Shown here: one piece after another, positions 1 through 64,000 of the stretch | Position numbering within the stretch: position 1 is the stretch's first letter | How the letters are laid out: every line of letters starts with the position of its first letter | Assembly: GCA_036012905.1 (NCBI GenBank) | Contig: DASCQF010000009.1 | Coordinates: 12,982-76,981, forward strand | Length of the DNA stretch: 64,000 nucleotides | Direction: 5' to 3' | Source of the DNA: Vicinamibacterales bacterium | GTDB taxonomy: Bacteria; Acidobacteriota; Vicinamibacteria; Vicinamibacterales; UBA8438 | Made by a program: the position numbers and the translations under genes | The notes under the pieces: generated by a model | What the model saw: only the letters and a program-made list of their open reading frames with translations | Databases searched by the model: none | Told to the model about the DNA's origin: nothing

Positions 1-15
1 TCATGAGCGCCTGAA

Positions 16-294
16 TCACCCGAACGACACGATAGTCGTGACCGAACACGAAATAGATGCTTCCGAAAAACGCGTAAATGCCTGGCTCTCGCCTTGGCTG
101 CAGTCCCTTCGTCGGAAAGCCATAACCCCGCGCCAGGTTCCAGCCCCCGTGTCGTAAGCGGCGGCATCGCTCTCCACCACAAGCCATGGATCCATCCAGA
201 CCAAGTACATTACGTTCAGGGCCAGCGCCACAAAACAGACCGCGAGCACCCAGGATCGCTTGGATCTCATTTTGCCCCGGTCGATCATGTCCAC
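16..294 (-). CDS. hypothetical membrane-anchored protein at the downstream end of the minus-strand cluster; boundaries uncertain
   Basis: The 92-aa ORF has one hydrophobic helix (SWVLAVCFVALALNVMYLVWM), and its start overlaps the stop of the upstream methyltransferase. Its C-terminal third is not protein-like. A second frame (GYGFPTKGLQPRREPGIYAFFGSIYFVFGHDYRVV...) runs off the window start, so a frameshift or a longer gene is possible. Confidence 0.3.
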   Translation of the reverse strand: MDMIDRGKMRSKRSWVLAVCFVALALNVMYLVWMDPWLVVESDAAAYDTGAGTWRGVMAFRRRDCSQGESQAFTRFSEASISCSVTTIVSFG

Positions 295-1190
295 GTCTCG
301 ACGAGCTTGCCTCCGACCGGCGTCATTACGCGCCCCGCCGAAGCGTGGAATACCACCCGGGACACACGGTTGTTCAACCTCAGCAGCCAGTTCTCTAGAC
401 GATTCGACGACATCGTCGGCTCGGCCGGCGAGACCCGGACCCGAGAAAATCCGGATTGATCGAGAAGCCTTGCCAGACTCTCCGGCGAGAAGTCACGAAG
501 GTGAAATGGCGGGCACAACAGATCCAGTCCCAGGAGCTTCTTGACGCCATACGCCGGCACCGCTTGCGGGACAACTCCGATCAGAAGCCCGCCCGGCTTC
601 AGGACGCGATGCACGTGCGACAGCATGAGCAGAGGATCCCACACGTGCTCTAGCAGGTAGATGCACGTCACCACGTCGTATTGGGCGTCGGGCAGTCCGA
701 GATCCTCCAAGGCCTCTTCGTGCACAGTAGCACCCAGATGAACACGACAGTAGTCGGCCGCAGCGGCGGCCAACTCGATGCCCTCCCGATCCCACTCAGC
801 TGCGGAAAACATCTCCAGTAGGAACCCATAGCTGCAACCGATGTCCAGTACCCGCCTGCGGCGGTTATCATCCTCGCGTGCCGAGCTAGCCGCCAGGCGG
901 TACGCCTGATGGAACACACCGCTCATCTGGCGGCGCCAGCCCTCGATCCCATCCGCGTCGAGCGCTTCGAAAAAGCGTCCATACCAGTCCGAAAGAGCGT
1001 CGCGCGTCGGTCGCGGGTTCACGTAGACGTGGCGGCACTGCCGACAGCGCAAGATGCGGAAGCCGTTCTCCACGTGCAGCTGGATCGCCTCGTCGTGCCC
1101 ACACAGCTCGCAGCTGCGTTCTTCGAGGGCCTCCGCCGGTCCGGGCCATTCGCGCCAACGACCAGCCTCGGTCGTGCTCGCATCGGTCAC
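285..1190 (-). CDS. class I SAM-dependent methyltransferase with N-terminal Cys4 zinc-ribbon
   Basis: It has the SAM motif I VLDIGCSYGFLLE and an N-terminal CELCGH...CRQCRHVYVNP ribbon. It makes a 4-nt ATGA overlap with the upstream gene. Confidence 0.85.
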   Translation of the reverse strand: MTDASTTEAGRWREWPGPAEALEERSCELCGHDEAIQLHVENGFRILRCRQCRHVYVNPRPTRDALSDWYGRFFEALDADGIEGWRRQMSGVFHQAYRLAASSAREDDNRRRRVLDIGCSYGFLLEMFSAAEWDREGIELAAAAADYCRVHLGATVHEEALEDLGLPDAQYDVVTCIYLLEHVWDPLLMLSHVHRVLKPGGLLIGVVPQAVPAYGVKKLLGLDLLCPPFHLRDFSPESLARLLDQSGFSRVRVSPAEPTMSSNRLENWLLRLNNRVSRVVFHASAGRVMTPVGGKLVETWT

Positions 1191-2128
1191 AGGATGGCGT
1201 CCAGGATTTCGGGTCGCGTTGCGGCCTCACGGTATGTAACCGACCGAAAGCGACTCGCAATCGTCTTGACGACCTGATCGACCATATTCAAACGCTCGGC
1301 GAGCGGAATTCGCAGGGCTGGATAGCGTTTGAGCGTCGGCGCGAACCCGTCATCGTTCTCTCCAAGTAGATCAAAGGAGTGAAAGACGTAGGTCAGAAAT
1401 TTCATGTGACGAACAGCAGCAAACTGCGCCTGAAAGGCTCGAATCCCAGCCGTAAACATCACCGTTGCATACACGGGAAACTTGACGCCAGGAATCTGGG
1501 TAATGGGAAACTCAACCATTGGGCGGGTGCCCATTCGCCAGTATGGCCGCCCCAGGCGATACGGGCGGTTTGGCGCCAGGGCGCACTGCCAATCGCCCAG
1601 ACCAAGCGGACGACCGCCCCCGACGACGCGGTAGCACACGTTCAGCAACGGATTGAAGAACGACGGATAGACCGACGCGTCGTAGTGAAATCCCCGTTCC
1701 TCCAGAATGTCGATCACGTCGGCGTCGATATCGTGGGCCGGCGCCTTGTAGCCTACGACCGGCTGCCCCGTCGCGTCTTCGAGCAGCTTCTGAGCATCCT
1801 CGATCTCACGGACCTTGTCCGCGTAGGCCATCTCGCGCATGCCGAACGGGTGCGTCATCGTGTGATTCGCCACCTCGTGCCCGGAATCGACAAAGCGCCG
1901 GAGACTGCGGCTGTTCTTGTCTGTCAGGATGTCTTCGCCGACTACGAACAGCGTCGCCTGGACGCCGTGCCGCGCGAGGATGTCCAGGAACCGATCGGCC
2001 ACCGGTCCGAACATCACCTCGCCGACCGGAGGCGCCGGCAGGTTCAGCGTGCGATACAGGTGCCGTGTGTCCTCGTAGTCGAGCGCAATGCACGCGAAGC
2101 GCCGGTCGCCATTGTTGGACGCGTCCAT
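1187..2128 (-). CDS. polysaccharide deacetylase (NodB-homology / CE4-like)
   Basis: Motifs: FACIALDYEDT, ATLFVVGEDI and HEVANHTMTHP. I chose the start at the second Met (2128) because it gives an ATGA overlap with the upstream stop; the ORF track extends to 2185. Confidence 0.8.
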   Translation of the reverse strand: MDASNNGDRRFACIALDYEDTRHLYRTLNLPAPPVGEVMFGPVADRFLDILARHGVQATLFVVGEDILTDKNSRSLRRFVDSGHEVANHTMTHPFGMREMAYADKVREIEDAQKLLEDATGQPVVGYKAPAHDIDADVIDILEERGFHYDASVYPSFFNPLLNVCYRVVGGGRPLGLGDWQCALAPNRPYRLGRPYWRMGTRPMVEFPITQIPGVKFPVYATVMFTAGIRAFQAQFAAVRHMKFLTYVFHSFDLLGENDDGFAPTLKRYPALRIPLAERLNMVDQVVKTIASRFRSVTYREAATRPEILDAIL

Positions 2129-3555
2129 CACACGAGGGGCTGCCGGTTCGACAGGCGCCAGTAGTCGAGCATCTCGTCGTACCACTGCGCGCTCGTCGCC
2201 CCCGTTTCAATGCGCTCGACAAGCATGCGTCCGTTCTCCATGGAGTCGTGCATGTCGTTCTGCAGAAACATCCCCTGCCGGCCAAACGAAAAGACGTTCT
2301 CGGCGGACGAGAGACCGTCGAGCACAGCGCTGAGATTACGATCGAAGTCCAGATCGTAGACCGGGTAGGCGTCCTTCATGCGCACGACGTGATAGTCAAC
2401 GATCTTCGTCGTATCGACGTCCGGCATGCGCGCAAGCTCATCCCGGGCCACCTGGAAGATCCCCTCGTCCGACCGGCTCCACCACTCGTCGCCGACGTAA
2501 CAGCCGCGCTCGATGGTCACCACGCTTCGGCCAGGCGTGGCGGTGTCGGCGCTCATGTTCTTCTGCTCGGTGAGCCGATTGAACTTGAACGTCGGATCGA
2601 CCAGATAGATCCAATGAACCGGCAGCACCTTCGGCAGGTCAAATGCCAGGTAGACGACCAGGAGCGACCGGTATCGAAGCAGCTTGAGCGCGTGACGGAA
2701 GAACTCGCCCAGCGCGGGACGCACGGACGACACCAGATATCGCAGGGGAATTGACGACAGGACGAGGTCACACGGAATCTCCGCCGTGCCGCCGCCGTTG
2801 GAGACCCGGACGCTGGTCGCACGCCCGTCGTTGACACAGACCGTCACCGGCTCGGTGGACAGATGGAACTGACCACTGCGTGCGCCGATCTCGGCCGCGA
2901 GGCGTTCGAAGAGCTGGCCGCTGCCATGGCGAGGGTAGACGAGGTCCTTCCAGTAGGTCTCCTGCTCCTCACCTTTGCCGCCGAGCAGTTTCAGAATGAT
3001 GTCCTTGAGATTCAGCCGATGGATCTTGCGCGCGGCAAACTTGGGGGAAATCCTGGCCGGGTGCATCCCCCAGACCTTTGCCGTGTACTGACCGAAACAG
3101 AGCTCGTAGAGCGACTTGCCGAAGCGCTTGATGCACCACGACTCGAAGTTGTCATCTGGCACCGCTATGTAGCGGTAAATCAGCGACGACATCAGAAAAT
3201 CGAAGCCCAGCCTGGCCGAAAAGAACGGGTTCAACTTCCGGAGCAGCTCGTAGAACTGCATCGGATACCGGAAGTATCTCTTCTTGAGATAGAGCAGCTC
3301 GTCTCGATCCTGAAAAATCAGGTCGTCCGGCCGGTCCGCGAACAGGTTCCTGACCAGGTCCATCGACGGCGACGGCTTTACGTGAAAGGCATGTGGCCCG
3401 TAATCGAGCTTGAAGTCGCCCCAGCGGAAGGTGGCGCCAAGACCGCCGACGCGCGGCTCGCGGTCCACGATCTCAACGTGGTAGCCCTTCTCCGTCAGGT
3501 GATACGCCGCACTCAGGCCAGCCGGGCCAGCCCCCAAGACCACCGCGCGCTTCAT
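2128..3555 (-). CDS. FAD/NAD(P)-binding oxidoreductase (amine-oxidase / phytoene-desaturase-like fold)
   Basis: The N-terminal dinucleotide-binding motif is MKRAVVLGAGPAGLSAAYHL...VEIVDRE. The 475-aa length is typical of this family. Confidence 0.8.
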   Translation of the reverse strand: MKRAVVLGAGPAGLSAAYHLTEKGYHVEIVDREPRVGGLGATFRWGDFKLDYGPHAFHVKPSPSMDLVRNLFADRPDDLIFQDRDELLYLKKRYFRYPMQFYELLRKLNPFFSARLGFDFLMSSLIYRYIAVPDDNFESWCIKRFGKSLYELCFGQYTAKVWGMHPARISPKFAARKIHRLNLKDIILKLLGGKGEEQETYWKDLVYPRHGSGQLFERLAAEIGARSGQFHLSTEPVTVCVNDGRATSVRVSNGGGTAEIPCDLVLSSIPLRYLVSSVRPALGEFFRHALKLLRYRSLLVVYLAFDLPKVLPVHWIYLVDPTFKFNRLTEQKNMSADTATPGRSVVTIERGCYVGDEWWSRSDEGIFQVARDELARMPDVDTTKIVDYHVVRMKDAYPVYDLDFDRNLSAVLDGLSSAENVFSFGRQGMFLQNDMHDSMENGRMLVERIETGATSAQWYDEMLDYWRLSNRQPLV

Positions 3556-4487
3556 GGGAGAGTCTCTTCCGGCTCCAGGTGTGCCTTGAGGCGCAGCAAG
3601 CCGTCTTCCAGCTCGATGGCGGGCTCGAACCCGTAGAGGCGCCGCATCCTATCCGGAGACACGGAGAATCGAATGTACTCTGGAACGGTATCAGCGTGGC
3701 GTATGCGGCCTTCCGGTCGTCCAAGAATGAGTGACGCCCGATTGACGAGCTCATTGATCGTCAATGGCGCGCCCGAGCTCAAGTCCACTACGTGGTTGGC
3801 AACCCCGGCCACCATCATCAGACGGACTGCCCGCACAAGGTCGTCCACGTGCAGCGCATCGATGAGATTCTCGCCATCGCCGCGAACCTCGAACGGACTG
3901 CCCGACGCGTCGCCGGCCCAGCGGACGAGACGCGTGAAGAGCTTGCGCTCGGGCTCGTAGCGGCCGTAGGCACCGAAGAAGCGAACAATGACGTAGCTCG
4001 AGATCTGCCCCTCAGACCGGAAGTGTTGCACATAGCGTTCACACGCAAATTTTGATATCGCATACGGCAGAGTGGGCTCGACTGGCGTCTCCGGTCCGAC
4101 GAGGCCCTCGAGCCCGTCATAGACCGCACCCGATGAGAAGTACACGAGCCGATCGCACGCTACGGACGTCAGCAGGGTGACGAGACTGACCGGCCCATCG
4201 AGTAGGTCGCCGCGCGGATCGCGGACAGAGTAAGCGGGGTCGCCGTTGGCCGCCAGATGGACAATGACGTCCGTCCGCCCCCCGAGCTGCCGACCAAGCG
4301 CTACTACGTCTTCCTGGATGGCCAGATCGCACTTGATCGGCACTACATGCCCGAGCCCATTCGCCCGCACCCAAGCTGGAAAGTCCGTCGACCGCCGGTA
4401 GATCGCAAAAACGACCCAGTCGGAATCAGTCCCGAGCAGCAGGTTCCTGCCAACGAACCCCGACGCGCCCGTCACCAGGAGACGCAC
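3552..4487 (-). CDS. NAD-dependent sugar-nucleotide epimerase/dehydratase (extended SDR)
   Basis: It carries the Rossmann motif LLVTGASGFVGRNL and the catalytic YAISKFACE (YxxxK). It uses a GTG start that overlaps the upstream TAG stop. Confidence 0.85.
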   Translation of the reverse strand: MRLLVTGASGFVGRNLLLGTDSDWVVFAIYRRSTDFPAWVRANGLGHVVPIKCDLAIQEDVVALGRQLGGRTDVIVHLAANGDPAYSVRDPRGDLLDGPVSLVTLLTSVACDRLVYFSSGAVYDGLEGLVGPETPVEPTLPYAISKFACERYVQHFRSEGQISSYVIVRFFGAYGRYEPERKLFTRLVRWAGDASGSPFEVRGDGENLIDALHVDDLVRAVRLMMVAGVANHVVDLSSGAPLTINELVNRASLILGRPEGRIRHADTVPEYIRFSVSPDRMRRLYGFEPAIELEDGLLRLKAHLEPEETLP

Positions 4488-5563
4488 TACCGATTCGCCT
4501 CGAGTGCCTTAGCCATCGCGCGGGCGACAGCGTCATGCCCGGCCGGCGTGAGGTGGATGAAGTTGACAGCGAAAGAGTAGATATCACGCTCTGGAAAGAA
4601 GACACTCACCCCGCGATCGGCCTCGGCCTGCAGCGCCACCAGCACGTCGATGCACTGGAGGCCGATCTCCCTGCACATCGCGGCAACCCGCCGCTGCGGA
4701 CCATTGAGGCTGTCGCCCTCCCAGGACTGGCGCAGGTGCGGTACGACCTGGTTCCCGAACGGCAGCACGACCACCACGAGGCGTGCATCGTGCGATCGCA
4801 CCGCATCGGCAAGCTCGCTGAGGAGGGTCCGCGTCCGCTGCCAGCCCTCGTCGACCCAGGGCTGCGGCGGATCCTCTAGCAGGGCGGTCCCGCTGTAGAA
4901 CCCCGCACTCCGAAAACCGAGGCGGACAAGCAGGGAGTCGTAGCTCTCGGCGAGCAGACGATAGAAATGAAGACGGCGTAGGCGTGACTTCAAAGGAATG
5001 TTGAGCTCCATCGGCCGACTGACCGCCGCGCGAACGTTGTCAGCAACGTCATTGCCGAGAAAGAGACCGAGAACAACCAGGCGCGCCTGCAGTCGATGGA
5101 GCCGGTCACTGTAGTAGGCGAGCGCGTCCGCCGTGCCATACCCTGGGACGCCCGCGTTGAGCACCCGGACGGGGTTCGCCTCGTCCTCGAACAAACGGTC
5201 CAGGACCGTGGGGTACGCTGCCTCGCCTTCCACCCACGCCCCGAATGTCTGGGAGTCACCGAGGACTAAGATGCGGTCACCCCGATCCGTAGTCGCGACG
5301 GACGCAGTCGACGAGACCCGCAGCCCCCAGTCGTCGGTGTAGATGGCCGCGCGGAGATCGCCGGCGGGCGATTGCATGAGGGGCCCGCGTAGGCCCGACG
5401 TCGGACGGTAGCCGTACGACGACCCGTCGCGGGTCATTACACCCTCCGGGAAAAGTATCGGGCGCGTTGCGTAGTACCAGGAGAGAACAAATTCGGCAGA
5501 ACACAGACCGACCAGTAGCCCTGTAACTACGAACACGAAACGGAATACTCTGCCGCGCTTCAT
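4487..5563 (-). CDS. membrane-anchored SGNH/GDSL-family hydrolase (possible sugar O-acetyl esterase/transferase)
   Basis: SGNH block I is ILVLGDSQTFG, block III is LFLGNDV, and the C-terminal block is HLTPAGHD. The N-terminal TM anchor begins MKRGRVFRFVFVVTGLLVGL. I trimmed the start to the Met at 5563, which gives an ATGA overlap with the upstream gene. Confidence 0.7.
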   Translation of the reverse strand: MKRGRVFRFVFVVTGLLVGLCSAEFVLSWYYATRPILFPEGVMTRDGSSYGYRPTSGLRGPLMQSPAGDLRAAIYTDDWGLRVSSTASVATTDRGDRILVLGDSQTFGAWVEGEAAYPTVLDRLFEDEANPVRVLNAGVPGYGTADALAYYSDRLHRLQARLVVLGLFLGNDVADNVRAAVSRPMELNIPLKSRLRRLHFYRLLAESYDSLLVRLGFRSAGFYSGTALLEDPPQPWVDEGWQRTRTLLSELADAVRSHDARLVVVVLPFGNQVVPHLRQSWEGDSLNGPQRRVAAMCREIGLQCIDVLVALQAEADRGVSVFFPERDIYSFAVNFIHLTPAGHDAVARAMAKALEANR

Positions 5564-6525
5564 GCCTTCGCATCCTTCAAGGTTCGCCGAAAGTACTCGA
5601 TGGTTTCCGAAATGCCTTCGTCGAGCCCGACGCGTGGCGAGAAGCCGAGCAACCGCTCGGCCTTCGCGATCGACGGAACCCGGACCTCCACGTCCGGCCC
5701 AGTCTGTTCGCGAAACTCGATCTTCGACTTCGACCCGGTGAGCGCAATGATCTTGTTGGCCAGCTCCAAGATCGTGATCGTGCCACGAGGGTTGCCGATG
5801 TTGAATACCTCCATCTGGGGAAATGAAGTCGACAGGACCCTCAGCAGGCCATCGACGAAATCCGAGACATAGCACCACGCGCGAATCTGAGTGCCGTCGC
5901 CGGTAATCGTGAGTGGCTCATCGCGTACCGCCTGATACGCAAACCGCTGGATGGCGCTCTCGCCCGACTGTCGCGGTCCGTAGACGTTGAACGGCCGAAC
6001 GCTCACCGCTTCGATACCGTGCTCAGCCGCGTAGGCGTGCGACATGTGCTCGGCCGCGAGCTTGCTGACGGCGTACGACCAGCGGATGCTCCCCACGGGG
6101 CCCTGGGTTGTCGGTGCATCTTCCGCCGCTCGGTAGACTTGTGGGCCGTAGACCTCGCTTGTCGAAAAGTCGACAAACTTCTGCACACCGTTCGCCACGG
6201 CTCCGTCGAGCGCGTTAATCGTTCCTAGGAGGTTCACCTTCATGGTGACCATCGGGCGCTTGACGACAGTCTCGATGCCGGCGATCGCAGCGCAATGAAT
6301 CACGATCTCAGCCTCCTCCATCGCGGCGTTGAGGCCTGCAGTATCGAGAACATCGCCCTCGACGACCGTAACGTTGGGATGGCTCAGAATTGCCTTGTCC
6401 GCGAGCGAGCGCCGATACCCGTTATCGAAGAGCACGATCGTGTTGGAGGCCATGAGCTCCTCCACGACATGGGACGCAATGAACCCGAGCCCCCCGGTGA
6501 TGAAGAGGCGTTTTCCGGAAATCAT
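5560..6525 (-). CDS. NAD-dependent sugar-nucleotide epimerase/dehydratase/decarboxylase (extended SDR)
   Basis: It carries the Rossmann motif LFITGGLGFIASHVVEEL and the catalytic YAVSKLAAEH. Confidence 0.85.
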   Translation of the reverse strand: MISGKRLFITGGLGFIASHVVEELMASNTIVLFDNGYRRSLADKAILSHPNVTVVEGDVLDTAGLNAAMEEAEIVIHCAAIAGIETVVKRPMVTMKVNLLGTINALDGAVANGVQKFVDFSTSEVYGPQVYRAAEDAPTTQGPVGSIRWSYAVSKLAAEHMSHAYAAEHGIEAVSVRPFNVYGPRQSGESAIQRFAYQAVRDEPLTITGDGTQIRAWCYVSDFVDGLLRVLSTSFPQMEVFNIGNPRGTITILELANKIIALTGSKSKIEFREQTGPDVEVRVPSIAKAERLLGFSPRVGLDEGISETIEYFRRTLKDAKA

Positions 6526-7691
6526 GAATCAACCCTCGCGGCGCGTATGCCCGACATGGTCTCATGCGCCAGAAATTCCCTATATGCCGTTTCCAAGGCC
6601 CGAACGCCGACCGACGCTGCGAAGCGTTTCCGAACGGTCCGCCTGGCTTCGTTCGTCAGGGCCCACCGAAGACCTGAATCTCGCAGAAGCCGGAGCAATG
6701 CGGCCGCGAGCGCCTTGGGGTCCCGTGGAGGCAGGAGCAAGCCGTCGACTTCATCCGTGACGACTTCCGGAATCCCGTCCGCCGAGGTTGCGACCACCGG
6801 CAGTCCCGCTGCCATCGCTTCCATGAGTGCGATGCCGAGCCCTTCGGCGACCGACGGGAACGCGAATAGATCCGCGGCACGCAAGAGCGACTCTACGTCG
6901 CGGGTCGAGCCGAGGAGGCGTACTCGCGCAGCGACGCCGAGGGCACGGGCCCGCGCTTCGAGGGCCGGCCCCTCCGGCCCTTCGCCAGCAAGCCAGACCT
7001 GCGCGCGCGGTGCACAGGCAAGAACGTCGGGCAGCGCCTCGATGAGGTCAGCCTGGCCCTTCTCCCACGAGAGCCGACCCACGTTGAGAATGACAACGTC
7101 TTCGTCACTGCACCCCGCCCCGGCGCGCGTGGCCCGCCGAGCCGCTGGATCGGGCGGATTGCGAGGCTCCAGGTCGATGTAATTGTGCACCACCTTGATA
7201 TCCGGCAGCGCGAAGTGCTTTGTGTAGTCGGCGCGGACCGCGTCCGACACCGCCAGAAAACCATCATTGATCCGTCGTGCGGACCAGCGGTCGAGCATCT
7301 TCCAGAGGGCACCGCCCAACGAACGCGGCGGCCAATGCGTATAGTCGGGACAGTGGAAGGACGTCACGACGACTGGCACGCCGGCCAGTCTGGCGGCGAG
7401 GCGCCCGTATAGATTCGCCTGCCTCAAGTGCGTATGGACAATCGTCGGACGGGCTCCGCGGAGCAGACGGACAAGTCGGGCCAGTGCCCCTGCATCGAGA
7501 AGCCGCCGTGCCCCGACGGTCTGTACGGTCACCCCGGCGGCCTCCAATGCCGGCTTCAGGTCGAGTGGCGGCGCCATGGCGATCACCGCGGGCTCGAATT
7601 GCGTACGGTCGAGGTGACGAACGGTCGTCAGAATGAGCTGCTCGGCGCCCCCGCGCCTCAACGTGTCGATCAAAAACAGCACCCGTGTCAC
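6522..7691 (-). CDS. glycosyltransferase, GT4 (GT-B fold)
   Basis: The N-terminus reads VLFLIDTLRRGGAEQ. The C-terminal EX7E-type region reads FPSVAEGLGIALMEAMAAGLPVVATS. Confidence 0.85.
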   Translation of the reverse strand: MTRVLFLIDTLRRGGAEQLILTTVRHLDRTQFEPAVIAMAPPLDLKPALEAAGVTVQTVGARRLLDAGALARLVRLLRGARPTIVHTHLRQANLYGRLAARLAGVPVVVTSFHCPDYTHWPPRSLGGALWKMLDRWSARRINDGFLAVSDAVRADYTKHFALPDIKVVHNYIDLEPRNPPDPAARRATRAGAGCSDEDVVILNVGRLSWEKGQADLIEALPDVLACAPRAQVWLAGEGPEGPALEARARALGVAARVRLLGSTRDVESLLRAADLFAFPSVAEGLGIALMEAMAAGLPVVATSADGIPEVVTDEVDGLLLPPRDPKALAAALLRLLRDSGLRWALTNEARRTVRKRFAASVGVRALETAYREFLAHETMSGIRAARVDS

Positions 7692-7700
7692 AACCGATTC

Positions 7701-9623
7701 TCAGTCGAAGAAGTGCTGAAACCACAACTCCAGATTCACGCAACTCCAGATGGCAAACGTCTTGTTGGCCCGGCCCTCACAGTGCGCCTTGAAGTCCTGC
7801 TGAATCTGCCTCACATCGAACACGCCGCGATCTTTGAAGCTCCTGGATGCCAGAAGCTCCCCAATTGGATCTCGCAACTCTTCCTGAAACCAGACCTGGG
7901 CAGACGTCGTGAATCCAAGCTTGCTGATTCGAGAACTGACTGCCTCTGGCAGCTCTGACTGCAGTGCCCGACGCAAGATATACTTATTGACCCCAGCGCG
8001 GATCTTCAGATCCGACGGAATCGAAAACAAGAACTCCACAAGTCGATGATCGAGAAACGGCTGGCGGGTCTCCACGGAAAAGGCCATGCTGTTGCGGTCT
8101 TCATAGCGCAGCCACGCCGGGATCGGGGACACCTCGGCCCCGGCCATGAGCTCATTCGTCAAGTAGCTTGACGAGCGCGACCGACTCGGTCGGGCCACGG
8201 TCTCATGCCGCTTCGCGAAATCCGGGTCCAGACGAGGAAAATGGCGCCGACGCAGACCAAGTCCGTCCCTGACCGCACCCAGCGGACGTGATGCCAATAG
8301 GCGGCCTACTCGCCCAAGGCTCGATGCGACGGACACACCGTGGACGGCCCGAGCGGCACGAAGCTCGCGCACGAAAGCCACTAATCGGAGCTGCTTCAAG
8401 AGATCTGTCTGAAAAGACGTGAGATGTGGGTAGTACCCAGCTGTTGTTTCGTCGCCACCGTGACCGTTGAGTAACACGGTAACGCCGGACGACCGTGCAC
8501 GCTCCATGAGCATCCAATGTGCGAGCATGGTCATGCTCGTCCACGGCTCGTCCTGGTGGGCGATCATCTTCGGCAGAAGGTCGAAGAGTCGGCCCGGATC
8601 AGGAAAGAGGAAGTGCGCTGTGGCTCCCGTCTTCTCGACGACCGGCTCCATGAACTCGCGCTCGTCGAATCGCGCGTCCTCAGCGCAGGACGAGAACGTC
8701 GTCACATTGTCGAGCATTGTCGCCGCCATGCAGACCGCCGACGAGGAGTCCAGCCCGCCGCTCAGGCAGAATCCGATGGGAACGTCGCTCCGGAGACGCA
8801 GCTTGACCGATTCCCTGAACAAGGATCCGAATTGCTCGATGTACTCCTCATCGCGAGCCGCACGCGGCGATCGGGTCTCTGCAAGCTGCCAATACCTTCT
8901 GACCTTGATATCTGACCGGCTGACGAACATCGAGTGACCGGCTGGCAGCTGCCGAATGCCTTCGAAAAATGTTTGATCCGAAGTGTCGGTAAATCCATAG
9001 CCGGTTGCCGCGTAGTCGAACACAGTCGAGTAGTTCGGGGCCTTTGTCACGCCCGGGTACTCGAGCACAGCCTTGATCTCTGATGCCAGGACCACGACGC
9101 TCTCACTGCTGAAAAAATACAGCGGCTTCTCGCCGAAGCGATCTCTCGAACAGAACAAGACCTGCGCGTTTCCGTCCCACAGGATGAACGCCCACATGCC
9201 ATTGAACCGCTGCACGCAATCTGCGCCGTACTCCTCGTACGCCCGAAGCACGACCTCGGTATCAGAGGTCGTGCTGAACACATGGCCTCGTGCACGCAGC
9301 TCGTCTCGCAGCTCGACGTAGTTGTAGATCTCACCGTTGTAGGTCAGCCAGATCTTGCCATCCGCGCTGCCCATCGGCTGGTGAGCCGCTGGCGACAGAT
9401 CGAGGATGCTGAGACGCCTGTTGCCCAGACCCAGATCCCAGTGAGCGGCCCGACCCTCGGGGCGAGAAGGGTCCAGAGCGCTCTTTGCCTCTGTTGCCGT
9501 ATTGAAGAGGATATGCCCCTCGTCATTCGGTCCACGATGCCTGATCGCCCAGGTCATCTTCTTCAATGCCGAGACATCCACCCGTCCGCCCTGCCGATCG
9601 AATACCGCGGCGACTCCACACAT
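7701..9623 (-). CDS. asnB: asparagine synthase (glutamine-hydrolysing) family amidotransferase
   Basis: It has the N-terminal nucleophile MCGVAAVF and the PP-loop CLSGGLDSS. The 640-aa length fits the family. In glycan clusters this family usually amidates sugar carboxylates. Confidence 0.85.
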   Translation of the reverse strand: MCGVAAVFDRQGGRVDVSALKKMTWAIRHRGPNDEGHILFNTATEAKSALDPSRPEGRAAHWDLGLGNRRLSILDLSPAAHQPMGSADGKIWLTYNGEIYNYVELRDELRARGHVFSTTSDTEVVLRAYEEYGADCVQRFNGMWAFILWDGNAQVLFCSRDRFGEKPLYFFSSESVVVLASEIKAVLEYPGVTKAPNYSTVFDYAATGYGFTDTSDQTFFEGIRQLPAGHSMFVSRSDIKVRRYWQLAETRSPRAARDEEYIEQFGSLFRESVKLRLRSDVPIGFCLSGGLDSSSAVCMAATMLDNVTTFSSCAEDARFDEREFMEPVVEKTGATAHFLFPDPGRLFDLLPKMIAHQDEPWTSMTMLAHWMLMERARSSGVTVLLNGHGGDETTAGYYPHLTSFQTDLLKQLRLVAFVRELRAARAVHGVSVASSLGRVGRLLASRPLGAVRDGLGLRRRHFPRLDPDFAKRHETVARPSRSRSSSYLTNELMAGAEVSPIPAWLRYEDRNSMAFSVETRQPFLDHRLVEFLFSIPSDLKIRAGVNKYILRRALQSELPEAVSSRISKLGFTTSAQVWFQEELRDPIGELLASRSFKDRGVFDVRQIQQDFKAHCEGRANKTFAIWSCVNLELWFQHFFD

Positions 9624-9765
9624 CTGAAATCAGCTACCTCTGTCGTCTCGACGCCGTCGCGCCGGCCGAGCGTCGCACCGCCCGGTCGGTTCCTGGGAAG
9701 TCACGCAATTCGGGCCCAGAGGAACTCGACACACCAGAGAGGTCGATACACATCGGCCTGGAACC

Positions 9766-11283
9766 TCATCCGGCGCCACTTCGCGTCCGGATCGGCAGAA
9801 GCCGCTGATTCCTGAGAATCTCCATAGGCACCCGAAGATCAGCGGCCCTGAGCTCGCGCAGGGCGGCAAGCACCGCCACGTACCCTATGAGCACCAGGGC
9901 CCCGACGACGACCATGGGCAGCGCCGACCCGCGCAACACGCCGAACACCGCGGCCGCTGAAACGAAGCTCAGCGCACTCGCCCAGATGCACTTCGCCGGA
10001 ATCATTGCTCGCACGATCGGCGCCAGCACCAATATCAGAACGACGCTGACCACATTCGCGGTCAAGAGAGCTCCAATTGCCCCCCAGACACCGTAAGGTG
10101 GGACGAGCACCGCGGTCGCCAAAATCTGCAGACCGACGTGACTGGTGCTGACAATGAAGATCACCCGCACCTGGCTGAAAGCGTTCGTCAGAAATAGCCC
10201 AAGCGGCTCACGTGTCGTCCGTAACAGGAACACGATGAGGAGCGCTCGCGCGTACACCACGACCTCCGCGTACGAGGGACCGTAGAGCCACGACACCACC
10301 GGTTCGATGGCAAAGAAGCCGCCGAGACTGACGAGGACGGAAGCCTGAAACAACCACCGAAACACTAAGGTGAATTTCCGGCGCAAGTTCTCCATGTCGC
10401 TACTCGAAATCTCGGCGATGTATGGCGCGAGAACGGCCGGCAGCACCTTGAAGACGCTGACGAAGGCATCAAGGAAGGTCGACGCGATGTAGTAGAGCGC
10501 GACGACACCGGGCGAGCTGAACCGTCCGAGCAGGATCTTGTCGAACCACGACACCCCGAACCGATAGAGGCCCTGAAAGCTGAGCAACAGACCGAAGCGA
10601 GCGACGGTCCCGCACGCGTCGGTGAAGCTGCGCCGTGACTGGCCAACGAGCGCTCGTCGAAAACTCGGTGGCAGCCACCGCGCGGCGATCCCGACGGCAG
10701 TCACGGCCGCCACGGCGTTCCCGACGAGGATCCACTCGATCGAACCTCGTGCCACGAGCCCGATCACGCACACCGACGCAATCTGCAGGTGCCCGAACAG
10801 AATCGTCAAGAAGCTTTCCCGCCGCCAGTCCTGCAGAGCCTGAAACACCTGCAGGGAAAAGTCCAGCAACGCAAAGGCAGCAAAGTAGATGACCCCGGCG
10901 TGGATGAGTGGCGTCAGGCCGGGCAACAGGAAGACATGTGTCGCGACGAGGTCCGCGCTGACGAACATCAACGTCCCGAACGTGATGATGCCGGCCAGCT
11001 GGATGAGAACGCTCGCACCAAAAAGATCGACGGCTCTTTGCTCATCACCGTCATTGAGCCACAGCGGAACGAACCGGATCAGGGTGGTCTTGGTGCCGAA
11101 ATCCGACAGCACGGAACCTAGAGCCGCCAGGGAGTAGACCAGAATGAGCGTCCCGTACTGCTCCTGACCATACACTCGGTTGAGCAGAACCGATACGGTC
11201 AGGCCGGCGAACACGCGAAAGGCGTTCGCGGACGTCTTGAGGATGACCCCTTCACCGAGCTGGGAGACCCGACTGACGTTCAT
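9766..11283 (-). CDS. Wzx-like oligosaccharide flippase (MOP superfamily polysaccharide biosynthesis protein)
   Basis: The protein is polytopic and hydrophobic, and it is a paralog of the interrupted ORFs at 23533-25110. I trimmed the start to MNVSRVSQ (11283), downstream of the upstream gene's stop. Confidence 0.8.
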   Translation of the reverse strand: MNVSRVSQLGEGVILKTSANAFRVFAGLTVSVLLNRVYGQEQYGTLILVYSLAALGSVLSDFGTKTTLIRFVPLWLNDGDEQRAVDLFGASVLIQLAGIITFGTLMFVSADLVATHVFLLPGLTPLIHAGVIYFAAFALLDFSLQVFQALQDWRRESFLTILFGHLQIASVCVIGLVARGSIEWILVGNAVAAVTAVGIAARWLPPSFRRALVGQSRRSFTDACGTVARFGLLLSFQGLYRFGVSWFDKILLGRFSSPGVVALYYIASTFLDAFVSVFKVLPAVLAPYIAEISSSDMENLRRKFTLVFRWLFQASVLVSLGGFFAIEPVVSWLYGPSYAEVVVYARALLIVFLLRTTREPLGLFLTNAFSQVRVIFIVSTSHVGLQILATAVLVPPYGVWGAIGALLTANVVSVVLILVLAPIVRAMIPAKCIWASALSFVSAAAVFGVLRGSALPMVVVGALVLIGYVAVLAALRELRAADLRVPMEILRNQRLLPIRTRSGAG

Positions 11284-11320
11284 AGGAAGGGTCTCAGGCG
11301 CATCCCATCCGGGTGCCACT

Positions 11321-12055
11321 TCATTCTCGTAACGCCTGCGCGAGCAGAGTGCGTGTGAGCACTCGTGGGCGGTCGGTTCCCAGCTCGATGAGGTATGCAA
11401 GGTTGAGGAACGCGAACCAGAGCTTTCGCAGCGCCAGCCAGACGATGAACCTGGGCCTCCAGCGAAGGCGCATCCGCTCGCCGAACACGCTGATGCGCTT
11501 GAAGCCCACGGTCTCCAGGACCTTCCGCAGCGAGAGGTCGTTGAAACACACTTCGTGGGTCAGACTGATGTAGCGAAGGTACGGGCCTGCAACACCGGCG
11601 GCGTTGTTCGTCCGCACGAGCAGGATCCCGCCCGGACGAAGAGCCTCTCTGAGGGCGTCCAGGATCGCGAGCAGGTCGGACTTCGGAAAGTGCTCGATCA
11701 CATCGCCCAGATAGATCACGTCGTACCGGGCTGGATGCGATGTCAAGAACTCCTGAAGGTCGGAAATCCGCGTCACCGGGCACCCCACGAGACGCTCGCA
11801 ATACGCAATCAGATGTTCCGAAATCTCCACGCCTTCGATCTTCTGATACCCTCGCTGCTTCAGAAAGTACAGGAATTCGCCCATACCGCAGCCGATGTCG
11901 AGGATCGCCGCTTCCTTGTTTGCGGGTAACAAGGACTCGTAGTTGTCTTCCAGCCATTCCTGACCGCGCCCCCTAACCCGCAGGAACTCCTCGACGGGGG
12001 GCAGCGAACCCTGGAAGTCGATGTTGTGATACCGCTCAGCGTAGTGTTCAGTCAC
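11321..12055 (-). CDS. class I SAM-dependent methyltransferase
   Basis: SAM motif I is ILDIGCGMGEFLYFL, followed by the acidic loop VEISE and YDVIYLGDVIEH. Confidence 0.85.
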   Translation of the reverse strand: MTEHYAERYHNIDFQGSLPPVEEFLRVRGRGQEWLEDNYESLLPANKEAAILDIGCGMGEFLYFLKQRGYQKIEGVEISEHLIAYCERLVGCPVTRISDLQEFLTSHPARYDVIYLGDVIEHFPKSDLLAILDALREALRPGGILLVRTNNAAGVAGPYLRYISLTHEVCFNDLSLRKVLETVGFKRISVFGERMRLRWRPRFIVWLALRKLWFAFLNLAYLIELGTDRPRVLTRTLLAQALRE

Positions 12056-12070
12056 GAGTTTGTGCTCCCC

Positions 12071-13507
12071 TCACGAGGCGCTCGAACGCGATGGCGGAAT
12101 CGCCCCCATCGCGGGCCGCGGTTCCGGCTTGAAGGTCGTCCCCGACAGCGCGTGGCGCACCAACTCGACGTTGCGCCCGACATCATCTCGATGGGCCGCG
12201 AGAATTTCCTGGATCTTCCGCTCCATGCGGACCGCAAGCGTCTGGTCAACGAGCGCCCGCACCACCGCTGTCGTGAGATCGGCGGCCGTGGAAATCCGCA
12301 CCCCACTCCACACCGCTTCCAGATCATCGGTGATTTCCCGCCACAGATTCATGAACGGTCCAAAGAACACGGGGCGCCCGTGTGCGAGTGGCTCAACCGG
12401 GTTCTGACCGAGTCCTGCGCGCTGGCGCGGGTACGTCGTGCCACCGAGAAACACGACCGATGCGAGGGAGTAGAGGTTCGCCAACTCGCCAAACGTGTCG
12501 ACGACGATGACGGGCGTGTCAACGGCAGACTTGCGTGCCAGCGAGCTCTTGAGCACCGGGGTCAACCCCCGCTCGGATAGATGCGAAACCATTCTGGAGG
12601 TGTCGAACTGATACCTCGGCACCAACAAGAGACGCAGGGCCGCGATCTCCCGTCGGGCTTCCAGATAGGCCGACGCCACGAGCTCTTCCTCACCCGGGTG
12701 CAGGCTCGCGGCGAGCAAGACCGGCTCGTCAGGTGCGAGCCGAAGCTCCCGGTACAAACCCTGTCTCGCGTGGTCCGGCACCTGCAGGTACTCCAAGTCG
12801 AACTTCATGTTGCCGGTCACCATGACTCGATCTGGTCGAGCGCCATGCTCGATGAAGCCTTTGACATCCTCCTGACTCCAGGCCCCGATCCAATCCAGGT
12901 GGCCGAACGGCCGCCGTGCCAGGGTGCGTTCGAACATCGGATGACGATCCACACCCTTACTCAACAGGCCACTCACCAGAATGGTGGTCACACCGTGCCG
13001 CTTGGCCTCCTCGACGAGCACCGGGCACCTCAGGTTTTGAATGCAGATGAACGCAGCCGGTTTCAACCGGCGCAAACATCGGCGCACTGGTCCGCGGCAG
13101 TCCCAGGGACTGTCGAGCACGGCGTCGACGTCAAGACTTGATGTCGCAAAATCATAGGAGTACCGGGTGTTGGTGGAGAGCACGAACCGCCACCGAGGGA
13201 GGACGGAACGAAGCACACGGCAGAAGGTCACGATCTGGGTGACCTCCCCGCCCGATAGCGCGTCGATCCACAGGACGGGACCTCCCTGAGCGGCGGTGGC
13301 GACCGGTGCGGGCACGAAGCCCCATCGGCTCCAGAAATACCTCCGCCAGTACGGGTCCCGTCCGAAAACCACTCGGCGCAGGAAGGTGACCGGCGCGTGG
13401 AGATAGGCCGCTGCGGCGTAACGCCACTGCTCCGGTTGCCACTTGCGGAACCGGCGCACGTCAGCCCCGGCGGGGGGAAGACGCCGGCGCGTTCCGGCAG
13501 GCCGCAC
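12071..13507 (-). CDS. GT30 glycosyltransferase homologous to 3-deoxy-D-manno-octulosonic-acid (Kdo) transferase WaaA
   Basis: By eye it aligns with E. coli WaaA: LWIDALSGGEV vs HSVSVGET, VTGNMKFD vs VTGSLKFD, ASLHPGEEE vs TSTHEGEES, VDTFGELANLY..FLGG vs GDTMGELMLLY..FVGG, and GQNPVEPLAHGRPV vs GHNPLEAAAHAIPV. Confidence 0.8.
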   Translation of the reverse strand: MRPAGTRRRLPPAGADVRRFRKWQPEQWRYAAAAYLHAPVTFLRRVVFGRDPYWRRYFWSRWGFVPAPVATAAQGGPVLWIDALSGGEVTQIVTFCRVLRSVLPRWRFVLSTNTRYSYDFATSSLDVDAVLDSPWDCRGPVRRCLRRLKPAAFICIQNLRCPVLVEEAKRHGVTTILVSGLLSKGVDRHPMFERTLARRPFGHLDWIGAWSQEDVKGFIEHGARPDRVMVTGNMKFDLEYLQVPDHARQGLYRELRLAPDEPVLLAASLHPGEEELVASAYLEARREIAALRLLLVPRYQFDTSRMVSHLSERGLTPVLKSSLARKSAVDTPVIVVDTFGELANLYSLASVVFLGGTTYPRQRAGLGQNPVEPLAHGRPVFFGPFMNLWREITDDLEAVWSGVRISTAADLTTAVVRALVDQTLAVRMERKIQEILAAHRDDVGRNVELVRHALSGTTFKPEPRPAMGAIPPSRSSAS

Positions 13508-13524
13508 GCCGGCGGCGAAACGGC

Positions 13525-14235
13525 TCAGTCATTCACCTGCCTGCCCCCTTCGGTCAGCACCTGTTCTGCGAGCCACAGGTCGAACTCGGTGTGAATGTCG
13601 ATCGACGACAGATCATCGTCAGTCGGAATGACCGCGACGCGGTCTCCGATGCGCCGGCCCGCCTTGATCACGGCCCCACGGGACGCACAGGCAAGACCCG
13701 TATCCTCACGGTAGACAGGCTCACGCGTCTGGCGAGGGCCTGGCTTGATGTCGGGAGCGAGCCGTACGTATCGGCCCTCCACTTTCCGCCAGAAGTTCTT
13801 GTGCGTTGAATACGCCACGAACGCCGTGTCCAGCTCCGGGTCGTTCAGGAGCCGGCGTACAGCCTCATCGATCATCGTGCGCTTCCGAAAGATATCTGTG
13901 GGCTGCAGATACACGACGATGTCGACACGATAGTGATCGATTTGCTCGAGCCACTCGACCGCGTGCTGCAGCACCGGCTCGGTCGGCGTGTGATCCTGTG
14001 CTAGCTCCGCCGGACGCAGGAACGGCACTTCGGCGCCCCACTGCCGCGCCACCTCGGCGATCTCGGCGTCATCGGTGGACACGAGGGTCCGATCCACCAT
14101 CGGTGACGCCTTGGCTGCCTCGATCGAGTACGCGATAAGCGGCTTGCCCGCCAGCAGCCTGATGTTCTTGCGCGGCAGGCCGCGAGAGCCTCCCCGCGCC
14201 GGAATAATCGCGACGACGTTGTGCTGTTCAGGCAT
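13525..14235 (-). CDS. neuA: acylneuraminate (nonulosonate) cytidylyltransferase, CMP-NulO synthetase
   Basis: NeuA-type motifs are present: IIPARGGSRGLPRKN, RPAELAQD, LQPTD and SIDIHTEFD. Confidence 0.85.
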   Translation of the reverse strand: MPEQHNVVAIIPARGGSRGLPRKNIRLLAGKPLIAYSIEAAKASPMVDRTLVSTDDAEIAEVARQWGAEVPFLRPAELAQDHTPTEPVLQHAVEWLEQIDHYRVDIVVYLQPTDIFRKRTMIDEAVRRLLNDPELDTAFVAYSTHKNFWRKVEGRYVRLAPDIKPGPRQTREPVYREDTGLACASRGAVIKAGRRIGDRVAVIPTDDDLSSIDIHTEFDLWLAEQVLTEGGRQVND

Positions 14236-14343
14236 GTCAGAACGGAGCTGCCAAGGGACCGTGACGGAACACGGCGCTACGGTTCGTGGGCATCTCGCGC
14301 CGCCGCAGTCGCCGACTCACGTTGACCGGCGATATGGCGGACG

Positions 14344-15366
14344 CTACGACGATGACAACACCGAGACCGGAATCTGATGTCCGGCGGAGATTTCGACCGC
14401 GGACGTCTTTCCGACAACGGCAGGCAGCGACGCAGGGGGCAGTCCACCACCCGGCCGCAGGCACGTGAGCTGTTCGGCGGTGATGACACGACCCGCCTTG
14501 ATGTCGACCCGGGCGGACACGCTACGACGAGCACCGGTCAGATTCTCACGTTCGCAGGCAGGTAGCGACTTGTCTCCGGTCCCCATCATCGTACTAACGG
14601 CGGTGACCGAGGCCACCAAGGCCTCCAGATCGTCAGGATCCGCCGACAGCTGATGGTCACGAAGGGTTCGCCCTTCCTTCTGCAGCGTGAAATGCTTTTC
14701 GACAACGCACGCGCCAAGCGCAACCGCTGCAGTGCAGCCAAAGATTCCGAGTGTGTGGTCGGAATATCCAACCGGCACGCCGAAGCGATTGCGCAAGCTT
14801 GGGATGACCAGCAAGTTGGCGTCAGTCGGCGCGGTTGGGTAGCTCGACACGCAGTGGAGCAGCACGACACGCTGGGCCAGCTCGGATCGCGTCAGCTCTG
14901 CCGCCCGCTGAATCACCGTCAGCGCATCGTCTATCTCGTCGATGGAGGCCATTCCTGTCGACAGTAACATCGGCTTGCCCGTACCGGCCACCCGCTCGAG
15001 CAACTGCACGAACGTCAGATCGCCGGACGCGATCTTGAACGCGGGCACCAGAGGGTCGAGGAGCTCGACAGCCTCGAGGTCGAATGGAGTGGAGAGAAAC
15101 ATCACATCAGCGGACCGAGCCTCATCCGCCAACTCTGCGTACGCCGACTCAGGGAGCGCCAGTTTCTGGAAGTGAGCGAACCGCGCAGCCTCCGTCCGTG
15201 CCACGATCTTGTCTGCCGTGTAGGTCTGGAACTTGACTGCGTCCGCACCCGCGCGGGCCGCCTCCCGGATCATCGTCTTCGCGGCATCGAGGTCACCCTC
15301 GTGGTTCGCACCGATTTCTGCGATGACCAGCGGGCGGGTCTCGAGGTTGACGTTACCGATGTTCAT
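14344..15366 (-). CDS. neuB: N-acetylneuraminate / nonulosonate synthase (NeuB family with C-terminal SAF domain)
   Basis: The N-terminus reads PLVIAEIGANHEGDLDAAKTMIREAARAGADAVKFQTY, with GYSDHTLG further in. The SAF-like C-terminus reads ITAEQLTCLRPGGG. Confidence 0.9.
   Translation of the reverse strand: MNIGNVNLETRPLVIAEIGANHEGDLDAAKTMIREAARAGADAVKFQTYTADKIVARTEAARFAHFQKLALPESAYAELADEARSADVMFLSTPFDLEAVELLDPLVPAFKIASGDLTFVQLLERVAGTGKPMLLSTGMASIDEIDDALTVIQRAAELTRSELAQRVVLLHCVSSYPTAPTDANLLVIPSLRNRFGVPVGYSDHTLGIFGCTAAVALGACVVEKHFTLQKEGRTLRDHQLSADPDDLEALVASVTAVSTMMGTGDKSLPACERENLTGARRSVSARVDIKAGRVITAEQLTCLRPGGGLPPASLPAVVGKTSAVEISAGHQIPVSVLSSS
15267..15366 (-). repeat. copy A of a 100-nt direct repeat (the functional neuB 5' end); copy B is at 17464-17563
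   Basis: My manual ungapped alignment of 15267-15366 against 17464-17563 gives 82/100 identical positions. Both copies end at an ATG. Confidence 0.8.
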
Positions 15367-15530
15367 CTGCGCACCAGCGGATGCTCGCAGAGATCAGACT
15401 AATGATCCTTCAAGGCAATGATTGGCGTTGGAGCGGAGGCATCGCAGGCTTTAGCGTCGGCGGCACCCTGTCGCATGACTCGCGTCCGAAGCGTGGCGAC
15501 CCTGGATCGTCTGTCGTCAACCCCGATCAT

Positions 15531-17423
15531 CTAACGACCCTTTCGAAGCGGCGCCATGTTCGCCAAATCACCTGGAATCGTTTCCAGATCCTTGTCCACG
15601 ATGCGGCGTAGGGATTTGTACTGGTGCATGAAATTGCTGCGTTTCCTAGCGTGGCGAAGCCGCCAAACCAGGTAGTCGACAAGGTTCTTGATGGCGGTAC
15701 CGGGCGTGCCTTGCCTCAGGGTCTTTGCGATCACCATCAATGCGAGCAGCTTGCGAAGCCGGTAGAAAATGACTGGGTAACATATCATCGCAAGGCCCGA
15801 TTGGCCGCTCCGTAACAGGCTCAGAAGTGAAGGTAGTTTCGCCTCGTTAGTCTCAAGTTCGTATTGCTGGCTGGCGGTGTTCATGCGGTCCGCCGTCAAA
15901 CTCGTATCCACGAGACGCTTTGGGTTTGCAAAGTAGCCCGAATCGCGGCGTTTCTTCTTGAAGAATCGAACATCGTTCAGCAGAACTTGATGATAGTGGT
16001 CGAGCCCATACTTTGTGACGTACGCATGGTTCGCTTCTATGGTGATCCGGGGCCGCCAGGATTGCTGCTCCAGTATCGGCGAATCCGTGAAGTTCAGGGT
16101 CGCGTATTCGTCATGGGCATCCTTGTCGGAAATTCGCAACAGATAGGCCTCTTCATCACTCAATGTCCGTCCAATGAGGCCGTGGTGGCGCGCATACTCA
16201 TACAGCGGCGTACCGGGTAGAGCTTGTGCATAGTTGATGCTCAAACTGTTCGGGTTCTGTTTGGGGCTTATGGTCAAGGCTGTCTTGCAGAATTCGATGG
16301 TCTCACCGATCGTCTCAGCATTCTCTCCCGGCATACCGATGACCAACTGAACGACCGAAAGCAACCCGGCCTCGGTCGTCCAACGCATGGCGTTCACATT
16401 GTCCTCGACCGTGGTTCTCTTCTCCATTATTTCGAGCATGCGTGGGCTGCCGGTCTCCATGCCGTAGAGAATGCCGGCACAGCCCGCGTCCTTCATCATC
16501 GCAATCTGCTCGCGCGTGATGCAGTTGACCCTCATGCCGCCGACGAGCCAAAGGATATCCAGCGGCTTGATGCGTTCACAAAACTCCTTCAGCCACTTGC
16601 GGTCGGTGCCGAAGTTCTCGTCGGCGCAGAAGATGAAGCCGACGTTGTACTTGTCTATCAAGGCCCGCAACCGCTCGACGATGATTGCCGGTGGAATATA
16701 TCGGATGCCTCTATCCCATCGATGACAGAAGGTACACCGTGCTACGCATCCCTTGGCACCTGGCACCATCATGAACCGTCTTCCCTGACGATGCGCCTCG
16801 CGTGCCCGCGGGTCATGCGCGAACCGCCCCCCAGTCCATGCATCATCGCTGGTGACCTCGGTCACGTAGTTCTCCATGTCAGCCGCGTCGGCCAAGATCT
16901 GCCAATCGATGTCGTATATTTCCGTCTTGTCTAGGGCTGGTGGATACCCGGTGTTGACCAGTTCGCCAGATCCTCCGACGAACATCAGGCCCGGAACATC
17001 CTTGAAGGCGTCGAGATTCCGAGTCTTCTCGGCCCGCACGACTATTTCGCGCATCACCCACTCGCCTTCACCAATCACGCAAAGGTCGACGCCCGTACAG
17101 CGCAGGACAATCTCCGCGCTCGCCGCGAGGTTTCCGCCAAGGACGATGAGGGTGTCTGGTAGTTGTGCCTTGACCGCGGTGGATAGATTCTTGGAGTACT
17201 CGTAGGCCGTCGAGACCACCGCACTGATGCCCAAAACGTCCGGATTCTTGCTGACGATATGAGCGACGGCATCGTCAAAATCAGGTCGGTTGCCATCAAT
17301 GTGGTAGAACTCGACGTCATCGATGCCATGTCGATTCAGATAGCTGATGATACTGAGCGATCCGATCGGCGGCATGTCGGTCGGTATCGGGCGAATTGGG
17401 GTGGTGACAAACATGACCTTCAT
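15531..17423 (-). CDS. B12-binding-domain radical SAM enzyme (class B, probable methyltransferase)
   Basis: The N-terminal region is cobalamin-binding-like (MKVMFVTTPIRPI...VLGISAVVSTAY...VLGG). The radical-SAM cluster motif is CVARCTFC (CX3CX2C). The length is 630 aa. Confidence 0.85.
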   Translation of the reverse strand: MKVMFVTTPIRPIPTDMPPIGSLSIISYLNRHGIDDVEFYHIDGNRPDFDDAVAHIVSKNPDVLGISAVVSTAYEYSKNLSTAVKAQLPDTLIVLGGNLAASAEIVLRCTGVDLCVIGEGEWVMREIVVRAEKTRNLDAFKDVPGLMFVGGSGELVNTGYPPALDKTEIYDIDWQILADAADMENYVTEVTSDDAWTGGRFAHDPRAREAHRQGRRFMMVPGAKGCVARCTFCHRWDRGIRYIPPAIIVERLRALIDKYNVGFIFCADENFGTDRKWLKEFCERIKPLDILWLVGGMRVNCITREQIAMMKDAGCAGILYGMETGSPRMLEIMEKRTTVEDNVNAMRWTTEAGLLSVVQLVIGMPGENAETIGETIEFCKTALTISPKQNPNSLSINYAQALPGTPLYEYARHHGLIGRTLSDEEAYLLRISDKDAHDEYATLNFTDSPILEQQSWRPRITIEANHAYVTKYGLDHYHQVLLNDVRFFKKKRRDSGYFANPKRLVDTSLTADRMNTASQQYELETNEAKLPSLLSLLRSGQSGLAMICYPVIFYRLRKLLALMVIAKTLRQGTPGTAIKNLVDYLVWRLRHARKRSNFMHQYKSLRRIVDKDLETIPGDLANMAPLRKGR

Positions 17424-17563
17424 GATCCCGACCTCTGCAGCAAGGGAGGGTTTGTCGCCTCCAAGATCATAGTGTTCGCGGCCTCGAGGTGACCCTCATG
17501 GCTCGCACCGATTCTTGGGATGACCAACTGGCGTGTCTGGGGGTTCACGTTACTGACGTTCAT
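17420..17563 (-). pseudogene. remnant of a neuB-like 5' end (47-codon ORF), translationally coupled to the B12 radical-SAM gene
   Basis: The ORF MNVSNVNPQTRQLVIPRIGASHEGHLEAANTMI... matches NeuB MNIGNVNLETRPLVIAEIGANHEGDLDAAKTMI at 21/33 residues, and homology stops after about 35 codons. Its TGA overlaps the ATG of the radical-SAM gene (ATGA at 17420-17423). Its own ATG lies inside the 3' end of the upstream fusion gene. Confidence 0.65.
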
Positions 17564-19343
17564 CGAGTCGAGTCCAGGCAATATCCGTGCGCGCGACAGC
17601 CAGTGGCCGCCGTGGTGGCACATCGGACTGACTCCGCAGCACATCTGGGTGCCGTGTAAAAAATTCCACGACGTCATCCATCCGATAGGTGACCGCCCTC
17701 CCTTGTTTTCGCATCGCTGTCAGAAACGTACGAATAACCTGCAGGTCATCCGGTGTATCGAGCGTCAACCGCCAGTCTCGCCGGTGCTGCGGATCGACCG
17801 GCCCGCATGACGCACGAAACTGGTCTCGATGCCGTGCGACGTAGAAGGTCAGATATTCGGTGCCGCTCGTATCAACCGCCGCGTCGGCCAGAAACCGCAG
17901 GAGCGCCACGTCGAACACCTCCACCTCCGTACCGCCCGGAAGCTGCTTCATGTCCGTGTACTCCGCGTTGACGTGCAGATGGTGATCGACGGCGCGGTCG
18001 ACATAGTCGGGATCGATCAGGATATCGTCACCGGTCACCCGAAGGATGACGTCCACTTCACCCGCACCGATCGCGCCGAGCATCCGGGCCAGGACGTCCT
18101 CGGTTTCACCTCGATGGACCTCCACCCCGTTCTTCCGCGCCAGACTCGCCAGCGGATCGTCCGCGTCGTCGTTCGTCGTGCAGAGCACGATGTGGTCGAC
18201 ACGCGTGGCCTGCTTCAAGCGTGCGAAGAGATGGGCCAATGCCGGCGTCCCGTCCACGTCGACGAGTGCTTTGCCGGGCAACCTCGATGATTCCATCCGG
18301 GACACGACGAGCGCCCACACGCGATTTGGAACATCGGCCCGCGTGAGGACGTGCTCGGCCGGTCGGTCATCGAGCAACGGTCGACCGAGCAGTGCCCGAA
18401 GATCCGGCACATCCTTCGGTTCATCGGCCCGTTTCATCACCAGACTCGTTTGCTCGATCACCTCTCCGCGTCGCATCTCACGAGCCGTGACCCAGTGTTT
18501 CTTCACGTCGCGACGATAGCTCGCCTCAGACTGAGCCAACCGATCTGGGTATCGGCCAACGGCCTGCTCGGCTCGGCGGATCGTTCGCACGAACTCGGTG
18601 AACTCGTCGGGATTCAACGACGAGTAGTAGTCGACCCCGCGGACGGCCCGGTCGAGGGTGATGTGCTTCTCGATGACGGTGGCGCCCAGCCCGAGTGCGA
18701 GCACGGGCAGCGTCACCGCGAACGGATCCTCCGCATCGACGTGGTCCATATAGCCCACGTCACAACTGCCTCCGAATATCTCTCGGAGCCGGGTCAGACG
18801 CCCGAGACGCGTGTCCTCAATCGACGTCGGGTAGCTCTGAAACCCATGCATGAGCACCGGACGAGCCCCTCGCTCGGTCAGCAACTCTACGGCCGCCGCG
18901 ATCTCCCGGTATGTGCTGCCACCCACCGCCAACATGACGCGTCGACCGACACCGGCGAGGGCGCGCAGCAGCGGTTCATTGCCGAGGTCCGATGAGTGGA
19001 CCTTGAACCCCTGAACGCCCGCACCCAGGGCCAGCTCGAGCGCTCGCATGCCGAACACATCACAATACACACGAGCTTCGCGATCCTGAAGACGGGCGAT
19101 CAGATCTCGCCAGACCGCCGCAGAGAACGCCTGTTGGTCAAAGTGATCGAACCGCGGGTGCCGTCGAACCAGCAGCTCGTCGGCAAAGTAGATCTGAAAC
19201 TTGATGGCGGTGGCTCCGGTCGTCAGGGCGGCTTCAGCGAGCTGCCTCGCTCCCTTCGGGCTGCCCTGATGAGCGTTGGCCACCTCGGCGATGATGTCCA
19301 CTCCAGGTTCGCCCTCTGGCGGTCTTGGCGGGCTAGCACTCAT
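17550..19343 (-). CDS. fusion protein: NeuB/SpsE-like nonulosonate synthase domain + SAF region + SpsF-like cytidylyltransferase domain
   Basis: The N-terminal half reads IIAEVANAHQGSPKGARQLAEAALTTGATAIKFQIY...GYMDHV, which is NeuB-like. The C-terminal half reads ALVVSRMESSRLPGKALVDV...HRGETEDVLARM...RVTGDDILIDP, which matches the B. subtilis SpsF pattern RMGSTRLPGK/FRGSEENVLDRF/RLTGDNP. I took the start at MSASPP (19343); alternatives exist up to 19442. Confidence 0.8.
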   Translation of the reverse strand: MSASPPRPPEGEPGVDIIAEVANAHQGSPKGARQLAEAALTTGATAIKFQIYFADELLVRRHPRFDHFDQQAFSAAVWRDLIARLQDREARVYCDVFGMRALELALGAGVQGFKVHSSDLGNEPLLRALAGVGRRVMLAVGGSTYREIAAAVELLTERGARPVLMHGFQSYPTSIEDTRLGRLTRLREIFGGSCDVGYMDHVDAEDPFAVTLPVLALGLGATVIEKHITLDRAVRGVDYYSSLNPDEFTEFVRTIRRAEQAVGRYPDRLAQSEASYRRDVKKHWVTAREMRRGEVIEQTSLVMKRADEPKDVPDLRALLGRPLLDDRPAEHVLTRADVPNRVWALVVSRMESSRLPGKALVDVDGTPALAHLFARLKQATRVDHIVLCTTNDDADDPLASLARKNGVEVHRGETEDVLARMLGAIGAGEVDVILRVTGDDILIDPDYVDRAVDHHLHVNAEYTDMKQLPGGTEVEVFDVALLRFLADAAVDTSGTEYLTFYVARHRDQFRASCGPVDPQHRRDWRLTLDTPDDLQVIRTFLTAMRKQGRAVTYRMDDVVEFFTRHPDVLRSQSDVPPRRPLAVARTDIAWTRLDERQ

Positions 19344-20685
19344 CCGTGAGCGGCTCCCATTCATAGGTTTCCTTGAACGGGCACTCCCGACAGATCGGGA
19401 TGTCCTCGAGTCGTTCCTGGACATGAGCCCGCCGAACGTCATTCACGATGCGGCCGTCCCAGATCTCCTTGAGCGTCTGCACGCGCTTGGGGGGATCCAC
19501 ATGGCGGCTCGGCATCTGCGCGTTGGCCAACAGCGTGTACCCCTTGGCTCCATCCTCCACCTTGTCCACGACCGCCTGGTAATCAGCTGGCGCCTCTTCG
19601 TAGGCCCGCGCATCGACATAGCCAATCGGATGCTCGTTGCCCCAGTCGTAGCAACACATACAAACCGTGCCGTCGTACGCCACCATGAGGCGCTGGTAGG
19701 GCTGCTCGCAGGGAAGTCGCCGTACGGCCGCGTACACGTTGTCGTCGATGTCGCGCCACAGGGCGTTCTCATCCGGTGACAGCCCCTTCGCCGACAACCG
19801 CTGGAGCACGAGCGATTTCGTCTTTGGGTCCAAAGCGTTGAGTGCACCGCCACGTTCCGTATACGCCTTGACCGACACGTCGTCCACGCAGCCCGAGAAC
19901 AGCTCGAAGAACGATTCTTGCTCCCGTCGCGTCTGCTCGGTCAGAATCATCTGAATCTTCGTCCGCGGCCATTGCGAGCCCATCTCGTCGCGAATCTGTG
20001 CAAATCGGCGGATGTTCTCGTAGACCTGTTCAAAGCTGTTCTCGACGAAGCGGCCCGGGCGCATCCGCTCGTAGGTGTCCTTCGCGCCGCCGTCGAACGA
20101 ATAGACGAGCAAGTCGAGCCCCGCTTCAATGAGCGCGCGACTTTTCTCGGCCGTCAGTGTCACCGCGTCAGTCGTGATGATCGTCTCCAGGATGCCGCCA
20201 CGTTTCGCATAGTCGACGAATCGCGCCAGCATCGGATGTAACAACGGCTCTCCGCGCCAGAGCAATTTGACCGATGGCACACGCAGCTCCGTGCACTGAT
20301 CGATCAGCCGGTAGAACAGCTCCTCCCGCATCGTCTTGTCGGGCGTCACGATCGACTGCCGATAGCAGAACGGACAGGCCAGATCGCACACGGCGGCAAT
20401 CTCGATGTCGACGCAGAGCGGCGGATGACCGGTGACGCGAACATACCGATCATGGAGCTGGTCGGCGAATGCCTGCTGGGGGTATCCGCGCCAGCCGACC
20501 CGATAGGCCTCGAACCGCTCGACGAACTCGGCCAGCAGCGCGCCACCCGGATCTCCGCCGGCGCGCTCCACGGCATATCGATAGGCTTTGTTGGCGCCCA
20601 TGTGCGTCACGGCATGATGGACGCGTCCGGCTTCAGAATCCGTCCGGCCCTGAATCGCGTATAGCCGTTCAGCTCCCATGGGCAA
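19333..20685 (-). CDS. radical SAM enzyme with SPASM/twitch-like C-terminal Cys cluster
   Basis: The radical-SAM motif is CDLACPFC (CX3CX2C). The C-terminal auxiliary-cluster Cys residues are in PCEQPYQRLMVAYDGTVCMCCYDW and ICRECPF. Confidence 0.85.
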   Translation of the reverse strand: MPMGAERLYAIQGRTDSEAGRVHHAVTHMGANKAYRYAVERAGGDPGGALLAEFVERFEAYRVGWRGYPQQAFADQLHDRYVRVTGHPPLCVDIEIAAVCDLACPFCYRQSIVTPDKTMREELFYRLIDQCTELRVPSVKLLWRGEPLLHPMLARFVDYAKRGGILETIITTDAVTLTAEKSRALIEAGLDLLVYSFDGGAKDTYERMRPGRFVENSFEQVYENIRRFAQIRDEMGSQWPRTKIQMILTEQTRREQESFFELFSGCVDDVSVKAYTERGGALNALDPKTKSLVLQRLSAKGLSPDENALWRDIDDNVYAAVRRLPCEQPYQRLMVAYDGTVCMCCYDWGNEHPIGYVDARAYEEAPADYQAVVDKVEDGAKGYTLLANAQMPSRHVDPPKRVQTLKEIWDGRIVNDVRRAHVQERLEDIPICRECPFKETYEWEPLTDEC

Positions 20686-22066
20686 CCGTGCTCTCTTGCC
20701 GTCGGTGTGTGATCAGGCGTTCCACCATCATGAAATCGTCTTCGTCATCGATCTGCAGGCTCTCTTGTTTCAACATCACGGTGTGACCGATCCGCTCGCC
20801 CAGGAATTCAGGGCCGTCGAGATTCTCCGTCTTCGCCAGGTAGATCGCCCCGTTCTCGACCCACAACGCCTCTCGCTCGAGCCTCAACGCACGACGGTTC
20901 GTGAGCGGACGTAGCCCGTGGCCGACATGTTGATAGTGATTCAGCAGATCCTCGTACACCGAGATGACACTATCGGTCTCGAAGATCAACATGTTGTCCA
21001 TAGCATTCAGAATATGCTCCGCCGTGCGAAGCGGGCTGTTGACGTACAGCAGCATGAAGGCGTCGATTCCGTCTGGCAGCTGATCGTGCTGGAGGGCGAA
21101 CCGCACGGTCGATGCGATCGAGGTGTTGGGTCTCCCGAGGTCTGTCGGGCGCCGCACAGCAAACACGCCGCGACGGGACCTCACGTAGTCCAGGACGGCC
21201 TCGTCCTCGGACACGACCACGACGCCCGCAAACCTCTCGCACGCCAAGGCCACGTCGATCGTGTAGTCGAGGAGCGGCCGGCCGGCTATCGCACGAAGCG
21301 CATACGCCGCTTCGTCGTGCGCCTTGCTCCGAGCGGGCACGATGGCCAGTGTTCGAAGCGTGACATCATTTCGTGCAGTCTGCGCATGGCGGCGATCGAT
21401 TTCCCTGCGTGCCTTGAGCAGCCTGGCCTTGTCGACGGTAAGGCTGTTGCCGTGTTGACGATAATAGAAGAGCGGAACATTGACGTTGTAGACGCCGAAC
21501 TTCTCGATTAGCCGGATCCAGAGATCGTACCCATCCTGGCATCCTATGTCGTCCGAGTATCCCTCGAGCTCCTGGAGACAGCGGCTCCGAACCATCGTAC
21601 CGGCGCCGTGTGCGGCCACGTTATAGAGCGTGATGTCGGTACCAAGCTTGTTGCGACGCTCGAGGCTGAGAATCTCGCCCTTCTCATCGATCAAGAAGTA
21701 GTCGGGGTAGACCAAACCCACTTCGGGATGCGTGTCAAGGATGTTCGCCAGTACGACAACGGCGTTCTCGTCGAGGTAGTCATCGGCATCCAACCGCATG
21801 ATGTACTCGCCATGCGACAGTCGCAATGCGATGTTGGCAGACACGATGAGCCCGTGATTCTCTTGCAGCACCACGCGCACATTCGGCGTGTGCTCGAACT
21901 CCTTGATGATCTCTGGTGATCCATCCGTGGAGCCGTCATCGATGATGATCAGCTCCCAGTCCGTGAACTTCTGGTGCAGCACGCTCAGGATCGCCTGGCG
22001 AATGAACCTGCCGTAGTTGTGGTTGGTGATGTACACCGTCACTTTGACTTTATCCATCGACCACAC
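20669..22066 (-). CDS. fusion protein: GT2 glycosyltransferase + NeuA-like cytidylyltransferase-fold domain
   Basis: The N-terminal GT2 signature is VTVYITNHNYGRFIRQAILSVLHQKFTDWELIIIDDGSTDGS...RLDADD. The C-terminal domain has LAIVPARSK...LLYVNSPLR...ENGAIY...QIDDEDD, arranged as in NeuA. The canonical GLPxKN loop is replaced by AHDEAAYAL. Confidence 0.8.
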   Translation of the reverse strand: MWSMDKVKVTVYITNHNYGRFIRQAILSVLHQKFTDWELIIIDDGSTDGSPEIIKEFEHTPNVRVVLQENHGLIVSANIALRLSHGEYIMRLDADDYLDENAVVVLANILDTHPEVGLVYPDYFLIDEKGEILSLERRNKLGTDITLYNVAAHGAGTMVRSRCLQELEGYSDDIGCQDGYDLWIRLIEKFGVYNVNVPLFYYRQHGNSLTVDKARLLKARREIDRRHAQTARNDVTLRTLAIVPARSKAHDEAAYALRAIAGRPLLDYTIDVALACERFAGVVVVSEDEAVLDYVRSRRGVFAVRRPTDLGRPNTSIASTVRFALQHDQLPDGIDAFMLLYVNSPLRTAEHILNAMDNMLIFETDSVISVYEDLLNHYQHVGHGLRPLTNRRALRLEREALWVENGAIYLAKTENLDGPEFLGERIGHTVMLKQESLQIDDEDDFMMVERLITHRRQESTVAHGS

Positions 22067-22090
22067 TCATCACTCGACATGCCGAGTCGC

Positions 22091-23104
22091 TCATAGCCGC
22101 GCCTTTCGTCCACCGGCGCCAGGGTGGTCCGACTTGCCACCGGAATGGCCAAGCCACACCAGGAGCCGAGCACTACGCTGTCGTCCCACCAGCGTCTGGA
22201 GACTTCGTTTGATCACCTGCCTGCCCGCAGCAAGGCTCCTTCGTTCCACCTGTCGAAGACGCGCGCGGAAGATGGCACGACGGAGCGCCGCACGAGACGC
22301 AGGCTCGGCGAGCGGCTCGGACGCACGCGCGGGATCCACGGGCTTCGCGAGTGCCACGAGCTCCACCCGGTCACTGAGGCCAACGACCGCAAATCCAGAC
22401 CTTGCAAACGTCTGCCGCAGCGTGTCGGGCGTGAACAGGGAGAGATGCGGACTCGACAGCTCTTCAACGGGCTCGGCGAGACGCAACACGTTCGGGGTCG
22501 TGATATACGCCGCTCCGTTCGGTGCGAGCAAGGTCCGAAGCTTGGCCAGGAAGGCGAAGGGGTCATTGGTGTGCTCGAGGACGTCCATCGCGATAGCGAG
22601 ATCAAACCGCCGGCCTTCGAGTTGTGCATCTTCGAAGACCGCCTCGATTACCTCGACTCCGTACTCCTGGCGTGCGTGCGTGGCGTAGGTCGCCGTCGGC
22701 TCCACGCCCAACACGCTCCAACCGTCGCCGGCCAGCATCGACAATAGCAAACCCTCGGCGCAGCCGACCTCGAGCGCGGAGCCGGGTCGCACACGGCTCG
22801 GCAACCTGTCGCGGAGCCACTGATAGTCCCGTTCCGCCTTGAGCGTCTTCCAGTACAGGTACTCCTGACTCGGACCGTCGTCGGCATAGCCCAGCGCCGG
22901 AGACCGATACACACCGCTATAGAGACGCCGTAACTCCTGGGACGAGAGCTGGGGATTGGCGTAGATGTGTCCACATTGACCGCAGAGGACTTTCACCGAG
23001 GTTGACGGAGAGACGTTCAGTGCCTTCAAGTAGCGGTCGTTCGGCACTCGCCACAGCGTCCGCGCCCGACCACTCCCACACGAGACGCAGTTGACGTATT
23101 CCAC
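22091..23104 (-). CDS. class I SAM-dependent methyltransferase with N-terminal Cys4 zinc-ribbon
   Basis: The ribbon is CVSCGS...CGQCGHIYANP and SAM motif I is ALEVGCAEGLLLSML. The architecture is the same as the gene at 285-1190. Confidence 0.85.
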   Translation of the reverse strand: MEYVNCVSCGSGRARTLWRVPNDRYLKALNVSPSTSVKVLCGQCGHIYANPQLSSQELRRLYSGVYRSPALGYADDGPSQEYLYWKTLKAERDYQWLRDRLPSRVRPGSALEVGCAEGLLLSMLAGDGWSVLGVEPTATYATHARQEYGVEVIEAVFEDAQLEGRRFDLAIAMDVLEHTNDPFAFLAKLRTLLAPNGAAYITTPNVLRLAEPVEELSSPHLSLFTPDTLRQTFARSGFAVVGLSDRVELVALAKPVDPARASEPLAEPASRAALRRAIFRARLRQVERRSLAAGRQVIKRSLQTLVGRQRSARLLVWLGHSGGKSDHPGAGGRKARL

Positions 23105-23532
23105 CTCACCAGCTGCGGCGTGCGGTTGGCGGTCTGGGGCAAGGAAGTCGTGTCACGACGGGGCTCCAGCCGACGTCGGATCGTCTCCCAGTCGAAGCCG
23201 GGTCCGGCAGCACACCCGCCCGCACGCCGTGCACGCGCGCTCATCGGACACCACTGTGTGCTGCAGCGGGAGACGGACGCCGCGCCAACACATCCAGCCA
23301 ACGACCTTCGCCGGAGCACCTATAGACCAAAACATTGTCGAGCACGTCCTTCGTCGCCACTGCTCCTGCGCCGACGAACGCAGACGCGCCGAGCGCGTGA
23401 CCGCAACCACGATGGCATGAGCCGTACTGGAGACACCGATCGCCGCCCAGGCGTCAGACCTCCCATGTCTCTTCGATGCTGCAAGATCACGAAGCCACGG
23501 TTCCATGCGCTCGAGCCGACGGCCTCACCTCA

Positions 23533-25110
23533 CTACGACCGGTGCCCCGCCATCGCCAGGGGCTGCCAGGCGGCGGCAGCCACCATCTTCACGACCTCCC
23601 AATCCCTGCGTGTGAGCTCACTCAGCAGAGCCAGCGCCAAACAGTACACGGCCGGGGCCGCGACGCCGCACGCGAGCGCGGCGGGCGTGCCTGCCGGACG
23701 CAGCATATGCGCACTGCCCACGACAAGAACGGCGGCGCCTAGGGCCCGGGCGATCGACGTCATCGGCACGATGCGTCGCATGTGCGCAACGGTCACGAGC
23801 GTGATCACCCGTGTCAGACCGTACGCCAGGAACGTGGCGGCGATGGCGCCCGGCGCGCCGAAGCTCGGAATCAGGGCCAGATCGAAGATCAGCACCGCGC
23901 ACCCGAGCAGGCTGCTCAGGGCGACCGATTCTTTCACGAGGTTGTAAGCGTTCATCGCGAAGATGCCGTAGGCGACCCAACCCGCCCGCAGCACAAAGAC
24001 TGGAAGCAGCATCCGGAAAAGCGGCACCGCATCCGCGTAGTCTGGTCCAAACGCTAGCCCCACGAACGGCTCAACCAGGAAGAACACGGTGACAGCGAGC
24101 AGGGTGGCACCGTGCAGGAACCACCGGAATAGCACCTGGAATCTCACCCTGATGTAGTCCTGATCCATCGTGGATATCTTCGAGACGTATGGGGTCAGCA
24201 CCAGCGTCAGCACGTTGACGACCGTCATCATGGCGCCGATGAACAGGCCTGCAAGGTAGTACGTCGCGACTTCGCCGGGCGAGCGCCACCAGCCGAGCAT
24301 GAGCTTATCCGCCCAACTGAGTGCGTAGAAGCTCTAGGCGACGGCCTTTAGGGGAAGGCCGAACCGCCACACCAGGGCGGCATGCTCGGACACCGTCCGG
24401 AACCGCAGCAAGGCGCCAGCCCGACGCCACATCCAGTGCCGAACGAGGCCCAGCCCAAGGACCGCGCTCCCGAACGCACAGCCGCCAGTAATGATGAGCG
24501 CGGCGGTGACCGTGAGATCGGCGAACGTCACCCACAAGCCGAGCACCAGCAACTGGGACCCTATGAACACGAACCCGATGAGCGCCTCTCGCTTCCAGTC
24601 CTGGAGGCTCTGGTAGAGTTGCGCGACGAAATCCCGAAGGGCAATCCCCACGAAGTACAGCGCACCGATGGCGAGGGGCCAGGCTAGCGCTGGCACTCGA
24701 AAGAATCGATCAGCCAGCAGGTTCGCTGTGCCCAGAATCACGAGCGCGCAGAACGCCGCTCCCGCGAGCTGGATGAGTAGCGCCGCGGCCGCCAAGTCGG
24801 CCGCTGGTCCGGGCGACTCAGCGTCTGGCTTACGGACCGGCAGGTATCGGATGAGAGTACTCTTCGCGCCAAAATCTGAGAGCACGAAAGCCAGCCCGGT
24901 GACGCTGTAGACCAGCACCAGAAGTCCGTAGTCCTCTCGGCCGAGCGCGCGACTCAAGATCACGGACGCCAGAAAGCTCCCGACCAGGGCGACGAGGGTC
25001 GCCCCCAACTTGAGCCTGACGCTCCGGCCCAGCGCGAGCACTTCCGCCGCAGTCCCGGTGGGACCGACTCCGCTCGCGTTGGTCGGCACGGAATCGGCAG
25101 TCTCAGGCAA
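23533..25110 (-). pseudogene. Wzx-like flippase paralog interrupted by a single in-frame TAG (24334-24336)
   Basis: ORFs 24334-25110 and 23533-24300 are in the same frame (I checked the coordinates modulo 3). Read through, the junction is FGLPLKAVA*SFYALSWADKLMLGWW, which aligns with FGLLLSFQGLYRFGVSWFDKILLGRF in the intact paralog at 9766-11283. Confidence 0.7.
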
Positions 25111-25172
25111 CTGACGCTCGCTGCAGTGCCGCTAACAAAGGGGAAAATGGGCGACAGGGACGTGCGCCGCGT

Positions 25173-26183
25173 TCAGAGAGCAGAACGGCGGGACGCAGGG
25201 ATCGTCTGATCGCCGGGCCAACCTCCACCCTCGGCCGGTACGTCGACCAACTCCTCGTGAACTTCGTAGTCCGTCTCCGATTCGAAGGTCATCGGGCACG
25301 TGCACTCCGCGCACATCGAGAGCGCTGTGAAGTCGCGGAGCATGGTATCGCGATACTTCACATACGCGGGACCGTTCCAGATCTCTCGAAACGGCGTCGT
25401 AAACACGTTCCCGAACGGATACCAATTGTTGAAGTCCATGTCGCAGATCGTGACCGAGCCATCGCCATTGATGTTCGTCATCAGGTAGGGCTTGTCGCAG
25501 GTCGTGACGGAGCGCTTCAGCCGTAGGCGACCCGCCTCCATGCGGTAACGCGTCGCGTGCTCGACATCGGCGGGGATGAGGTCGGTGGTGTCTGGTGACC
25601 CGTCGAACTTCTCGCCGATACCGTAGTGCACGTCGAGCGTCTTGAGCCGCACGATATCGACGCCGAGACTGGCTGCGCGTCGCCGGAACGGTTCCGCTTG
25701 ACTTGCTGCATCCCGGTGCAAGAGCAACTGGAGGTGCACCACCGGCTTTCGCCTACCCATCGTGCGGCGCCGCTCGACGAGCCGCTTGATACCCTGATTG
25801 AGCTTGGCGTAGTCGCCGCCGACCCGATAGGTGAGGAACGTATCGGCATCCAGCCCGTCGTAGGCGATGATCGCCACGTCCAGCCCGGAGCTGATCATGA
25901 GCTCGACGTTCATCTCGTTCAGAAAGTGCCCGTTCGTATTGATCGTGATGTCGATCGGACTGTACCGCCGTTTCGCGTACCCGATCATGTCGAACAGCTC
26001 TTTGTTCATCGTCGGCTCGCCGATGCCGACGAGCTGCAGAGTCTTCGTGTACGGTCCAAGCTGGTCGATGACCGTCTTGAAGTCTGCGAACGAGACCACA
26101 GCCGTCTCTCGATCCATGCGTCCCGTGGTCAACGGGCAGAGCGGACACTCGAGGTTGCAACGATTGATCGGCTCGAAGTGCAC
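25173..26183 (-). CDS. radical SAM enzyme with SPASM-like C-terminal Cys cluster
   Basis: The radical-SAM motif CNLECPLC lies only 9 residues from a GTG start. The C-terminal Cys residues are in TCDKPYLMTNINGDGSVTICD and CAECTC. The in-frame upstream extension runs into the IS terminal repeat and stops there. Confidence 0.8.
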   Translation of the reverse strand: MHFEPINRCNLECPLCPLTTGRMDRETAVVSFADFKTVIDQLGPYTKTLQLVGIGEPTMNKELFDMIGYAKRRYSPIDITINTNGHFLNEMNVELMISSGLDVAIIAYDGLDADTFLTYRVGGDYAKLNQGIKRLVERRRTMGRRKPVVHLQLLLHRDAASQAEPFRRRAASLGVDIVRLKTLDVHYGIGEKFDGSPDTTDLIPADVEHATRYRMEAGRLRLKRSVTTCDKPYLMTNINGDGSVTICDMDFNNWYPFGNVFTTPFREIWNGPAYVKYRDTMLRDFTALSMCAECTCPMTFESETDYEVHEELVDVPAEGGGWPGDQTIPASRRSAL

Positions 26184-26196
26184 GAAGCTCGGATCA

Positions 26197-27622
26197 TAGG
26201 TTAGTTCTTAAGCAGATACGCGCCTGAAACGCTGAGACGAAGGGGGCGTAGCCCCGTAGCGAGGCGTCCCTTTGTCCGATCCCGATTGGGATGCGCGCGT
26301 TGCGCATTGTCGGCAAGATACCGCACAAGATCACGGAAGCGGTGTGTGACACGATGCGCCTGCAACACGGCCTTGAAGAGATCCGTGGCCTTGTACCGAA
26401 AGGCCATGGCGGCATTGCGCGTCGAGATGTCCACGTCTCTCACGACGAGTTCCGTCACGTGGGCGACGAAGCGCTTCAGGAGGGCGGCGGCGAGGGAGGC
26501 CCAGATAAGTCCCTCCGCAATCGACGGATTGGCCGTACGGAAGGCGTGGAGGTTCGCATAGGACGTCCACTCCTTAAAGAGGAGTTCAATCTGCCAGCGG
26601 AGACGGTAGAGGTCGCGAACGGATGCGCACGTGAAGGCCTCGCTCGGCAGGTTGGTGACGAAGGCCAGGTGCTCCTTCCGCCTGCGGTTCCACAGCAGCA
26701 GGAGTCGAAACGGTGGGTCGGTCTTCTTCCAGCGCACGAGTAGGTCACCAGACCTGCCCCTGAGGCGTGCTCGGAGGGTGTCCAGCGTGCGTCCGCCCCA
26801 CGAAGGGCGCTCACGTCCCCCGACCAGCGCACGGACGACGACCGGGTTGATCTTCGTCTGAAAGCGCACGATGAAGGAGCCCCCGGCGTGGTGCACACGC
26901 CGACAGTAGGCGACATCCATGTAGCCCCGGTCGGCCAGCAGCAGCTTGCGACGCAGGTCCCCGGGAGCCGGCAGAAACTGGCGCTCGCCGGCGGCATCCG
27001 GTGTCAGGTGGACTCGGATGGCTTGGTCGTGGAAGAGACTCATTGTGGCATGCAGCTCCACGGCGGCGGGACTGATTTTCGTGAACCGCCCGGGAAAGGT
27101 GTCCCGCAAGGCGTCCACGACCGCGAACGACGTCCCGTCTTGCAGCAAGATAGCGTCGAAGCCGCGCAGCGCATGCCCCGGCACGGGGGCAAGCACGCGG
27201 ACCACCAGGTGCTGCAACAGGTGCTCGAAGAGCTGCCACGTGAACGTCGGAAAGGCCGGCTTCGCCAGTTGGGTGTGAAAGGGTTTGTATTGCACCGATC
27301 GGTCCGCGAGGGCATTGAAGACCCGCAGGATGTCGGCGAGCGTCTTGGTGCTGTAGCATGACAGGCTCGTCAGCAGGGCGATGGCCATCCGGTGAGGGGT
27401 GACCGCTCGCAGCCGGTGCGTGAACCCGGTCGTGCGGCCCAGTCGCGTGATGCCGCCCTCGCCCAACACGCGGGTGAGCCGGCGAGAGAACTTGGTAAAC
27501 TGGCGTCTGTTCATCGGGGGCCTCCGTTGCTTGAGTGGTCGTCGCAACACCAATTCTAGCAACCAGACCCCGGTGAACACTGTAAAGCTCTTAAAACAAA
27601 GCAGCTCTAAAGATCCTACCTA
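26197..27622 (-). mobile_element. IS4-family insertion sequence (about 1.4 kb, single DDE transposase)
   Basis: The imperfect terminal inverted repeats are TAGGTTAGTTCTTAAG (26197-26212) and the reverse complement of 27607-27622, TAGGTAGGATCTTTAG; I count 12/16 matches. The transposase stop lies inside the left repeat. I could not identify a target-site duplication, so the ends are approximate. Confidence 0.65.
26201..27514 (-). CDS. IS4-family DDE transposase
   Basis: It carries LLADRGYMDVAY (DDE_Tnp_1 D-x-G-Y motif), WQIELLFKEWTSYANL and a C-terminal basic region. The start at MNRRQFTKF is preceded by GGAGG. Confidence 0.85.
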   Translation of the reverse strand: MNRRQFTKFSRRLTRVLGEGGITRLGRTTGFTHRLRAVTPHRMAIALLTSLSCYSTKTLADILRVFNALADRSVQYKPFHTQLAKPAFPTFTWQLFEHLLQHLVVRVLAPVPGHALRGFDAILLQDGTSFAVVDALRDTFPGRFTKISPAAVELHATMSLFHDQAIRVHLTPDAAGERQFLPAPGDLRRKLLLADRGYMDVAYCRRVHHAGGSFIVRFQTKINPVVVRALVGGRERPSWGGRTLDTLRARLRGRSGDLLVRWKKTDPPFRLLLLWNRRRKEHLAFVTNLPSEAFTCASVRDLYRLRWQIELLFKEWTSYANLHAFRTANPSIAEGLIWASLAAALLKRFVAHVTELVVRDVDISTRNAAMAFRYKATDLFKAVLQAHRVTHRFRDLVRYLADNAQRAHPNRDRTKGRLATGLRPLRLSVSGAYLLKN

Positions 27623-27646
27623 AGAGTCTAGTATAGTCTAGCGGGC

Positions 27647-28144
27647 ATGAGCACCAGAGGCGGTCGAGCGGGACGGAGGGGTCGAGGCCCGGGGTCGGTG
27701 GCGCGCATCGCAACAGCCGCCGGCGTCATCCTTTGCTGGGCGTGCGTGGCAACGTCGGTCGCAGCGGGCCGGGGGTCGGCGGCACGACAGACCCAGTCGG
27801 TCTGGGACGGCGTGTATACCCAAGCCCAGGCGCAGCGTGGCGAGCCGCTCTACGAGGCAGCGTGCGCCGAGTGCCACGGGTCCGATTTGACCGGGATCGA
27901 GGTGGCTCCGGGACTGGCCGGCGGCGAGTTCGTCTGGAACTGGAATGGACTGACGGTCGGCGACCTGTTCGAGCGGGTGCGGATCTCGATGCCGCAAGCC
28001 GATCCCAACAGCATCAGCCGACAGGAGAAAGCCGACATCCTGGCCTACATGCTTCAGGTCAGCGGCTTTCCGGCTGGGGAAACCGAAATGGCCAGCCGGA
28101 CAAATCAGCTGCGCGGCGTGAGCTTCCTCGCTGTGGAGCCCTGA
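27647..28144 (+). CDS. periplasmic mono-haem c-type cytochrome
   Basis: It has a single CAECH haem-binding motif, a distal Met region and a signal-like N-terminus. An alternative GTG start (VARIATAAGVIL...) at about 27698 would give a cleaner signal peptide. Confidence 0.75.
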   Translation: MSTRGGRAGRRGRGPGSVARIATAAGVILCWACVATSVAAGRGSAARQTQSVWDGVYTQAQAQRGEPLYEAACAECHGSDLTGIEVAPGLAGGEFVWNWNGLTVGDLFERVRISMPQADPNSISRQEKADILAYMLQVSGFPAGETEMASRTNQLRGVSFLAVEP

Positions 28145-28187
28145 CCCTCATCGTCATCAACATCAACTTGAAACTCTCACAGGAAAG

Positions 28188-29576
28188 ATGCGCTGCCCAT
28201 CTCGCGTCTGTAGGCGGGCAGGTCATCGGTCGACCCTCAGGACACTGCTGTCCGGTCTCTTGCTGCTGGCTGTCGCATGCGTGCCCTCGGTCGGGACGCC
28301 CCCGACAGAAGACACCGCGGTGTGGTTCGAGGGCGCCACGCTCATTGACGGCGAGGGCGGCGACCAGATCGAACGCTCCAGCTTCCGCGTCGAGGAGGGC
28401 GTGTTTACCTGGGTGGGCCGGCTGGGAGAACGAGACGTCCCGGAGGGCGCCACGCGGGTGGACCTGACCGGCAAGACGGTGATCCCCGCGCTGATCGACG
28501 CCCATCAGCACATCGGCCTCACGAACGTCAAGGACGGAACGAGCCACCACGACAATTACACGCGGGCGAATCTCATCGAGCAGCTCGAGCGATCCGCCTA
28601 TCACGGGGTGGCCGCCACGATGAGCCTCGGGCTCGAGGTCGACGAGGCGCTGGCGTTCGAGTTGCGTGACCAGACGATTCCGCATGCGGCGCGTTTCCTC
28701 ACCTCGGGACGCGGCATCGCCGCCACATCGATGGCCGGTCCCCAGCAGGACTATCGGCTGGGGATCCCACGGGGAGCTCGCTCCGCCGTCGAAGGACGCG
28801 CGGCCGTCGAGGAGCTTCAGGCAAACGGAGTGGACCTGGTCAAGATCTGGGTCGACGACCGGGGAGGGGCGGTCCCGAAGCTTGGGCCGGAGGTTTACCG
28901 GGCAATCATCGACGAGGCGCATATCCGAGGCATGCGGGTGGTGGCGCACGTGGGCACGACCAGCGCGCTCGAGGACGCCAAGGACCTGCTCCGGGCCGGC
29001 ATCGACGGGTTCGCCCACACCGTGCGGGACCGGGACATCGACGACGAATATATGACGCTGGTCAGGCTGTACCCCGACGTCTGGACGCTGCCCAACCTGC
29101 CCGGCTCGCCGGTGACGGCGACCGACCTGGCCTGGCTGAGCGAGACGCTGCCACCGTTCGAGATCGACACCCTCAGCCGACAGGCCGAACGCTTCGACGC
29201 CGAGGGGCCAGGCGATCTGTTCGAGCTGCAGTGCCGGAATCTCGCGCGGAACCACGAGGCGGGGATGGTCGTCGGCATGGGAACCGACTCGGGCACCAGC
29301 GTCGCCTGGACCACGCACACCGAGCTGCGCGACATGGTGTCGTGCGGTCTCAGTCCGATGGAGGCGATTGAGTCGGCGACGCGGATCAACGCGCAGATTC
29401 TCGGGCTCGACGACCTCGGCGCGGTGGCCGTCGGAAAGAACGCCTCGTTCGTGGTGCTGGACGCGAACCCCCTCGCCGATATCGCCAACACCCGACAGAT
29501 CTCCCGGGTCTATCTGCGGGGCGCGGAAGTAGACCGTGACGCGCTCAGGGCGAGGTTCCTCGACGAGGCGCGGTAG
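28188..29576 (+). CDS. amidohydrolase-superfamily metal-dependent hydrolase (lipoprotein-type signal)
   Basis: The HxH metal motif is ALIDAHQHIGL, with AHVGT further in and a C-terminal GTDSG...DANPL. The N-terminus LLLLAVAC resembles a lipobox. Confidence 0.85.
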   Translation: MRCPSRVCRRAGHRSTLRTLLSGLLLLAVACVPSVGTPPTEDTAVWFEGATLIDGEGGDQIERSSFRVEEGVFTWVGRLGERDVPEGATRVDLTGKTVIPALIDAHQHIGLTNVKDGTSHHDNYTRANLIEQLERSAYHGVAATMSLGLEVDEALAFELRDQTIPHAARFLTSGRGIAATSMAGPQQDYRLGIPRGARSAVEGRAAVEELQANGVDLVKIWVDDRGGAVPKLGPEVYRAIIDEAHIRGMRVVAHVGTTSALEDAKDLLRAGIDGFAHTVRDRDIDDEYMTLVRLYPDVWTLPNLPGSPVTATDLAWLSETLPPFEIDTLSRQAERFDAEGPGDLFELQCRNLARNHEAGMVVGMGTDSGTSVAWTTHTELRDMVSCGLSPMEAIESATRINAQILGLDDLGAVAVGKNASFVVLDANPLADIANTRQISRVYLRGAEVDRDALRARFLDEAR

Positions 29577-29714
29577 CGCACCGCGGCCCCTGCAACGGCG
29601 AACCGGCCTGTGCGCTCAGGGTGACGCCAGGGCGATCGCCCTCGATTCACCCCTCGCTGACGCGATAGGATGCAATCGGTCAGCTGTCCGTGCTCATCGT
29701 GAAAGGAGCCTGTC

Positions 29715-30542
29715 ATGCGCATCGCCACGATTGTCGTCGCCGGCGTCCTCCTCGTTGCAGCCGCGTCGACGTCCGCCCAGGGGCCGACGCACGCCTTCAT
29801 GACCGCCTCCGACGGCGTGCGGATCCATTATGCGGAGCTCGGCAGCGGCACCCCGGTCATCCTCATTCATGGCTACACGGCGAACGCCGAGGGCAAGTGG
29901 TTCAAACCGGGCATCGCCCAGGCGCTGGCCAAGCGTCACCGCGTCGTCGCCATCGACGCGCGAGGGCACGGCCAGAGCGAAAAGCCGCATGACCCGATGA
30001 AATACGGGCCGCAGATGGCCGACGACGTCATCGAGCTGATGGACCACCTGGACATCGAGCGGGCTCATATCCACGGCTACTCGATGGGCGGCAGCATTCT
30101 CACCCAGGTGCTCGCCCGGCATCCGGACCGGGTCATCACCGCCATCTACGGAGGCTCCGGCGTGCGTGAGGTCGATCCGGCCTGGCAGGCGCGCGTGCCC
30201 GACGACCCGGAGACGCCCGACGACCTGCCGCGTGCGCCCCGCAGCGAGAACTGGTCGGGGTATCCCGGGTTCGACCGCACCGCGCTCGACGCCGTCAGGA
30301 ACTACCCGTGGGAGCCGGACCAGCGCGCAATCGATTTGACAACGGTCGACATTCCGGTGCTGGCGATCGTCGGGGGCTACGACCGCCCGAACGACCGGAC
30401 GCATCGCCTGTCGCGCGAGCTGTCCGACTTCGAGCTCGTCGTGCTGCCGGGTGAGACCCACGGCTCGGCACACTTCAACCCGCGGTACACCGAGGCGCTC
30501 GTCGAGTTCGTGCGGACGCACGACACCGGTGCGACCGAGTAG
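29715..30542 (+). CDS. secreted alpha/beta-fold hydrolase
   Basis: It has a signal peptide, the oxyanion region VILIHGY and the nucleophile elbow HGYSMGG. Confidence 0.85.
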   Translation: MRIATIVVAGVLLVAAASTSAQGPTHAFMTASDGVRIHYAELGSGTPVILIHGYTANAEGKWFKPGIAQALAKRHRVVAIDARGHGQSEKPHDPMKYGPQMADDVIELMDHLDIERAHIHGYSMGGSILTQVLARHPDRVITAIYGGSGVREVDPAWQARVPDDPETPDDLPRAPRSENWSGYPGFDRTALDAVRNYPWEPDQRAIDLTTVDIPVLAIVGGYDRPNDRTHRLSRELSDFELVVLPGETHGSAHFNPRYTEALVEFVRTHDTGATE

Positions 30543-30558
30543 GCATGGGAGCGAGCGG

Positions 30559-32094
30559 ATGACGTCTCGCCTCGCGGTCGCAGGCACCGTCCTCTGTGCG
30601 GCCCTGGCCACGAGCTGCGCCCCGAAGGAGGAAGCGGGCGCTCCCCGCGACATTCCCGGTGCCGGGGAGCTCACTGCCGCGCCGACGCCGCCGACCTTCC
30701 TCGACGACGCCACATATCCGCGCTGGCGGGTCGCCGCCGAAGACGAGCCATACACCGCCATCAACGGGGTCCGTCTGAAGGGCTTCGTCGCCGACCAGGT
30801 CGCGATCGCCCACCGGAGCCGCGAGCGCGGCGAACAATGGTGGGGCCGGATCATCGGGTCGGACGCCGACGCCGAATCCGCGGCGTGGATGGCCGAGAAG
30901 CTGCGCGAGGCCGGGGTCCCTGACGTGCGGATCCAGGAGCTCGACCTCCCACCGCAGTGGCGGCCCGTGTCATGGCAGGTCTCGGTCTCGCTCGGCCCAG
31001 AGACCGTCACGCTCGAATCGGCCATGCCGTTCACGCGCACCGCACCCACACCCAACGACGGCCTGGACCTCGAGCTGGTGTATGTCGGTCTCGGGACGCC
31101 GGCCGATTATCTCGGGCGGGACGTGCGAGGCAAGGCGGTGCTCATCCACAGCGTGGCGCGCCAGAACGCGTGGCAGCACGGCGCGCAGCGGAACGGCTCG
31201 GTCGAGCGGGCCGTCGACGGCGGCGCGGCTGCGGTGCTCGTCGCCATCGGCATGCCCGGCAACCGGAAGACGCAGACCAGTGTCCGCGGCGCGCTCCCCG
31301 ACGACATGACCGGGTTCGCGCTGGGCGAGGAAGACGGGGGGCGCATCCGGGCCACCATCGAGCGTGCCGCGCTCTCGGGCGGGGTGGCACGCGCCAGCCT
31401 CCGGCTCGACACGACGATGGTCGACGGGCTGACGACCGCCAATGTCTGGGGCGTCATCCCCGGGACAACCGACGAGGACGTCGTGGTCATTGCCCACCGC
31501 GACGGTTACTTCGAGGCGGCCAACGACAACGCCACCGGTGTCGCCAGCGCGATCGGCGTGGCCGAATACTTTATGCGCGTACCGGCCGCTGAACGACGGC
31601 GAACGATCAAGATCATCGGCACCCCAGGCCACCACAACGGCGGCGCCGCCGGCATCGAATGGCTCGCCGAACACCGTGACACCGAACTAGCGAACACCGC
31701 GCTTCTGATCAACTTCGAGCACACCGCGGCGGCACACGTGAACCTCTACGGCCCACGGCACCGGGCGACGAACATGCCGGTCACCTTCCACTGGTTCGTC
31801 GGCGTCGGTTCCGAGCTCGAGCCGCGGGTGTTCGAAGCGTGGGATGCCTTCGGCGTACCGCGGTACACCGACCGGGACGCGCGGCCGGCCGGCGAGATCG
31901 GCCGCATCTTCCGCTTCGCGCCGTCACTGCAGCTTATCGAGGGCGGGATGTACTACCACACCGATCAGGATTCGCTCGAAACGATCCCCCCGTCTGGGCT
32001 GGAAAACACGACCCGCTCGTATGCGAAGATCATCGACCAGGTGAACAGCTTCGACCGTAGCCAGCTCCGGTCGCCGGAGCAGGCCGACCCCTGA
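30559..32094 (+). CDS. M28-family metallopeptidase with PA domain (lipoprotein)
   Basis: The start at MTSRLAVAGTVLCAALATSC gives a lipobox. M28 motifs are VVIAHRDGYFEAANDNATGVA and GTPGHHNGG. The ORF track starts at 30451, but that would overlap the upstream gene. Confidence 0.8.
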   Translation: MTSRLAVAGTVLCAALATSCAPKEEAGAPRDIPGAGELTAAPTPPTFLDDATYPRWRVAAEDEPYTAINGVRLKGFVADQVAIAHRSRERGEQWWGRIIGSDADAESAAWMAEKLREAGVPDVRIQELDLPPQWRPVSWQVSVSLGPETVTLESAMPFTRTAPTPNDGLDLELVYVGLGTPADYLGRDVRGKAVLIHSVARQNAWQHGAQRNGSVERAVDGGAAAVLVAIGMPGNRKTQTSVRGALPDDMTGFALGEEDGGRIRATIERAALSGGVARASLRLDTTMVDGLTTANVWGVIPGTTDEDVVVIAHRDGYFEAANDNATGVASAIGVAEYFMRVPAAERRRTIKIIGTPGHHNGGAAGIEWLAEHRDTELANTALLINFEHTAAAHVNLYGPRHRATNMPVTFHWFVGVGSELEPRVFEAWDAFGVPRYTDRDARPAGEIGRIFRFAPSLQLIEGGMYYHTDQDSLETIPPSGLENTTRSYAKIIDQVNSFDRSQLRSPEQADP

Positions 32095-32124
32095 GCGACC
32101 CGGCCGGTCCCGGTCTCCGAGCCG

Positions 32125-34428
32125 TCAGCGCGGCTCGCCCAAGCGCACCGGCATCGTCATCGCCCCGTTGCCCGCCGAGTCCCAGGCGGCGAAGCGGACC
32201 CAGGCCTGTCCGGTCGCGTCGAACGGAACCGTGAAGGTCTCGTGGCCGAACGCCGGATGGTCCGTGGCCGAGAGGCGGTGGGTCGTCGTGCGCTCACCGT
32301 CACCGAAGACCACCTCGACGAACTCGAGTGGGAAGGTCCACTCGACCTCGGCGACCACCCGCATCCCGGCGTCACTTCCCTCGTAGCGGTGCGACGGGAT
32401 GAGCACCTCGCCCGAGGTGACGAAGTAGTCGCCGCGCTCGAGCACGTCGATGATCGGCGCATAGGCGCCCGGCGGGGGGAGCTCGTCAAGACGCAGGTAG
32501 CTCACCGGCCCGTTCGCGTAGACGTCGTCACCCGGAGCCTTGAAATAGGTCTCGGTGATGGCCAGCAGATACTTGGGGCGTTGCGACGTCCCCGCGACCC
32601 AGTTGTTCATGTCGTCGAGCAGCGGGATCACTCGCTTCCCGGACAACCGGATCTCCGACAGGTCGGACCCCATCCCCCACCGCCACCCCACGCCCCGATA
32701 CCGGTCGTCGAGAAACTGGGTCGTCTCCCGGATTGCATCCGGGTAGCCGGTCGAGCCCTTCGTGCGCGGATGCGGCATATAGACCAGCATGTCCTCCGCC
32801 GCGATCATCGCCATCATGTCGGCGACGCTACCGATGTTGTACATGCGGCCGTACTCGGGGTGCTCGGTCACGAGCGGGTTCCCCGCCGGGCGCGCGTCGA
32901 CGTAGTAGACCGGATGCGAGAACAGCAGGTCCCAGTGACCGCCGAGGAGATTGCTGTTCTCCATCTCGGGCAAGACCATGAAGGTCTCGTCGGAATGCCG
33001 CTCGGCGCCCTCAAAGAGCCAGCGCTGCTCCTCGAGCTGCGTGGCGTCCCGGGGCCGGTCGACCGGCCCGGCGATGTTGATTCCGGCGGCCCGGATGACC
33101 TCGAAGTCCGATAGGCGCGAATCGATGCTCCCGGTCGCCATCAACGACCGACCGAGGTTGGTGTGATAGTGGCTGCCCATCACTTGGTGGCCGGGCAGCG
33201 GGCGGTACACGTCGCCATTCGTGAAGGCGAGCGCCGCCTCGAACGCCCCGGAGTGGTCGCCCAGCGTCGGGTAGAAGTAGGCCGCCATGTGCTGCTCGGT
33301 ACCCGGCGGCGCGCTGTAGAGCGACCAGTTGGCGAGATACCGCTCGACCGCCTCCTGTTCGCCCTGGCGAACACCGATGCTGAACGACGCGTCGTCGTCC
33401 TTGCGATACCAGTTGTAGCCGACGTTGATCTCGACCTCCCGAGCCCAGAAGAACGTGTGCGGCGGCGGGAAGGCTGCAATGGCGGCGCCGTTTGTTTCCG
33501 CCACGACGAGGCGGTTCGCCGCCCGCAGGGTCACGGCGTCGGTGTTGGCCGGCCCCTTCAGCGAGTACGACTGCAGCTGGGTCGCGACATCGCGCCAGTA
33601 CACCGAGCTGTCGGGGCCGATATCGAGACCGGTGAGCCCCACGTCGTACTTGTAGGCGACCGAGGGCCGCTCGGTCGATGCGACCGCCTCGACGCGAATC
33701 AGGTTCGTGCCCTCGTGGACGCTCAGCACGAGCGCGCCCGAGAACGACCCGAGCGTCAAACCGGAAAAGGAGACGCTGAGCCGACGGCCCTCGGAACGGA
33801 CCGTACACGCGCTTGCGCGATAGCCCGCCGCGCCCCGCCGAATCTCGTCTGGCGAACGGGGCAGACCCGGCTGACCGGCGACACCTTCGGCTGGCGGGGG
33901 ATTCCCACCACCGACCTCCGCGCGCAGGTCGAGCGGCGCGTCCCAGAACACGTCCCACTTGTAGCGGTCCACGACCTCCTGGGTCAGCTCCACGTCCAAC
34001 CCACGAAGCGGCGCGAGCTGCTGATTGCTGATCCGTCGGAACCCCTCGACGATCTGGAAATCTATACTGAGATCCGTTGCGACCGGTGTCCACCTCGCCG
34101 AAGAGCCCGACCGCAGCGCCAGCTCGTCAATGACCGGCACACCCTGCCTGATCGCGAACCGCAGACGGACCCGCTCGCTCCCCGCGCCGGCCCATTCAAC
34201 GACCAGCTCGTCCCCCGAGACGCGTGCCACAGCACCGGACCTCCCCGTATACGCGCGCAGGTCGCATATCGACGTCGCAGGATTCGGCTGCGCACCGGCC
34301 TTCGAGGCCGCCGGCCCGAGCAGCATCACCGCCAGGCATGAAACTGACACCGGAAGCCGAAGCCACCAGCTGAGCACGAACGACTGGTTGACGCGCAGTG
34401 TCATGGGTGCCGACATCTTATCTCCCAC
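32125..34428 (-). CDS. large secreted protein of unknown function, His-motif family (paralog of 46675-48741)
   Basis: It has a signal peptide. It shares blocks with the paralog: HYH/HWH, GGHW and HPRTKGSTG(Y/F)PD. The C-terminal region is beta-rich. Confidence 0.7.
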   Translation of the reverse strand: MGDKMSAPMTLRVNQSFVLSWWLRLPVSVSCLAVMLLGPAASKAGAQPNPATSICDLRAYTGRSGAVARVSGDELVVEWAGAGSERVRLRFAIRQGVPVIDELALRSGSSARWTPVATDLSIDFQIVEGFRRISNQQLAPLRGLDVELTQEVVDRYKWDVFWDAPLDLRAEVGGGNPPPAEGVAGQPGLPRSPDEIRRGAAGYRASACTVRSEGRRLSVSFSGLTLGSFSGALVLSVHEGTNLIRVEAVASTERPSVAYKYDVGLTGLDIGPDSSVYWRDVATQLQSYSLKGPANTDAVTLRAANRLVVAETNGAAIAAFPPPHTFFWAREVEINVGYNWYRKDDDASFSIGVRQGEQEAVERYLANWSLYSAPPGTEQHMAAYFYPTLGDHSGAFEAALAFTNGDVYRPLPGHQVMGSHYHTNLGRSLMATGSIDSRLSDFEVIRAAGINIAGPVDRPRDATQLEEQRWLFEGAERHSDETFMVLPEMENSNLLGGHWDLLFSHPVYYVDARPAGNPLVTEHPEYGRMYNIGSVADMMAMIAAEDMLVYMPHPRTKGSTGYPDAIRETTQFLDDRYRGVGWRWGMGSDLSEIRLSGKRVIPLLDDMNNWVAGTSQRPKYLLAITETYFKAPGDDVYANGPVSYLRLDELPPPGAYAPIIDVLERGDYFVTSGEVLIPSHRYEGSDAGMRVVAEVEWTFPLEFVEVVFGDGERTTTHRLSATDHPAFGHETFTVPFDATGQAWVRFAAWDSAGNGAMTMPVRLGEPR

Positions 34429-34594
34429 AGACGACAGCGTGTGATGCGGGGCTCACGATCCTCAGAACGCCGTGCCATCACGGCTGCACGGAGCGCGCCG
34501 CGGCGGTCAACCGACGGGACGTCCCGGTCACGTCACCAGTCACGGGCGGGACTGCCATACAATGCGGGCGACAGAGCTTTGGAGGGAACGGAAC

Positions 34595-35530
34595 ATGACA
34601 TCGAGCACGATCCGGACGTCCGTCATGATGGCGGCCATCGTCGTCCTCGCCGGCGCCGCGCTGCTCGGCCAGCAGGCGCCCGTCAACACCGTCGTGCCGC
34701 TGCTCGACGACGACAAACCGATCTTCGGACAATTCGTCAACTACATCGGCGTGGGGAGCGACCGGGAATCGGCGGTCGCCCAGGCCGGGAACGAGGATTT
34801 CGACTTCGTCGTCTACGACCTCGAGCACGTGCCGTTCGACGTGCCCCGATTGACCGCCTACCTGCAGTGGCTTCTGGACCGCCGCGCCATCGCGGAATCC
34901 GGGCTCACAGCAACGAAGACGGTGTTCGTGCGCATGCCGTTCAATGCGCGTGAGGGCAACGAATGGCTCATCAAGAACGTCCTCGACCAGGGGGTGCATG
35001 GGCTCGTGTTTCCCCACACGGAGACTGTCGACCAGGCGCTGCACGCCGTGCGGGCGATGCGCTATCCCCAGGCGCCGGACAGCCCCGACTTCGAGCCCGA
35101 GGGCATCCGGGGCACGAGCCCGGCGATCGCGGCCCGCTACTGGGGCCTGTCGTCGTTCGAGTACCGTGCACGCGCCGACATCTGGCGGCTCGACCCGGCC
35201 GGCAGCCTGCTGCCGATTTTCATCATCGAGAACAGGATTGGGGTCCAGAACGTCCGTGACATCGCCCGGGCGCTGAGCGAGCGCAACATCGGCGCAATCC
35301 TGTGGGCCGGGTCCGGCGACCTGAGCGCGTCCTACATCGGTGATCGGGCCGCGGTCGCCACTGCCATCGACACGGTCATCGCGGCGGGACGGGAGTTCGG
35401 GCTGCCGGTCGCCATAAACGGCCACGCCGACCTGGAGAACCGGGTCGAACAGGGCGTGCGGATGTTCGTAAGCATCGGGTCCGGCTCAGAGGCCCCAACC
35501 GAAGAACTGCGACGAGCCGTCGGCCGATGA
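34595..35530 (+). CDS. HpcH/HpaI-family aldolase (class II, divalent-metal dependent) with predicted signal peptide
   Basis: Family pattern: DFVVYDLEHVPFD, VRMPFN...IKNVLDQGVHGLVFPHTETVDQALHAVRAMRYPQ...GIRG. The start at 34595 is preceded by GGAGGG. The N-terminus MTSSTIRTSVMMAAIVVLAGAALLG looks like a signal peptide. Confidence 0.75.
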   Translation: MTSSTIRTSVMMAAIVVLAGAALLGQQAPVNTVVPLLDDDKPIFGQFVNYIGVGSDRESAVAQAGNEDFDFVVYDLEHVPFDVPRLTAYLQWLLDRRAIAESGLTATKTVFVRMPFNAREGNEWLIKNVLDQGVHGLVFPHTETVDQALHAVRAMRYPQAPDSPDFEPEGIRGTSPAIAARYWGLSSFEYRARADIWRLDPAGSLLPIFIIENRIGVQNVRDIARALSERNIGAILWAGSGDLSASYIGDRAAVATAIDTVIAAGREFGLPVAINGHADLENRVEQGVRMFVSIGSGSEAPTEELRRAVGR

Positions 35531-35541
35531 GACCGGTCGCG

Positions 35542-37797
35542 CTACCGCAGCAGATCGAAGAGGTAGCTGTACTTCAGGGTCAAGGTGCGCCCGGCCCCCG
35601 TCGGCACCCCGCTGCCGATGCCCTGGATGTCGTTGTAGACGACGAACAACCCGGTGTTGGCGTCCGAGAGTAGGCCGAAGCGGAGGTTCGACGACCACAG
35701 GTCGGCCCGGTCGTTGTACTGGACGAGCGCCTGAAAGAACATGCGCGTCGTGAACGAGTACGAAGCGCGCAGCCGGGCGAGGTTGGTGGTGAAGTCGCCG
35801 CCGGGCAGACGCAGGTCGTTGTAGCTCCATTCGAAGCTGGTGTTGAACGTCTCCCCGACGCGAACGGTCACCGACGGTTGAATCGAGATCCGATCCCCAC
35901 CGAACAGTCCTCCGACGAAGGAATTCAACTGGGCGCTGATCGGCGCGCCGAGATTGGTGTTGCCGGCAATCTGCATCTCGGCGTGGTCGTAGCTGCCGGG
36001 CGGCACGACGACCCCCGGAAAGATCTCGAACGCCTCGAACACCCCCTCCCGGGTGATGTTCATCCCGGTGTGGATCTCGTAGCCGTTGCGCCACTCGAGA
36101 TGGTTGTCGATATGGGTGAACTGCGTCTCGTGCCGGCCGGTGTCGAAGTCGAAGAACGTGTTGTGAAACACATGCGGACGAATCTCGTGCAGTCCCAGGA
36201 GGTCATCGGGCCTGAAGGTCGTGAAGACGCTGGCATTCATGCGTCGGTAGCCTTCGCGGGCGAGGAACCCGACCTCGGGGTTGAAGTTCGGCGCGACCTC
36301 GGTGTAGCCGAGCCCGACCCGTGACCACGACGACTCGTGCTGCCCCGAGAGCGCATAGGCGTGCGTGTCGCCCGATGCCAGGCCGGGCGTCTCGGTGTCG
36401 GCCGCAAAGCCGGTAATCGTGCCACTTTGGCCGACGCCCCACCGCCCATCGACGGCATAGGTGCGGTTGAAGTCATCCTCGCCCGCCAGCTCGCCGGTCG
36501 CCTGGCGATTTACGACGATGGCACCGAAGTTGGAGCGGTTCCCCAGGTCCTGGCGGACACGCGCGACGGTGAAATTCTGCTGCGGCGTGCCGGTGGCGCC
36601 GACCGAATCCTGCTGCATGCTCAAGAAGCCGACGTTGGTGTTTCGGCCGATCTTGCCAGACAGGCGTCCGCCGCCGAGAATCGGGATCTGTCCGCCGTCG
36701 GCGCCCAGACCGATGCGCCGGCTGAAGAAGATGTCGACCGCCCCCTGCTGTCCGACGGAGAACAGGCCCGCGTTCTCGAGAAAGAACGGCCGCTTTTCAG
36801 GGAAGAACAAGTTGAACCGGTCGAGGTTGATCTGCTGGTCATCCACCTCGACCTGGGCGAAGTCGGTGTTGTAGGTGAGGTCGAGGGTCAGGCTGGGCGT
36901 GACACTGTACTTGAGGTCGGCGCCGATCTCGCCGGTGGTCAGATTGCTGCTGTTCGCGCTGCGATGCAGCGACTCGCTGAGCGCGTAAGGCATGAACTGC
37001 AGATTGCGCTGTCTCGGCACCGTCAGCCCCTGCAGCTCGCCCGCCAGCGAGATCCGGTTCAGGTTGAACTGCCGCGGGAGGGGCGACCAGTAGGCCTGCT
37101 CGTTCCGGACCCGGATATTGCGCTGAAAGTTCATGCCCCAGGTCTGGTCATCGGACGACGGATAGCGTAAGGTCCGGAACGGTATGGCGATCTCGGCCGT
37201 CCAGCCGACGTCGGTGATCTGGGTGACCACCTGCCAGGCGCCGTCCCAGTTCAGATTGAACCCGCCACCCGACCCACGCTGCTGCTGACTGCCGCCGGGG
37301 CGACCGGTCCCGCCACCGCTCCCCTGCCCCTCGTTGGTGAGCTGACCGTCGTATTCGAGACCGGCCGGATTGGTCCCGAACACGAAGCCGTTGAGGCCGT
37401 CGTGATAGGTGTCGAGGATGAGCCGAAAGCTGTCGGTCTCGGTCAGGTCCGAGTCGCGACGGCTGTCGGCTGCGATGATGGTGCCAACATCTGCGGTGAA
37501 GCAGACGACGCCGAAATACAACGTATCGGCCGTATACACAATGCGCACCTCGGTACGCTCCGAGGCCGGCTCCCCCTCGAACGGCCGGCTCTGCACGAAC
37601 CCGGTGGCGAGCATGGCGTCGGCGTAGACGGGGTCGTTGAGCACCTCACCGTCGACCACCGGCCCGTCGGCGACCCGCACGGCGCTCATCAGCGGCTGGC
37701 CGTCTCGCTCGGCTGGCTGGGCCGCGGCGGGAGTAGAGAGACCGACCATCAACAGCGGCGACGCCGCAAGACTTGCAAAACCGGAATAGCGCATCAT
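35542..37797 (-). CDS. CBM9/DOMON-like + DUF5916 domain protein (secreted or outer-membrane associated)
   Basis: It has a signal peptide and an N-terminal VVDGEVLNDPVY...RIVYTADTLYFGVVC...FRLILDTYHD pattern. The long body is beta-rich and ends ...LTLKYSYLFDLLR. A paralogous C-terminus lies at 63493-64000. Confidence 0.7.
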   Translation of the reverse strand: MMRYSGFASLAASPLLMVGLSTPAAAQPAERDGQPLMSAVRVADGPVVDGEVLNDPVYADAMLATGFVQSRPFEGEPASERTEVRIVYTADTLYFGVVCFTADVGTIIAADSRRDSDLTETDSFRLILDTYHDGLNGFVFGTNPAGLEYDGQLTNEGQGSGGGTGRPGGSQQQRGSGGGFNLNWDGAWQVVTQITDVGWTAEIAIPFRTLRYPSSDDQTWGMNFQRNIRVRNEQAYWSPLPRQFNLNRISLAGELQGLTVPRQRNLQFMPYALSESLHRSANSSNLTTGEIGADLKYSVTPSLTLDLTYNTDFAQVEVDDQQINLDRFNLFFPEKRPFFLENAGLFSVGQQGAVDIFFSRRIGLGADGGQIPILGGGRLSGKIGRNTNVGFLSMQQDSVGATGTPQQNFTVARVRQDLGNRSNFGAIVVNRQATGELAGEDDFNRTYAVDGRWGVGQSGTITGFAADTETPGLASGDTHAYALSGQHESSWSRVGLGYTEVAPNFNPEVGFLAREGYRRMNASVFTTFRPDDLLGLHEIRPHVFHNTFFDFDTGRHETQFTHIDNHLEWRNGYEIHTGMNITREGVFEAFEIFPGVVVPPGSYDHAEMQIAGNTNLGAPISAQLNSFVGGLFGGDRISIQPSVTVRVGETFNTSFEWSYNDLRLPGGDFTTNLARLRASYSFTTRMFFQALVQYNDRADLWSSNLRFGLLSDANTGLFVVYNDIQGIGSGVPTGAGRTLTLKYSYLFDLLR

Positions 37798-37940
37798 ATG
37801 AAACTCGACTGTGACCGACGACAGATCCTTTTATGCTATCAGCCTCCGAGACGCGCCGGCAGCCCGCGGACTGCACCCGGTCGGCTACAATACGGACATA
37901 CTCGAGCAGTGACACGCCAGACCGAAAGGAACCAGCCACA

Positions 37941-38528
37941 ATGATTCGTTTTTCAGCGATACGACGGTCATCCATCAAACAGCTCACCCTGTCGTTGGTC
38001 GTGGGGAGCCTGACGCTGGCCACCGTGCCGGCCCCGGCCGACGCGCAGAACCTGACACCCGACTCGGCCGCCGCGGTGAAGGCTGCCTTTCTCGCCGATA
38101 TCGAGGTGATGCGCGAGAAGTTCCTGGGGCTGGCCGACGCGTTCCCTCAGGACAAGTACACGTGGCGTCCGATGGAGGGGGTACGCTCGGTCTCGGAAGT
38201 CCTGATGCTCATCGCGAGCGAGGGCTACGGGTTCGCCCCGACCGCGCTCGGCGGTGAGGCGGCGATGAGCCGCGACGAGTCGCGGGCGCTGTCGTCGATT
38301 ACCGACAAGGCGCAGGTGGTCGACCATCTGACCAAGGGCTTCGCGCACGCCACGGCGCAGCTCGAGTCAATCGACCCGGCCACGCTCGTCGCCCCGCGCA
38401 ATCTCTTCGGGCAGGAGCGGTCGACGCCCGCGCTGGTGATGTTCGTGGGTGGCGACATGCACGAGCATCTTGGCCAGCTCATCGCGTATGCGCGGTCCAA
38501 TCAGATCGTGCCGCCCTGGAGCCGCTGA
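37941..38528 (+). CDS. DinB-family (DinB_2-like) metal-binding four-helix-bundle protein, secreted
   Basis: The start MIRFSAIRR... gives a signal peptide ending PADAQ. The C-terminal GGDMHEHLGQLIAYAR is typical of the DinB family. Confidence 0.7.
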   Translation: MIRFSAIRRSSIKQLTLSLVVGSLTLATVPAPADAQNLTPDSAAAVKAAFLADIEVMREKFLGLADAFPQDKYTWRPMEGVRSVSEVLMLIASEGYGFAPTALGGEAAMSRDESRALSSITDKAQVVDHLTKGFAHATAQLESIDPATLVAPRNLFGQERSTPALVMFVGGDMHEHLGQLIAYARSNQIVPPWSR

Positions 38529-38575
38529 CCCGATGACCCGGTGACCCGTCTGACACAGTCGACGAAGGAGGCACC

Positions 38576-39595
38576 ATGAGGCTCCGGATGCTTGCGGCGT
38601 CGGTCGCCGCGGGGGGGTGTCTGCTGGCGCTGGCCGCACCGGCCGCCGCACAGTGCGAGCCGGACGGCGACATCCAGTTCGTCTGTGGACCGATCAGCCC
38701 CGAGGATCTGGCGCGGGTCCCGAACACCCCCTGGGTCATCGTGGCGAGCTGGGAAGACGACGGCTACCTCTCGGCTGCCGACAGCCGCGACCACCATACC
38801 GTCCGGCTGTTCCAGACCGCCGCCTCGCGCGCCCGTCACGACCAGGGGACCTATGGCGCGTGTCCCGGCATGACGACAAACGGCTTCCGGGCACACGGCA
38901 TCAGCCTGCGTCCGGGGAGCGATAGCACCCATACGCTCTATGTGGTCCGGCACGGCGAGCGGGAAGCGGTCGAGGTGTTCGAGATCGACGCGCGTGGGGC
39001 CGAGCCGGGCCTGACCTGGACTGGCTGCGCCGTGGCGCCCGAGGGCCTCGGCCTGAACGCGGTGGTCGCGCTGCCCGACGGCGGATTCGCGGCGACAAGT
39101 CCTCGCACCAGCGACATCTGGGAATGGCACAGCGGCGACGGATGGGTACGGGTGCCCGGCAGCGAAGACATCGGTCCCAACGGATTGGAGATCTCAGCCG
39201 ACGGCCGGTGGTTCCTGGTGGCCGGCTATGCCAGCCAGTCGGTCATCCGGCTGTCGCGTGGGCAGACCCCGGTTCGAAAGGATACCGTCGAGGTCGGCTT
39301 CAACATCGACAACGTGCACTGGGCCCCAGACGGGACGCTGCTGGCGGCCGGTCACAACGCGCCGACGCGGAACCGGGTCGGCGAATGCATCGGGCGGCGC
39401 ACGTGCGAGGGGCTCACGACGCACGTGGCCCGGGTCGACACGCAGGCGCTCACCGCCCAGGAGATCTTCACCTACCCGACCGACGACAACCTGATTCTGG
39501 GCACGGTGGCGATCGAGGTCGGCGACGAGCTCTGGGTGGGCCAGGTCGCCGGCGGCACTCGCATCGCCCGTGTCTCGTTGCCGTCTCCACGGTAG
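38576..39595 (+). CDS. secreted six-bladed beta-propeller protein (SMP-30/gluconolactonase/arylesterase-like)
   Basis: It has a signal peptide and GPNGLEISADGRWFLVAGYASQSVIRL, the motif typical of SGL/paraoxonase-like propellers. The assignment is tentative. Confidence 0.55.
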   Translation: MRLRMLAASVAAGGCLLALAAPAAAQCEPDGDIQFVCGPISPEDLARVPNTPWVIVASWEDDGYLSAADSRDHHTVRLFQTAASRARHDQGTYGACPGMTTNGFRAHGISLRPGSDSTHTLYVVRHGEREAVEVFEIDARGAEPGLTWTGCAVAPEGLGLNAVVALPDGGFAATSPRTSDIWEWHSGDGWVRVPGSEDIGPNGLEISADGRWFLVAGYASQSVIRLSRGQTPVRKDTVEVGFNIDNVHWAPDGTLLAAGHNAPTRNRVGECIGRRTCEGLTTHVARVDTQALTAQEIFTYPTDDNLILGTVAIEVGDELWVGQVAGGTRIARVSLPSPR

Positions 39596-39631
39596 CCACA
39601 GTCGAGCGCACGATTCAGGGAGACAACGACC

Positions 39632-40570
39632 ATGAGACTTCGAGCGCTCCTTTATGCCCTCCCGATCTGCCTTCTGGCGCAAGTCGCATCGTCGGCTCAG
39701 GGCGAGCAAGCAGGCTCGCTCACGGCGATGGTGCTGACGGGTCAGAACAACCACGGATGGCAGGTGCTCAGCGCGCACTACGAGACCGTGCTCGAGGCAA
39801 CAGGGCTCTTCGAGGTGGATGTGGTGACGAGTCCGCCGCGCGGGGCCGACATGAGCGGCTTTGCCCCCGACTTTGCCTCATACGATGTGGTTGTCATCGA
39901 GTACAACGGCGACGATTGGCCGCGACGTGTCCAGAAGTCGTTCGAGCGCTATATGGAGAACGGCGGCGGGATGGTCTACGCCCATGCCGTCAACCACACG
40001 TTCACGAACTGGGTAGCGTTCAACGAGATGATGGGGATCGGCGGCTGGGGCGGGCGGGACGAGGCGGCCGGTCCCTACGTCAAGTATCGGGACGGCCAGA
40101 TGGTGCTCGACCATCGTCCGGGCCACGCGGGGGAATGCGTGGACGCCCACGCGTTTTCGGTGGTCACCCGCGAGACGGACCACCCGATCATGCGCGGGCT
40201 GCCGCCGGTCTGGCTCCACGGCACCGACGAGCTGTATAGCAACCAGCGCGGGCCGGCAAAGAACATGACCATCCTGGCGACGGCGTATTCAGACCCGGCG
40301 CGCGAGGCGCATTGGGGCGTGGAGACGCATGGCACGGGCGAGCACGAACCGATGGTCTACACCATTGGCTACGGGCAAGGTCGGGTGTTCGGCACCGCGA
40401 TGGGCCACGTCGATGGCGGCGCCGAGGTGGGTTCGGGGCCATGGCCCGCGATCGACTGCGAAGGCTTCATCACGCTGATTCAGCGGGGCGCGGAGTGGGC
40501 CGCGACAGGCGACGTCACCCAGCCAGTGCCGGACACGTTTCCGACCGCCACCGACGTGAGCCTGCGATAG
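39632..40570 (+). CDS. ThuA-domain protein (class I glutamine-amidotransferase-like fold), secreted
   Basis: It has a signal peptide, MVLTGQNNHGWQ, and the ThuA-typical YTIGYGQGRVFGTAMGH. Confidence 0.75.
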   Translation: MRLRALLYALPICLLAQVASSAQGEQAGSLTAMVLTGQNNHGWQVLSAHYETVLEATGLFEVDVVTSPPRGADMSGFAPDFASYDVVVIEYNGDDWPRRVQKSFERYMENGGGMVYAHAVNHTFTNWVAFNEMMGIGGWGGRDEAAGPYVKYRDGQMVLDHRPGHAGECVDAHAFSVVTRETDHPIMRGLPPVWLHGTDELYSNQRGPAKNMTILATAYSDPAREAHWGVETHGTGEHEPMVYTIGYGQGRVFGTAMGHVDGGAEVGSGPWPAIDCEGFITLIQRGAEWAATGDVTQPVPDTFPTATDVSLR

Positions 40571-40676
40571 GCGTGGGTCGGTGTGGAGCCGGCGGACCTG
40601 ATTGTGCCGGGTCGCATCCATGGGTCGCATGCGGCGGTGCAGAACCGAGCGAGGACATCGGTAAAGGAGCCTTCTG

Positions 40677-41717
40677 ATGAGAGCACAACCTGTCGCATTG
40701 GCACTGACGGCGCTTGTTTTTACGCTGCTCGCTGCAGGATCCGTCGCGGGTCAGACGCCGCCTCGGGCGGCCGATGGCCGGCCCGATCTGCAGGGCATCT
40801 GGGACTTCCGCACCATGACGCCGCTCCAGCGCCCGACTGACCTGGGCGACAAGGAATTTCTGACCCAAGAGGAAGCGGCTGCCCAGGAGGCACAAATCGC
40901 AGGGCGTCGCGCCCGCCTGCTCGAGCCGAGCGAGGTGCGAACCGAGCCGTTGCCGGCCGGTGGTGGAGGCCGCGCGGTTGGCGGCTACAACGATTTCTGG
41001 CTCGACTACGGCACCACCATCGTCGGCGATCGACGCACGTCCCTGATCATCGACCCGCCGGACGGTCGTCTTCCACCGCTGACATCCGAGGGTGAGGCGC
41101 TCCGGCAGGTCGGTTCACTCGTCGAGGACCTCCCGATCGCGCTGCCCGTCCGGGTCCGTAGCGCCGGGACAGGGGCCGACCGCCCAGAAGACCGCGGGCT
41201 CGCCGAGCGGTGTCTGGTCGGGTTCAACAGCGGACCGCCGATGATGCCGAGCGGCTACAACAACAACATGCAGCTGTTCCAGACCGCCGACACCGTCGTG
41301 ATTCTCAACGAGATGGTGCACGATCTGCGCGTTATTCCGCTCGACGGCCGGCCGCATCTTCCCGAGCACGTCCGCCAATGGGCGGGGAGCTCGCGTGGCC
41401 ACTGGGAGGGTGACACCCTGGTCGTCGAGACGACCAACCTGACCGACAAGATCGGGAGTTTCGACCCGTCGGCCACGACTGCCTTGGGCACGGGATTGAC
41501 GGTGTCGCTGACCGAGCGGTTCAGCCGGCAGGACGAGAATACGCTGCTCTACGAGTACACGGTAGACGACCCGGTCATCTTCACCCGGCCTTTCACCGTC
41601 GCGGTCCCGATGCGTCGGTCGGACGAGCCGATGTACGAGTACGCGTGCCACGAAGGGAACTACGGTCTGCTGAACATCCTGACCGGCGCCCGGGTCGCGG
41701 AGGTCGAATCCCGCTAA
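40677..41717 (+). CDS. secreted protein of unknown function, paralog 1 of 3 (family X)
   Basis: It has a signal peptide. It shares blocks with 43959-44963 and 45737-46678: PDLQG(I/V)W, GGYN, RRTSL(I/V)(I/V)DPP(D/E)G, NNNMQLFQT, RVIPLDG, GHWEGDTLVVET and YEYACHEGNY. Confidence 0.75.
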   Translation: MRAQPVALALTALVFTLLAAGSVAGQTPPRAADGRPDLQGIWDFRTMTPLQRPTDLGDKEFLTQEEAAAQEAQIAGRRARLLEPSEVRTEPLPAGGGGRAVGGYNDFWLDYGTTIVGDRRTSLIIDPPDGRLPPLTSEGEALRQVGSLVEDLPIALPVRVRSAGTGADRPEDRGLAERCLVGFNSGPPMMPSGYNNNMQLFQTADTVVILNEMVHDLRVIPLDGRPHLPEHVRQWAGSSRGHWEGDTLVVETTNLTDKIGSFDPSATTALGTGLTVSLTERFSRQDENTLLYEYTVDDPVIFTRPFTVAVPMRRSDEPMYEYACHEGNYGLLNILTGARVAEVESR

Positions 41718-42658
41718 CGGACCTCCCTGACAAAGGCTGGGACCCGGACGAGCACGTAGGTAATGTGCCCCCCGTCGGGCACCACGTAGCCGTGCGGGGT
41801 CCTGGCGGAAATGTGCAGCACGTCGCCTGCGGCCACCCGATGCCGCGTCCCACCGGAGATACCCGTACCCAGGCTCCCGGTGCGGTTGAGCATCTCGCCG
41901 CCCACCAGCAACTCCCCCTCGCCGCTCTTGATGAACACCACGTCGATGATGTCGTCGTGAATCTCGGGGCGCCCGTCCGCGTCCCGGTGAATGAAGCGGA
42001 AGCGGTGCGACCGCGTCGGACTGCCGTAGTCGGCGAGCGTCTCGCGTGAGGAGTGGTCTGGTCCCACCCGCGTGGCAAGGGACGCATCGCGACGCGCGAG
42101 ATCGGCATCGGTCCACATGGCGAATCCCGTCGGGTCGAAGTCGAGGTCCGGCGCGTCGGCAGGAATGACGGGCTCGCCCACGAGCGCCGGGAGCCGCACG
42201 AGCACATAGGTAATGTGGCCTCCGTCCGGCACCAAGTAGCGATGCGGTGTGTCGGCCGGGATGTGGATGACATCGCCAGGACCCACCCGATATCGCACTC
42301 CACTCGCGATGCCGGTACCCGTGTATTCGCCGTCGTCTCCCGTGCGGTCGACCATGTCTCCGCCTACCAGCAAGGTCCCTGCCCCGCTCTGTATGAAGAC
42401 GACGTCCTCGATCTGTTCATGCTGTTCGGGAACGCCGTCAGCGTCCCGATGAATGAACCGGAATCGATGGGCTCCGCTCGGGTTGCCATACTCGGCGAGG
42501 GTCTCGCGAGCAGAGTGGTCCGCGGCCACCCGCGCAGACAACGCAGCATCCCGCTGTTCCAGCTCCGACGCACTCCACATGACGAATCCCGGCGGGGCCG
42601 GCTGCAGCACGAGCGCAAGCACAGCGCCCACCAAGAAGAGACGAAGTGACACGATCAT
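41714..42658 (-). CDS. secreted bicupin (two tandem cupin domains)
   Basis: Two homologous halves each contain HRFRFIHRDADG.PE.H..I.DVVFI.SG.G.LLVGG.M and PDGGHITYVLVR.PA. Confidence 0.7.
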   Translation of the reverse strand: MIVSLRLFLVGAVLALVLQPAPPGFVMWSASELEQRDAALSARVAADHSARETLAEYGNPSGAHRFRFIHRDADGVPEQHEQIEDVVFIQSGAGTLLVGGDMVDRTGDDGEYTGTGIASGVRYRVGPGDVIHIPADTPHRYLVPDGGHITYVLVRLPALVGEPVIPADAPDLDFDPTGFAMWTDADLARRDASLATRVGPDHSSRETLADYGSPTRSHRFRFIHRDADGRPEIHDDIIDVVFIKSGEGELLVGGEMLNRTGSLGTGISGGTRHRVAAGDVLHISARTPHGYVVPDGGHITYVLVRVPAFVREVR

Positions 42659-43006
42659 CGCAAGCTCCTGTCAGCAAGTCGCCTGCCCTTCGAGAGCAGC
42701 TACGGCGAGAGCGCATAAATGTACACCCTCCTGGCGGTGCGACACCACGTGCACCGGCCCGGCGCCGCTCGGACACCCCGGATCGCCCGCTCGACGTCTC
42801 ACCGCGACCGGTCCACTCCGACGTTCAAGTCCGCGGCCCGGCGGCCGATTAAATACGCAGCACCACGCCCAGCCGCGCAGCGCGCATCACTGAGTAGGGC
42901 GCCAACAAGTAACACAGGAGCACATCGGAGAGGGGTCACGAATCAGGTAGCACCACACACCTCGTGACTTCTGGCGTCGACTCCGTCGGCGACGCGGAAC
43001 CAAGGC

Positions 43007-43846
43007 ATGGGCATCTCGGACAGCGACTTCAACTTCGTGCGCACCTTCATCCACAACCGGGCCGGAATCGTGCTCGAACCCGGCAAGGAGTATCTGGCCG
43101 ATGCGCGTCTCTCACCGCTCCTGCGGCAAAGCAGCTTCAAGAACCTGAGCGAGCTGGTGGCCGAGCTCCGGACCAACTCCTTTTCGCCATGGAACAGCAA
43201 GGTTGTTGACGTCCTCACCACGAACGAAACCAGCTTCTTCCGGGACCACGCACCGTTCGAGGCCCTGCGGACCTACGTGATTCCCGAGCTGATCGCGGCA
43301 CGTCGGTGCGAGAAACGGCTGAACATCTGGTATGCCGCCTCCTCCACCGGGCAGGAGCCCTACTCGGTGGCGATGCTGCTGGCCGAGCATATCCCGGAGC
43401 TGGCGACCTGGGACGTGTCGCATCTGGCGACCGACATTTCGACCGAGGCCCTCGACCGGGCCAGACAGGGCCGGTATGCGCAGTTCGAGACCAACCGCGG
43501 GCTACCGGCTACTTACCTCGAGAAGTACTTCGACCGGGACGGCCTGGAATGGGTGCTCAAAGACTACATTCGCAAGGCCGTGCGGTTCGAAGAGCTCAAT
43601 CTCAACAAAGCCTGGCCCGCGCTGCCGTCGATGGACATCGTCATGATGCGCAACGTCATGATCTACTTCGACCTCGAGAGCAAGCGTGACATTCTCGGGA
43701 AGGTCGCCCACCTCCTCCGCCCGGACGGCTGCCTCTTTCTGGGTGCGGCCGAGACGACGATGCATTTCGACGAGCGCTTCTCGCAGGCCAGGCGCGACCG
43801 GTCCGGCTGCTACCGGTGCGACATGCAATACAAACAGACCGGCTGA
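43007..43846 (+). CDS. cheR: CheR-type protein-glutamate O-methyltransferase
   Basis: The N-terminal helical domain reads FNFVRTFIHNRAGIVLEPGKEYL. It also has NETSFFRD and the SAM site IWYAASSTGQEPYSVAML...MRNVMIYFD. Confidence 0.85.
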   Translation: MGISDSDFNFVRTFIHNRAGIVLEPGKEYLADARLSPLLRQSSFKNLSELVAELRTNSFSPWNSKVVDVLTTNETSFFRDHAPFEALRTYVIPELIAARRCEKRLNIWYAASSTGQEPYSVAMLLAEHIPELATWDVSHLATDISTEALDRARQGRYAQFETNRGLPATYLEKYFDRDGLEWVLKDYIRKAVRFEELNLNKAWPALPSMDIVMMRNVMIYFDLESKRDILGKVAHLLRPDGCLFLGAAETTMHFDERFSQARRDRSGCYRCDMQYKQTG

Positions 43847-43958
43847 GCACCCCGACACACCGAACGAAGCCCTGCCGTCGTGCCACGTGTCATGATTCCC
43901 TGCGCGCCAGATTTGTCGTATCCTTCTCGCATCGGCCCGAACAGGAAGGAGAGACCCG

Positions 43959-44963
43959 ATGAGCGACAGGTTGCTGGCCTCGATTGGTCCGTTGGTGGCG
44001 TTGCTCGCTTTGGTCCCAGCCTCTGCGCTGAGCCAGACGAGCGCCGTTGGCGATTGGACGGCGCCGCAGACGCCGTGGGGTGAGCCCGACCTGCAAGGCG
44101 TGTGGACCTCGGCCACCCTCACACCGCTGGAGCGGCCGGGACGGCAGTCGGACAGAGCGGAGCTGACCGCAGAGGAAGCGGCGGCCGCGGAACGGCGGAC
44201 CATCGAGAACCGTGCGGCGAACGACGGGAAGTCCGCGCCCGGTAGTGTGGGCGGTTACAACCAGGTCTGGATGGACGCGGGCAGCGTGATTACCAAGAGC
44301 CGGCGCACATCGCTGATCGTCGACCCCCCGGAGGGCGTGATTCCGTGGAAGCCGGAGGCGAAGGAGGCGAGCGACCGCGAGCGGGCGCGTTACGGCGTCG
44401 GGCCGTTCGACACCTGGACCGACATGGACACCGGTGAGCGCTGCCTTACCGACGGCCTGCCGAATATGGTGCCGCTACAGCCCTACAACATGAATCTTCA
44501 GGTTCTGCAGACGCCCGGTGAAGTGGTGATGCTTCACGAGATGTACCACGAGCTCCGGGTCATCCCCCTCGACGGCCGGCCGTTGACCGGCATCGCCCAA
44601 TGGACCGGTGAGGCGCGCGGACACTGGGAAAGCGACACGCTGGTTGTGGAAACTGTCAACTTTGCAGACAGGCCGGATGCCTACTGGAGCGCGCCGTGGC
44701 GCAAGTCCCGCCCCAGCCTCCGTCTCGTCGAGCGCTTCACACGCGTCGGACCAGAGACGATCGACTATACCTTTACCCTAGAGGACCCACAGGTCTTCAC
44801 CCAGCCCTGGACCGCGGCTGCACCGATGACGACCGATCACGCGTCGCGCGGTGTCACATCTGGGCAGATCTGGGAGTACGCCTGCCACGAGCGCAACTAC
44901 TCGATGATCAATGTGCTGGGTGGCGCGCGCGCCGAGGAGGCCGCGGCAAGACGAGACGAGTAA
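43959..44963 (+). CDS. secreted protein of unknown function, paralog 2 of 3 (family X)
   Basis: It has a signal peptide and the same conserved blocks (PDLQGVW, GGYNQVW, RRTSLIVDPPEG, RVIPLDG, GHWESDTLVVET, WEYACHERNY). The RBS is AGGAAGGAG. Confidence 0.75.
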   Translation: MSDRLLASIGPLVALLALVPASALSQTSAVGDWTAPQTPWGEPDLQGVWTSATLTPLERPGRQSDRAELTAEEAAAAERRTIENRAANDGKSAPGSVGGYNQVWMDAGSVITKSRRTSLIVDPPEGVIPWKPEAKEASDRERARYGVGPFDTWTDMDTGERCLTDGLPNMVPLQPYNMNLQVLQTPGEVVMLHEMYHELRVIPLDGRPLTGIAQWTGEARGHWESDTLVVETVNFADRPDAYWSAPWRKSRPSLRLVERFTRVGPETIDYTFTLEDPQVFTQPWTAAAPMTTDHASRGVTSGQIWEYACHERNYSMINVLGGARAEEAAARRDE

Positions 44964-45736
44964 GGACTTCCCCGCCTCGCTTCCCTCCCACGACCGACCT
45001 GGCCGACGCCAGTGGATGACCCCGACTCCGCCCCCCGACCCCATCCACATGGGGTAACCAACCTCACGCCTGCTCGAAGCGCCCATTCAACTCAACCGGT
45101 GACACCGCGATGTGGGGCGATGACGGCGTCCATACTAGGGCGGGGGTGCGATATCTCACACCTTGCGTGAGCCATGCTTGGCGACGAGTGCTGCATGAGC
45201 AGCTGTGTGTGAATCAAGGCACTAGTTGATTTCATGCTATATACCTGCTATAAGCGTAGTACGAGTTAGAGCAAGTTGTCCGGGACCAGGCTGGGGCTGA
45301 GCACGAAGCCTGTCTGTCACGCATTGGCGACCACCGCCTTGGTGGCATTCGATGTGAACCTGTTCCTGGCGGCTGGGTGTGCGGGGAGGCGAGCAGGTTC
45401 GGGATTAGGACTTGGGGAAGGCCTATGCTACGTAACGCGTCCGTGTTGATTATCGACGACGAGGAGGTTGACCCGCCCCCTGCGGCCGTTCCACTTGTTA
45501 AGAGAGAGCGAAGTTCATATGTAGCCCGACGCCTGGTGCTGGCGTGACGGCCCGCCGGAGAGGCTAACACCTCCCATCGTGCCAGTGTCAACTCGACCGT
45601 GCCTGGTCGCAGCACGATCGCGTGCGGCTCCCGAGACCAGCCCTCACGGAACGCATTTCGACCAGCGGCCCGGCCGTGAGAGAATCATGACCATACAGAG
45701 GACGGCCGGTGCACAGGGCCGCCAAGGAGGATTGCC

Positions 45737-46678
45737 ATGAGCACGCGACACGGACGCGCGCAGTATATCGGTTCGGCCCTGTTGGGTGGGCTGTTGCTGG
45801 TGCCGACCCTCGCCGCCGGTCAGCAGAATGTGCGGGGTTTGCAGGGTGTGTGGGATTTCCGAAGTGTCGTGCCGTTCGAACGCCCCGAGGATCTCGCCGG
45901 GAAGGAGACCTTCACCGAAGAGGAGGCGGCCGCCTTCGAGCAACAGCGCGTCGACGAGCTCAACGTCGATCTGCGACGGGACGAAAACGGACGCGTCCCG
46001 CTCTCCGGAGGCTACAACAACTTCTGGTATGACCGTGGCACGTCCATCGGTGAGGAGCGTCGGACCTCGCTCGTCGTCGACCCACCCGACGGACGGATGC
46101 CGGCGCGGACGGACGCGGCACGGGAGCGGAACGCCGAACGAGGGAGACTCCTCGGACGCGACGCGCACGGACCTGAAGACCGGGGCGCGTTCGAGCGCTG
46201 CATCCTGGGCTTCAACTCGGGCCCCCCGATGAACCCGAGCGCCTACAACAACAACATGCAGCTGTTTCAGACCGACGATCACGTGGCGATCCTGAACGAA
46301 ATGGTGCACGACTCGCGTGTCATTCCGCTGGATGGGTCTGCGCATCTCCCCGACAGCGTCCGGCAGTGGATGGGTGACTCACGGGGGCACTGGGACGGCA
46401 ACACGCTGGTCGTCGAAACGAAGAACTTCACCAACAAGACCAGCTTCCGCGGGTCAGGCCCGAACATGCACCTGGTCGAGCGATTCACCAGGGCCGACGC
46501 CGACACGTTGGTCTACGAATACACAGTCACCGACCCGGAGTCGTTCGCGCGCCCCTGGTCGGCGCGAACCTTGATGAAGCGCTCGGACGCACCGGTCTAC
46601 GAGTACGCGTGCCACGAGGGCAACTATGGCATGGACAACCTGCTGGTCGCGGCCCGCGACGCTGAGCTGAAGCAATGA
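45737..46678 (+). CDS. secreted protein of unknown function, paralog 3 of 3 (family X)
   Basis: It has a signal peptide and the same conserved blocks, and is closest to paralog 1. The RBS is AAGGAGG. Its stop overlaps the next gene's start (ATGA at 46675-46678). Confidence 0.75.
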   Translation: MSTRHGRAQYIGSALLGGLLLVPTLAAGQQNVRGLQGVWDFRSVVPFERPEDLAGKETFTEEEAAAFEQQRVDELNVDLRRDENGRVPLSGGYNNFWYDRGTSIGEERRTSLVVDPPDGRMPARTDAARERNAERGRLLGRDAHGPEDRGAFERCILGFNSGPPMNPSAYNNNMQLFQTDDHVAILNEMVHDSRVIPLDGSAHLPDSVRQWMGDSRGHWDGNTLVVETKNFTNKTSFRGSGPNMHLVERFTRADADTLVYEYTVTDPESFARPWSARTLMKRSDAPVYEYACHEGNYGMDNLLVAARDAELKQ

Positions 46679-48741
46679 CCCGTTCCGCCGCGACGCTCGC
46701 AGCCGCCGGGCGGGCGCTCGGTGGTGTTCTGCTGGTTGCCGGCGCCGCCGCCGGGGCCACCGTTCCGCTCGATACGAGCGGCGTGCGTCCCGGCCCGGTG
46801 ACGGTCACCGAACAGGGCGACACCGTGGTCGTCGCCTGGCCCGACGAGACGGGGCGCCCCTGGCGAGCAACATTTTCGCTCGACCCGGAGCGTCCGCTCA
46901 TTCAGTCGATCGCGGTGAACGGCGCCTCGATCGTGTCCAACGCCCGCCCGTACTACCGAGGCGAAACGGGGACGCGGCGACGCGGCTGGAACGCCTTCTT
47001 CGACTACCCCCCGGACCATCCCGACGGCACCCGCGCCGCACAGGGCCGCTTCCAGTTGCGCACGGCGACGGTCCGCACGCTCGGCGACCGGGTCGAGCTG
47101 CTGTTCGACGGGTTGCAGATGGGCGTGTTCGACGGCGGGATCGCCTACACCGTCTACCCCGGCAGCCGCCTGATCCAGCAAGAGGCGGTCGTCACCACCT
47201 CCCAGCCCGATGTCGCCTACTACTACGACGCAGGGTGGGACATGACGGCCGCCGCGGACCGAACGCCCGGGAACAACATGGAGACCCGGGTCAGCTACTA
47301 CGACACCAGCGGATCGCTCCGGCATGACACGGCGACCGGGTTCGACCCGGAGCGCGTGCCGGTGGAAGTGCGCTACCGCACGCTGGCGATGGACACCGAG
47401 CGCGGCAGCGTGGCGGTCTTTCCCGCCCCGCACCAGTACTTCTTTCCCCGGGACTTCACCTCGAACCTGGGGCAGCTCTGGCACCGGTCGTGGCGGGGCC
47501 GCGTATCGCTCGGGATCAGGCAGATTCGCGACACCAACTGGCGCTTCTATCCCTGGATGAACGCGCCGCCAGGCCAGATGCAGCGGATGTCGGTGTTCTT
47601 CCTGCTGTCAGACGCGGGGTCGACCGAGACGCTCGACGACGTGCTGGCCTTCACCAATCGCGACCGGTTCCGTCCGATCGCCGGGTACAAGACCCTGAGC
47701 ACCCACTGGCATCTGGCGTATACCGTGCAGGCGCTCGAGCACGGCTTCGACTGGACGCCGCCGTTCAAGCCGGTGCTGAAAGCGATGGGGGTCGACGCGT
47801 CGATCATCATGGACTTCCATGGCGACGGGCATCCGCGAGACCTGACCGACCTGCGGCTCGACGAGCTCGACGCCTACTTCACGGCGCTGCGGGCACAATC
47901 GGAGCCGGACTTCCTGCTCATTCCGAGCGAGGAAGCCAACGTCCACTTCGGCGGGCACTGGGCGCTGGTGTTTCCGAAACCGGTCTACTGGTTCATGGGG
48001 CGTCCAGAGGGCACCCTATTCGAGACGACCCACCCGAAGTACGGCACCGTCTACAGTACGGCAGATGCCGCCGAGCTCCTCGAGCTGGTGCGTCGCGAGG
48101 GGGGTGTCATGTATCAGACGCATCCCCGAACCAAGGGCTCGACCGGCTTTCCGGACCGGATCGCCGAAACCGACCACTTCCAGGATCCGGCGTATCTTGG
48201 CGCCGGCTGGAAAGCGATGCCGTCGGACCCCTCGTCCCCGCGGCTGGGCGAGCGGTCGCTGACGCTGCTCGATGACTTGAGCGCGCAGGGCATCCGGAAA
48301 CAGATCTTCGGCGAGGTCGACGTGTTCCAGTTCGACGAGACACACGAGCTCTACGCCCACATGAACATCAACTACATCCGCCTCGACGCGCTGCCGCCGT
48401 TCGACCGGTGGAACGAGGCGGTCGAGCCGCTGGCCCGCGGGGATTTCTTCACCACGACCGGCGAGGTGCTGCTTCCGCAGGTCGATCTGTCGACCTCCAG
48501 TGATGACCGGATTCAGGCGCGAGTCGCGGTCGACTGGACTTTCCCGCTGCGCTTCGCCGAGATCGTCTGGGGCGCGGGCGATCAGATCCACCGCGAGACG
48601 ATTCCGCTCGCCGACACGCGCCCCTTCGGCGCCGAAACGTTCGAGTGGGCGGTCGACGCCGCCGGATGGGACTGGGCGCGGGTAGCCGTGTGGGACGTCG
48701 CCGCCAATGGCGCGTTCGTCAACCCGACCTGGCGGGACTGA
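46675..48741 (+). CDS. large secreted protein of unknown function, His-motif family (paralog of 32125-34428)
   Basis: It has a signal-like N-terminus. Shared blocks are THWH, FGGHWALVFPKPVYW and YQTHPRTKGSTGFPD. It is translationally coupled to family X paralog 3. Confidence 0.7.
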   Translation: MTRSAATLAAAGRALGGVLLVAGAAAGATVPLDTSGVRPGPVTVTEQGDTVVVAWPDETGRPWRATFSLDPERPLIQSIAVNGASIVSNARPYYRGETGTRRRGWNAFFDYPPDHPDGTRAAQGRFQLRTATVRTLGDRVELLFDGLQMGVFDGGIAYTVYPGSRLIQQEAVVTTSQPDVAYYYDAGWDMTAAADRTPGNNMETRVSYYDTSGSLRHDTATGFDPERVPVEVRYRTLAMDTERGSVAVFPAPHQYFFPRDFTSNLGQLWHRSWRGRVSLGIRQIRDTNWRFYPWMNAPPGQMQRMSVFFLLSDAGSTETLDDVLAFTNRDRFRPIAGYKTLSTHWHLAYTVQALEHGFDWTPPFKPVLKAMGVDASIIMDFHGDGHPRDLTDLRLDELDAYFTALRAQSEPDFLLIPSEEANVHFGGHWALVFPKPVYWFMGRPEGTLFETTHPKYGTVYSTADAAELLELVRREGGVMYQTHPRTKGSTGFPDRIAETDHFQDPAYLGAGWKAMPSDPSSPRLGERSLTLLDDLSAQGIRKQIFGEVDVFQFDETHELYAHMNINYIRLDALPPFDRWNEAVEPLARGDFFTTTGEVLLPQVDLSTSSDDRIQARVAVDWTFPLRFAEIVWGAGDQIHRETIPLADTRPFGAETFEWAVDAAGWDWARVAVWDVAANGAFVNPTWRD

Positions 48742-48763
48742 GCCCTCGTCACACGTTGACCAG

Positions 48764-49822
48764 CTAGAACATCGCCACCGGGTTGACCGGGCTGCCGGTC
48801 CCGCGCGCGACGTTGAGCGGCAACAGCATGAACATGAACGCGTAGCGTTCTTCCTCGGCGCACGCTGCGGCGACCGGCTCGAGCCGCGCGTTGTCGAGCA
48901 GCGCCACCCCGAAGTTGAAGAGCACCCCGTGCACCGGCCACGGCAGATCGACGTCCGCCGCGCGGGCATCCATCAGATCCCACCCGAGCAGCGCGACGTC
49001 GTGGTCGCGAATGAACTCGGCACAGCTCGGATGCAGCCCCGCGCCCCCCCGTTCGCCGCTCTCTCTGTTCGACTCCCAGCCGCTGTGAACCAGCAGCGCG
49101 TCGCCCGACTCGACGGAAACACCCTGTGCGCGCGCGATCTCCTCGAGCTCGGCACCACGCACAGGTCGATCGGCCGTCACATGCGGTTCGCCACGATGAC
49201 GCGGCACATCGAGCAGCACGCCCTTGGTGATGATGCCACTGTTCCAGTTGGTGATGTCGCCGAAGTGGGCGCCCTGTGTGTCGATTTCGACGTCGGGATC
49301 CCGTCCTTGCCACATGCCGTCCTGGTCCCAGATGTGGCAGAGCGCATCGACGTGGGTCACCGTCGCGCCGTGATAGATGAAGCCGAGGTAGTCCATGACG
49401 TAGCCGCCCCCGCCGCCCAGCGAGCTCTTCGTCATGAAGTGCTGCGGCGGCTCGAAGACGCGACTCAGCGAGACGGTGCGGCCATTGCGCACCAGCGCGG
49501 CCGCCGCCGCGCGCTTCTCGGCCGTGATGAGGTTAATCGCGCCCACCTGATCGTTGGCGCCCCAGCGGCCCCAATTGCGGCGGTCGCGATACATCGCGGC
49601 GTAGTCGGCGGTCTCGCCAGACTGGACTGCGGGCGCCGCGGCGGTCCGCGCCTGGGCGGCCTGCCGCGACAGCAGCTCGGGGGGCGACACCGAATCTGCC
49701 AAGTCCAGGTGCGCGGAGGGCACGTGTGTACCCGGCTCGGTCCATGCCGTCGCCGGTCGCGCCAGCGCCGCGCCGCCCATGGCGGCCGCACGCATCAAAA
49801 ACCGTCGTCGTGATGAAGCCAT
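48764..49822 (-). CDS. cyclase-family protein (arylformamidase/kynurenine-formamidase-like) with Tat signal
   Basis: It has the twin-arginine motif SRRRFLMRAAAMGGAAL and the family motif THVDALCHIW. Confidence 0.75.
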   Translation of the reverse strand: MASSRRRFLMRAAAMGGAALARPATAWTEPGTHVPSAHLDLADSVSPPELLSRQAAQARTAAAPAVQSGETADYAAMYRDRRNWGRWGANDQVGAINLITAEKRAAAAALVRNGRTVSLSRVFEPPQHFMTKSSLGGGGGYVMDYLGFIYHGATVTHVDALCHIWDQDGMWQGRDPDVEIDTQGAHFGDITNWNSGIITKGVLLDVPRHRGEPHVTADRPVRGAELEEIARAQGVSVESGDALLVHSGWESNRESGERGGAGLHPSCAEFIRDHDVALLGWDLMDARAADVDLPWPVHGVLFNFGVALLDNARLEPVAAACAEEERYAFMFMLLPLNVARGTGSPVNPVAMF

Positions 49823-50074
49823 GTTGTTGTCCCCCCCATAGTGGCACCGGTCATAAATACGGTTGCATTCGGTCGCCGATGCATTCCGCCTGGCAGCGTT
49901 GTTTCTTCCTCAAGTATTGCCAGATATTCCCGGTCGTCTCGCCTTGCCAGCCGGGCGCTTCGACGCCCTCGGTGCGTGACCGTACTTATGACCGGGACCA
50001 CCTAGCTATCAAGGCCCTGCTGGCGCCCACAGTGTCATGACGCCTACCAACGGAGCGCCCGAAGCCTGAAGACG

Positions 50075-50101
50075 GCAGGCTGAGCTTCTTCAGCAGCCTG
50101 C
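50075..50101 (-). terminator. possible intrinsic-terminator-like hairpin just downstream of the first PQQ dehydrogenase gene
   Basis: An 8-bp stem pairs GCAGGCTG (50075-50082) with CAGCCTGC (50094-50101) around an 11-nt loop. It starts 8 nt after the stop at 50110 on the minus strand. The trailing U-run is weak (TCTTC). Confidence 0.35.
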
Positions 50102-50109
50102 TGGAGCCT

Positions 50110-52086
50110 TTAGGGCAGACTCAGCGCGACGAGTCCAGGCACCTCACCGCCGATCGTCAGCGAGATGTACTGCTTGCCCTCGTACATGTAGGTCATCGGC
50201 GTACCGATGGCGCCGGCCGTGAGATCGATGGAACCGACGACCTCGCCGCTCGCCTTGTCGCGCGCCACTAGACGCGGCCCGCCGTTCGATCCGCCGGCCG
50301 AGAGCGCGCTGACGAGTAGCGTCTTCGTCAGCACCGGTCCGCCCCGTCCCTCGCCGCCCAGCGGCGGCAAGTCGAGGTCGCGCAACGCCGGGTGGTTCCG
50401 GAGTCGGTCGCCGTCACCGTTCGGCTGCATCCAGGCGTGCTCGCCTTCGTTGAGATCGATGGCGGTGATCCGGGAGTAGGGCGGCTTGAACAGTGGCAGC
50501 CCCTGCGGCATCCTCGGCTGCTGCCCGCTGCCGAACTCGCTCTGCGTGAAGCGGAGGTTACCGCCTTCTGCCGGGTCGGGCGTGTAGTACTTCAGGACCG
50601 AGAAGCTGTTCGACGACGGCACATACAAGGTGCCCGTCTCCGGGTCTGCCGCCGAGCCGGCCCAGGTCGCGGAACCGCCGATCTGGGGACGCTGGATCGT
50701 TCCCTGCAGGCCGCCGTCGACACTCAGCATCGGCGGGGTGAACAGTGGCCCGAGCCGGAAGTTCTTGACCACCTCGACCGCCATCGCCCGGATCTCCGGT
50801 GTGAAGTCGACCAGGTCATCGATGGTGACCCCCTGGTAGTCGAACGGGGGTGGCTTGGTCGGAAACGGCTGCGTCGGCGAGAGGACGTCGCCCTCCAGGT
50901 CGGTGTCGGTCTCCACCGGTCGCTCCTCGATCGGCCACACGGGGTCGCCCGTCACCCGGTCAAAGACGTAGGTGAACGCCTGCTTGCTGACCTGCGCGAT
51001 CGCCTTGATGGGGCGACCGTCGACCGTGATGTCGATGAGGCTCGGCGCCGCCGGGAAGTCGTAGTCCCAGACGCCATGGTGCACCGCCTGAAAGTGCCAC
51101 ATACGTTGTCCCGTCGCGGTGTCGACGGCGACGAGACTCTCGGCGAAGAGGTTGTCACCCAGACGGTGCCCGCCGTAGTAGTCGCTGGTGGGCGTGCCGG
51201 TCGGAAGAAAGACGTAGCCGGTCTCGTCGTCTGCGGCCATCGGCGGCCAGACGTTCACGTTGCCCGAGTAGCGCCACGATTCGTTCAGCCAGGTGTCGGC
51301 GCCGAAGTCGTCGCCGCTGGGCACCGTCCGGAAGGTCCACTTCGTGTCGCCGGTGCGGGCGTCCACGCCCTTGATCCATCCCGGCGGCGCCTCCTTGCGG
51401 ACGACGAAGTCGGAGATGATCGTCGGCGTGACCACGATGTCGCCCACGACGACGGGCGGCGACTTGACCCCGAGCAGGACGCGCCCCTGATAATTCGTCT
51501 CGCCCCGCGCAGCGCGTGGAATGCCCTCGGTCAGGTCGACCCGGCCGTTGTCGCCGAAGCCGGGTACGGGTCGCCCGGTGGCGGCATCGACCGCGTGCAG
51601 GTACCCCTCGCTGGTGCCCCAGAAGATGCGCGCCTCCTCGTCGTCGGACCAGTAAGCGATGCCGCGTGACCCGTAGCCGTGGGTCGGCTCGCCACCGCTA
51701 TAGACTTCCGGGTCGTATACCCAGAGTGTTTGGCCTGTGCCGGCGTCGATCGCGGCCACCTGATACATCGCAGTCGACAGATAGAGCACGCCGTCGACCA
51801 TCAGGGGGGTCGCCTGGAGGCCCCGGATCGACACCCCCTGCCGCTGCTCGCGCAGCGCCTCGAGATCGAGCGCGCCGTCGGCCGATTCCCAGCTCCACGC
51901 GACGCGCAGGTCGTCGAAGTTGGTCGCGTCGACCTGATCCAGCGGCGAGTATTTCGTCCCGCCGTTGTCGCCGCCGTAGTAGCGCCATTCGCCGTCGGTG
52001 GCGCCATACTGGGCCAGCGCCGGGCTCGAACAGAGCAGAACCGCGCACCAGGTCACGGCATAGACCAGGCACTGTCGGATCGTCAT
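50110..52086 (-). CDS. soluble periplasmic PQQ-dependent dehydrogenase (eight-bladed propeller quinoprotein), paralog 1
   Basis: It has a signal peptide. The N-terminal quinoprotein pattern is EWRYYGGDNGGTKYSPLDQVDATNFDDLRVAW. Repeated W-docking blades are present, along with DNLFAESLVAVD..TGQRMWHFQAVHHGVWDYD. Confidence 0.85.
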   Translation of the reverse strand: MTIRQCLVYAVTWCAVLLCSSPALAQYGATDGEWRYYGGDNGGTKYSPLDQVDATNFDDLRVAWSWESADGALDLEALREQRQGVSIRGLQATPLMVDGVLYLSTAMYQVAAIDAGTGQTLWVYDPEVYSGGEPTHGYGSRGIAYWSDDEEARIFWGTSEGYLHAVDAATGRPVPGFGDNGRVDLTEGIPRAARGETNYQGRVLLGVKSPPVVVGDIVVTPTIISDFVVRKEAPPGWIKGVDARTGDTKWTFRTVPSGDDFGADTWLNESWRYSGNVNVWPPMAADDETGYVFLPTGTPTSDYYGGHRLGDNLFAESLVAVDTATGQRMWHFQAVHHGVWDYDFPAAPSLIDITVDGRPIKAIAQVSKQAFTYVFDRVTGDPVWPIEERPVETDTDLEGDVLSPTQPFPTKPPPFDYQGVTIDDLVDFTPEIRAMAVEVVKNFRLGPLFTPPMLSVDGGLQGTIQRPQIGGSATWAGSAADPETGTLYVPSSNSFSVLKYYTPDPAEGGNLRFTQSEFGSGQQPRMPQGLPLFKPPYSRITAIDLNEGEHAWMQPNGDGDRLRNHPALRDLDLPPLGGEGRGGPVLTKTLLVSALSAGGSNGGPRLVARDKASGEVVGSIDLTAGAIGTPMTYMYEGKQYISLTIGGEVPGLVALSLP

Positions 52087-52165
52087 AAGTCTCCCCCGTC
52101 CATCGAGCTGAAGCCTTGCCCTACCGATGTCATTCCACGTGAGCTGTTTCCAGTGGCGGTCCCCT

Positions 52166-54163
52166 CTATGGGAGCGCCAGCGCGATCAATTCCGGAACCT
52201 CGCCGCCCACTGTCAGGGCGATGTGCTGTCTGCCGTCGAGCATGTAGGTCATCGGCGTGCCGATCGCGCCGCCGGGCAGGCCGACCGAGGCGAGAATCTC
52301 GCCGGTGGCCTTGTCCCGCGCCACGAGACGCGGACCGTCGTCGGCGCCTCCGGCCGTGAGCGCGCTCACCAGCAGCGTCTTGGTCAGCAGCGGTCCGCCC
52401 CGCCCGTCGCCGCCGAGGGGCGGCAAGTCGAGGTCGCGCAGCAGCGGGTGGTTGCGAAGCCGGTTGCCGTCGCCGTTGGGCTGCATCCAGGCGTGCTCAC
52501 CGGCATTGAGGTCGATGGCGGTCATGCGGGTGTAGGGCGGCTTGAGCAGCGGGAGGCCCTGCGGCATCTGCGGCTGCACGCCGGCCGCGAGCCCGCGGAA
52601 CGTGTACCGGAGGTTGCCGCCGTCGACCGAGTCCGGCGTGTAGTACTTGAGCACCGAGAACCTGTTCAGCGACGGCACGTACAGGAGACCGGTCTCCGGA
52701 TCGACGGCGGCCCCGCTCCAGTTCGCGCCGCCGCCGACATAGGGACGCTGAATCGTCCCGTGTAGCCCTCCGTCGGCGCTCAGCATCGGCGGCGAGAAGA
52801 GCGGCCCGAGCCGAAAGTCCTTGACCGCTTCGACCGCCATCGCCCGGATCTCCGGGGTGAAATCGACCAGGTCGTCGATGGTCACGCCCTGATACTCGAA
52901 CGGCGGGGGCTTGGTCGGGAACGGCTGGGTCGGCGACAGCACTTCGCCCTCCAGGTCGCTGTCGGTCGCGACCGGCCGCTCCTCGATCGGCCAGACCGGA
53001 TCGCCGGTGACGCGGTCGAAGACGTAGGTGAAACCTTGCTTGCTAACCTGGGCGAGCGCCTTCACCGGGCGGCCGTCCACCGTGATGTCGACCAGGTTGG
53101 GCGCGGCGGGGAAGTCGTAGTCCCAGACCCCGTGATGCACCGCCTGGAAGTGCCACATCCTCTGGCCGGTCTCGATGTCGAGCGCGACGACGCTCTCGGC
53201 GAAGAGGTTGTCGCCCAGACGGTGGCCGCCGTAGTAGTCGCCCGTCGGCGTCCCGGTCGGCAGATAGACGTAGCCGAGCTCGTCGTCGACGCTGAGGAAC
53301 GACCACACGTTGGTGTTACCAGAGTAGCGCCACGACTCGTTCTGCCAGCTGTCTGCACCGAAGTCGTCAGCCTGCGGCACGGTGCGGAACATCCACTTCG
53401 TATCGCCGGTGCGCGCGTCGACCCCCCTGACCCACCCGGGCGGGGCTTCCTTCTTGATCGCACTATCCGAGATGACCGACGGTGTGACGACGACGTCGTG
53501 GGCGACGATCGGCGGCGAGGCCACACCGATCAGATTGCGGCCGTTGTAGTTCGTCTCTCCGCGCACGGCGCGGGGAATGCCCTCCATCAGGTCGACACGA
53601 CCGTCGATCCCGAACTCGCGCACGGGTTGTCCGGTGTCGGCATCGAGCGCGAGCAGATAGCCCCCATGCGTGCCGAAGAAGATCCGCGCGTCATTGGGGT
53701 CTTCGTCGTCTTCCCAGTAGGCGACTCCGCGCGAGTTGTAGAAGTGTGTCGGTTGCCCCTCCAGGTAGTACTCCGGGTTGTGGACCCAGAGCGTCTCTCC
53801 CGTGCCGGCATCGATCGCGGCCACCTGTTGCAGCGCCGTCGAGATATACAGCACGCCGTCGACCATCAGGGGCGAGGCCTGGAACATCCGAAACTGAATA
53901 CGCGGCACCTGTTCCCGGATCGCCTCCATGTCGAGCGAGGCGTCCACCGTCTGCCAGCGCCAGGCCATGCGCAGGTCGCCGAAGTTCGCCGCGTCGATCT
54001 GATCCAGCGGTGAGTACTTGGTGCTACCCAGATCGCCCCCATAGCTCCGCCACTCGCCGTTCGTGGCGCCGTACTGGGCCAGGCCCAGGGCCGGCCACAG
54101 CAGCACCGCGCAACAGCAGGCGGCACAGACAAGGAATGAACTCGGACTCGGCATCCTTGGCAT
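52166..54163 (-). CDS. soluble periplasmic PQQ-dependent dehydrogenase, paralog 2 (tandem with paralog 1)
   Basis: It is collinear with paralog 1 along its whole length, with long identical blocks such as HFQAVHHGVWDYDFPAAP, FTYVFDRVTGDPVWPIEERPV and LSPTQPFPTKPPPF. Confidence 0.85.
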   Translation of the reverse strand: MPRMPSPSSFLVCAACCCAVLLWPALGLAQYGATNGEWRSYGGDLGSTKYSPLDQIDAANFGDLRMAWRWQTVDASLDMEAIREQVPRIQFRMFQASPLMVDGVLYISTALQQVAAIDAGTGETLWVHNPEYYLEGQPTHFYNSRGVAYWEDDEDPNDARIFFGTHGGYLLALDADTGQPVREFGIDGRVDLMEGIPRAVRGETNYNGRNLIGVASPPIVAHDVVVTPSVISDSAIKKEAPPGWVRGVDARTGDTKWMFRTVPQADDFGADSWQNESWRYSGNTNVWSFLSVDDELGYVYLPTGTPTGDYYGGHRLGDNLFAESVVALDIETGQRMWHFQAVHHGVWDYDFPAAPNLVDITVDGRPVKALAQVSKQGFTYVFDRVTGDPVWPIEERPVATDSDLEGEVLSPTQPFPTKPPPFEYQGVTIDDLVDFTPEIRAMAVEAVKDFRLGPLFSPPMLSADGGLHGTIQRPYVGGGANWSGAAVDPETGLLYVPSLNRFSVLKYYTPDSVDGGNLRYTFRGLAAGVQPQMPQGLPLLKPPYTRMTAIDLNAGEHAWMQPNGDGNRLRNHPLLRDLDLPPLGGDGRGGPLLTKTLLVSALTAGGADDGPRLVARDKATGEILASVGLPGGAIGTPMTYMLDGRQHIALTVGGEVPELIALALP

Positions 54164-54373
54164 CGCTTCCCCTTGCGTCCTCAGCCATCGCCGGCGCTAC
54201 CGGGACTCTGGGACATGTTGACTGGACGGCTGATTATACCGTCGCCTATCCTCCTTGCTAGACATTGACGGTTCGGTTCGTCGCCGCCAGGCGTTGAACC
54301 ACGGGGGGACGTCGGTGCAGTGCGCGTCACGAATTGCTGAGGACCAGGCTGCTAGAGAAGGGAGCCGCCTGCC

Positions 54374-55293
54374 ATGCCACACGGATCATTGAAGCTTCAT
54401 GTCATCGATCTCGTTGACGACGGCGTAGCCGGCGACGTGCGTCTCGATCTGAGGCGGGCCGAAGGCGGGTCGGCAGGCGCCGGCGTGACCGCCACGTTTC
54501 CGCTGGCCGGCGAAGCTCACCTGGAGCTCGAGGACATTCCCTGCCAGTCCGGGTACGGGACCACCTACACCGTCGCCGTCACGACGAAACACTTCCGCCG
54601 GTTTGCGTTCAACCAGCTCATCCGGAGAACCGGGCAAACAGGGCCAACGAATCTCCACTCCGACTGGTGGCTAAACCCAAGGCTGTGCAGGACATCCAGG
54701 CGCCGGCGTTCTCGAAGCTGCCCGCCAGGAGACGGACGGACCTCGGCGAGGCATCGATGCTGGCTCACGCGGAGGAAGATGGGGATCTGGTCGGACTCTC
54801 TGGCCCACAGCTGTACAGCGCCCTTGGACCACTGCGCACGGCGTGCCTGCTCAACATCTATGCGAAAGCCGGCCATGCCTCGGCCGACCGATGCGGGCGT
54901 TTCATCGGCGCGCCGCTGGTGCTACGCCAGGATCGATGCTTCTGCATGATCGACGATGCGATGCCAGAGTTCCTGAACAACTCGGCTCGCTTCATCTCCG
55001 CACCCGGCGCGCTGCACGAGCCGCTCCCGGGGTTTCGCATGGTGGACATCAGCTACAAGAGCAGAGACAGCCATGCGAACCTGCAGGTGACCATCATGCA
55101 GAAGATCGATTCCGGCGAGCTCGCTGCAGATATCGACATCGATGAGGCCACCGGCTTCAGGCACGGCATGGAGGTGATCCGCAACCATGTCGGTCGACAG
55201 CGAACGAACCCCTATCTTGTAAGGGAGCTGCTGCTGCTGCGCGACCCGGTCGGCAAGAGCCTCAACCCGAAGTATCGCTTCGTGTTCACGTAG
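54374..55293 (+). pseudogene. hypothetical protein gene apparently split by a 1-nt frameshift near 54630-54670 (alternatively two overlapping small genes)
   Basis: ORF 54374-54949 is protein-like only up to ...NLHSDWW, then becomes Arg-rich. ORF 54667-55293, in the -1 frame, is protein-like from ...KAVQDIQAPAFSKL to the stop. Third-position G/C bias switches frame at the same place. Confidence 0.45.
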
Positions 55294-55317
55294 CGTGCGA
55301 CCGGCGGCCGTGAGCGG

Positions 55318-57381
55318 TCACGACGGAAGCCGGAGTGCAATGAGCCCGGGGGCGCCCTCGCCCCCGACGGTCAGCGCGATGTACTGCGTGCCGTCCAGCA
55401 TGTAGGTCATCGGCGTGCCGATGGCGCCGCCCGGCAGATCGACCGAGGCGACCGGATCGCCGGTGGACTTGTCGTAGGCCACGAGCCGCGGTCCACCATC
55501 GGTGCCACCAGCCGTCAAAGCATGGATGAGCAAGGTCCTTGTCAGCACCGGACCACTTCGGCTGTCATCTCCTCCCAGCGGCGGCAGGTCGAGGTCACTC
55601 AGCATCGGATGATTGCGGAACCGATCGCCATTGCCGAGCGGCGTCATCCAGAGGTGGTCGCCCGTGCTCATGTCGATGGCCGTCATGCGCGAGTAGGGCG
55701 GCTTCCAGAGCGGCAGCCCCTGCGGCATCCGGGGCCGGCGGTCGGGGTTCCCCGCTTCGATGAATGAGGCGCCGCCCCGGCTGAGGATGTAGTCCAGCGT
55801 CGAGGGCTCACCGGGCTCAGGACGGCGAAACCGCATGACTGAGTGCACGTTGCGCGACGGCACGTAGAGAATGCCGGTCTCCGGGTCCACCGCCGCCCCG
55901 GACCAGTTGGCGCCGCCCCCGGCGCTCGGCCGGAAGATGGTGCCTCGAAGCGAGAGCGGCGTGAAGAGAGGCCCGAGCCGGAACCCGTCGACCGCCTCGA
56001 TCGCCATCTGGCGCACCTCGGGGGTGAAGTCGACTAGATCGTCGATGGTCGCCCCCTGGGTGTCGAACGGCGCCGGCCGGGTCGGGAACGGCTGCGTCGG
56101 CGACAGCACCTCCCCCTCGAGGTCGGTCTCGGTGTTCACCTCGCGCTCTTCGATCGGCCAGATCGGCTCGCCTGTCACCCGGTCGAACGCATAGACGAAT
56201 CCCTGCTTGGTGACTTGCGCGACCGCCTTGATGGCGCGACCGTCGACTGTAATGTCGAGCAGATTCGGCGCGGTCGGGTTGTCGTAGTCCCAGACCCCGT
56301 GGTGCACCATCTGGAAATGCCACACCCGCTGGCCGGTCTCGAGGTCGACCGCCACCAGGCTCTCGGCAAACAGGTTGTTTCCCGGGCGGTGTCCGCCGTA
56401 GTAATCGGAGGTCGGTGTGCTGGTCGGCAGATAGACGTAGCCAAGCTCCGGGTCCACGCTCATGTTCGACCAGCTGTTGGCGTTGCCCGAATAGCGCCAC
56501 GACTCGTCCAGCCAGGTGTCGCTGCCGAACTCGTCGGTGCTCTGCGGAATGTTGTGGAAATCCCAGCGGTGACTTCCGGTTCGGGCATCGTAGGCGCGCG
56601 CGAACCCCGGTGGCATCTCCTTGGTGATCGAGAAGTCGTTGATGGATGACCCGACGATGATCGTGTCGCCGACCACCAGCGGCGCCGACTGCGAGGAGAG
56701 CGGCAGGAGATTGAGATTGTCGCGCTGCCCGCGCGTGGCCCGCGGCAGGTTCTCGGTCAGGTCGACCCGTCCGTCGTTGCCGAACTCGGCAGCCGGCAGC
56801 CCGGTCTGTGCGTCTACCGCTACCAGGAAGCCGTCGCCCGTGCCCCAGACGATGCGGGCCTCGCCCCCGTTGTCCCAGTAGCCCACGCCACGGTGCGCCC
56901 AGGGCGCCGGGGCGGGGGTACCGGCCTCGTAGATTCTCGGGTCATGCACCCACAGCGTCTCTCCGGTCCGGGCGTCGATGGCTGCCGCCTGATAGAGCGG
57001 GGTGCTCAGATACAGCACGCCGTCGACCATCAGCGGTGTCGCCACCAACCGGCCAGGCCCCGGCCGAGTCACCCATCGGGCGGGCTCCTCCGCTTCGAGC
57101 AGATCGAAGAGGGTCTGCGCCGGCACCACCGAGGCGCTGTGCTCCCCCTCGTAGACCAGGTGGGTGTCAGCAGTGCGCCACCGCCAGGCCACTTCGAGGT
57201 CGCCGAAGTTGTCGGCGGTAATCTGCTCGAGCGGCGAGTACTTGCTGCTGAACGTGTCGGCGGCATACGAGCGCCATTCGCCGTCGGTGGCGCCCGGCTG
57301 CGCCTCGACCGGCGCCGCCAGCAGACACGCGCCCAGCACCATGGCAACCATCGTGGGCAACATCAATGGGTGCTGTCTCAT
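55318..57381 (-). CDS. soluble periplasmic PQQ-dependent dehydrogenase, paralog 3
   Basis: The start at MRQHPLMLPTMVAMVLGACLLAAPVEAQ gives a signal peptide; the 82-codon upstream extension in the ORF track is not protein-like. It has the same quinoprotein blocks (EWRSYAADTFSSKYSPLEQITADNFGDLEVAW; MVHHGVWDYD). Confidence 0.85.
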   Translation of the reverse strand: MRQHPLMLPTMVAMVLGACLLAAPVEAQPGATDGEWRSYAADTFSSKYSPLEQITADNFGDLEVAWRWRTADTHLVYEGEHSASVVPAQTLFDLLEAEEPARWVTRPGPGRLVATPLMVDGVLYLSTPLYQAAAIDARTGETLWVHDPRIYEAGTPAPAPWAHRGVGYWDNGGEARIVWGTGDGFLVAVDAQTGLPAAEFGNDGRVDLTENLPRATRGQRDNLNLLPLSSQSAPLVVGDTIIVGSSINDFSITKEMPPGFARAYDARTGSHRWDFHNIPQSTDEFGSDTWLDESWRYSGNANSWSNMSVDPELGYVYLPTSTPTSDYYGGHRPGNNLFAESLVAVDLETGQRVWHFQMVHHGVWDYDNPTAPNLLDITVDGRAIKAVAQVTKQGFVYAFDRVTGEPIWPIEEREVNTETDLEGEVLSPTQPFPTRPAPFDTQGATIDDLVDFTPEVRQMAIEAVDGFRLGPLFTPLSLRGTIFRPSAGGGANWSGAAVDPETGILYVPSRNVHSVMRFRRPEPGEPSTLDYILSRGGASFIEAGNPDRRPRMPQGLPLWKPPYSRMTAIDMSTGDHLWMTPLGNGDRFRNHPMLSDLDLPPLGGDDSRSGPVLTRTLLIHALTAGGTDGGPRLVAYDKSTGDPVASVDLPGGAIGTPMTYMLDGTQYIALTVGGEGAPGLIALRLPS

Positions 57382-57593
57382 CACAACGTCCCCTTCAGCA
57401 CATCGTGCCGAATAGATCCGAACCGACCTGAATTGACCCGATCTGACAGTGCCCCGTATGGTGACCGATTCAGGCCGGGAGACCAAGGCGGGAATGGCAC
57501 CAATCTGGGTAGCACTCAATTCCCCTTGCTTACCGAGTGGAGCCGTGTTACGCTGACTCATATCGGTAACCGAGAGATGAAGCGATTCACACA

Positions 57594-57929
57594 ATGAGCA
57601 AACCATCTGATCTCGTGCAGGGCACACTCGACCTGCTGATACTCAAGATTCTCGCCCTCGAGCCGCTCAACGGCTGGGCGATCGGGCAGCGGCTCAAGCA
57701 GGTCTCGGACGACGTGCTCCAGGTCAGCGACGGGTCGCTGTATCCGGCGCTGCACAAGCTGGAGCACCAAGGCTTGATTGTGTCTGAATGGCGGCGCAGC
57801 GAGAACAACCGTCGCGCCAAGTTCTACGAGTTGACCCGGCCCGGCCGGGGCCATCTCGACCAGGAGACCGCACAGTGGATGCGGCTCTCCGCCGCCATCT
57901 CGCAGGTCGTCAGTCTCGAGGAGCTCTGA
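57594..57929 (+). CDS. PadR-family transcriptional regulator
   Basis: The winged-helix pattern is GTLDLLILKILALEPLNGWAIGQRL...SDGSLYPALHKLEHQGLI...RRAKFYELT. Confidence 0.9.
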   Translation: MSKPSDLVQGTLDLLILKILALEPLNGWAIGQRLKQVSDDVLQVSDGSLYPALHKLEHQGLIVSEWRRSENNRRAKFYELTRPGRGHLDQETAQWMRLSAAISQVVSLEEL

Positions 57930-57950
57930 ACCCCGGGGGAGGACTGAGCC

Positions 57951-60623
57951 ATGGAGATCGAGCGCTGGTACTACCGTATCCGGGCCGCGTTGGGCACGCT
58001 GATCCATCGCCGCCGGGCCGAGGACGAGCTGGCCGCGGAACTCCGCGACCACGTCGAACGTGAAGCAGCGCACCAGAAGAGCTACGGCGTGTCCCCCGCG
58101 GAGGCCGCGCGACGAGCGGGCGCAAGCCTCCAGGCGGTGGAAACCGTCAAAGAACGCTGCCGCGAGGTGCGGCCCATGGGGTGGCTCGAAGACCTCTGGA
58201 AAGACACCCGCGTGGCGGTGCTCGGCTTCAGCCGCAATCCACTGTTCGCGCTCATCTGCATTTCCACGCTCGGGCTCGGCATTGCCGCGAACACCACGAT
58301 CTTCAGCGCCATGGACACACTGTTGGTGCGGCCACTGCCATACCGGGATGCGGACCGCGTGGTCTTCACGCTTGGCTGGAGCGTGCGCACCGACTCGATG
58401 CTGTTCAATGTCCGGCCGGCCGACTGGGTCGAGTGGCGCGATGCGACGCGCTCGTTCGAGGCGGTCTCGGCGTACCGTTACCTGGCCGCCAACCTGACCG
58501 GCGTGGACCGACCCGCGCGACTGCGGGCCTACCGCATCACCCCGAACAGCTTCGCGATACTCGGTGTCGACCCACTACTCGGACGGGACTTTCGCGACAG
58601 CGATGCCGCCCCCGGCGCGGACGACGTGACCATTCTGAGCCATACCGTGTGGCGGAACCGATTTGGCGGGGACCCGACCATCGTCGGCCGCGACCTGATC
58701 CTCAACGACGCCGCTGTGACGGTCGTCGGGGTCATGCCGCCTCGTTTCGCCTTTCCACAGAGCAACTGGGCCGGCGACCTCTGGCTGCCGCTCGGCTTCG
58801 ATGTGGCGTCGCTGGCCTCCAACCGGGAAACGTCGGCCTCGATGGTATCGGTGGCGCGGCTGCGTCCGTCGGTCTCGCTCGAACAGGCGCAGACCGAGAT
58901 GGACACAATCTACCAGCGTCTCGAAGCGGCGAGTCCGGACACCAACGCCGGAATCGGCGTCCGGATCAGGACGATGCAACAGATGCTGTCCGACGTGCTC
59001 TTCGCGCCGCTCGTGCTGTTGATGGCGGTGGTCGCGGTGGTGCTGCTGATCATCTGCGCCAACGTGGCCAGCCTGCTGCTGGCGCGTGCCTCGGCCCGAG
59101 CCAGGGAGATGGCGATCCGCAACGCGCTGGGCGCCGGCCGATTGCGCCTGTTCAGGCAACTGTTGACCGAGGCGCTGATCCTGGCAGGACTGGGCGGTGG
59201 GCTCGGCGTCGTGCTGAGCATCTGGGGACTCGGTGCGTTGCGCCCCGGGATCCCGGGCGAGATCGCCAGTGTCATGCCGGCCGTGCGCGAGATGGGCGTC
59301 GACCTGCGCGTGCTCGCGTTCTCTGGTGGGGTATCGCTGTTGGCGACGGTGCTGTTCGGTCTGGCGCCCGCCCTCATGCTGTCGAAGCCGGCGGCAGGCG
59401 GACGGCTTGCCAACCGGTCCGGCGGAGATGGCGGGCGGCGCCGGCATCGGCTGTTATCGCTACTGGTGGTCGGCGAGGTCGCGCTGTCGGCGCTCTTGCT
59501 GGTCGGAGCCGGTCTCACCACACGGAGTCTGTGGAACGTGTTGCAGGTGGACTCGGGCTTCGAGTCCCGTGGCCTCCTGGTGCTGGACTTGACGCTGCCA
59601 ATAGGCTCATACCCCGACGTGACTCGCCGGGCGACGTTTCTGACCCAGCTTGTCGACCGGGTACAGGTGTTGCCGGGTATCGAGACGGCCGAGGTCGTCA
59701 ACAGCCTCCCGCTGAGCCAGACCAACAGCTCGACCGATGTCATCGTCGACGGGCAGCCGCCGGCGTCTCCGGGGGACACCCCACGGACCGACTACCGGGT
59801 CGTGAGCCGGGACTACTTCGGCACGATGGGGATCTCCCTGCTGCGCGGCCGTGGATTCGAAACCCGCGATCAGGACACGACGACCCCGGTCGTGGTTGTC
59901 AATCAGGCCTTTGCCGAGCGGTTGCTCGCTGGCGACGAGGCGCTGGGCCAGCGCGTGAAACTGGGGGTAGCGGCGGACGACCTCTGGCGCGAAATCGTCG
60001 GTGTGGTCGGCGACGTGAAACACACGGACCTGACGCAACAGACCAACCCGGCAGCCTACCTGCCGCTGCACCAGTTTGCCCGCGCCGGGATGACCCTGGT
60101 GGCGCGTGCATCCGGACCGACGACTGGTCTTGCCGCGGCCATCGGAACCGAGGTGCACGCGCTCGATCCCGATCAGCCGGCCGATGGGGTGTATCCGATG
60201 GAGCGGGCCGTGGACACCGCGATGATCCTGCACCGAGGCTCCGCCACCTTCACCGCGGCCTTCGGTGTGCTAGCGCTGCTCCTGGCCACCATGGGCCTCT
60301 ACGGCGTGATCGCCTACGTCGCAGCCCAGCAGGTGCCAGAGCTGGCCATCCGGATGGCGCTCGGAGCCCAGCCGGGCGACGTGCTCCGGATGGTGCTCCG
60401 GAAAGGAGCCGTGCTTGCGCTGGTCGGAATCGGACTTGGTCTGGCGGCAGCGTTCGCCATGATGCGCCTGCTGGCCAGTCTGCTCTACGGGCTGACGCCA
60501 AGCGACCCCGTCACGTTCTCGGTGGTCGCCGTCGGTCTGGTCACGGTCACCCTGCTGGCCTGCTACCTGCCGGCCAGACGGGCATCCAGGATCGACCCGA
60601 TGACCGCCCTGCGGCTCGAGTGA
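57951..60623 (+). CDS. ADOP-type duplicated FtsX/MacB-like ABC transporter permease
   Basis: It has the N-terminal permease-prefix helix (RRRAEDELAAELRDHVE), two MacB_PCD-like periplasmic domains and two FtsX 4-TM modules. It sits immediately downstream of PadR, as is typical for this family. Confidence 0.85.
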   Translation: MEIERWYYRIRAALGTLIHRRRAEDELAAELRDHVEREAAHQKSYGVSPAEAARRAGASLQAVETVKERCREVRPMGWLEDLWKDTRVAVLGFSRNPLFALICISTLGLGIAANTTIFSAMDTLLVRPLPYRDADRVVFTLGWSVRTDSMLFNVRPADWVEWRDATRSFEAVSAYRYLAANLTGVDRPARLRAYRITPNSFAILGVDPLLGRDFRDSDAAPGADDVTILSHTVWRNRFGGDPTIVGRDLILNDAAVTVVGVMPPRFAFPQSNWAGDLWLPLGFDVASLASNRETSASMVSVARLRPSVSLEQAQTEMDTIYQRLEAASPDTNAGIGVRIRTMQQMLSDVLFAPLVLLMAVVAVVLLIICANVASLLLARASARAREMAIRNALGAGRLRLFRQLLTEALILAGLGGGLGVVLSIWGLGALRPGIPGEIASVMPAVREMGVDLRVLAFSGGVSLLATVLFGLAPALMLSKPAAGGRLANRSGGDGGRRRHRLLSLLVVGEVALSALLLVGAGLTTRSLWNVLQVDSGFESRGLLVLDLTLPIGSYPDVTRRATFLTQLVDRVQVLPGIETAEVVNSLPLSQTNSSTDVIVDGQPPASPGDTPRTDYRVVSRDYFGTMGISLLRGRGFETRDQDTTTPVVVVNQAFAERLLAGDEALGQRVKLGVAADDLWREIVGVVGDVKHTDLTQQTNPAAYLPLHQFARAGMTLVARASGPTTGLAAAIGTEVHALDPDQPADGVYPMERAVDTAMILHRGSATFTAAFGVLALLLATMGLYGVIAYVAAQQVPELAIRMALGAQPGDVLRMVLRKGAVLALVGIGLGLAAAFAMMRLLASLLYGLTPSDPVTFSVVAVGLVTVTLLACYLPARRASRIDPMTALRLE

Positions 60624-60665
60624 AGCTGAACGGGTCCGGCCCCGAGAAACGAAGAGCGTCAGCCT

Positions 60666-61319
60666 CTATTGGCCGACCCGCTCGGCCGGCTCGTCCGGCC
60701 CCACCCACTCGTCGGTGGGGCCGAGCAGCATGAAGTGACCGGGCTCGCTGCGACCACCGTCCTCGAGCTCGGTCGTGCCCACCCCGAGATACACGTAGTC
60801 GTCGAGCTTGCGGATCTCGTCGATGAGGGTGCTCTCGGCGTTGTAGGCGCCGTAATACATCAGCAGCGACGGTTTCCCGTCGATGAGCGAGGTGCCCATC
60901 TCGGTGGAGAACTGCATGTTGCGCACCACCTTGCCGCCGGGGTACCGCCAGCGGTTGTAGCCCTCGCCGGTGGTCGCCGTGCTCGGCATGTAGGCCTTTC
61001 CGAGCCAGAAGCCGATCTCGGAATTCTCGTCGTACATCCGCGCGTCGGTGGCCATGCGCCGCTCCGGGTCGCCGGAATTTGGCACCAGCCCCATGTAGTG
61101 GCCGTTCAGCTCGGCCATGTCGGCCGCCGGCGCCGCCTTCCACAGCTCGATGATCTCGTCACGCGAGAGGGCCAGTACCCTCTCCAGCGTCCACTCGCCC
61201 GCATCGTCAACTGCCAGCGCCGCCGCGGTGCCTGACGGCGCCGCCCACAGGAAGAAACCGCCCAACACCACCACCACCATCACACCGATTGCGACGCCGA
61301 CGAGTTTGCCGAGTGTCAT
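60666..61319 (-). CDS. membrane-anchored GXWXG / DUF4334-like protein
   Basis: It has an N-terminal TM helix, a GFWLG (GXWXG) motif and a beta-rich C-terminal part. The family assignment is tentative. Confidence 0.5.
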   Translation of the reverse strand: MTLGKLVGVAIGVMVVVVLGGFFLWAAPSGTAAALAVDDAGEWTLERVLALSRDEIIELWKAAPAADMAELNGHYMGLVPNSGDPERRMATDARMYDENSEIGFWLGKAYMPSTATTGEGYNRWRYPGGKVVRNMQFSTEMGTSLIDGKPSLLMYYGAYNAESTLIDEIRKLDDYVYLGVGTTELEDGGRSEPGHFMLLGPTDEWVGPDEPAERVGQ

Positions 61320-61432
61320 CGCGCCCTCCTGGCTCTGCCGCCCGCCTCAGGCGGATATAAGCTCCGATCGTGCAAGCACAAGTCTACGCTTTTCGGAACC
61401 GGCATGCCAGAATGCCGGACACGGAGGTCAGG

Positions 61433-63421
61433 ATGAGTCGAAACGCCCCCCACCTGCCGATTGCGGCCCTCAAGGGCCTTGCTACCGCGGCTGTCGCGCT
61501 CGTGCTCTCCACGGCGTCTCCAGCGGACGCGCAGGACAGGCAAGAAATGACCGGCGAGTGGCGGGTGTTCGCGGGCGATCAGGCCAGCACCAAATATTCC
61601 GGCCTCGACCAGATCTCGGCCGACAACGTCGGCGACCTACGACCCGGTTGGATCTGGGACGCCGCCGCGCTGGACGCCGCCACCGGCGAACGCCCACGCG
61701 GGTTCCGCGCGACGCCGCTGAAGATTGGGAACCGCCTCTATGTCAGCACCGCGCTAAACCAGGTGGCGGCACTCGACCCTGGCACCGGCACTCTTGTATG
61801 GTCCTACGACCCGAAAGCGTACGCTTTCGAGACCCCCACGCACGGCGGTCTCGGCAGTCGCGGCGTGTCCTACTGGAGCGACGGTGCCGGCAACGACCGC
61901 ATCGTGTTTGCCACCGGTGGGATGCAGCTCTTCACGCTCGAGCCGGAGACCGGCGCGCTCGACCGCGACTTCGGCGACGACGGCATCGTCGACCTTACCA
62001 AGGGGCTGGGCCGAGAGATCGCCCGCGAGCACTACAACATGAAGTCGCCGCCGACCATCTGCGGCGACACGATCGTGCTCGGGTCGATCGTGAACGACCT
62101 CGGGCTGACCCGACAGATGCCGCCCGGCCACGTGCGCGGCTACGATGTGCGTACCGGCGCCATGAAGTGGATCTTTCACACCATCCCGCAGGAGGGCGAA
62201 CCCGGTGTCGAGACCTGGGAGAACGGCTCGTGGCGCTATACCGGAAATACCAACGTCTGGTCCTGGATGAGCTGCGACGAAGACCTCGGCCACGTCTATC
62301 TGCCGCTCGGGACTCCGAGCGACGACTGGTATGGCGGGCATCGGCTCGGCGACAACTTGTTCGCCGAAAGCCTGGTCGCGCTCGACGCCGACACGGGCGA
62401 ACGCATCTGGCACTTTCAGGCGGTGCACCACGGCGTCTGGGACTACGACTTCCCGACGGCGCCGAATCTGGTCGACATCGTCGTCGACGGCCGCCCGATA
62501 CGAGCCGTAGTCCAGGTGAGCAAGCAGGCGTTCGCCTACGTGCTCGACCGGGTGACCGGCGAGCCGGTCTGGCCAATTGAGGAACGCCCGGTGCCGCCCA
62601 GTACCGTGCCGGGCGAGCGGCTCTCCCCCACCCAGCCGTTCCCAACCAAGCCACCCGCCTTCGACCGCCAGGGTGTCACCATCGACGACCTGATCGACTT
62701 CACCCCGGAGCTGCGGCAAGAGGCACTCGACATCGTCGAAGACTTCGTCATCGGCCCGATCTTCACGCCGCCGATCGTCGCCGGTCACGACGACAAGCAA
62801 GGCGTCATCCAGCTGCCTGGCATCATCGGCGGGTCGAACTGGCCCGGCGGATCGGTCGACCCGGAGACCGGGTATCTCTTCGTGCAATCGGCGACCTATC
62901 CGTGGGTGACCGCGCTGGAAGCACCCAACCCCGACGAATCGGACCTGGCCTATCGCTTCGAGACCTGGAGCCGCCAGCCGCCCGGCCCGCGCGGGCTTCC
63001 GCTCATCAAGCCACCCTACGCGCGGCTGACCGCGATCGACCTGAATCGGGGCGAGTTTGTCTGGCAGGTGCCGCACGGCGACGGACCCCGAGCCAAAGTA
63101 AACGCCCTCATCGGCGACGGCACCGATGTCGGCCCGCTCGGCTGGGAGGCGCAGTCGGCGGTCAACGGCAACGCCCCGCTCGTGACGAAGACGCTGCTCT
63201 TCGTCAACCAGGGCTTCACCCCGGACGACCCTGACAGCACCCAGCTCGGCGTGATGCGCGCCTTCGACAAGACGACCGGAGCGGTGGTGTGGGAGCAGCC
63301 GATCGACACGTCGCCACGCGGCGCGCCGATGACCTATCTGCACGAGGGGAAGCAGTATCTGGTGCTGGGCGTCGGTGGCGGCGACAGCCCGGCTGGGCTG
63401 CGGGCGTACACGCTGCCGTAA
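61433..63421 (+). CDS. soluble periplasmic PQQ-dependent dehydrogenase, paralog 4
   Basis: The start at MSRNAPHLP is preceded by GGAGG and gives a signal peptide ending PADAQ. Quinoprotein blocks are EWRVFAGDQASTKYSGLDQISADNVGDL and HFQAVHHGVWDYDFPTAP. Confidence 0.85.
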   Translation: MSRNAPHLPIAALKGLATAAVALVLSTASPADAQDRQEMTGEWRVFAGDQASTKYSGLDQISADNVGDLRPGWIWDAAALDAATGERPRGFRATPLKIGNRLYVSTALNQVAALDPGTGTLVWSYDPKAYAFETPTHGGLGSRGVSYWSDGAGNDRIVFATGGMQLFTLEPETGALDRDFGDDGIVDLTKGLGREIAREHYNMKSPPTICGDTIVLGSIVNDLGLTRQMPPGHVRGYDVRTGAMKWIFHTIPQEGEPGVETWENGSWRYTGNTNVWSWMSCDEDLGHVYLPLGTPSDDWYGGHRLGDNLFAESLVALDADTGERIWHFQAVHHGVWDYDFPTAPNLVDIVVDGRPIRAVVQVSKQAFAYVLDRVTGEPVWPIEERPVPPSTVPGERLSPTQPFPTKPPAFDRQGVTIDDLIDFTPELRQEALDIVEDFVIGPIFTPPIVAGHDDKQGVIQLPGIIGGSNWPGGSVDPETGYLFVQSATYPWVTALEAPNPDESDLAYRFETWSRQPPGPRGLPLIKPPYARLTAIDLNRGEFVWQVPHGDGPRAKVNALIGDGTDVGPLGWEAQSAVNGNAPLVTKTLLFVNQGFTPDDPDSTQLGVMRAFDKTTGAVVWEQPIDTSPRGAPMTYLHEGKQYLVLGVGGGDSPAGLRAYTLP

Positions 63422-63492
63422 CGGCGTGCAGGTCGCGGCCTGCCCGAGACCCGACCCTGCGAGGGCCCCTCCCGACATCGAGCCGACGCGTC

Positions 63493-64000
63493 TCAATCCA
63501 GCACGTCGAACAGATAGCTGTACTTCAGGATGACACTGCGTCCCGCGCCGGCGGGCAGAAAGTCTCCGAGCCCATCTGTCTCGTTGTAGACGAGAAACAG
63601 ACCGGTGTTGGCATCCTGCAGCCAGCCGAACCGGAAGTTCGCCGACCAGAGATCGGCGCTGTCGTTGTATTGGAGCAGGCTCTGGGCGAACAGCCGTGGC
63701 GAAAAGTTGTAGGCGATGCGTGTCGTCACCAGGTTCGTGATGGCAAAGCCATTTGGTAGGTCGATCTCGTTGCGGCTCCAGCTCAGATTGACGTTCAGCG
63801 CTTCGCCTCGGCGAAACCCGACCGAGGGCCCATACGTCAACAGGTCCCCGCCGAAAAAACCGCTCGCCAGAAACCGCACACCGGCCGTGACCGGCGCCGA
63901 GCCGTTCGTGTTGTAGTTGAGCGACACCTCGTGCCAGTCGTACGCGCCCGGCAACACGGGCACTCCCGAAACGCTGAACTGGTTGACCACCCCTTCCTTC
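63493..64000 (-). CDS. C-terminal part of a second DUF5916-type protein (runs off the window end)
   Basis: The C-terminus ...GAGRSVILKYSYLFDVLD and preceding blocks (LLQYNDSADLWSANFRFGWLQDANTGLFLVYNE) are collinear with the C-terminus of 35542-37797. Confidence 0.7.
   Translation of the reverse strand, partial: KEGVVNQFSVSGVPVLPGAYDWHEVSLNYNTNGSAPVTAGVRFLASGFFGGDLLTYGPSVGFRRGEALNVNLSWSRNEIDLPNGFAITNLVTTRIAYNFSPRLFAQSLLQYNDSADLWSANFRFGWLQDANTGLFLVYNETDGLGDFLPAGAGRSVILKYSYLFDVLD

What the first reader, a model, noticed from the sequence alone, without database searches (positions are those of the whole stretch)
285..26183. 26-kb one-strand glycan cluster pairing nonulosonic-acid core genes with three radical-SAM enzymes and three SAM methyltransferases
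About 21 tightly packed genes lie on one strand, many with ATGA/4-nt overlaps. They encode two NeuB-like synthase domains, three cytidylyltransferase-fold domains, a WaaA-like GT30, GT4 and GT2 transferases, two SDR sugar-nucleotide enzymes, an AsnB-type amidotransferase, a CE4 deacetylase, an SGNH esterase-like protein and Wzx flippases. Known Neu5Ac, legionaminic and pseudaminic acid pathways do not use radical-SAM chemistry. Here a class B (B12) radical-SAM enzyme, two SPASM-type radical-SAM enzymes and three conventional methyltransferases are embedded between the synthase and transferase genes. That combination suggests a heavily tailored (C-methylated, oxidised, O/N-methylated, amidated) 8- or 9-carbon keto-sugar acid that I cannot match to a described pathway. 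I did not see a DegT/PseC-type aminotransferase or a NeuC/PseG-type hydrolysing epimerase in the window, so the precursor route is also unclear.
Basis: partly seen in the sequence, partly recalled or inferred. Interest (0 to 1): 0.78.

Follow-up and report, generated by a model that had tools for sequence, protein, structure and literature searches.

The report
Sialic-acid-like sugar cluster with radical-SAM enzymes
An uncultured soil-type acidobacterium carries a large surface-sugar gene cluster in which the enzymes that build sialic-acid-like sugars are wired together with radical-SAM enzymes, a conserved combination that I could not find described and that may make chemically new sugars.

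Summary
Positions 285-26183 hold 21 same-strand (minus) ORFs with the stated domains. Corrections: an FAD oxidoreductase was missed, one Wzx is split by an in-frame TAG, an IS4 transposase bounds the cluster, and the cluster runs at least 10 kb past position 1. That extension holds a DegT aminotransferase, a NeuD/PglD-type acetyltransferase and two LegB-like dehydratases.

The radical-SAM genes are not passengers.
- The B12-radical-SAM belongs to a roughly 630-aa family present in more than ten phyla. In 34 of 45 well-flanked loci it lies within 10 kb of NeuB or cytidylyltransferase genes.
- The 448-aa SPASM enzyme, the GT2-cytidylyltransferase fusion, both NeuB genes, the cytidylyltransferase and the GT30 recur as one core in related clusters. 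These parts are also fused in other organisms (NeuB+CTP+GT2, NeuB+NeuB+CTP).
- The GT30 is a distinct WaaA paralogue clade with conserved CMP-binding motifs. It always sits in such clusters, never in a lipid A context.

Best reading: a pathway for one or two CMP-activated 9-carbon-type ulosonic acids, tailored by radical-SAM and SAM enzymes and transferred by the GT30. The chemistry itself is inferred. Four full-text searches returned no paper linking radical-SAM enzymes to these sugars. It is a new variant of a known kind, with interest about 0.7.

The parts
25173..26183 (-). Radical-SAM/SPASM enzyme 2 (336 aa), first gene after the IS element. Its membership in the pathway is the least certain.
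   Evidence: Pfam SPASM 50.6 bits and Radical_SAM 40.6 bits. Best solved relative is BtrN, 3e-9. It is 24% identical to SPASM1. The same position is seen in independent assemblies.
23533..25110 (-). Second Wzx-type flippase, disrupted by an in-frame TAG at 24334-24336 (pseudogene or read-through).
   Evidence: Polysacc_synt hit on the N-terminal half. Translation shows a single in-frame stop. The split is identical in L099-L102.
22091..23104 (-). SAM methyltransferase 3 (Cys-rich N-terminal segment with paired CxxC motifs, plus Methyltransf_23).
   Evidence: Pfam 79 bits. The same family (c8) occurs in 15 of 45 B12-radical-SAM loci.
20669..22057 (-). GT2 domain fused to a cytidylyltransferase-like domain.
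   Evidence: Glycos_transf_2 93.7 bits and CTP_transf_3 28.8 bits. Orthologues are 68% identical in L096 and 48% in L183. It is fused to NeuB-CTP in proteins of about 1040 aa.
19333..20679 (-). Radical-SAM/SPASM (twitch-like) enzyme 1, 448 aa. A core member of the module.
   Evidence: Radical_SAM 49.8 bits and a partial SPASM hit of 35 bits. It overlaps both neighbours by 11 nt. Orthologues are 68% (L096) and 60% (L183) identical. Best solved relatives are BlsE and DesII, both weak.
17550..19343 (-). NeuB-type synthase fused to an SpsF-type cytidylyltransferase (597 aa).
   Evidence: NeuB 150 bits and CTP_transf_3 75.8 bits. The putative metal-binding His motifs (DH, EKH) line up with NeuB-SAF; I read these residues by eye. 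This fusion architecture is widespread.
15531..17423 (-). Class B (B12-binding) radical-SAM enzyme, 630 aa. An accessory 'plug-in' gene.
   Evidence: B12-binding 64 bits and Radical_SAM 73 bits. C226/C230/C233 are invariant in the family. The AF2 model (pLDDT 84) matches TsrM, OxsB, AprD4, MgmA and CysS. It has the lowest GC in the cluster, 0.559, and is flanked by 126-nt and 164-nt gaps. The family is linked to NeuB/CTP genes in 34 of 45 loci.
14344..15366 (-). NeuB+SAF nonulosonic-acid synthase (340 aa).
   Evidence: NeuB 261 bits. NeuB_NnaB scores 321 bits (cutoff 400) and PseI 282 bits (cutoff 340). Motifs I take to be the active-site motifs align with solved PseI and NeuB.
13525..14235 (-). 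NeuA/PseF/LegF-type CMP-sugar synthetase.
   Evidence: CTP_transf_3 89.7 bits. PseF scores 144.7 bits, below the cutoff of 205.7.
12071..13459 (-). GT30 (WaaA-like) glycosyltransferase. Candidate CMP-ulosonic-acid transferase.
   Evidence: Glycos_transf_N 102 bits. Its best WaaA equivalog score is 175 bits, and every model falls below its cutoff (363-617 bits). It forms a distinct clade. The GGE, PR(Y) and GxN..EP motifs are conserved against 2xci. Its contexts are ulosonic-acid clusters.
11321..12055 (-). SAM methyltransferase 2.
   Evidence: Methyltransf_23 72 bits. A 67% orthologue lies next to the GT30 in L096.
9766..11283 (-). Wzx-type flippase (intact).
   Evidence: Polysacc_synt 44.9 bits. 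The gene call is 505 aa.
7701..9623 (-). AsnB-type glutamine amidotransferase.
   Evidence: Asn_synthase 248 bits and GATase_7 151 bits. It recurs in GT30-type and B12 loci.
6522..7691 (-). GT4 glycosyltransferase.
   Evidence: Glycos_transf_1 140 bits. Orthologues in five of the other six GT30-type clusters are 33-47% identical; L098 has none.
5560..6525 (-). SDR sugar-nucleotide epimerase/dehydratase.
   Evidence: Epimerase 183 bits. An 81% orthologue is present in L096.
4487..5563 (-). SGNH/GDSL hydrolase-like protein (O-acyl esterase or transferase).
   Evidence: Lipase_GDSL_2 52.5 bits. The gene call is 358 aa.
3552..4487 (-). Second SDR.
   Evidence: Epimerase 117 bits. A 66% orthologue is present in L096.
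2128..3555 (-).
   Evidence: Amino_oxidase 93 bits and NAD_binding_8 59 bits. A 73% orthologue is present in L096, which also carries a faint GLF hit.
1187..2128 (-). CE4 polysaccharide deacetylase.
   Evidence: Polysacc_deac_1 72.6 bits.
285..1190 (-). SAM methyltransferase 1 (Cys-rich N-terminal segment with paired CxxC motifs, plus Methyltransf_23).
   Evidence: Pfam 71.8 bits.
1..187 (-). Start of a PMT_2 (GT-C, ArnT-like) gene that runs off the window. The cluster continues at least 10 kb.
   Evidence: Gene calls in L086-L088, which carry the same sequence.
26201..27580 (-). IS4-type DDE transposase marking the upstream boundary. It is not part of the pathway.
   Evidence: DDE_Tnp_1 66.5 bits. 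The same junction is present in L099.

Best explanation
The region is the upstream 26 kb of a surface-glycan locus of at least 36 kb, in an uncultured Vicinamibacteria-type acidobacterium.

Core module. The conserved core is SPASM-radical-SAM, GT2-cytidylyltransferase, NeuB-cytidylyltransferase, NeuB-SAF, cytidylyltransferase and GT30. I propose that it makes one or two CMP-activated ulosonic acids of the nonulosonic (legionaminic/neuraminic-like) type.

Inferred steps:
1. LegB-like dehydratases, a DegT aminotransferase and a NeuD/PglD-type acetyltransferase, all just outside the window, supply an acetamido-deoxyhexose.
2. The NeuB-type enzymes condense this sugar with PEP.
3. The cytidylyltransferases make the CMP-sugars.
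4. The SPASM/twitch radical-SAM enzyme carries out a redox-type step (dehydrogenation, epimerisation or decarboxylation) on a nucleotide-linked intermediate, as BtrN, DesII and BlsE do.
5. The B12-radical-SAM, an accessory gene that many phyla share among their nonulosonic-acid clusters, most likely adds a methyl group to an unactivated carbon of the CMP-sugar or of its N-acyl group. Fom3 acting on a CMP-linked substrate, and GenK/GenD1 acting on aminosugars, are precedents.
6. The three SAM methyltransferases, AsnB, CE4 and SGNH add O/N-methyl, amide and (de)acyl decorations.
7. The WaaA-like GT30 transfers the CMP-ulosonic acid to a lipid-linked glycan built by the GT4 and GT2 enzymes.
8. 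Wzx flips the glycan, and the downstream GT-C (PMT_2) enzymes finish it in the periplasm.

What is shown: domain content, gene order, conserved synteny, domain fusions, motif conservation and fold class.
What is inferred: every substrate, every reaction and the final acceptor.
For: Domains.

Operon-like packing, with no excess of terminators.

B12-radical-SAM family:
- At least 40-56% identity over the full length in Rhodospirillales (including Paramagnetospirillum magneticum), Nitrospinota, Prochlorococcus, Elusimicrobia, Omnitrophota, Planctomycetota and others.
- Of 45 loci with at least 7 kb on both sides, 28 have NeuB, 34 have NeuB or CTP_transf_3, 20 have PseB/LegB-type SDRs, 20 have DegT and 17 have a SPASM radical-SAM.
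- The cytidylyltransferase and the SPASM gene are typically the immediate neighbours, at median distances of +93 and -86 nt.
- The P. magneticum locus has two NeuB, two CTP, a B12-radical-SAM and a SPASM radical-SAM.

GT30:
- It forms a separate clade, with about 50 proteins at 36-62% identity and then a drop to 34% or less.
- Seven contexts including the window: NeuB in 5, CTP_transf_3 in 6, SPASM radical-SAM in 4, lipid A genes in none.
- Orthologous cores occur in L096 and L183.
- The residues I recall as CMP-binding/catalytic in A. aeolicus WaaA are conserved.

Domain-fusion (Rosetta-stone) evidence: NeuB+CTP+GT2 proteins of about 1040 aa, NeuB+NeuB+SAF+CTP, and CTP+NeuB+CTP. The NCBIfam spiro-SPASM model (cytidylyltransferase-like N-terminus plus radical-SAM/SPASM) matches the CTP domain and both SPASM enzymes.

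Fold and nearest solved relatives are mostly sugar-acting or methylating radical-SAM enzymes.

Precursor genes in the extension.
Against: - No enzyme reaches an equivalog cutoff, so the specificity of the NeuB proteins is unknown.
- No NeuC/LegG/PseG-type gene occurs in the window plus 10 kb.
- The B12-radical-SAM is absent from all six other GT30-type clusters.
- Its closest homologue (78%) has no NeuB or CTP gene within 10 kb.
- The B12 enzyme's best NCBIfam hits (BchE, ApyD, HpnJ) and two of its structural neighbours (OxsB, AprD4) are not methyltransferases, so methylation is only the most likely guess.
- The IS element and the Wzx pseudogene show the locus has been remodelled, so parts of it could be inactive.
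- No initiating phosphoglycosyltransferase or Wzy was seen in the 36 kb examined.
Confidence: 0.6

Rival explanations
1. The locus is an LPS-core or Kdo-type pathway. The GT30 would be the organism's ordinary Kdo transferase, and the NeuB-like enzymes would make an 8-carbon Kdo-like acid for lipid A/core rather than a nonulosonic acid for an outer glycan.
For: - The GT30 is homologous to WaaA over its full length, with conserved donor-site motifs.
- Related clusters L097 and L182 carry a KdsA-like DAHP_synth_1 gene next to NeuB, two CTP genes and the GT30.
- The host is a Gram-negative acidobacterium.
Against: - Scores against every WaaA equivalog model are far below the cutoffs: the best is 175 bits and the cutoffs range from 363 to 617 bits.
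- The clade is sharply separated from generic WaaA.
- None of the seven contexts has lpx, kdsA/B/C, or waaC/F neighbours. All have Wzx or ABC export, GT4 and PMT_2 genes typical of outer glycans.
- The window has no KdsA homologue. Both synthases are NeuB-family, and one carries a SAF domain.
Confidence: 0.12
2. The radical-SAM enzymes do tailor this glycan, but not the ulosonic acid. They could act on another sugar of the repeat unit (C-methylation or epimerisation of a hexose or aminosugar, as in aminoglycoside pathways) or on an N-acyl side chain after transfer.
For: - Known sugar-acting class B and twitch enzymes (GenK, GenD1, BtrN, DesII, AprD4, from established knowledge) act on hexose or aminocyclitol units.
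- 11 of 45 B12 loci lack NeuB and CTP genes within 10 kb. Some of these have only PseB/LegB-type and DegT genes.
- The closest B12 homologue sits in a carbamoyltransferase/GDSL context.
Against: - The most constant and most immediate neighbours of the B12 gene are cytidylyltransferase genes.
- SPASM1 overlaps GT2-CTP and NeuB-CTP by 11 nt on each side, and this arrangement is conserved.
- A cytidylyltransferase-like domain is fused to a radical-SAM/SPASM domain in the spiro-SPASM family.
Confidence: 0.18
3. The locus is a mosaic, partly decayed island. The B12-radical-SAM, SPASM2 and the broken Wzx would be recently acquired or remnant genes with no coherent role, and only the conserved core would be functional.
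For: - An IS4 transposase lies at the border.
- The Wzx pseudogene is fixed in the population.
- A 428-nt gap follows the pseudogene. The B12 gene has the lowest GC and unusually long flanking gaps.
- Cluster GC3 is 0.70-0.83 against 0.84-0.88 in the flanks.
- The B12 gene is absent from the other GT30-type clusters.
Against: - All other ORFs are intact and identical in many independent samples.
- The B12 protein keeps every invariant residue of its family.
- Its insertion point, between a NeuB-CTP gene and a NeuB gene, mirrors its preferred context elsewhere.
Confidence: 0.1

Closest known systems
Legionaminic and pseudaminic acid clusters (C. jejuni leg/ptm and pse genes; the B. subtilis sps legionaminic pathway, PMC7439481)
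   Same: They share a NeuB-family synthase plus a CTP_transf_3 CMP-synthetase. They also share the 4,6-dehydratase, aminotransferase and N-acetyltransferase precursor set (here in the extension) and SAM methyltransferase tailoring. Both an SpsE/SpsF-like pair and a NeuB/NeuA-like pair are present.
   Different: No radical-SAM enzyme is part of any described pathway (my knowledge; no paper was found). No NeuC/LegG/PseG gene was found. The transferase here is GT30 rather than Maf, FlmG or a sialyltransferase family. There are two NeuB and three cytidylyltransferase domains, plus an obligatory GT2 domain.
WaaA/KdtA Kdo transferase (GT30; A. aeolicus 2xci)
   Same: Same fold and family. The motifs I take to be the donor (CMP) binding motifs are conserved, so the donor is probably a CMP-linked 2-keto-3-deoxy acid.
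   Different: It is a separate clade with 34% identity or less to generic WaaA, and it falls below all equivalog cutoffs. Its context is a Wzx/GT4/NeuB cluster, not lipid A genes. It is sometimes duplicated (L096).
Class B radical-SAM methyltransferases acting on activated or sugar substrates (Fom3 on CMP-hydroxyethylphosphonate; GenK/GenD1; TsrM, MgmA and CysS structures)
   Same: The architecture is an N-terminal B12 Rossmann domain plus a radical-SAM barrel, and the fold matches. The gene sits among cytidylyltransferase genes, as Fom3 works on a CMP-linked substrate (my knowledge).
   Different: Identity is only 15-18%. There is a family-specific C-terminal region of about 200 residues. The activity is unknown. 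BchE, HpnJ, OxsB and AprD4, which are not methylases, are equally close.
Sugar-acting SPASM/twitch radical-SAM enzymes (BtrN dehydrogenase, DesII, BlsE decarboxylase)
   Same: These are the best solved relatives of SPASM2 (BtrN, 3e-9) and SPASM1 (BlsE 2e-4, DesII 2e-3). They share a radical-SAM core plus a Cys-rich auxiliary-cluster domain.
   Different: The similarity is weak and confined to the radical-SAM core. There is no equivalog match. SPASM1 has an N-terminal extension of about 90 aa and only a partial SPASM hit.
Uncharacterised nonulosonic-acid locus of Paramagnetospirillum magneticum (L001), and the CMP-linked 'higher-carbon' ulosonic acids reported in M. gryphiswaldense (bioRxiv 10.64898/2026.04.20.719630; PMC8157484)
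   Same: L001 has two NeuB, two CTP, a 56%-identical B12-radical-SAM and a SPASM radical-SAM. Mass spectrometry shows that C10-type CMP-ulosonic acids of unknown origin exist, with CMP-sugar masses spaced by about 14.016 Da, which I read as CH2 steps.
   Different: No genes were assigned in those papers. No M. gryphiswaldense protein appears among the best 120 hits of two family members. L001 has no GT30; it carries an uncharacterised protein of about 670 aa in that position.

Membership tests
Nonulosonic-acid (nab/NulO) biosynthesis cluster | NeuB-family PEP-condensing synthase | tested here: met
   There are two copies, scoring 261 and 150 bits against PF03102. Motifs I take to be the metal-binding and active-site motifs align with solved NeuB and PseI.
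Nonulosonic-acid (nab/NulO) biosynthesis cluster | CMP-sugar synthetase (CTP_transf_3) | tested here: met
   There are three such domains. The stand-alone one is closest to PseF, at 144.7 bits against a cutoff of 205.7.
Nonulosonic-acid (nab/NulO) biosynthesis cluster | Equivalog-level identity to a characterised NeuB, LegI or PseI | tested here: not met
   NeuB_NnaB scores 321 and 180 bits against a cutoff of 399.65. PseI scores 282 and 136 bits against a cutoff of 340.25.
Nonulosonic-acid (nab/NulO) biosynthesis cluster | Hexosamine precursor enzymes (4,6-dehydratase, aminotransferase, N-acetyltransferase) | tested here: met
   They are not in the window but lie 3-6 kb past its left edge. 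They comprise two LegB/RmlB-like SDRs, a DegT protein, and a NeuD/PglB/VioB-family acetyltransferase (170.6 bits, above the 160.8 cutoff).
Nonulosonic-acid (nab/NulO) biosynthesis cluster | NDP-sugar hydrolysing 2-epimerase (NeuC/LegG) or PseG hydrolase | tested here: not met
   tblastn with two Epimerase_2 proteins found nothing in the window plus 10 kb. Related clusters L098, L183 and L184 do carry Epimerase_2, so the gene may lie further downstream.
Class B (cobalamin-binding) radical-SAM enzymes | N-terminal B12-binding domain plus a CxxxCxxC radical-SAM core | tested here: met
   PF02310 scores 64.4 bits and PF04055 scores 73 bits. C226, C230 and C233 are invariant in 25 homologues.
Class B (cobalamin-binding) radical-SAM enzymes | Fold shared with solved class B enzymes | tested here: met
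   The AF2 model has pLDDT 84.2. The top Foldseek hits are TsrM, OxsB, AprD4, MgmA and CysS, with E-values from 1e-17 to 1e-13.
Class B (cobalamin-binding) radical-SAM enzymes | Cobalamin-dependent methyl transfer | not testable with these tools
   I know of no sequence signature that separates methylases from BchE-, HpnJ-, OxsB- or AprD4-type chemistry. All NCBIfam hits are far below their cutoffs.
SPASM/twitch radical-SAM enzymes | Radical-SAM core plus a C-terminal Cys-rich auxiliary-cluster domain | tested here: met
   SPASM2 has a full SPASM hit of 50.6 bits. SPASM1 has a partial hit of 35 bits covering positions 1-38 of 67, so it is twitch-like.
GT30 (WaaA/KdtA Kdo transferases) | Glycos_transf_N domain and donor-site motifs | tested here: met
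   PF04413 scores 102 bits. GGE, PRY and GQN..EP align with the corresponding motifs of A. aeolicus WaaA. 'VEREFWP' is changed to 'IQNLRCP'. The functional assignment of these residues is from memory.
GT30 (WaaA/KdtA Kdo transferases) | Orthology to lipid IVA Kdo transferase (equivalog score, lipid A gene context) | tested here: not met
   The best score is 174.7 bits, against cutoffs of 363-617 bits. The protein belongs to a separate clade. No lipid A or Kdo genes occur in any of the seven contexts.
Wzx/Wzy-dependent polysaccharide locus | Flippase, polymerase and initiating phosphoglycosyltransferase | tested here: inconclusive
   One intact Wzx is present. No Wzy_C or initiating-transferase domain was found among the genes scanned in the window plus 10 kb. 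The related locus L183 has Wzy_C.

The most novel reading that the evidence does not exclude
The B12-radical-SAM family linked to nonulosonic-acid clusters would be the missing enzyme that extends or branches the carbon skeleton of CMP-activated legionaminic/pseudaminic-type sugars by radical C-methylation. That would give the 'higher-carbon' (C10 and larger, with CMP-sugar masses about one CH2 apart) ulosonic acids seen by mass spectrometry in Magnetospirillum.

The conserved SPASM-radical-SAM / GT2 / double-NeuB / GT30 core would make and transfer a previously undescribed ulosonic acid. It would also define a new donor specificity for GT30 enzymes. A further speculation is that the GT2 domain replaces the NeuC/PseG nucleotide-sugar hydrolase step.
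Probability: 0.25. Interest if true: 0.88.

Novelty: new variant of a known kind. Interest (0 to 1): 0.7.

Why it matters
Sialic-acid-like sugars cap bacterial surfaces and flagella. They govern phage, immune and surface interactions.

Their known biosynthesis uses only polar chemistry. A conserved partnership with radical-SAM enzymes, found in more than ten phyla including Prochlorococcus, Nitrospinota and magnetotactic bacteria, would add radical C-H chemistry to this sugar class.

It would also give candidate genes for the unexplained C10 ulosonic acids detected by mass spectrometry. It would assign a new role to WaaA-like GT30 transferases outside lipid A.

Finally, it offers concrete, testable enzymes in culturable hosts such as P. 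magneticum AMB-1.

Tried and rejected
- Link to M. gryphiswaldense. Neither the window protein nor the Magnetospirillum sp. UT-4 homologue retrieved an M. gryphiswaldense protein among its best 120 hits. A genome scan with the P. magneticum protein found only 10 loci, none from that species. The link to the published C10 sugars therefore stays hypothetical.
- GT30 scan of the GTDB representative genomes. It gave only generic WaaA at 28-30% identity. The informative relatives came from metagenome proteins instead.
- Cobalamin riboswitch or other RNA elements. There are no Rfam matches in the whole window.
- Promoter and terminator scan. Nothing exceeded chance.
- Terminal inverted repeats for the IS element. 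No convincing pair was found.
- Pfam description of the protein of about 600-670 aa that follows the B12 gene in other phyla. The library copy gave no hit, and the protein has no homologue in the window.
- Literature. Four full-text searches combining radical SAM, SPASM or B12 with nonulosonic, legionaminic, pseudaminic, NeuB or cytidylyltransferase terms returned no paper that links them.
- RiPP or lipid maturase roles for the radical-SAM genes. I rejected these because I saw no precursor-peptide or lipid genes and because of the conserved sugar-nucleotide context.

Full report
**Observation**

The 26-kb region is real and is as described at the domain level. All genes lie on the minus strand. 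In transcription order, Pfam and NCBIfam give:

| Coordinates | Gene product |
|---|---|
| 25173-26183 | radical-SAM/SPASM enzyme 2 (SPASM2) |
| 23533-25110 | Wzx, split by an in-frame TAG at 24334-24336 |
| 22091-23104 | methyltransferase |
| 20669-22057 | GT2 + cytidylyltransferase fusion |
| 19333-20679 | radical-SAM/SPASM enzyme 1 (SPASM1) |
| 17550-19343 | NeuB + SpsF-type cytidylyltransferase fusion |
| 15531-17423 | B12-binding radical-SAM |
| 14344-15366 | NeuB + SAF |
| 13525-14235 | NeuA/PseF-type cytidylyltransferase |
| 12071-13459 | GT30, WaaA-like |
| 11321-12055 | methyltransferase |
| 9766-11283 | Wzx |
| 7701-9623 | AsnB |
| 6522-7691 | GT4 |
| 5560-6525 | SDR |
| 4487-5563 | SGNH |
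| 3552-4487 | SDR |
| 1187-2128 | CE4 |
| 285-1190 | methyltransferase |

Gene junctions are -11, -11, -4, -4, -1, -4, -1 and -4 nt or short gaps. The only long gaps are 428 nt after the broken Wzx and 108-164 nt around the B12, NeuB and CTP genes. Terminator-like and promoter-like sites do not exceed shuffled controls.

**Boundaries and host**

An IS4-type transposase (26201-27580) abuts the cluster.

The same sequence occurs in many independent metagenome assemblies, which let me read 10 kb past position 1. The locus continues with:
- three PMT_2 (GT-C) genes;
- two LegB/RmlB-like SDRs;
- a NeuD/PglB/VioB-family N-acetyltransferase, which is above its NCBIfam cutoff;
- a DegT aminotransferase;
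- a cupin;
- a small polyprenyl-phosphate-sugar-synthase-like GT2;
- another GT4.

A NeuC/LegG/PseG-type gene is still not seen in the window plus 10 kb.

The TAG that splits the second Wzx is identical in independent assemblies, so it is real.

A flanking PQQ-dehydrogenase is 80-86% identical to those of Acidobacteria/Vicinamibacterales MAGs. The host is therefore an uncultured Vicinamibacteria-type acidobacterium.

Cluster genes have lower GC3 (0.70-0.83) than flanking genes (0.84-0.88). The B12 gene has the lowest GC, 0.559.

**Are the radical-SAM genes passengers? The B12 enzyme**

The B12-radical-SAM belongs to a tight family of about 630 aa. Members share at least 40-56% identity over the full length, the invariant CxxxCxxC motif, and a conserved C-terminal region of about 200 residues.

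The family occurs in Rhodospirillales (including Paramagnetospirillum magneticum, P. caucaseum and Magnetospirillum spp.), Nitrospinota, Prochlorococcus, Elusimicrobia, Omnitrophota, Planctomycetota, Nitrospirota and others.

I clustered all ORFs of 82 such loci without reference to the window. Among the 45 loci with at least 7 kb on both sides:

| Neighbour within 10 kb | Loci (of 45) |
|---|---|
| NeuB | 28 |
| NeuB or a CTP_transf_3 gene | 34 |
| PseB/LegB-type SDR | 20 |
| DegT | 20 |
| SPASM radical-SAM | 17 |
| uncharacterised ~600-aa protein | 14 |

The cytidylyltransferase, the SPASM gene and the 600-aa protein are typically the immediate neighbours, at median distances of +93, -86 and +128 nt.

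NeuB-family genes number at most a few per genome (general knowledge). A random 22-kb window should therefore contain one only about 1-2% of the time.

The P. magneticum locus repeats the theme of the window: two NeuB, two CTP, a B12-radical-SAM and a SPASM radical-SAM, with a complete Leg-like precursor set.

**The conserved core and the GT30**

The GT30 is not an ordinary WaaA.
- It falls far below every WaaA equivalog cutoff.
- It belongs to a clade of about 50 metagenomic proteins at 36-62% identity, which is sharply separated from generic WaaA at 34% or less.

I examined six other genomic contexts of this clade. Counting the window, that makes seven contexts:

| Feature | Contexts (of 7) |
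|---|---|
| NeuB | 5 |
| CTP_transf_3 | 6 |
| SPASM radical-SAM | 4 |
| Epimerase_2 | 3 |
| lipid A or Kdo genes | 0 |

Two loci are clearly orthologous to the window.
- L096: GT2-CTP 68%, SPASM1 68%, NeuB 66%, GT30 58%, SDR 81%, FAD 73%.
- L183: SPASM1 60%, NeuB-CTP 38%, GT2-CTP 48%, NeuB-SAF 53%, CTP 44%, GT30 40%. It also has Wzy, Wzx, GT4, PMT_2 and Epimerase_2.

None of the six has the B12 gene. The conserved core is therefore SPASM-radical-SAM, GT2-CTP, NeuB(-CTP), NeuB-SAF, CTP and GT30. The B12 enzyme is an accessory inserted between the two NeuB genes.

Domain fusions elsewhere tie the parts together.
- The NeuB-CTP fusion is widespread.
- Proteins of about 1040 aa combine NeuB+CTP+GT2.
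- Others are NeuB+NeuB+SAF+CTP or CTP+NeuB+CTP.
- L097 has a NeuB-GT2 fusion.
- The NCBIfam spiro-SPASM model, a cytidylyltransferase-like N-terminus fused to radical-SAM/SPASM, matches the SpsF-type domain and both SPASM enzymes.

**What the enzymes resemble**

- NeuB-SAF aligns end to end with solved PseI and NeuB, and the motifs I take to be the active-site motifs are present. The fused NeuB keeps the putative metal-binding DH and EKH motifs.
- The GT30 keeps the GGE, PR(Y) and GxN..EP motifs of A. aeolicus WaaA. I recall these as the catalytic and CMP-binding residues. This argues for a CMP-linked keto-acid donor.
- The AF2 model of the B12 enzyme (pLDDT 84) matches TsrM, OxsB, AprD4, MgmA and CysS. 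Most of these are methylases, but not all.
- The nearest solved relatives of the SPASM enzymes are the carbohydrate-acting BtrN, BlsE and DesII. The matches are weak.

**Proposed mechanism (inferred)**

1. Precursor enzymes make an acetamido-deoxyhexose.
2. NeuB-type enzymes condense it with PEP.
3. Cytidylyltransferases activate the products as CMP-sugars.
4. The SPASM enzyme and, where present, the B12 enzyme act on nucleotide-linked intermediates. The first would do redox, epimerisation or decarboxylation chemistry. The second most likely does C-methylation, as Fom3 does on a CMP-linked substrate and GenK/GenD1 do on aminosugars (established knowledge).
5. SAM methyltransferases, AsnB, CE4 and SGNH decorate the sugar.
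6. The GT30 transfers the ulosonic acid to a lipid-linked glycan.
7. Wzx and the GT-C enzymes complete export and periplasmic decoration.

The absence of NeuC/PseG, together with the invariable presence of a GT2 domain next to or fused with NeuB or CTP, suggests that the GT2 domain might release or hand over the sugar. This is speculative.

**Literature**

Four full-text searches combining radical SAM, SPASM or B12 with nonulosonic, legionaminic, pseudaminic, NeuB or cytidylyltransferase terms found no paper that links them.

A 2026 preprint (10.64898/2026.04.20.719630) and Kleikamp et al. 2020 (PMC8157484) report CMP-activated higher-carbon (C10-type) ulosonic acids in M. gryphiswaldense. The three CMP-sugar masses differ by about 14.016 Da, which I read as CH2 steps. 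No genes were assigned.

This makes radical C-methylation of nonulosonic acids an attractive idea. However, no M. gryphiswaldense protein appears among the best 120 hits of two family members, so the link is unproven.

**Caveats**

- All key enzymes are below equivalog cutoffs.
- The closest B12 homologue (78%) has no NeuB or CTP gene nearby.
- SPASM2 is separated from the core by a pseudogene and a 428-nt gap.
- The locus has been remodelled by an IS element.
- No initiating transferase or Wzy was found in the 36 kb seen.

**Verdict**

This is a genuine, conserved and, as far as I could find, undescribed variant of nonulosonic-acid biosynthesis in which radical-SAM enzymes are integral. It is a new variant of a known kind, and I score its interest at about 0.7.

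Noticed in passing
window 24334-24336 (within 23533-25110, minus strand): An in-frame TAG splits a second Wzx-type flippase into 258-aa and 255-aa halves. The same split is present in independent metagenome assemblies, so it is a fixed pseudogene or a read-through site, not a sequencing error.
   Followed up: partly
window 26201-27580: An IS4-type DDE transposase sits directly upstream of the cluster. The same junction is seen in another assembly (L099). No clear terminal inverted repeats were found.
   Followed up: partly
window 50110-52086, 52166-54163, 55318-57627: Three paralogous PQQ-dependent dehydrogenases (about 600-630 bits to PF01011) lie on the minus strand, with one small gene between the second and third. 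They are 70-86% identical to those of Vicinamibacterales MAGs, which often carry several copies.
   Followed up: partly
window 43007-43846: A CheR chemotaxis methyltransferase gene stands alone. No other che or flagellar genes were recognised among the window ORFs I scanned.
   Followed up: no
L007, L029, L030, L050, L059, L069, L081, L082 (loci of the B12-radical-SAM family): A recurrent sub-module appears here: a KdsC-like HAD phosphatase, NeuB, a xylose-isomerase-like TIM barrel (AP_endonuc_2), a cytidylyltransferase, a class III aminotransferase and an SDR. I do not recognise it from described nonulosonic-acid routes.
   Followed up: no
L001 11938-13944 and 13 other loci, directly downstream of the B12-radical-SAM gene: An uncharacterised protein of about 600-670 aa follows the B12 gene in 14 of 45 loci. 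It has no hit in the Pfam copy used, and only a weak precomputed 'PFTS_polysacc' hit. It has no homologue in the window. It may be the transferase counterpart of the GT30.
   Followed up: partly
L097 5024-10004 and L182 4969-10011: GT30-type clusters in which a KdsA-like DAHP_synth_1 gene and a shikimate-dehydrogenase-like gene precede NeuB (fused to GT2 in L097), two cytidylyltransferases and the GT30. This hints at a paired 8-carbon and 9-carbon acid pathway.
   Followed up: no
L003 10001-11902: The closest homologue of the B12-radical-SAM (78%) sits without NeuB or CTP genes. Its neighbours are a carbamoyltransferase, DUF5989, a GDSL protein and an IS fragment, and its flanks (PQQ dehydrogenase, amidohydrolase) resemble those of the window. 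SxtJ was called only on the duplicate contig L004.
   Followed up: no
window 285-26183 versus 28000-60600: Cluster genes have GC3 of 0.70-0.83 against 0.84-0.88 in flanking genes, and AT skew changes sign between about 14 and 22 kb. This is consistent with horizontal acquisition of the island and of its central module.
   Followed up: partly

Follow-up and report, generated by a model that had tools for sequence, protein, structure and literature searches.

A gene for a B12-binding radical-SAM protein lies within a duplicated neuB start in an uncultured marine bacterium of the Vicinamibacterales, and this arrangement is very probably the scar of one illegitimate insertion that duplicated about 110 nt of its target. 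This reading builds on the duplication itself, an empty site in relatives, the polarity of the change, the neutral decay of one repeat copy and selection on the radical-SAM gene. The single-step illegitimate mechanism is what we infer from these observations, since neither a donor nor an intermediate was found.

Within the window, i.e., the whole 64,000-nt stretch analysed here, every gene of the region is encoded on the minus strand. A fusion of NeuB and a cytidylyltransferase (CTP_transf_3) domain (17550–19343, 597 aa; Pfam E-values of 7.9e-44 and 5.5e-21), called with 597 aa in all related contigs, is followed by the inserted radical-SAM gene (15531–17423, 630 aa) and by a full-length neuB (14344–15366, 340 aa) with NeuB (Pfam, 1.1e-77) and SAF domains, which scores under the NCBIfam cut-offs for NeuB and PseI. 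When the window was compared with itself by BLASTN, positions 15259–15367 matched 17456–17564 with 82.6% identity over 109 nt (112 bits, E = 1.3e-24), and this pair of neuB 5' ends is the only repeat of such kind in the cluster. A preliminary description of this DNA had counted 82 of 100 identical bases and 21 of 33 identical residues in an ungapped comparison of 15267–15366 with 17464–17563; both counts were reproduced exactly, and the similarity is significant by proper alignment. As read from the junctions of the window and of the related contigs L115 and L119, the repeat extends from neuB nt −1 to about +110. This places the downstream copy, the head of the live neuB, at 15257–15367 and the upstream copy, a pseudogene fragment that occupies the ancestral site of neuB as judged by collinearity with L119, at 17454–17564.

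The upstream copy opens an ORF of 47 codons plus TGA (17563–17420), made up of 36–37 former neuB codons and 10 leader codons. Its first 14 nt, ATG included, are shared with the 3' end of the fusion gene (stop codon at 17552–17550), and its TGA overlaps the radical-SAM ATG as ATGA, all in agreement with the earlier account of this ORF. The remnant of L115 has the same 47-codon length and ATGA overlap, with no indel in 144 nt. With 36–37 of 340 neuB codons left, a working member of the NeuB family (PF03102) was ruled out for the remnant: the TIM-barrel domain is incomplete and residues of the N-terminal motif are altered (AEIGANHEGD to PRIGASHEGH), including conserved NeuB residues.

The empty site is preserved in relatives. 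In L119, the fusion protein of which is 82% identical to that of the window, the fusion gene (9428–11182) is followed by neuB (11169–12191) with a 14-nt overlap and without a radical-SAM gene, and in L036, a 63% relative, neuB likewise stands directly after the fusion gene, which bears out the earlier proposal of this ancestral order. Window positions 23109–17456 correspond to L119 5629–11276, collinear across the fusion gene as far as neuB +108, and 15367–14346 correspond to 11168–12189, so that both window copies map to the one neuB 5' end of L119. The neuB genes of window and L119 are collinear with 83% nucleotide identity over the whole length (82% in the first 99 nt, 74–91% along the gene). 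Insertion and remnant are both present in the 94% relatives L115–L118; the same 2.35 kb was recovered in 7 independently assembled contigs with 0–1 differences, and a version diverged by ~6% in 4 further contigs from other samples. A scan of GTDB species representatives for closer fusion-gene relatives returned only matches of ≤45% identity, and a neuB search above 70% identity only the two lineages already in hand. The neuB relatives at 66–69% stand in other contexts without a B12 radical-SAM gene.

The 19 substitutions of the remnant are spread over codon positions 1, 2 and 3 (9, 6 and 4), whereas all 6 in the first 108 nt of neuB fall at third positions (Fisher p = 0.0012). The remnant has gained ~13% substitutions. 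Between window and L115 it diverges by 11%, near the 11–12% seen at four-fold sites, and 8 of 37 residues of its peptide differ for 12 nucleotide changes; under simulated neutral decay, the ORF stayed open in both lineages in 52% of trials. These patterns argue strongly that the upstream copy is a neuB pseudogene fragment in neutral decay. The intact neuB (dN/dS = 0.16–0.18) is, by its sequence, a functional gene, now located ~2.2 kb further downstream than in the ancestor. The remnants are 82–84% identical to the neuB of their own lineage and 69–74% to that of L119, to which the full-length copies are 82–83% identical, and all four copies share a state that differs from L119 at 10 sites. With L119 as sole outgroup, this polarity indicates that the two repeat copies derive from each other and not from separate donors.

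We propose that neuB originally stood directly behind the fusion gene, its ATG 14 nt inside the fusion-gene end. A fragment of ~2.09 kb, comprising the radical-SAM gene with ~30 nt of 5' flank including its Shine-Dalgarno sequence and ~164 nt of 3' flank, would then have entered neuB at codon 37. The insertion would have duplicated neuB nt −1 to +110 and left both neighbours whole, with the fusion gene still ending, stop codon included, in the upstream copy and a complete neuB beginning with the downstream copy. As the two genes overlapped by 14 nt, an insertion between them had to duplicate this overlap. Afterwards, the upstream copy would have decayed, with neuB and the radical-SAM gene under purifying selection. 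The ~2.09 kb lying between the −1 to +110 copies match well with the ~2.1-kb radical-SAM segment that had been suggested to have entered neuB about 100 nt from its start with duplication of the 5' end. The neuB ATG follows the right junction after exactly 1 nt, however, which random staggered insertion would not predict. That the duplication starts precisely at the ATG counts against a single illegitimate insertion.

A homology beginning exactly at the ATG would be accounted for if the present neuB 5' end were donor DNA and the remnant that of the recipient, i.e., by one-sided homologous recombination or Campbell-type circular integration with homologous pairing inside neuB and an illegitimate junction at +110 of the recipient gene. 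The donor would already have been ordered radical-SAM gene, spacer and neuB, and T6SS and Rhs arrays have been proposed to carry displacement scars of this type (PMC5361080). In another cluster (L032), a NeuB-family gene indeed lies 134 nt behind a 74% radical-SAM homologue; it is however only 35% identical to the window neuB and therefore too distant for homologous pairing. No contig among the neuB, fusion-gene or radical-SAM relatives carries radical-SAM gene, spacer and neuB without the remnant, and the comparison of neuB between window and L119 revealed neither an identity step nor a foreign patch, an argument that is weak if the donor was very close. Moreover, it is the remnant and not the full-length copy that is further from L119, with 10 states common to all four copies, and donor recombination merely shifts the problem into the donor; we consider this route improbable. 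Homology-facilitated illegitimate recombination was also rejected, with no donor anchor in neuB and no donor arrangement detected by a test that is weak for a very close donor. Considerably less probable still is the decay of a paralogue, in which neuB as a whole was duplicated in tandem and most of the first copy was later lost to replacement or deletion upon arrival of the radical-SAM gene. Bacterial tandem duplications are common, and a 5' fragment next to a full copy would be the identical end state. Yet this history would place the neuB 3' flank before the second copy, where instead a 164-nt spacer without any match in the window or L119 is present, and it requires two to three events against one. 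The preliminary description had held that a full-length second neuB in relatives would favour such decay; none was found between fusion and radical-SAM gene in any relative, with one neuB each in L119 and L036, and the scar reading stands.

Chance similarity or a chimeric metagenome assembly can practically be dismissed. Beyond the metagenomic origin of the sequence nothing speaks for them; chance is contradicted by the E-value of the repeat and a chimera by 7 + 4 contigs that were assembled independently, from various samples and sources, and show the identical structure. In addition, an assembler would not confuse the repeat copies, since they are 18% diverged. Two mobile-element scenarios were tried and rejected as well. 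For an IS or transposon insertion, the insert ends lack inverted repeats, the radical-SAM gene is the sole gene with no transposase, and the duplication measures 110 nt. For an integron cassette, the spacer has no attC-like fold (z = +1.82) or palindrome, and no integrase was seen among the cluster genes and the other large ORFs scanned.

Under the preferred reading of one illegitimate insertion, the fragment brought flanks of its own. At the 5' end, a leader of ~30 nt (17424–17453, minus strand) with its own Shine-Dalgarno sequence GAGG (17435–17432) is supported by alignment with L030. The leaders of window and L115 align upstream of the L030 homologue over 15–26 nt including GAGG and GATCATG, a score reached by 2 of 300 shuffles. 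The GAGG of the radical-SAM gene is conserved in the window, L115 and L030, and homology between insert and L030 runs from just 5' of this motif through the stop codon. In nt 109–141 of the remnant ORF, 7 of 33 positions differ between window and L115, all of them outside the GAGG and GATCATG motifs. At the 3' end, the spacer of ~164 nt between radical-SAM stop and neuB ATG (15368–15530, minus strand) is non-coding and neutrally evolving: 26 of 164 positions differ from L115 (15.9%, compared to 10.7–12.2% at four-fold sites), and a 43-codon ORF within it (15399–15530) is not kept in L115, where ATG is replaced by TTG and the stop is lost. Among all 119 fetched loci, BLASTN at word size 7 and TBLASTX matched the spacer only in L115–L117. 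Smith-Waterman alignments with shuffles yielded nothing above chance against the L030 downstream flank or the fusion-gene 3' ends of window and L119. However, with a radical-SAM dS of 0.93 to L030 a native 3' flank would no longer be alignable, so that this lack of a match is uninformative. The region contains no terminator, no excess of promoter matches and no Rfam family at E up to 1, and neither leader nor spacer folds more stably than its shuffles (spacer z = +1.82).

In the preliminary description, the old neuB initiation region was thought to drive the radical-SAM gene. This was not supported: the gene has its own conserved GAGG, and the remnant evolves neutrally, with a chance of ~52% that its ORF stays open in both lineages. 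Ribosomes probably still initiate at the former neuB start and terminate at the radical-SAM ATG, and translational coupling of remnant and radical-SAM gene may exist. It is conceivable, albeit rather unlikely, that the remnant has been kept as a useful, exapted leader ORF, passing ribosomes from the fusion stop to the old neuB start and further, via ATGA, to re-initiation on the radical-SAM gene. In both window and L115, its start lies within the fusion gene, just as the neuB start did in the ancestral coupled pair, and its stop overlaps the radical-SAM ATG; the ORF is of equal length in the two and free of indels. The peptide nevertheless evolves neutrally, with every codon position affected and 8 amino-acid changes for 12 nucleotide changes, and open ORFs in both lineages are expected in 52% of neutral simulations, the in-frame TGA having had a prior chance of 1 in 3. 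The gene's own Shine-Dalgarno sequence is not masked by a stable or conserved RNA fold either (z = −0.26 and +0.06). If exaptation were true, the scar would represent a maintained translational relay matching expression of the newcomer to the cluster, i.e., a pseudogene fragment exapted for operon integration.

Regarding the age of the insertion, GC over the radical-SAM gene is 0.535–0.585 compared to 0.62–0.65 in the flanks, and the AT-richness noted earlier is thus real. Its reading as a sign of recent acquisition is not supported: the low GC sits mainly at codon positions 1 and 2 (GC3 is 0.699 vs. 0.715–0.83 in the neighbours) and is therefore mainly due to amino-acid composition, and the closest homologue (L030, a sister lineage, on a 64%-GC contig) is equally low with 0.553. 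Recent acquisition is also at odds with an insertion common to lineages with a dS of about 0.14 and with a remnant that is ~13% substituted. Judged by sequence divergence, the insertion is younger than the separation from the L119 lineage but clearly older than the window/L115 split (dS about 0.14), at roughly twice the age of the latter. The cytochrome c and amidohydrolase genes common to L030 and the window are 82–84% identical at the nucleotide level, so the L030 lineage is about as close as L119, and L031, a contig with the same radical-SAM gene, stems from the same sequencing run as L119. The source was likely a locus like that of L030, from which the gene either moved inside the lineage or was acquired by transfer from a close relative. 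The radical-SAM dS of 0.93 between window and L030 is, however, somewhat above the 0.48–0.79 of other genes shared with the sister lineage, so that a simple move inside the lineage is not established. With an empty site, a filled site in two diverged lineages and a likely source, relative dating is feasible and the rate of scar decay becomes measurable.

The inserted gene itself is under purifying selection (dN/dS of 0.21 vs. L115). Its product combines an N-terminal B12-binding domain (PF02310, residues 13–127, 1.2e-17) with a radical-SAM core (PF04055, residues 224–379, 4.1e-20) containing the CxxxCxxC motif as CVARCTFC at residue 226, i.e., the features of class B-type radical-SAM proteins. 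None of the named class-B subfamilies searched (BchE, HpnJ, PhpK, TsrM, and others) fits, all 24 NCBIfam hits scoring below their cut-offs (best BchE, 133 bits vs. 481), and the solved relatives AprD4, TsrM and OxsB are all distant. Homologues at 56–74% identity are placed in other nonulosonic-acid clusters. As this uncharacterised B12-binding radical-SAM family sits inside nonulosonic-acid clusters in 4 of the 5 contexts examined (those of P0003 and P0005 as read from gene tables), its context points to a yet undescribed radical modification of sialic-acid-like sugars. No papers on B12 radical-SAM enzymes acting in nonulosonic-acid pathways came up in literature searches. If confirmed, the reaction would be a new enzymatic step on sialic-acid-like sugars and may outweigh the scar in importance.

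Gene remnants in polysaccharide clusters, e.g., for O-antigen or capsule, record past cluster reassembly. The present locus is a clear but ordinary record of such rebuilding, here in a nonulosonic-acid polysaccharide cluster: a truncated, non-functional piece of a cluster gene stands beside a newcomer and relatives reveal the earlier order. In contrast to those remnants, it duplicates the start of an intact gene 2.2 kb away and would have been made by the insertion itself, not by replacement or IS activity, with no IS ends flanking it. The kind of event is already known, and as a new example the locus is of modest interest; its value lies in being a well-resolved natural case of a tightly coupled operon accepting a new gene. 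Displacement scars in T6SS effector–immunity and Rhs/CDI arrays, for which homology-facilitated illegitimate recombination was proposed as origin (PMC5361080), resemble it in that a module integrates inside an operon, the resident gene is shifted downstream and orphan pieces remain as a record. Those arrays, however, hold orphaned 3' ends and immunity genes from different strains, whereas a 5' end is duplicated here, the copies are mutual closest relatives and a homologous anchor was sought but not found. Campbell-type integration shares the topology of homologous segment, insert and homologous segment, but requires a circular donor joining spacer to neuB ATG, and none was found. Direct target repeats also flank transposons, but these measure 2–14 nt compared to ~110 nt here, and the insert, one metabolic gene with its flanks, differs from transposable elements in lacking terminal inverted repeats and a transposase. 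Elsewhere in the window, 9 kb from the insert, an IS4 element is present.

All genes in this region of the window are encoded on the minus strand, the NeuB-cytidylyltransferase fusion gene (19343-17550) being followed by a 47-codon remnant ORF (17563-17420), a B12-binding radical-SAM gene (17423-15531), a spacer of 164 nt and neuB (15366-14344), 3' of which lie a cytidylyltransferase gene and more polysaccharide genes. With its ATG located 14 nt within the fusion gene, the remnant ends in a TGA that shares an ATGA overlap with the radical-SAM start codon. A BLASTN self-comparison of the window aligned the 5' end of neuB with the remnant (15259-15367 vs. 17456-17564, 82.6% over 109 nt, E = 1.3e-24), and the identities first reported, 82/100 bases and 21/33 residues, were reproduced exactly. 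Comparison with a relative places the repeat from 1 nt 5' of the neuB ATG to about nt +110. Since seven independently assembled contigs match over these 2.35 kb, differing at 0-1 positions, an assembly artefact is excluded; the E value of the repeat and the same structure in independent contigs and in relatives at 94% identity rule out chance similarity and chimeric assembly.

With the fusion protein as query, one relative at 94% and one at 82% identity were obtained. The former (L115-L118; four samples, among them a TARA scaffold and an NCBI MAG) shows the window order of fusion gene, remnant ORF, radical-SAM gene and neuB. The latter (L119) represents the empty site, with the fusion gene (9428-11182) followed directly by a 340-aa neuB (11169-12191), the same 14-nt overlap and the remaining cluster collinear with the window. 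On the DNA level, window 23109-17456 aligned with L119 5629-11276, through the fusion gene up to neuB +108, and window 15367-14346 with L119 11168-12189, so that both window copies map to a single neuB 5' end. In a 63% relative (L036), neuB is also found immediately 3' of the fusion gene, and in several 40% relatives close to it; at 66-69% identity, neuB relatives occur in tight coupling with different upstream genes, and no B12 radical-SAM gene is located near them. Relatives with neuB directly after the fusion gene and lacking the radical-SAM gene, as predicted in the preliminary description, hence exist, and the empty site supports its reading of an insertion scar. In none of the relatives examined does the site contain two complete neuB genes.

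The first 108 nt were compared in five sequences, namely L119 and the remnant and full-length copy each of the window and L115. Each remnant shows 82-84% identity to the neuB of its own lineage and 69-74% to L119, to which the full-length copies show 82-83% identity. By parsimony, the remnants acquired nine substitutions before the window/L115 split and six and four thereafter, distributed 9/6/4 over codon positions 1/2/3, against six in total, 6/6 at the third position, in the full-length copies (Fisher p = 0.0012 for the codon-position contrast); the motif AEIGANHEGD became PRIGASHEGH in the remnant. L119 differs at 10 other sites from a state common to the four copies. Judged by these identities, substitution patterns and shared sites, the upstream copy descends from the neuB of the same lineage and is a fragment in decay, the live gene being the one downstream. 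Divergence between the window and L115 remnants (11%) matches that of four-fold sites (10.7-12.2%) and the dS (0.14) in neighbouring genes, and the whole remnant branch comprises about 14 substitutions per 108 nt. The event is consequently not the recent acquisition initially suggested: by remnant branch length, the insertion is roughly twice as old as the window/L115 split, yet well after the split from L119 (dS 0.54-0.79).

As the fusion gene and neuB overlapped in the ancestor, both could survive an insertion only through duplication of the overlap, and the observed duplication of neuB -1 to +110 leaves both whole. The event was very probably one insertion that duplicated a long stretch of target, presumably by an illegitimate route. 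This reading does not explain why the right junction, between spacer and neuB, falls exactly at the neuB ATG, a position for which one-sided homologous recombination or Campbell-type integration from a donor already carrying radical-SAM gene, spacer and neuB could account. Such a donor is nevertheless unlikely, as its arrangement was not found among the neuB relatives searched, the window neuB contains no foreign patch and each of the two copies is closest to the other. Decay of a tandem paralogue of the whole neuB gene appears more improbable still, since more steps are needed and the spacer stays unexplained. Transposon and integron origins were rejected, their defining features being absent at the insert. 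At the left junction (17440-17465), a short inverted repeat is visible (GGAGG...CCTCC in the window, GAGGCGG...CCGCC(C)TC in L115), and the two junctions look alike by eye (GCGGCAGAAC vs. GCGCAGATGAAC). Folds of the left junction are no more stable than shuffles, and the inverted repeat or junction likeness may be accidental or a relic of how the sequences were joined.

Homology of the radical-SAM gene to its closest relative (L030/L031) extends from just 5' of the start codon to the stop codon, with 78% identity on the protein and nucleotide level. The conserved stretch 5' of the start includes GAGG and GATCATG, indicating that the gene came with its own ribosome-binding site. This Shine-Dalgarno sequence argues against selection on the remnant, as do eight residue changes per 12 nt changes between the window and L115 peptides, a neutral-decay simulation in which both ORFs stay open in 52% of trials, and the lack of a stable structure masking the radical-SAM Shine-Dalgarno sequence (z-scores -0.26 and +0.06). 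The window and L115 agree in the ORF length of 47 codons and in both overlaps; over its first 14 nt, the remnant is under constraint because these bases also form the 3' end of the fusion gene. The proposal that the old neuB initiation region drives the radical-SAM gene is thus unsupported, given the gene's own Shine-Dalgarno sequence, the free peptide change and the chance retention. Putative translation of the remnant with some coupling, through the inherited ancestral start site, is plausible.

Purifying selection acts on the radical-SAM gene (dN/dS 0.21), whose product features B12-binding and radical-SAM domains with a CxxxCxxC motif, no named subfamily membership and only distant solved relatives. 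The low GC content noted earlier was confirmed (0.535-0.585 vs. 0.62-0.65 in both flanks), but not as a sign of recency: GC3 is 0.699 vs. 0.715-0.83 in neighbours, the deficit lies mostly in GC1 and GC2, and the L030 homologue is equally low (0.553, context 0.64), so the dip is a property of the protein family. For the spacer, no relative was detectable outside the window/L115 lineage, and no terminator, promoter excess, Rfam match or stable fold was found; its divergence from L115 (15.9%) is at or above the neutral rate. As radical-SAM dS between window and L030 is 0.93, a native 3' flank would have become unalignable, and the spacer is most simply read as this flank. A 43-codon ORF right after the radical-SAM stop (15399-15530) is not a gene; in L115, TTG replaces its ATG and its stop codon is missing.

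L030 shares cytochrome c and amidohydrolase genes with the window (27741-29576 vs. L030 17967-19743, 82-84% nt), and L031, with the same radical-SAM gene, was assembled from one sequencing run with L119, so the closest homologue sits elsewhere in a sister-lineage genome. The shared genes lie about 6 kb from the radical-SAM gene in L030 and about 10 kb from the insertion in the window, just past an IS4 element; a local rearrangement history is possible.

Homologues at 74%, 62% and 56% identity, one from a Paramagnetospirillum genome, reside within other NeuB/cytidylyltransferase clusters, rendering the recruitment functionally coherent. Overall, five contexts of the family were examined (including window 15531-17423, L032 10001-11890, L123 7001-8887 and loci available as gene tables), and four of them are nonulosonic-acid clusters; in the fifth, L030, it adjoins carbamoyltransferase and GDSL-lipase genes. 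This suggests a putative novel radical modification of sialic-acid-like sugars, and a literature search on the family in nonulosonic-acid pathways found no paper. The recurrent association is a more promising lead than the insertion scar.

Gene remnants recording cluster reassembly are familiar from polysaccharide loci. In T6SS and Rhs arrays, displacement scars have likewise been reported (PMC5361080). The remnant is a further example of this known type, but here a 5' duplicate, apparently made by the insertion itself, stands beside an intact copy.

Moreover, further features were observed in the window. The gap between neuB and the cytidylyltransferase gene (14236-14343) measures 108 nt in the window and L115 vs. 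27 nt in L119, pointing to a second small insertion or expansion adjoining neuB in the same lineage. The second flippase gene of the cluster (Polysacc_synt, 23533-25110, minus strand) carries a TAG nonsense codon at 24334-24336 (TTG in L115) that splits the 525-aa protein into 258 and 255 aa, as called in the population's other contigs. An IS4-family transposase gene (26201-27580, NCBIfam 6.7e-59) abuts a radical-SAM/SPASM gene (25173-26183), where homology to L115 ends at about 26194; with 336 vs. 393 aa in L115, the IS appears to have removed the first ~55 codons of the radical-SAM/SPASM gene and its upstream region. Finally, 50110-63496 contains four diverged PQQ-dependent dehydrogenase paralogues (69-78% nt mutually), three in one orientation and one inverted.

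Follow-up and report, generated by a model that had tools for sequence, protein, structure and literature searches.

The calycins, whose barrel of 8 to 10 antiparallel strands encloses a ligand cavity and which include lipocalins, the FABP/CRBP/CRABP proteins, SAHS, nitrophorins, avidin/streptavidin, NanoLuc and OlmO, are for the most part binding proteins, and some of them are enzymes. ZinT/YodA is a calycin-like periplasmic zinc binder, and copper sites formed by an N-terminal His are carried by CopC, YcnI and LPMOs. In the window examined here, that is, the whole stretch of 64 kb, three genes encode proteins for which modeling predicts the same antiparallel up-and-down barrel as in the calycins, over about 115 to 150 residues.

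All three genes lie on the forward strand, and the coordinates and lengths originally given for them proved exact: paralog 1 spans positions 40677 to 41717 (346 amino acids), paralog 2 spans 43959 to 44963 (334 amino acids), and paralog 3 spans 45737 to 46678 (313 amino acids). The assignment of paralog 1 rests on the open reading frame, on independent gene calls and on more than 8,000 homologs; furthermore, gene models of 346, 334, 313 and 688 amino acids, identical to those of the window, were obtained from independent calls on metagenome contigs with identical protein. The pairwise identity among the paralogs is 41 to 58% (44 to 58% in the three-way alignment and 41 to 55% in a larger alignment), with tblastn E values from 1e-55 to 1e-100, far above chance, and tblastn retrieved these three copies only in the 64-kb window. 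Paralog 2 is the most divergent copy (41 to 44% identity to paralogs 1 and 3), and paralog 3 is the most compact. The conserved blocks listed in the original prediction are all present in every copy, with the sole correction that paralog 3 lacks the P-D of P-D-L-Q-G-V-W and reads R-G-L-Q-G-V-W. In particular, the EMxH(D/E)xRVIPLDG block, with the universal E212 and R218 and the subfamily residue H215, maps to 41310 to 41348 in paralog 1 (44538 to 44576 in paralog 2 and 46298 to 46336 in paralog 3); the GHWEGDTLVVETxN block, which covers two barrel strands and the universal W243, maps to 41397 to 41438 (44619 to 44660 and 46385 to 46426); and the C-terminal EYACHEGNY block, with Cys324, maps to 41637 to 41663 (44874 to 44900 and 46601 to 46627).

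Each copy begins with a basic N terminus followed by a hydrophobic stretch and a cleavage-type site with small residues, recognized by eye, in line with the signal peptides claimed at the outset. In paralog 1, amino acids 1 to 25 (...SVAG-Q; 40677 to 40751) form the predicted Sec-type signal peptide, and its equivalents in paralogs 2 and 3, likewise read from the sequence on the forward strand, occupy about 43959 to 44033 and 45737 to 45820, respectively. The putative cleavage sites are VAG-Q in paralog 1, ASA/ALS-Q in paralog 2 and AAG-Q in paralog 3, with small residues at -3 and -1. The three N termini (MRAQPVAL..., MSDRLLAS... and MSTRHGRAQY...) have no twin-arginine pair and do not qualify as Tat signals, and a lipobox Cys, also sought by eye, is absent from all of them. 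These features point to Sec-type export of the three proteins, with the periplasm as the most likely location of the members of the family.

The family is very large, with 23,008 clusters at 50% identity, and occurs mainly in Vicinamibacterales and other Acidobacteriota, as well as in marine Gammaproteobacteria; distant relatives (E of about 1e-17) are found in sphingomonads. No match to Pfam (Pfam-A 2025) was obtained, either at strict thresholds or at an E value of ≤10 for 60 members, and the same holds for the Pfam search of the sphingomonad relatives; the NCBIfam (r20) search of the family and the PDB sequence searches with 3-sequence and 145-sequence profiles were equally negative. Public sources name every member "hypothetical protein," and the literature searched on Vicinamibacteria and PQQ, or on lipocalin-like periplasmic and PQQ proteins, contained nothing relevant. 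The statement that the family belongs to no named domain is therefore upheld by these Pfam, NCBIfam and PDB searches; a confident HMM match to a characterised domain, which would have removed the novelty, did not emerge. Most "long" members turned out to be over-extended open reading frame calls, and the fusion partners (squalene-cyclase-like, NHL, Lipocalin_5 and DUF3471) are rare and heterogeneous and therefore uninformative. The three genes are confirmed as real, diverged paralogs of one very large, unnamed family of exported proteins.

The structure prediction and Foldseek comparison proposed at the outset revealed a fold that had not been foreseen, through matches that are weak. AlphaFold2 (AF2) models were produced for paralog 1 (pLDDT, 68.9) and paralog 3 (pLDDT, 84.6; pTM, 0.82), the latter being the best model. 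In the predicted layout, a family-specific N-terminal region of about 140 residues comes first, then a barrel of eight antiparallel strands, and finally a C-terminal helix; in the paralog 3 model, the eight consecutive strands occupy residues 173 to 283. The N-terminal region, made of helices and loops, houses the LQGVW, GGYNxFW, RRTSLxxDPPDG and ERC blocks, and the EYACHEGNY segment sits after the barrel and before the C-terminal helix, with low model confidence for ACHEGNY (pLDDT of about 56). For both independent models, the top Foldseek matches in the PDB are exclusively calycin barrels, among them SAHS, CRBP1, FABP4, CRABP2, UnaG, nitrophorin and streptavidin; they involve only the barrel part and are weak (E values of 7e-4 to 1e-2, TM scores of 0.43 to 0.5 on the target and about 0.24 on the query, and about 115 to 150 residues covered). 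In the calycin structural signature, G-x-W on the first strand packs against a basic residue of the last one; in the family, a short N-terminal strand bears the G40-x-W42 motif, conserved at 96% and 88%, and conserved Arg residues are also present. We consider it very likely that this is a real exported calycin-like family.

The C-terminal block had been read as an invariant C-H-E motif, possibly a metal or haem ligand. Each paralog has exactly two Cys residues, about 145 residues apart, one in the ACHE segment and one, Cys179, in the ERC block (41211 to 41213 in paralog 1, 44442 to 44444 in paralog 2 and 46199 to 46201 in paralog 3), which is invariant and is the proposed disulfide partner. 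Among 137 diverse members, 120 have exactly two Cys residues and 134 have an even number. Cys179 is 100% conserved in the 137 representatives and in the sphingomonad relatives, Cys324 is conserved at about 100% where present, and the ACHE Cys always co-occurs with the ERC Cys. In the sphingomonad relatives, both Cys residues are kept and His325 is replaced by Leu, Ser or Arg; the paralogs have no CXXCH haem-attachment motif, no cytochrome Pfam match and no Tat motif. The metal or haem ligand reading of the motif is accordingly not supported: the pairing of the Cys residues, together with the loss of the His in relatives that keep both of them, favors a structural disulfide. The ERC and ACHE Cys residues probably form this disulfide, as suggested by their conservation pattern, and the "Cys-His" motif is more likely one half of it than a metal or haem site.

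About 60 positions are at least 80% conserved across representatives that are 39 to 64% identical, and many of them are Glu, Arg, His, Asn or Tyr. The universal residues include four Glu (E212, E280, E321 and E326), two Arg (R218 and R281) and W243, and E212, R218, E280, R281 and E321 persist even in the relatives at an E value of about 1e-17. Within the C-terminal block, E321, C324 and E326 are universal, whereas N328 and H325, like H215 upstream, are subfamily specific. The conserved Glu-Arg pairs could alternatively be structural salt bridges.

On this basis, our main reading, to which we give a probability of roughly 0.55, is that the three genes encode Sec-exported calycin-like proteins of about 300 mature residues, pinned by a disulfide and provided with a polar site at the barrel. 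The ERC-ACHE disulfide would hold the C-terminal segment against the N-terminal region, and E212, R218, E280, R281, E321, E326 and W243, with H215, H325 and N328 added in the subfamily, would form a single polar site able to bind, and probably to transform, a small polar or amphipathic molecule. It is possible to hypothesize that specificity is set by the loop that separates DPPDG from ERC and is rich in indels; such a role would account for the amplification of these genes in tandem. The product would be an enzyme of the periplasm, poor in cofactors, or else a protein that processes a tightly bound ligand, and it would act in one compartment with the secreted hydrolases and PQQ dehydrogenases encoded in the same genomic islands. 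The residue conservation is enzyme-like, and we put an enzyme, as opposed to a passive carrier, at somewhat less than even odds.

The alternative that survives best is a noncatalytic periplasmic carrier, in which the barrel would hold a small hydrophobic or amphipathic ligand, with the conserved Arg residues gripping a carboxylate, and would shuttle it from outer membrane importers (TonB-dependent receptors, DUF5916) to periplasmic enzymes or to the inner membrane protein DUF6644. The best structural matches include ligand carriers (SAHS, CRBP1, FABP4, CRABP2 and UnaG), TonB-dependent receptors lie beside the sphingomonad relatives, DUF5916 occurs in 8 of 81 loci and also in the window, and an operon link to DUF6644 exists. 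Moreover, in one sub-branch (P0295 and P0395 to P0425) a second lipocalin-like domain, Lipocalin_5 (PF13924), is fused C-terminally to the family domain, so that the two domains would act together there; homology between the family barrel and the fused Lipocalin_5 was rejected, as the hhalign probability is 2 to 4%. However, the invariant acidic and basic residues are conserved far beyond what is usual in carrier calycins, which also have nothing comparable to the large and conserved N-terminal elaboration, and in Acidobacteriota no transporter gene recurs consistently next to the family genes. We therefore regard a passive carrier as unlikely, at about one chance in four.

The clearest genomic association of the family is with DUF6152 (PF19649). 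In a scan with the three-sequence query, 49 of 59 sampled DUF6152 loci (83%) had a family member directly upstream, with a gap of -4 to about 100 nucleotides; the pairing is seen in Acidobacteriota and Sphingomonadales, cultured sphingomonads included, and the paired members comprise some with the EYACHEGN motif. Membrane proteins of the DUF6644 type (PF20349) often follow DUF6152 as a third component. DUF6152 is a small secreted protein whose mature N terminus is His-His, and A-H-H, D35, H55 and E76 are invariant. DUF6644 weakly resembles DUF2214; a relationship with CopD is unsupported, as only weak DUF2214 matches and no CopD match were obtained. His215, His242 and His325 were considered as determinants of the pairing and rejected, because the residues at these positions are distributed alike in members with and without a DUF6152 partner. 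A search of the literature for DUF6152 and DUF6644, by name or accession number, found no papers. Neither gene, nor any remnant of one, was found in the 64-kb window or in the 774-bp gap, and the three window genes are thus stand-alone members. Under the main reading, one lineage of the family would function in an operon with DUF6152 and DUF6644, and the window copies would have lost this partnership or never had it.

A second alternative comes closest to what is left of the metal or haem idea of the original prediction: M213, H215, H325, E212 and E326, possibly with the Cys residues, would bind a metal such as copper, for uptake or delivery with DUF6152 and DUF6644 in the manner of CopC/CopD. 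The His-His N terminus of DUF6152 resembles the copper sites of CopC, YcnI and LPMOs. The invariant His-rich set of DUF6152, which is nearly always paired with the family, would fit such a role, as would the weak likeness of DUF6644 to DUF2214, the TonB-dependent receptors adjacent in sphingomonads and the ZinT/YodA precedent for a calycin-like metal binder. Nevertheless, H215 and H325 are not conserved superfamily-wide, and the DUF6152-paired members include a branch with Asn or Gly at 215 and Val or Ile at 325; the universal residues, Glu and Arg, are not those of a classical copper site; the Cys counts are of the kind that a disulfide would give; and DUF6644 has no CopD match, while the window has neither partner. 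Metal handling thus appears improbable, more so than a carrier. A bolder view, speculative and rather unlikely, is that the calycin-like protein is the signature component of a three-part periplasmic system not described before, together with DUF6152, whose N-terminal His-His would be a metal site, and the DUF6644 membrane proteins. This system, conserved from Acidobacteriota to Sphingomonadales, would take up small molecules or process them oxidatively with the help of a metal, possibly copper, and the massively amplified stand-alone copies of Vicinamibacterales, the three of the window among them, would be a new class of periplasmic enzymes on a calycin scaffold, either cofactor independent or metal dependent.

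Apart from DUF6152, the context associations of the family are loose. Its neighbors are mostly secreted enzymes, and tandem arrays are frequent, with 2 to 6 copies within 8 kb at 37 of 79 loci, many of them separated by gaps of 1 to 100 nucleotides. The description of the window copies as sitting among periplasmic redox enzymes holds loosely, in that PQQ dehydrogenases are regionally enriched (19 to 20 of 81 loci, with direct adjacency on one strand at about 10, and with a mild distance gradient of about 1.5- to 2-fold), but the genes directly next to the window copies are of the ThuA-like, bicupin, CheR and cyclase types. A strict operon partnership with PQQ dehydrogenases was rejected in favor of regional co-enrichment; most family genes have no such neighbor. 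The overlap behind the translational coupling proposed for one copy is confirmed: the ATG of a gene for a 688-amino-acid exported protein (46675 to 48741, forward strand), a paralog of the 767-amino-acid protein at 32125 to 34428 on the reverse strand, overlaps the TGA of paralog 3 in an ATGA at 46675 to 46678. The wider co-occurrence suggested for the 688/767-amino-acid family is not supported, however, being limited to 1 of 81 loci, where the genes are not adjacent; the partnership with paralog 3 is local and not conserved across the family. The region contains no Rfam element, and matches to promoter or terminator consensus sequences do not rise above background. A haem or redox-cofactor carrier accepting electrons from the PQQ dehydrogenases, with Cys-His as its haem site, could draw on these dehydrogenases, on the nitrophorins as haem-binding calycins and on cytochrome c genes near some DUF6152-paired loci, but it is very improbable given the missing CXXCH, the distance to the second Cys, the Sec-type export, the nonuniversal His325 and the regional character of the dehydrogenase enrichment.

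The family comprises more than 23,000 clusters at 50% identity and is frequently multicopy in the genomes of soil and marine Acidobacteriota, which are abundant organisms; it has no name, no Pfam or NCBIfam model and no structure. Its definition would take a substantial set of proteins of environmental genomes out of the "hypothetical" category, extend the calycin barrel by a new type of elaboration and offer a first functional handle on the partners DUF6152 and DUF6644. Since the paired module occurs in cultured, genetically tractable sphingomonads (Novosphingobium, Sphingobium and Croceibacterium), direct testing is possible. Uncharacterised secreted families are common, and there is as yet no mechanism here to surprise specialists.

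Compared with the calycins, the family proteins are likewise secreted, and the G-x-W motif that they carry on an N-terminal strand recalls the calycin signature. However, they are about twice the size, with the additional N-terminal region of about 140 residues, the C-terminal helix and the Cys pair; neither sequence nor profile comparison links them to a calycin family in Pfam, and their invariant Glu/Arg set is without counterpart in calycin families. Lipocalin_5 is absent from the three proteins of the window. DUF6152 and DUF6644, both uncharacterised, are partners of the family and not homologs. No sequence relationship with CopC/CopD or ZinT was detected, and the likeness is one of analogy only: the module would follow the same operon logic as CopC/CopD with YcnI/YebY, in which a small secreted protein with an N-terminal His is combined with a small membrane protein of the polytopic type and a further periplasmic protein whose role is not clear.

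The three genes of the family, all on the forward strand, are real: paralog 1 (40677-41717, +, 346 aa), paralog 2 (43959-44963, +, 334 aa) and paralog 3 (45737-46678, +, 313 aa) were found in the window exactly as given in the original prediction, and gene callers run on independent metagenome contigs with the identical protein reproduce both these models and their surroundings. The family is amplified here, with pairwise identities of 41 to 58% in alignments and between-copy E values of 1e-55 to 1e-100 in a tblastn search of the window, which found no fourth copy. Every copy carries the predicted blocks GGYNxxW, RRTSLxxDPP(D/E)GxxP, YN(N/M)N(M/L)Qx(F/L)QT, EMxH(D/E)xRVIPLDG, GHW(E/D)xxTLVVETxN and EYACHE(G/R)NY, to which ERC and ERF(S/T)R can be added as further blocks; of the proposed PDLQG block, LQG(I/V)W occurs in all three, whereas PD is missing from paralog 3 only. 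Furthermore, the N-termini, judged by eye, are of the exported type, resembling Sec signal peptides (basic start, hydrophobic core, small residues preceding a Gln), and show neither a twin-arginine motif nor a lipobox cysteine.

The initial impression that the family belongs to no named domain is borne out by database searches. Pfam-A gave no match for the three paralogs under strict settings, nor for 60 members at E ≤ 10; NCBIfam gave none, and the PDB sequence searches were empty with either a 3-sequence or a 145-sequence profile. Since no confident hit to a characterised domain emerged, the family is genuinely undescribed. It is also huge: each of two word-indexed homolog searches returned at least 8000 scored candidates, and when 1.84 billion cluster representatives were searched exhaustively with a HMMER profile, 23,008 clusters (50% identity) scored E ≤ 1e-3, among them 11,452 at E ≤ 1e-10 and 2,344 at E ≤ 1e-30. 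Members are named "hypothetical protein" throughout, except for one sub-branch with an extra C-terminal Lipocalin_5 domain, named "lipocalin-like domain-containing protein." Among the best 80 loci from species-representative genomes, several of which are counted more than once, Vicinamibacterales are in the majority, alongside Bryobacterales, Solibacteraceae and marine Gammaproteobacteria (Pseudohongiella, Porticoccaceae). Megaplasmids of cultured sphingomonads carry distant relatives of 250 to 300 aa, which score E ~1e-17 to 1e-23 with the family HMM. A 49%-identical member is encoded by a contig labelled "MAG: Klebsiella pneumoniae" (locus L036, CAMCRC010000007.1), which is probably mis-binned or mislabelled.

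In a context set of 81 genome loci, reaching about 8 kb to each side of a family gene, two to six family copies occur in 37 of 79 loci, many of them in same-strand tandem with gaps of 1 to 100 nt. PQQ dehydrogenases are the sole widely recurring foreign neighbour (19 to 20 of the 81 loci, about 10 of them with the genes adjacent on the same strand). They account for 4.4% of the flanking DNA, going from 5 to 6% within 2 kb to 2.4 to 4% at 4 to 8 kb, and, since this share falls only slightly with distance, the link is a regional co-enrichment within secreted-enzyme islands rather than a fixed operon. Also recurring nearby are serine and metallo beta-lactamase-fold hydrolases, the pair of a DUF1592/DUF1588 cytochrome and DUF1552, ankyrin proteins, DUF5916, BamB-like propellers, CaiB-type CoA transferases and amidases. 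The association proposed with the 688/767-aa family did not hold, as that family occurs in just one of the 81 loci, where it is not adjacent; thus, the translational coupling of paralog 3 to the 688-aa ORF (46675-48741, +), whose ATGA overlap we confirmed, is a local feature.

The window itself contains three PQQ-dependent dehydrogenases (50110-52086, 52166-54163 and 55318-57627, all on the reverse strand; Pfam PQQ, E ~1e-183 to 1e-189), all with W-D-Y-D and none with CXXCH; an Asp two residues beyond the catalytic Asp is characteristic of lanthanide-dependent XoxF/PedH-type enzymes. The 688-aa protein and its 767-aa paralog (32125-34428, -), 34% identical over ~590 aa, have signal-peptide-like N-termini and match nothing in Pfam or the PDB. 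The 688-aa C-terminal half has only a sub-threshold NCBIfam match to CehA/McbA, a PHP-type metallohydrolase (43.9 bits versus a cutoff of 80), and the two proteins appear to form another unnamed family of secreted proteins, perhaps hydrolases of the PHP type. A secreted-looking double-cupin protein with two Cupin_2 stretches (41714-42658, -) converges on paralog 1, their stop codons overlapping within 41714-41717, and a complete CheR-type chemotaxis methyltransferase gene (43007-43846, +) stands alone amid secreted-protein genes, with no further chemotaxis genes among the neighbours scanned. At 774 bp, the gap that separates paralog 2 from paralog 3 (44964-45736) is unusually long; it showed no credible ORF, family or DUF6152 remnant, Rfam hit or similarity in related loci, and may contain the promoter for the operon of paralog 3 and the 688-aa ORF. 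A 339-aa secreted-looking protein (38576-39595, +) matches nothing in Pfam or NCBIfam; its orthologs (57 to 60% identity) lie near family genes in two other collected loci, L011 and L069.

One lineage of the family shows a conserved operon partnership. A DUF6152 gene (~130 aa) lies directly downstream of a family gene in about eight acidobacterial genome loci and in every sphingomonad context examined: the two genes overlap by 4 nt in N. humi, homolog/DUF6152 pairs alternate in Sphingobium TomTYG65, and in Croceibacterium and PP1Y both genes adjoin TonB-dependent receptors. On plasmid Mpl of Novosphingobium sp. PP1Y (L089, 652000-672000), two such receptors flank two distant relatives and two DUF6152 genes, next to folate-dependent (purU/metF-like) genes and one for a LigB-type ring-cleavage dioxygenase, an aromatic-catabolism neighbourhood. 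Reciprocally, among 80 metagenome loci chosen solely for DUF6152, a family match occurs somewhere in 70; of the 59 loci whose upstream sequence spans 500 bp or more, 49 (83%) have a same-strand family member whose end lies under 400 bp upstream of DUF6152. The two genes are separated by -4 to ~100 nt. Among 60 DUF6152-paired members, 24 carry the window's exact EYACHEGN motif. DUF6644 membrane proteins, weakly DUF2214-like and without a match to CopD, recur as a third component in both phyla; two of their genes often follow DUF6152. The DUF6152 proteins (genes at 7456-7839 in L086, 5850-6653 in L087, 7568-7981 and 8816-9226 in L088, 9441-9884 in L046, and also in L090-L169) share an invariant A|H-H where the signal peptide is predicted to be cleaved, and D35, H55 (NPH), W73 and E76 are likewise invariant. 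An N-terminal His after cleavage is a hint of a metal site, as with CopC, YcnI and LPMOs, and by analogy suggests a putative one in DUF6152. The literature searched contained no mention of DUF6152 or DUF6644. Neither is encoded in the window, where the three genes are stand-alone members.

The AlphaFold2 model of paralog 1 was mediocre (pLDDT 68.9, 60-sequence alignment), and that of paralog 3 was good (pLDDT 84.6, pTM 0.82), based on a 145-sequence alignment built once a divergent member had served as the query of a third homolog search. In the latter (paralog 3 numbering), a short N-terminal strand (LQGVW) is predicted, with helices 61-75, 89-94 and 126-140 connected by conserved loops, eight antiparallel strands in succession (173-283) and a C-terminal helix (295-312); the ACHEGNY segment is the lowest-confidence part (pLDDT ~56). 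Foldseek against the PDB aligned both models over the barrel only (~115 to 150 residues), to calycin-type barrels: tardigrade SAHS, CRBP1, FABP4, CRABP2, UnaG, nitrophorins, streptavidin, NanoLuc and OlmO. The scores were weak (best E = 7e-4; TM 0.43 to 0.5 target-normalised, ~0.24 query-normalised), and no solved analogue of the full-length architecture was retrieved. Since both models matched only such barrels, the predicted core is calycin-like by fold. Kinship of this barrel with the fused Lipocalin_5 domain was rejected (hhalign probability 2 to 4%, no detectable profile relation).

The conserved residues (paralog 1 numbering) were examined in 137 to 139 diverse representatives, 39 to 64% identical to paralog 1. 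C179 of the ERC block is 100% conserved, and C324 of ACHE is kept wherever the C-terminus is present; exactly two Cys lie past residue 30 in 120 of 137 proteins, the Cys number is even in 134 of 137, and each window paralog has exactly two in total. The sphingomonad relatives keep both Cys, the second being followed by L, S or R instead of His, and one whole sub-branch of DUF6152-paired members has V/I at the position of His325. Together with the absence of CXXCH from the family, this speaks against the metal or haem ligand originally suggested as possible for C-H-E: a Cys pair conserved without the His in an exported protein points to a structural C179-C324 disulfide, which we consider probable. 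Conserved across the superfamily, besides the Cys pair, are E212, R218, W243, E280, R281, E321 and E/Q326, while the subfamily to which the window genes belong is set apart by H215 (82%), H325 and N328 and by its whole N-terminal half (GGYNxFW, RRTSLxxDPPDG).

It is possible to hypothesize that the disulfide staples the C-terminal motif onto the N-terminal region, that the universal Glu, Arg and Trp and the subfamily His and Asn residues would form one polar site, and that the variable DPPDG-ERC loop may tune specificity. We tentatively favour an enzymatic or ligand-processing role (probability of roughly 0.4), because the invariant positions are polar and persist even among very distant relatives, indels are confined mostly to one loop, and the neighbours are mostly catabolic periplasmic enzymes. 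Measured against the same features, a passive carrier appears unlikely; a role in metal handling is more doubtful still, the Cys pattern being unlike that of a thiolate metal ligand, and a haem or redox role is very improbable, as the pattern does not resemble a haem ligand either and CXXCH is lacking. Uncharacterised secreted families are common, and no surprising mechanism has emerged yet; we suggest that the family merits a Pfam entry and a structure, and that the cultured sphingomonads offer a direct route for testing the DUF6152/DUF6644 module. What is new is the family itself; the fold at its core belongs to a type already known.
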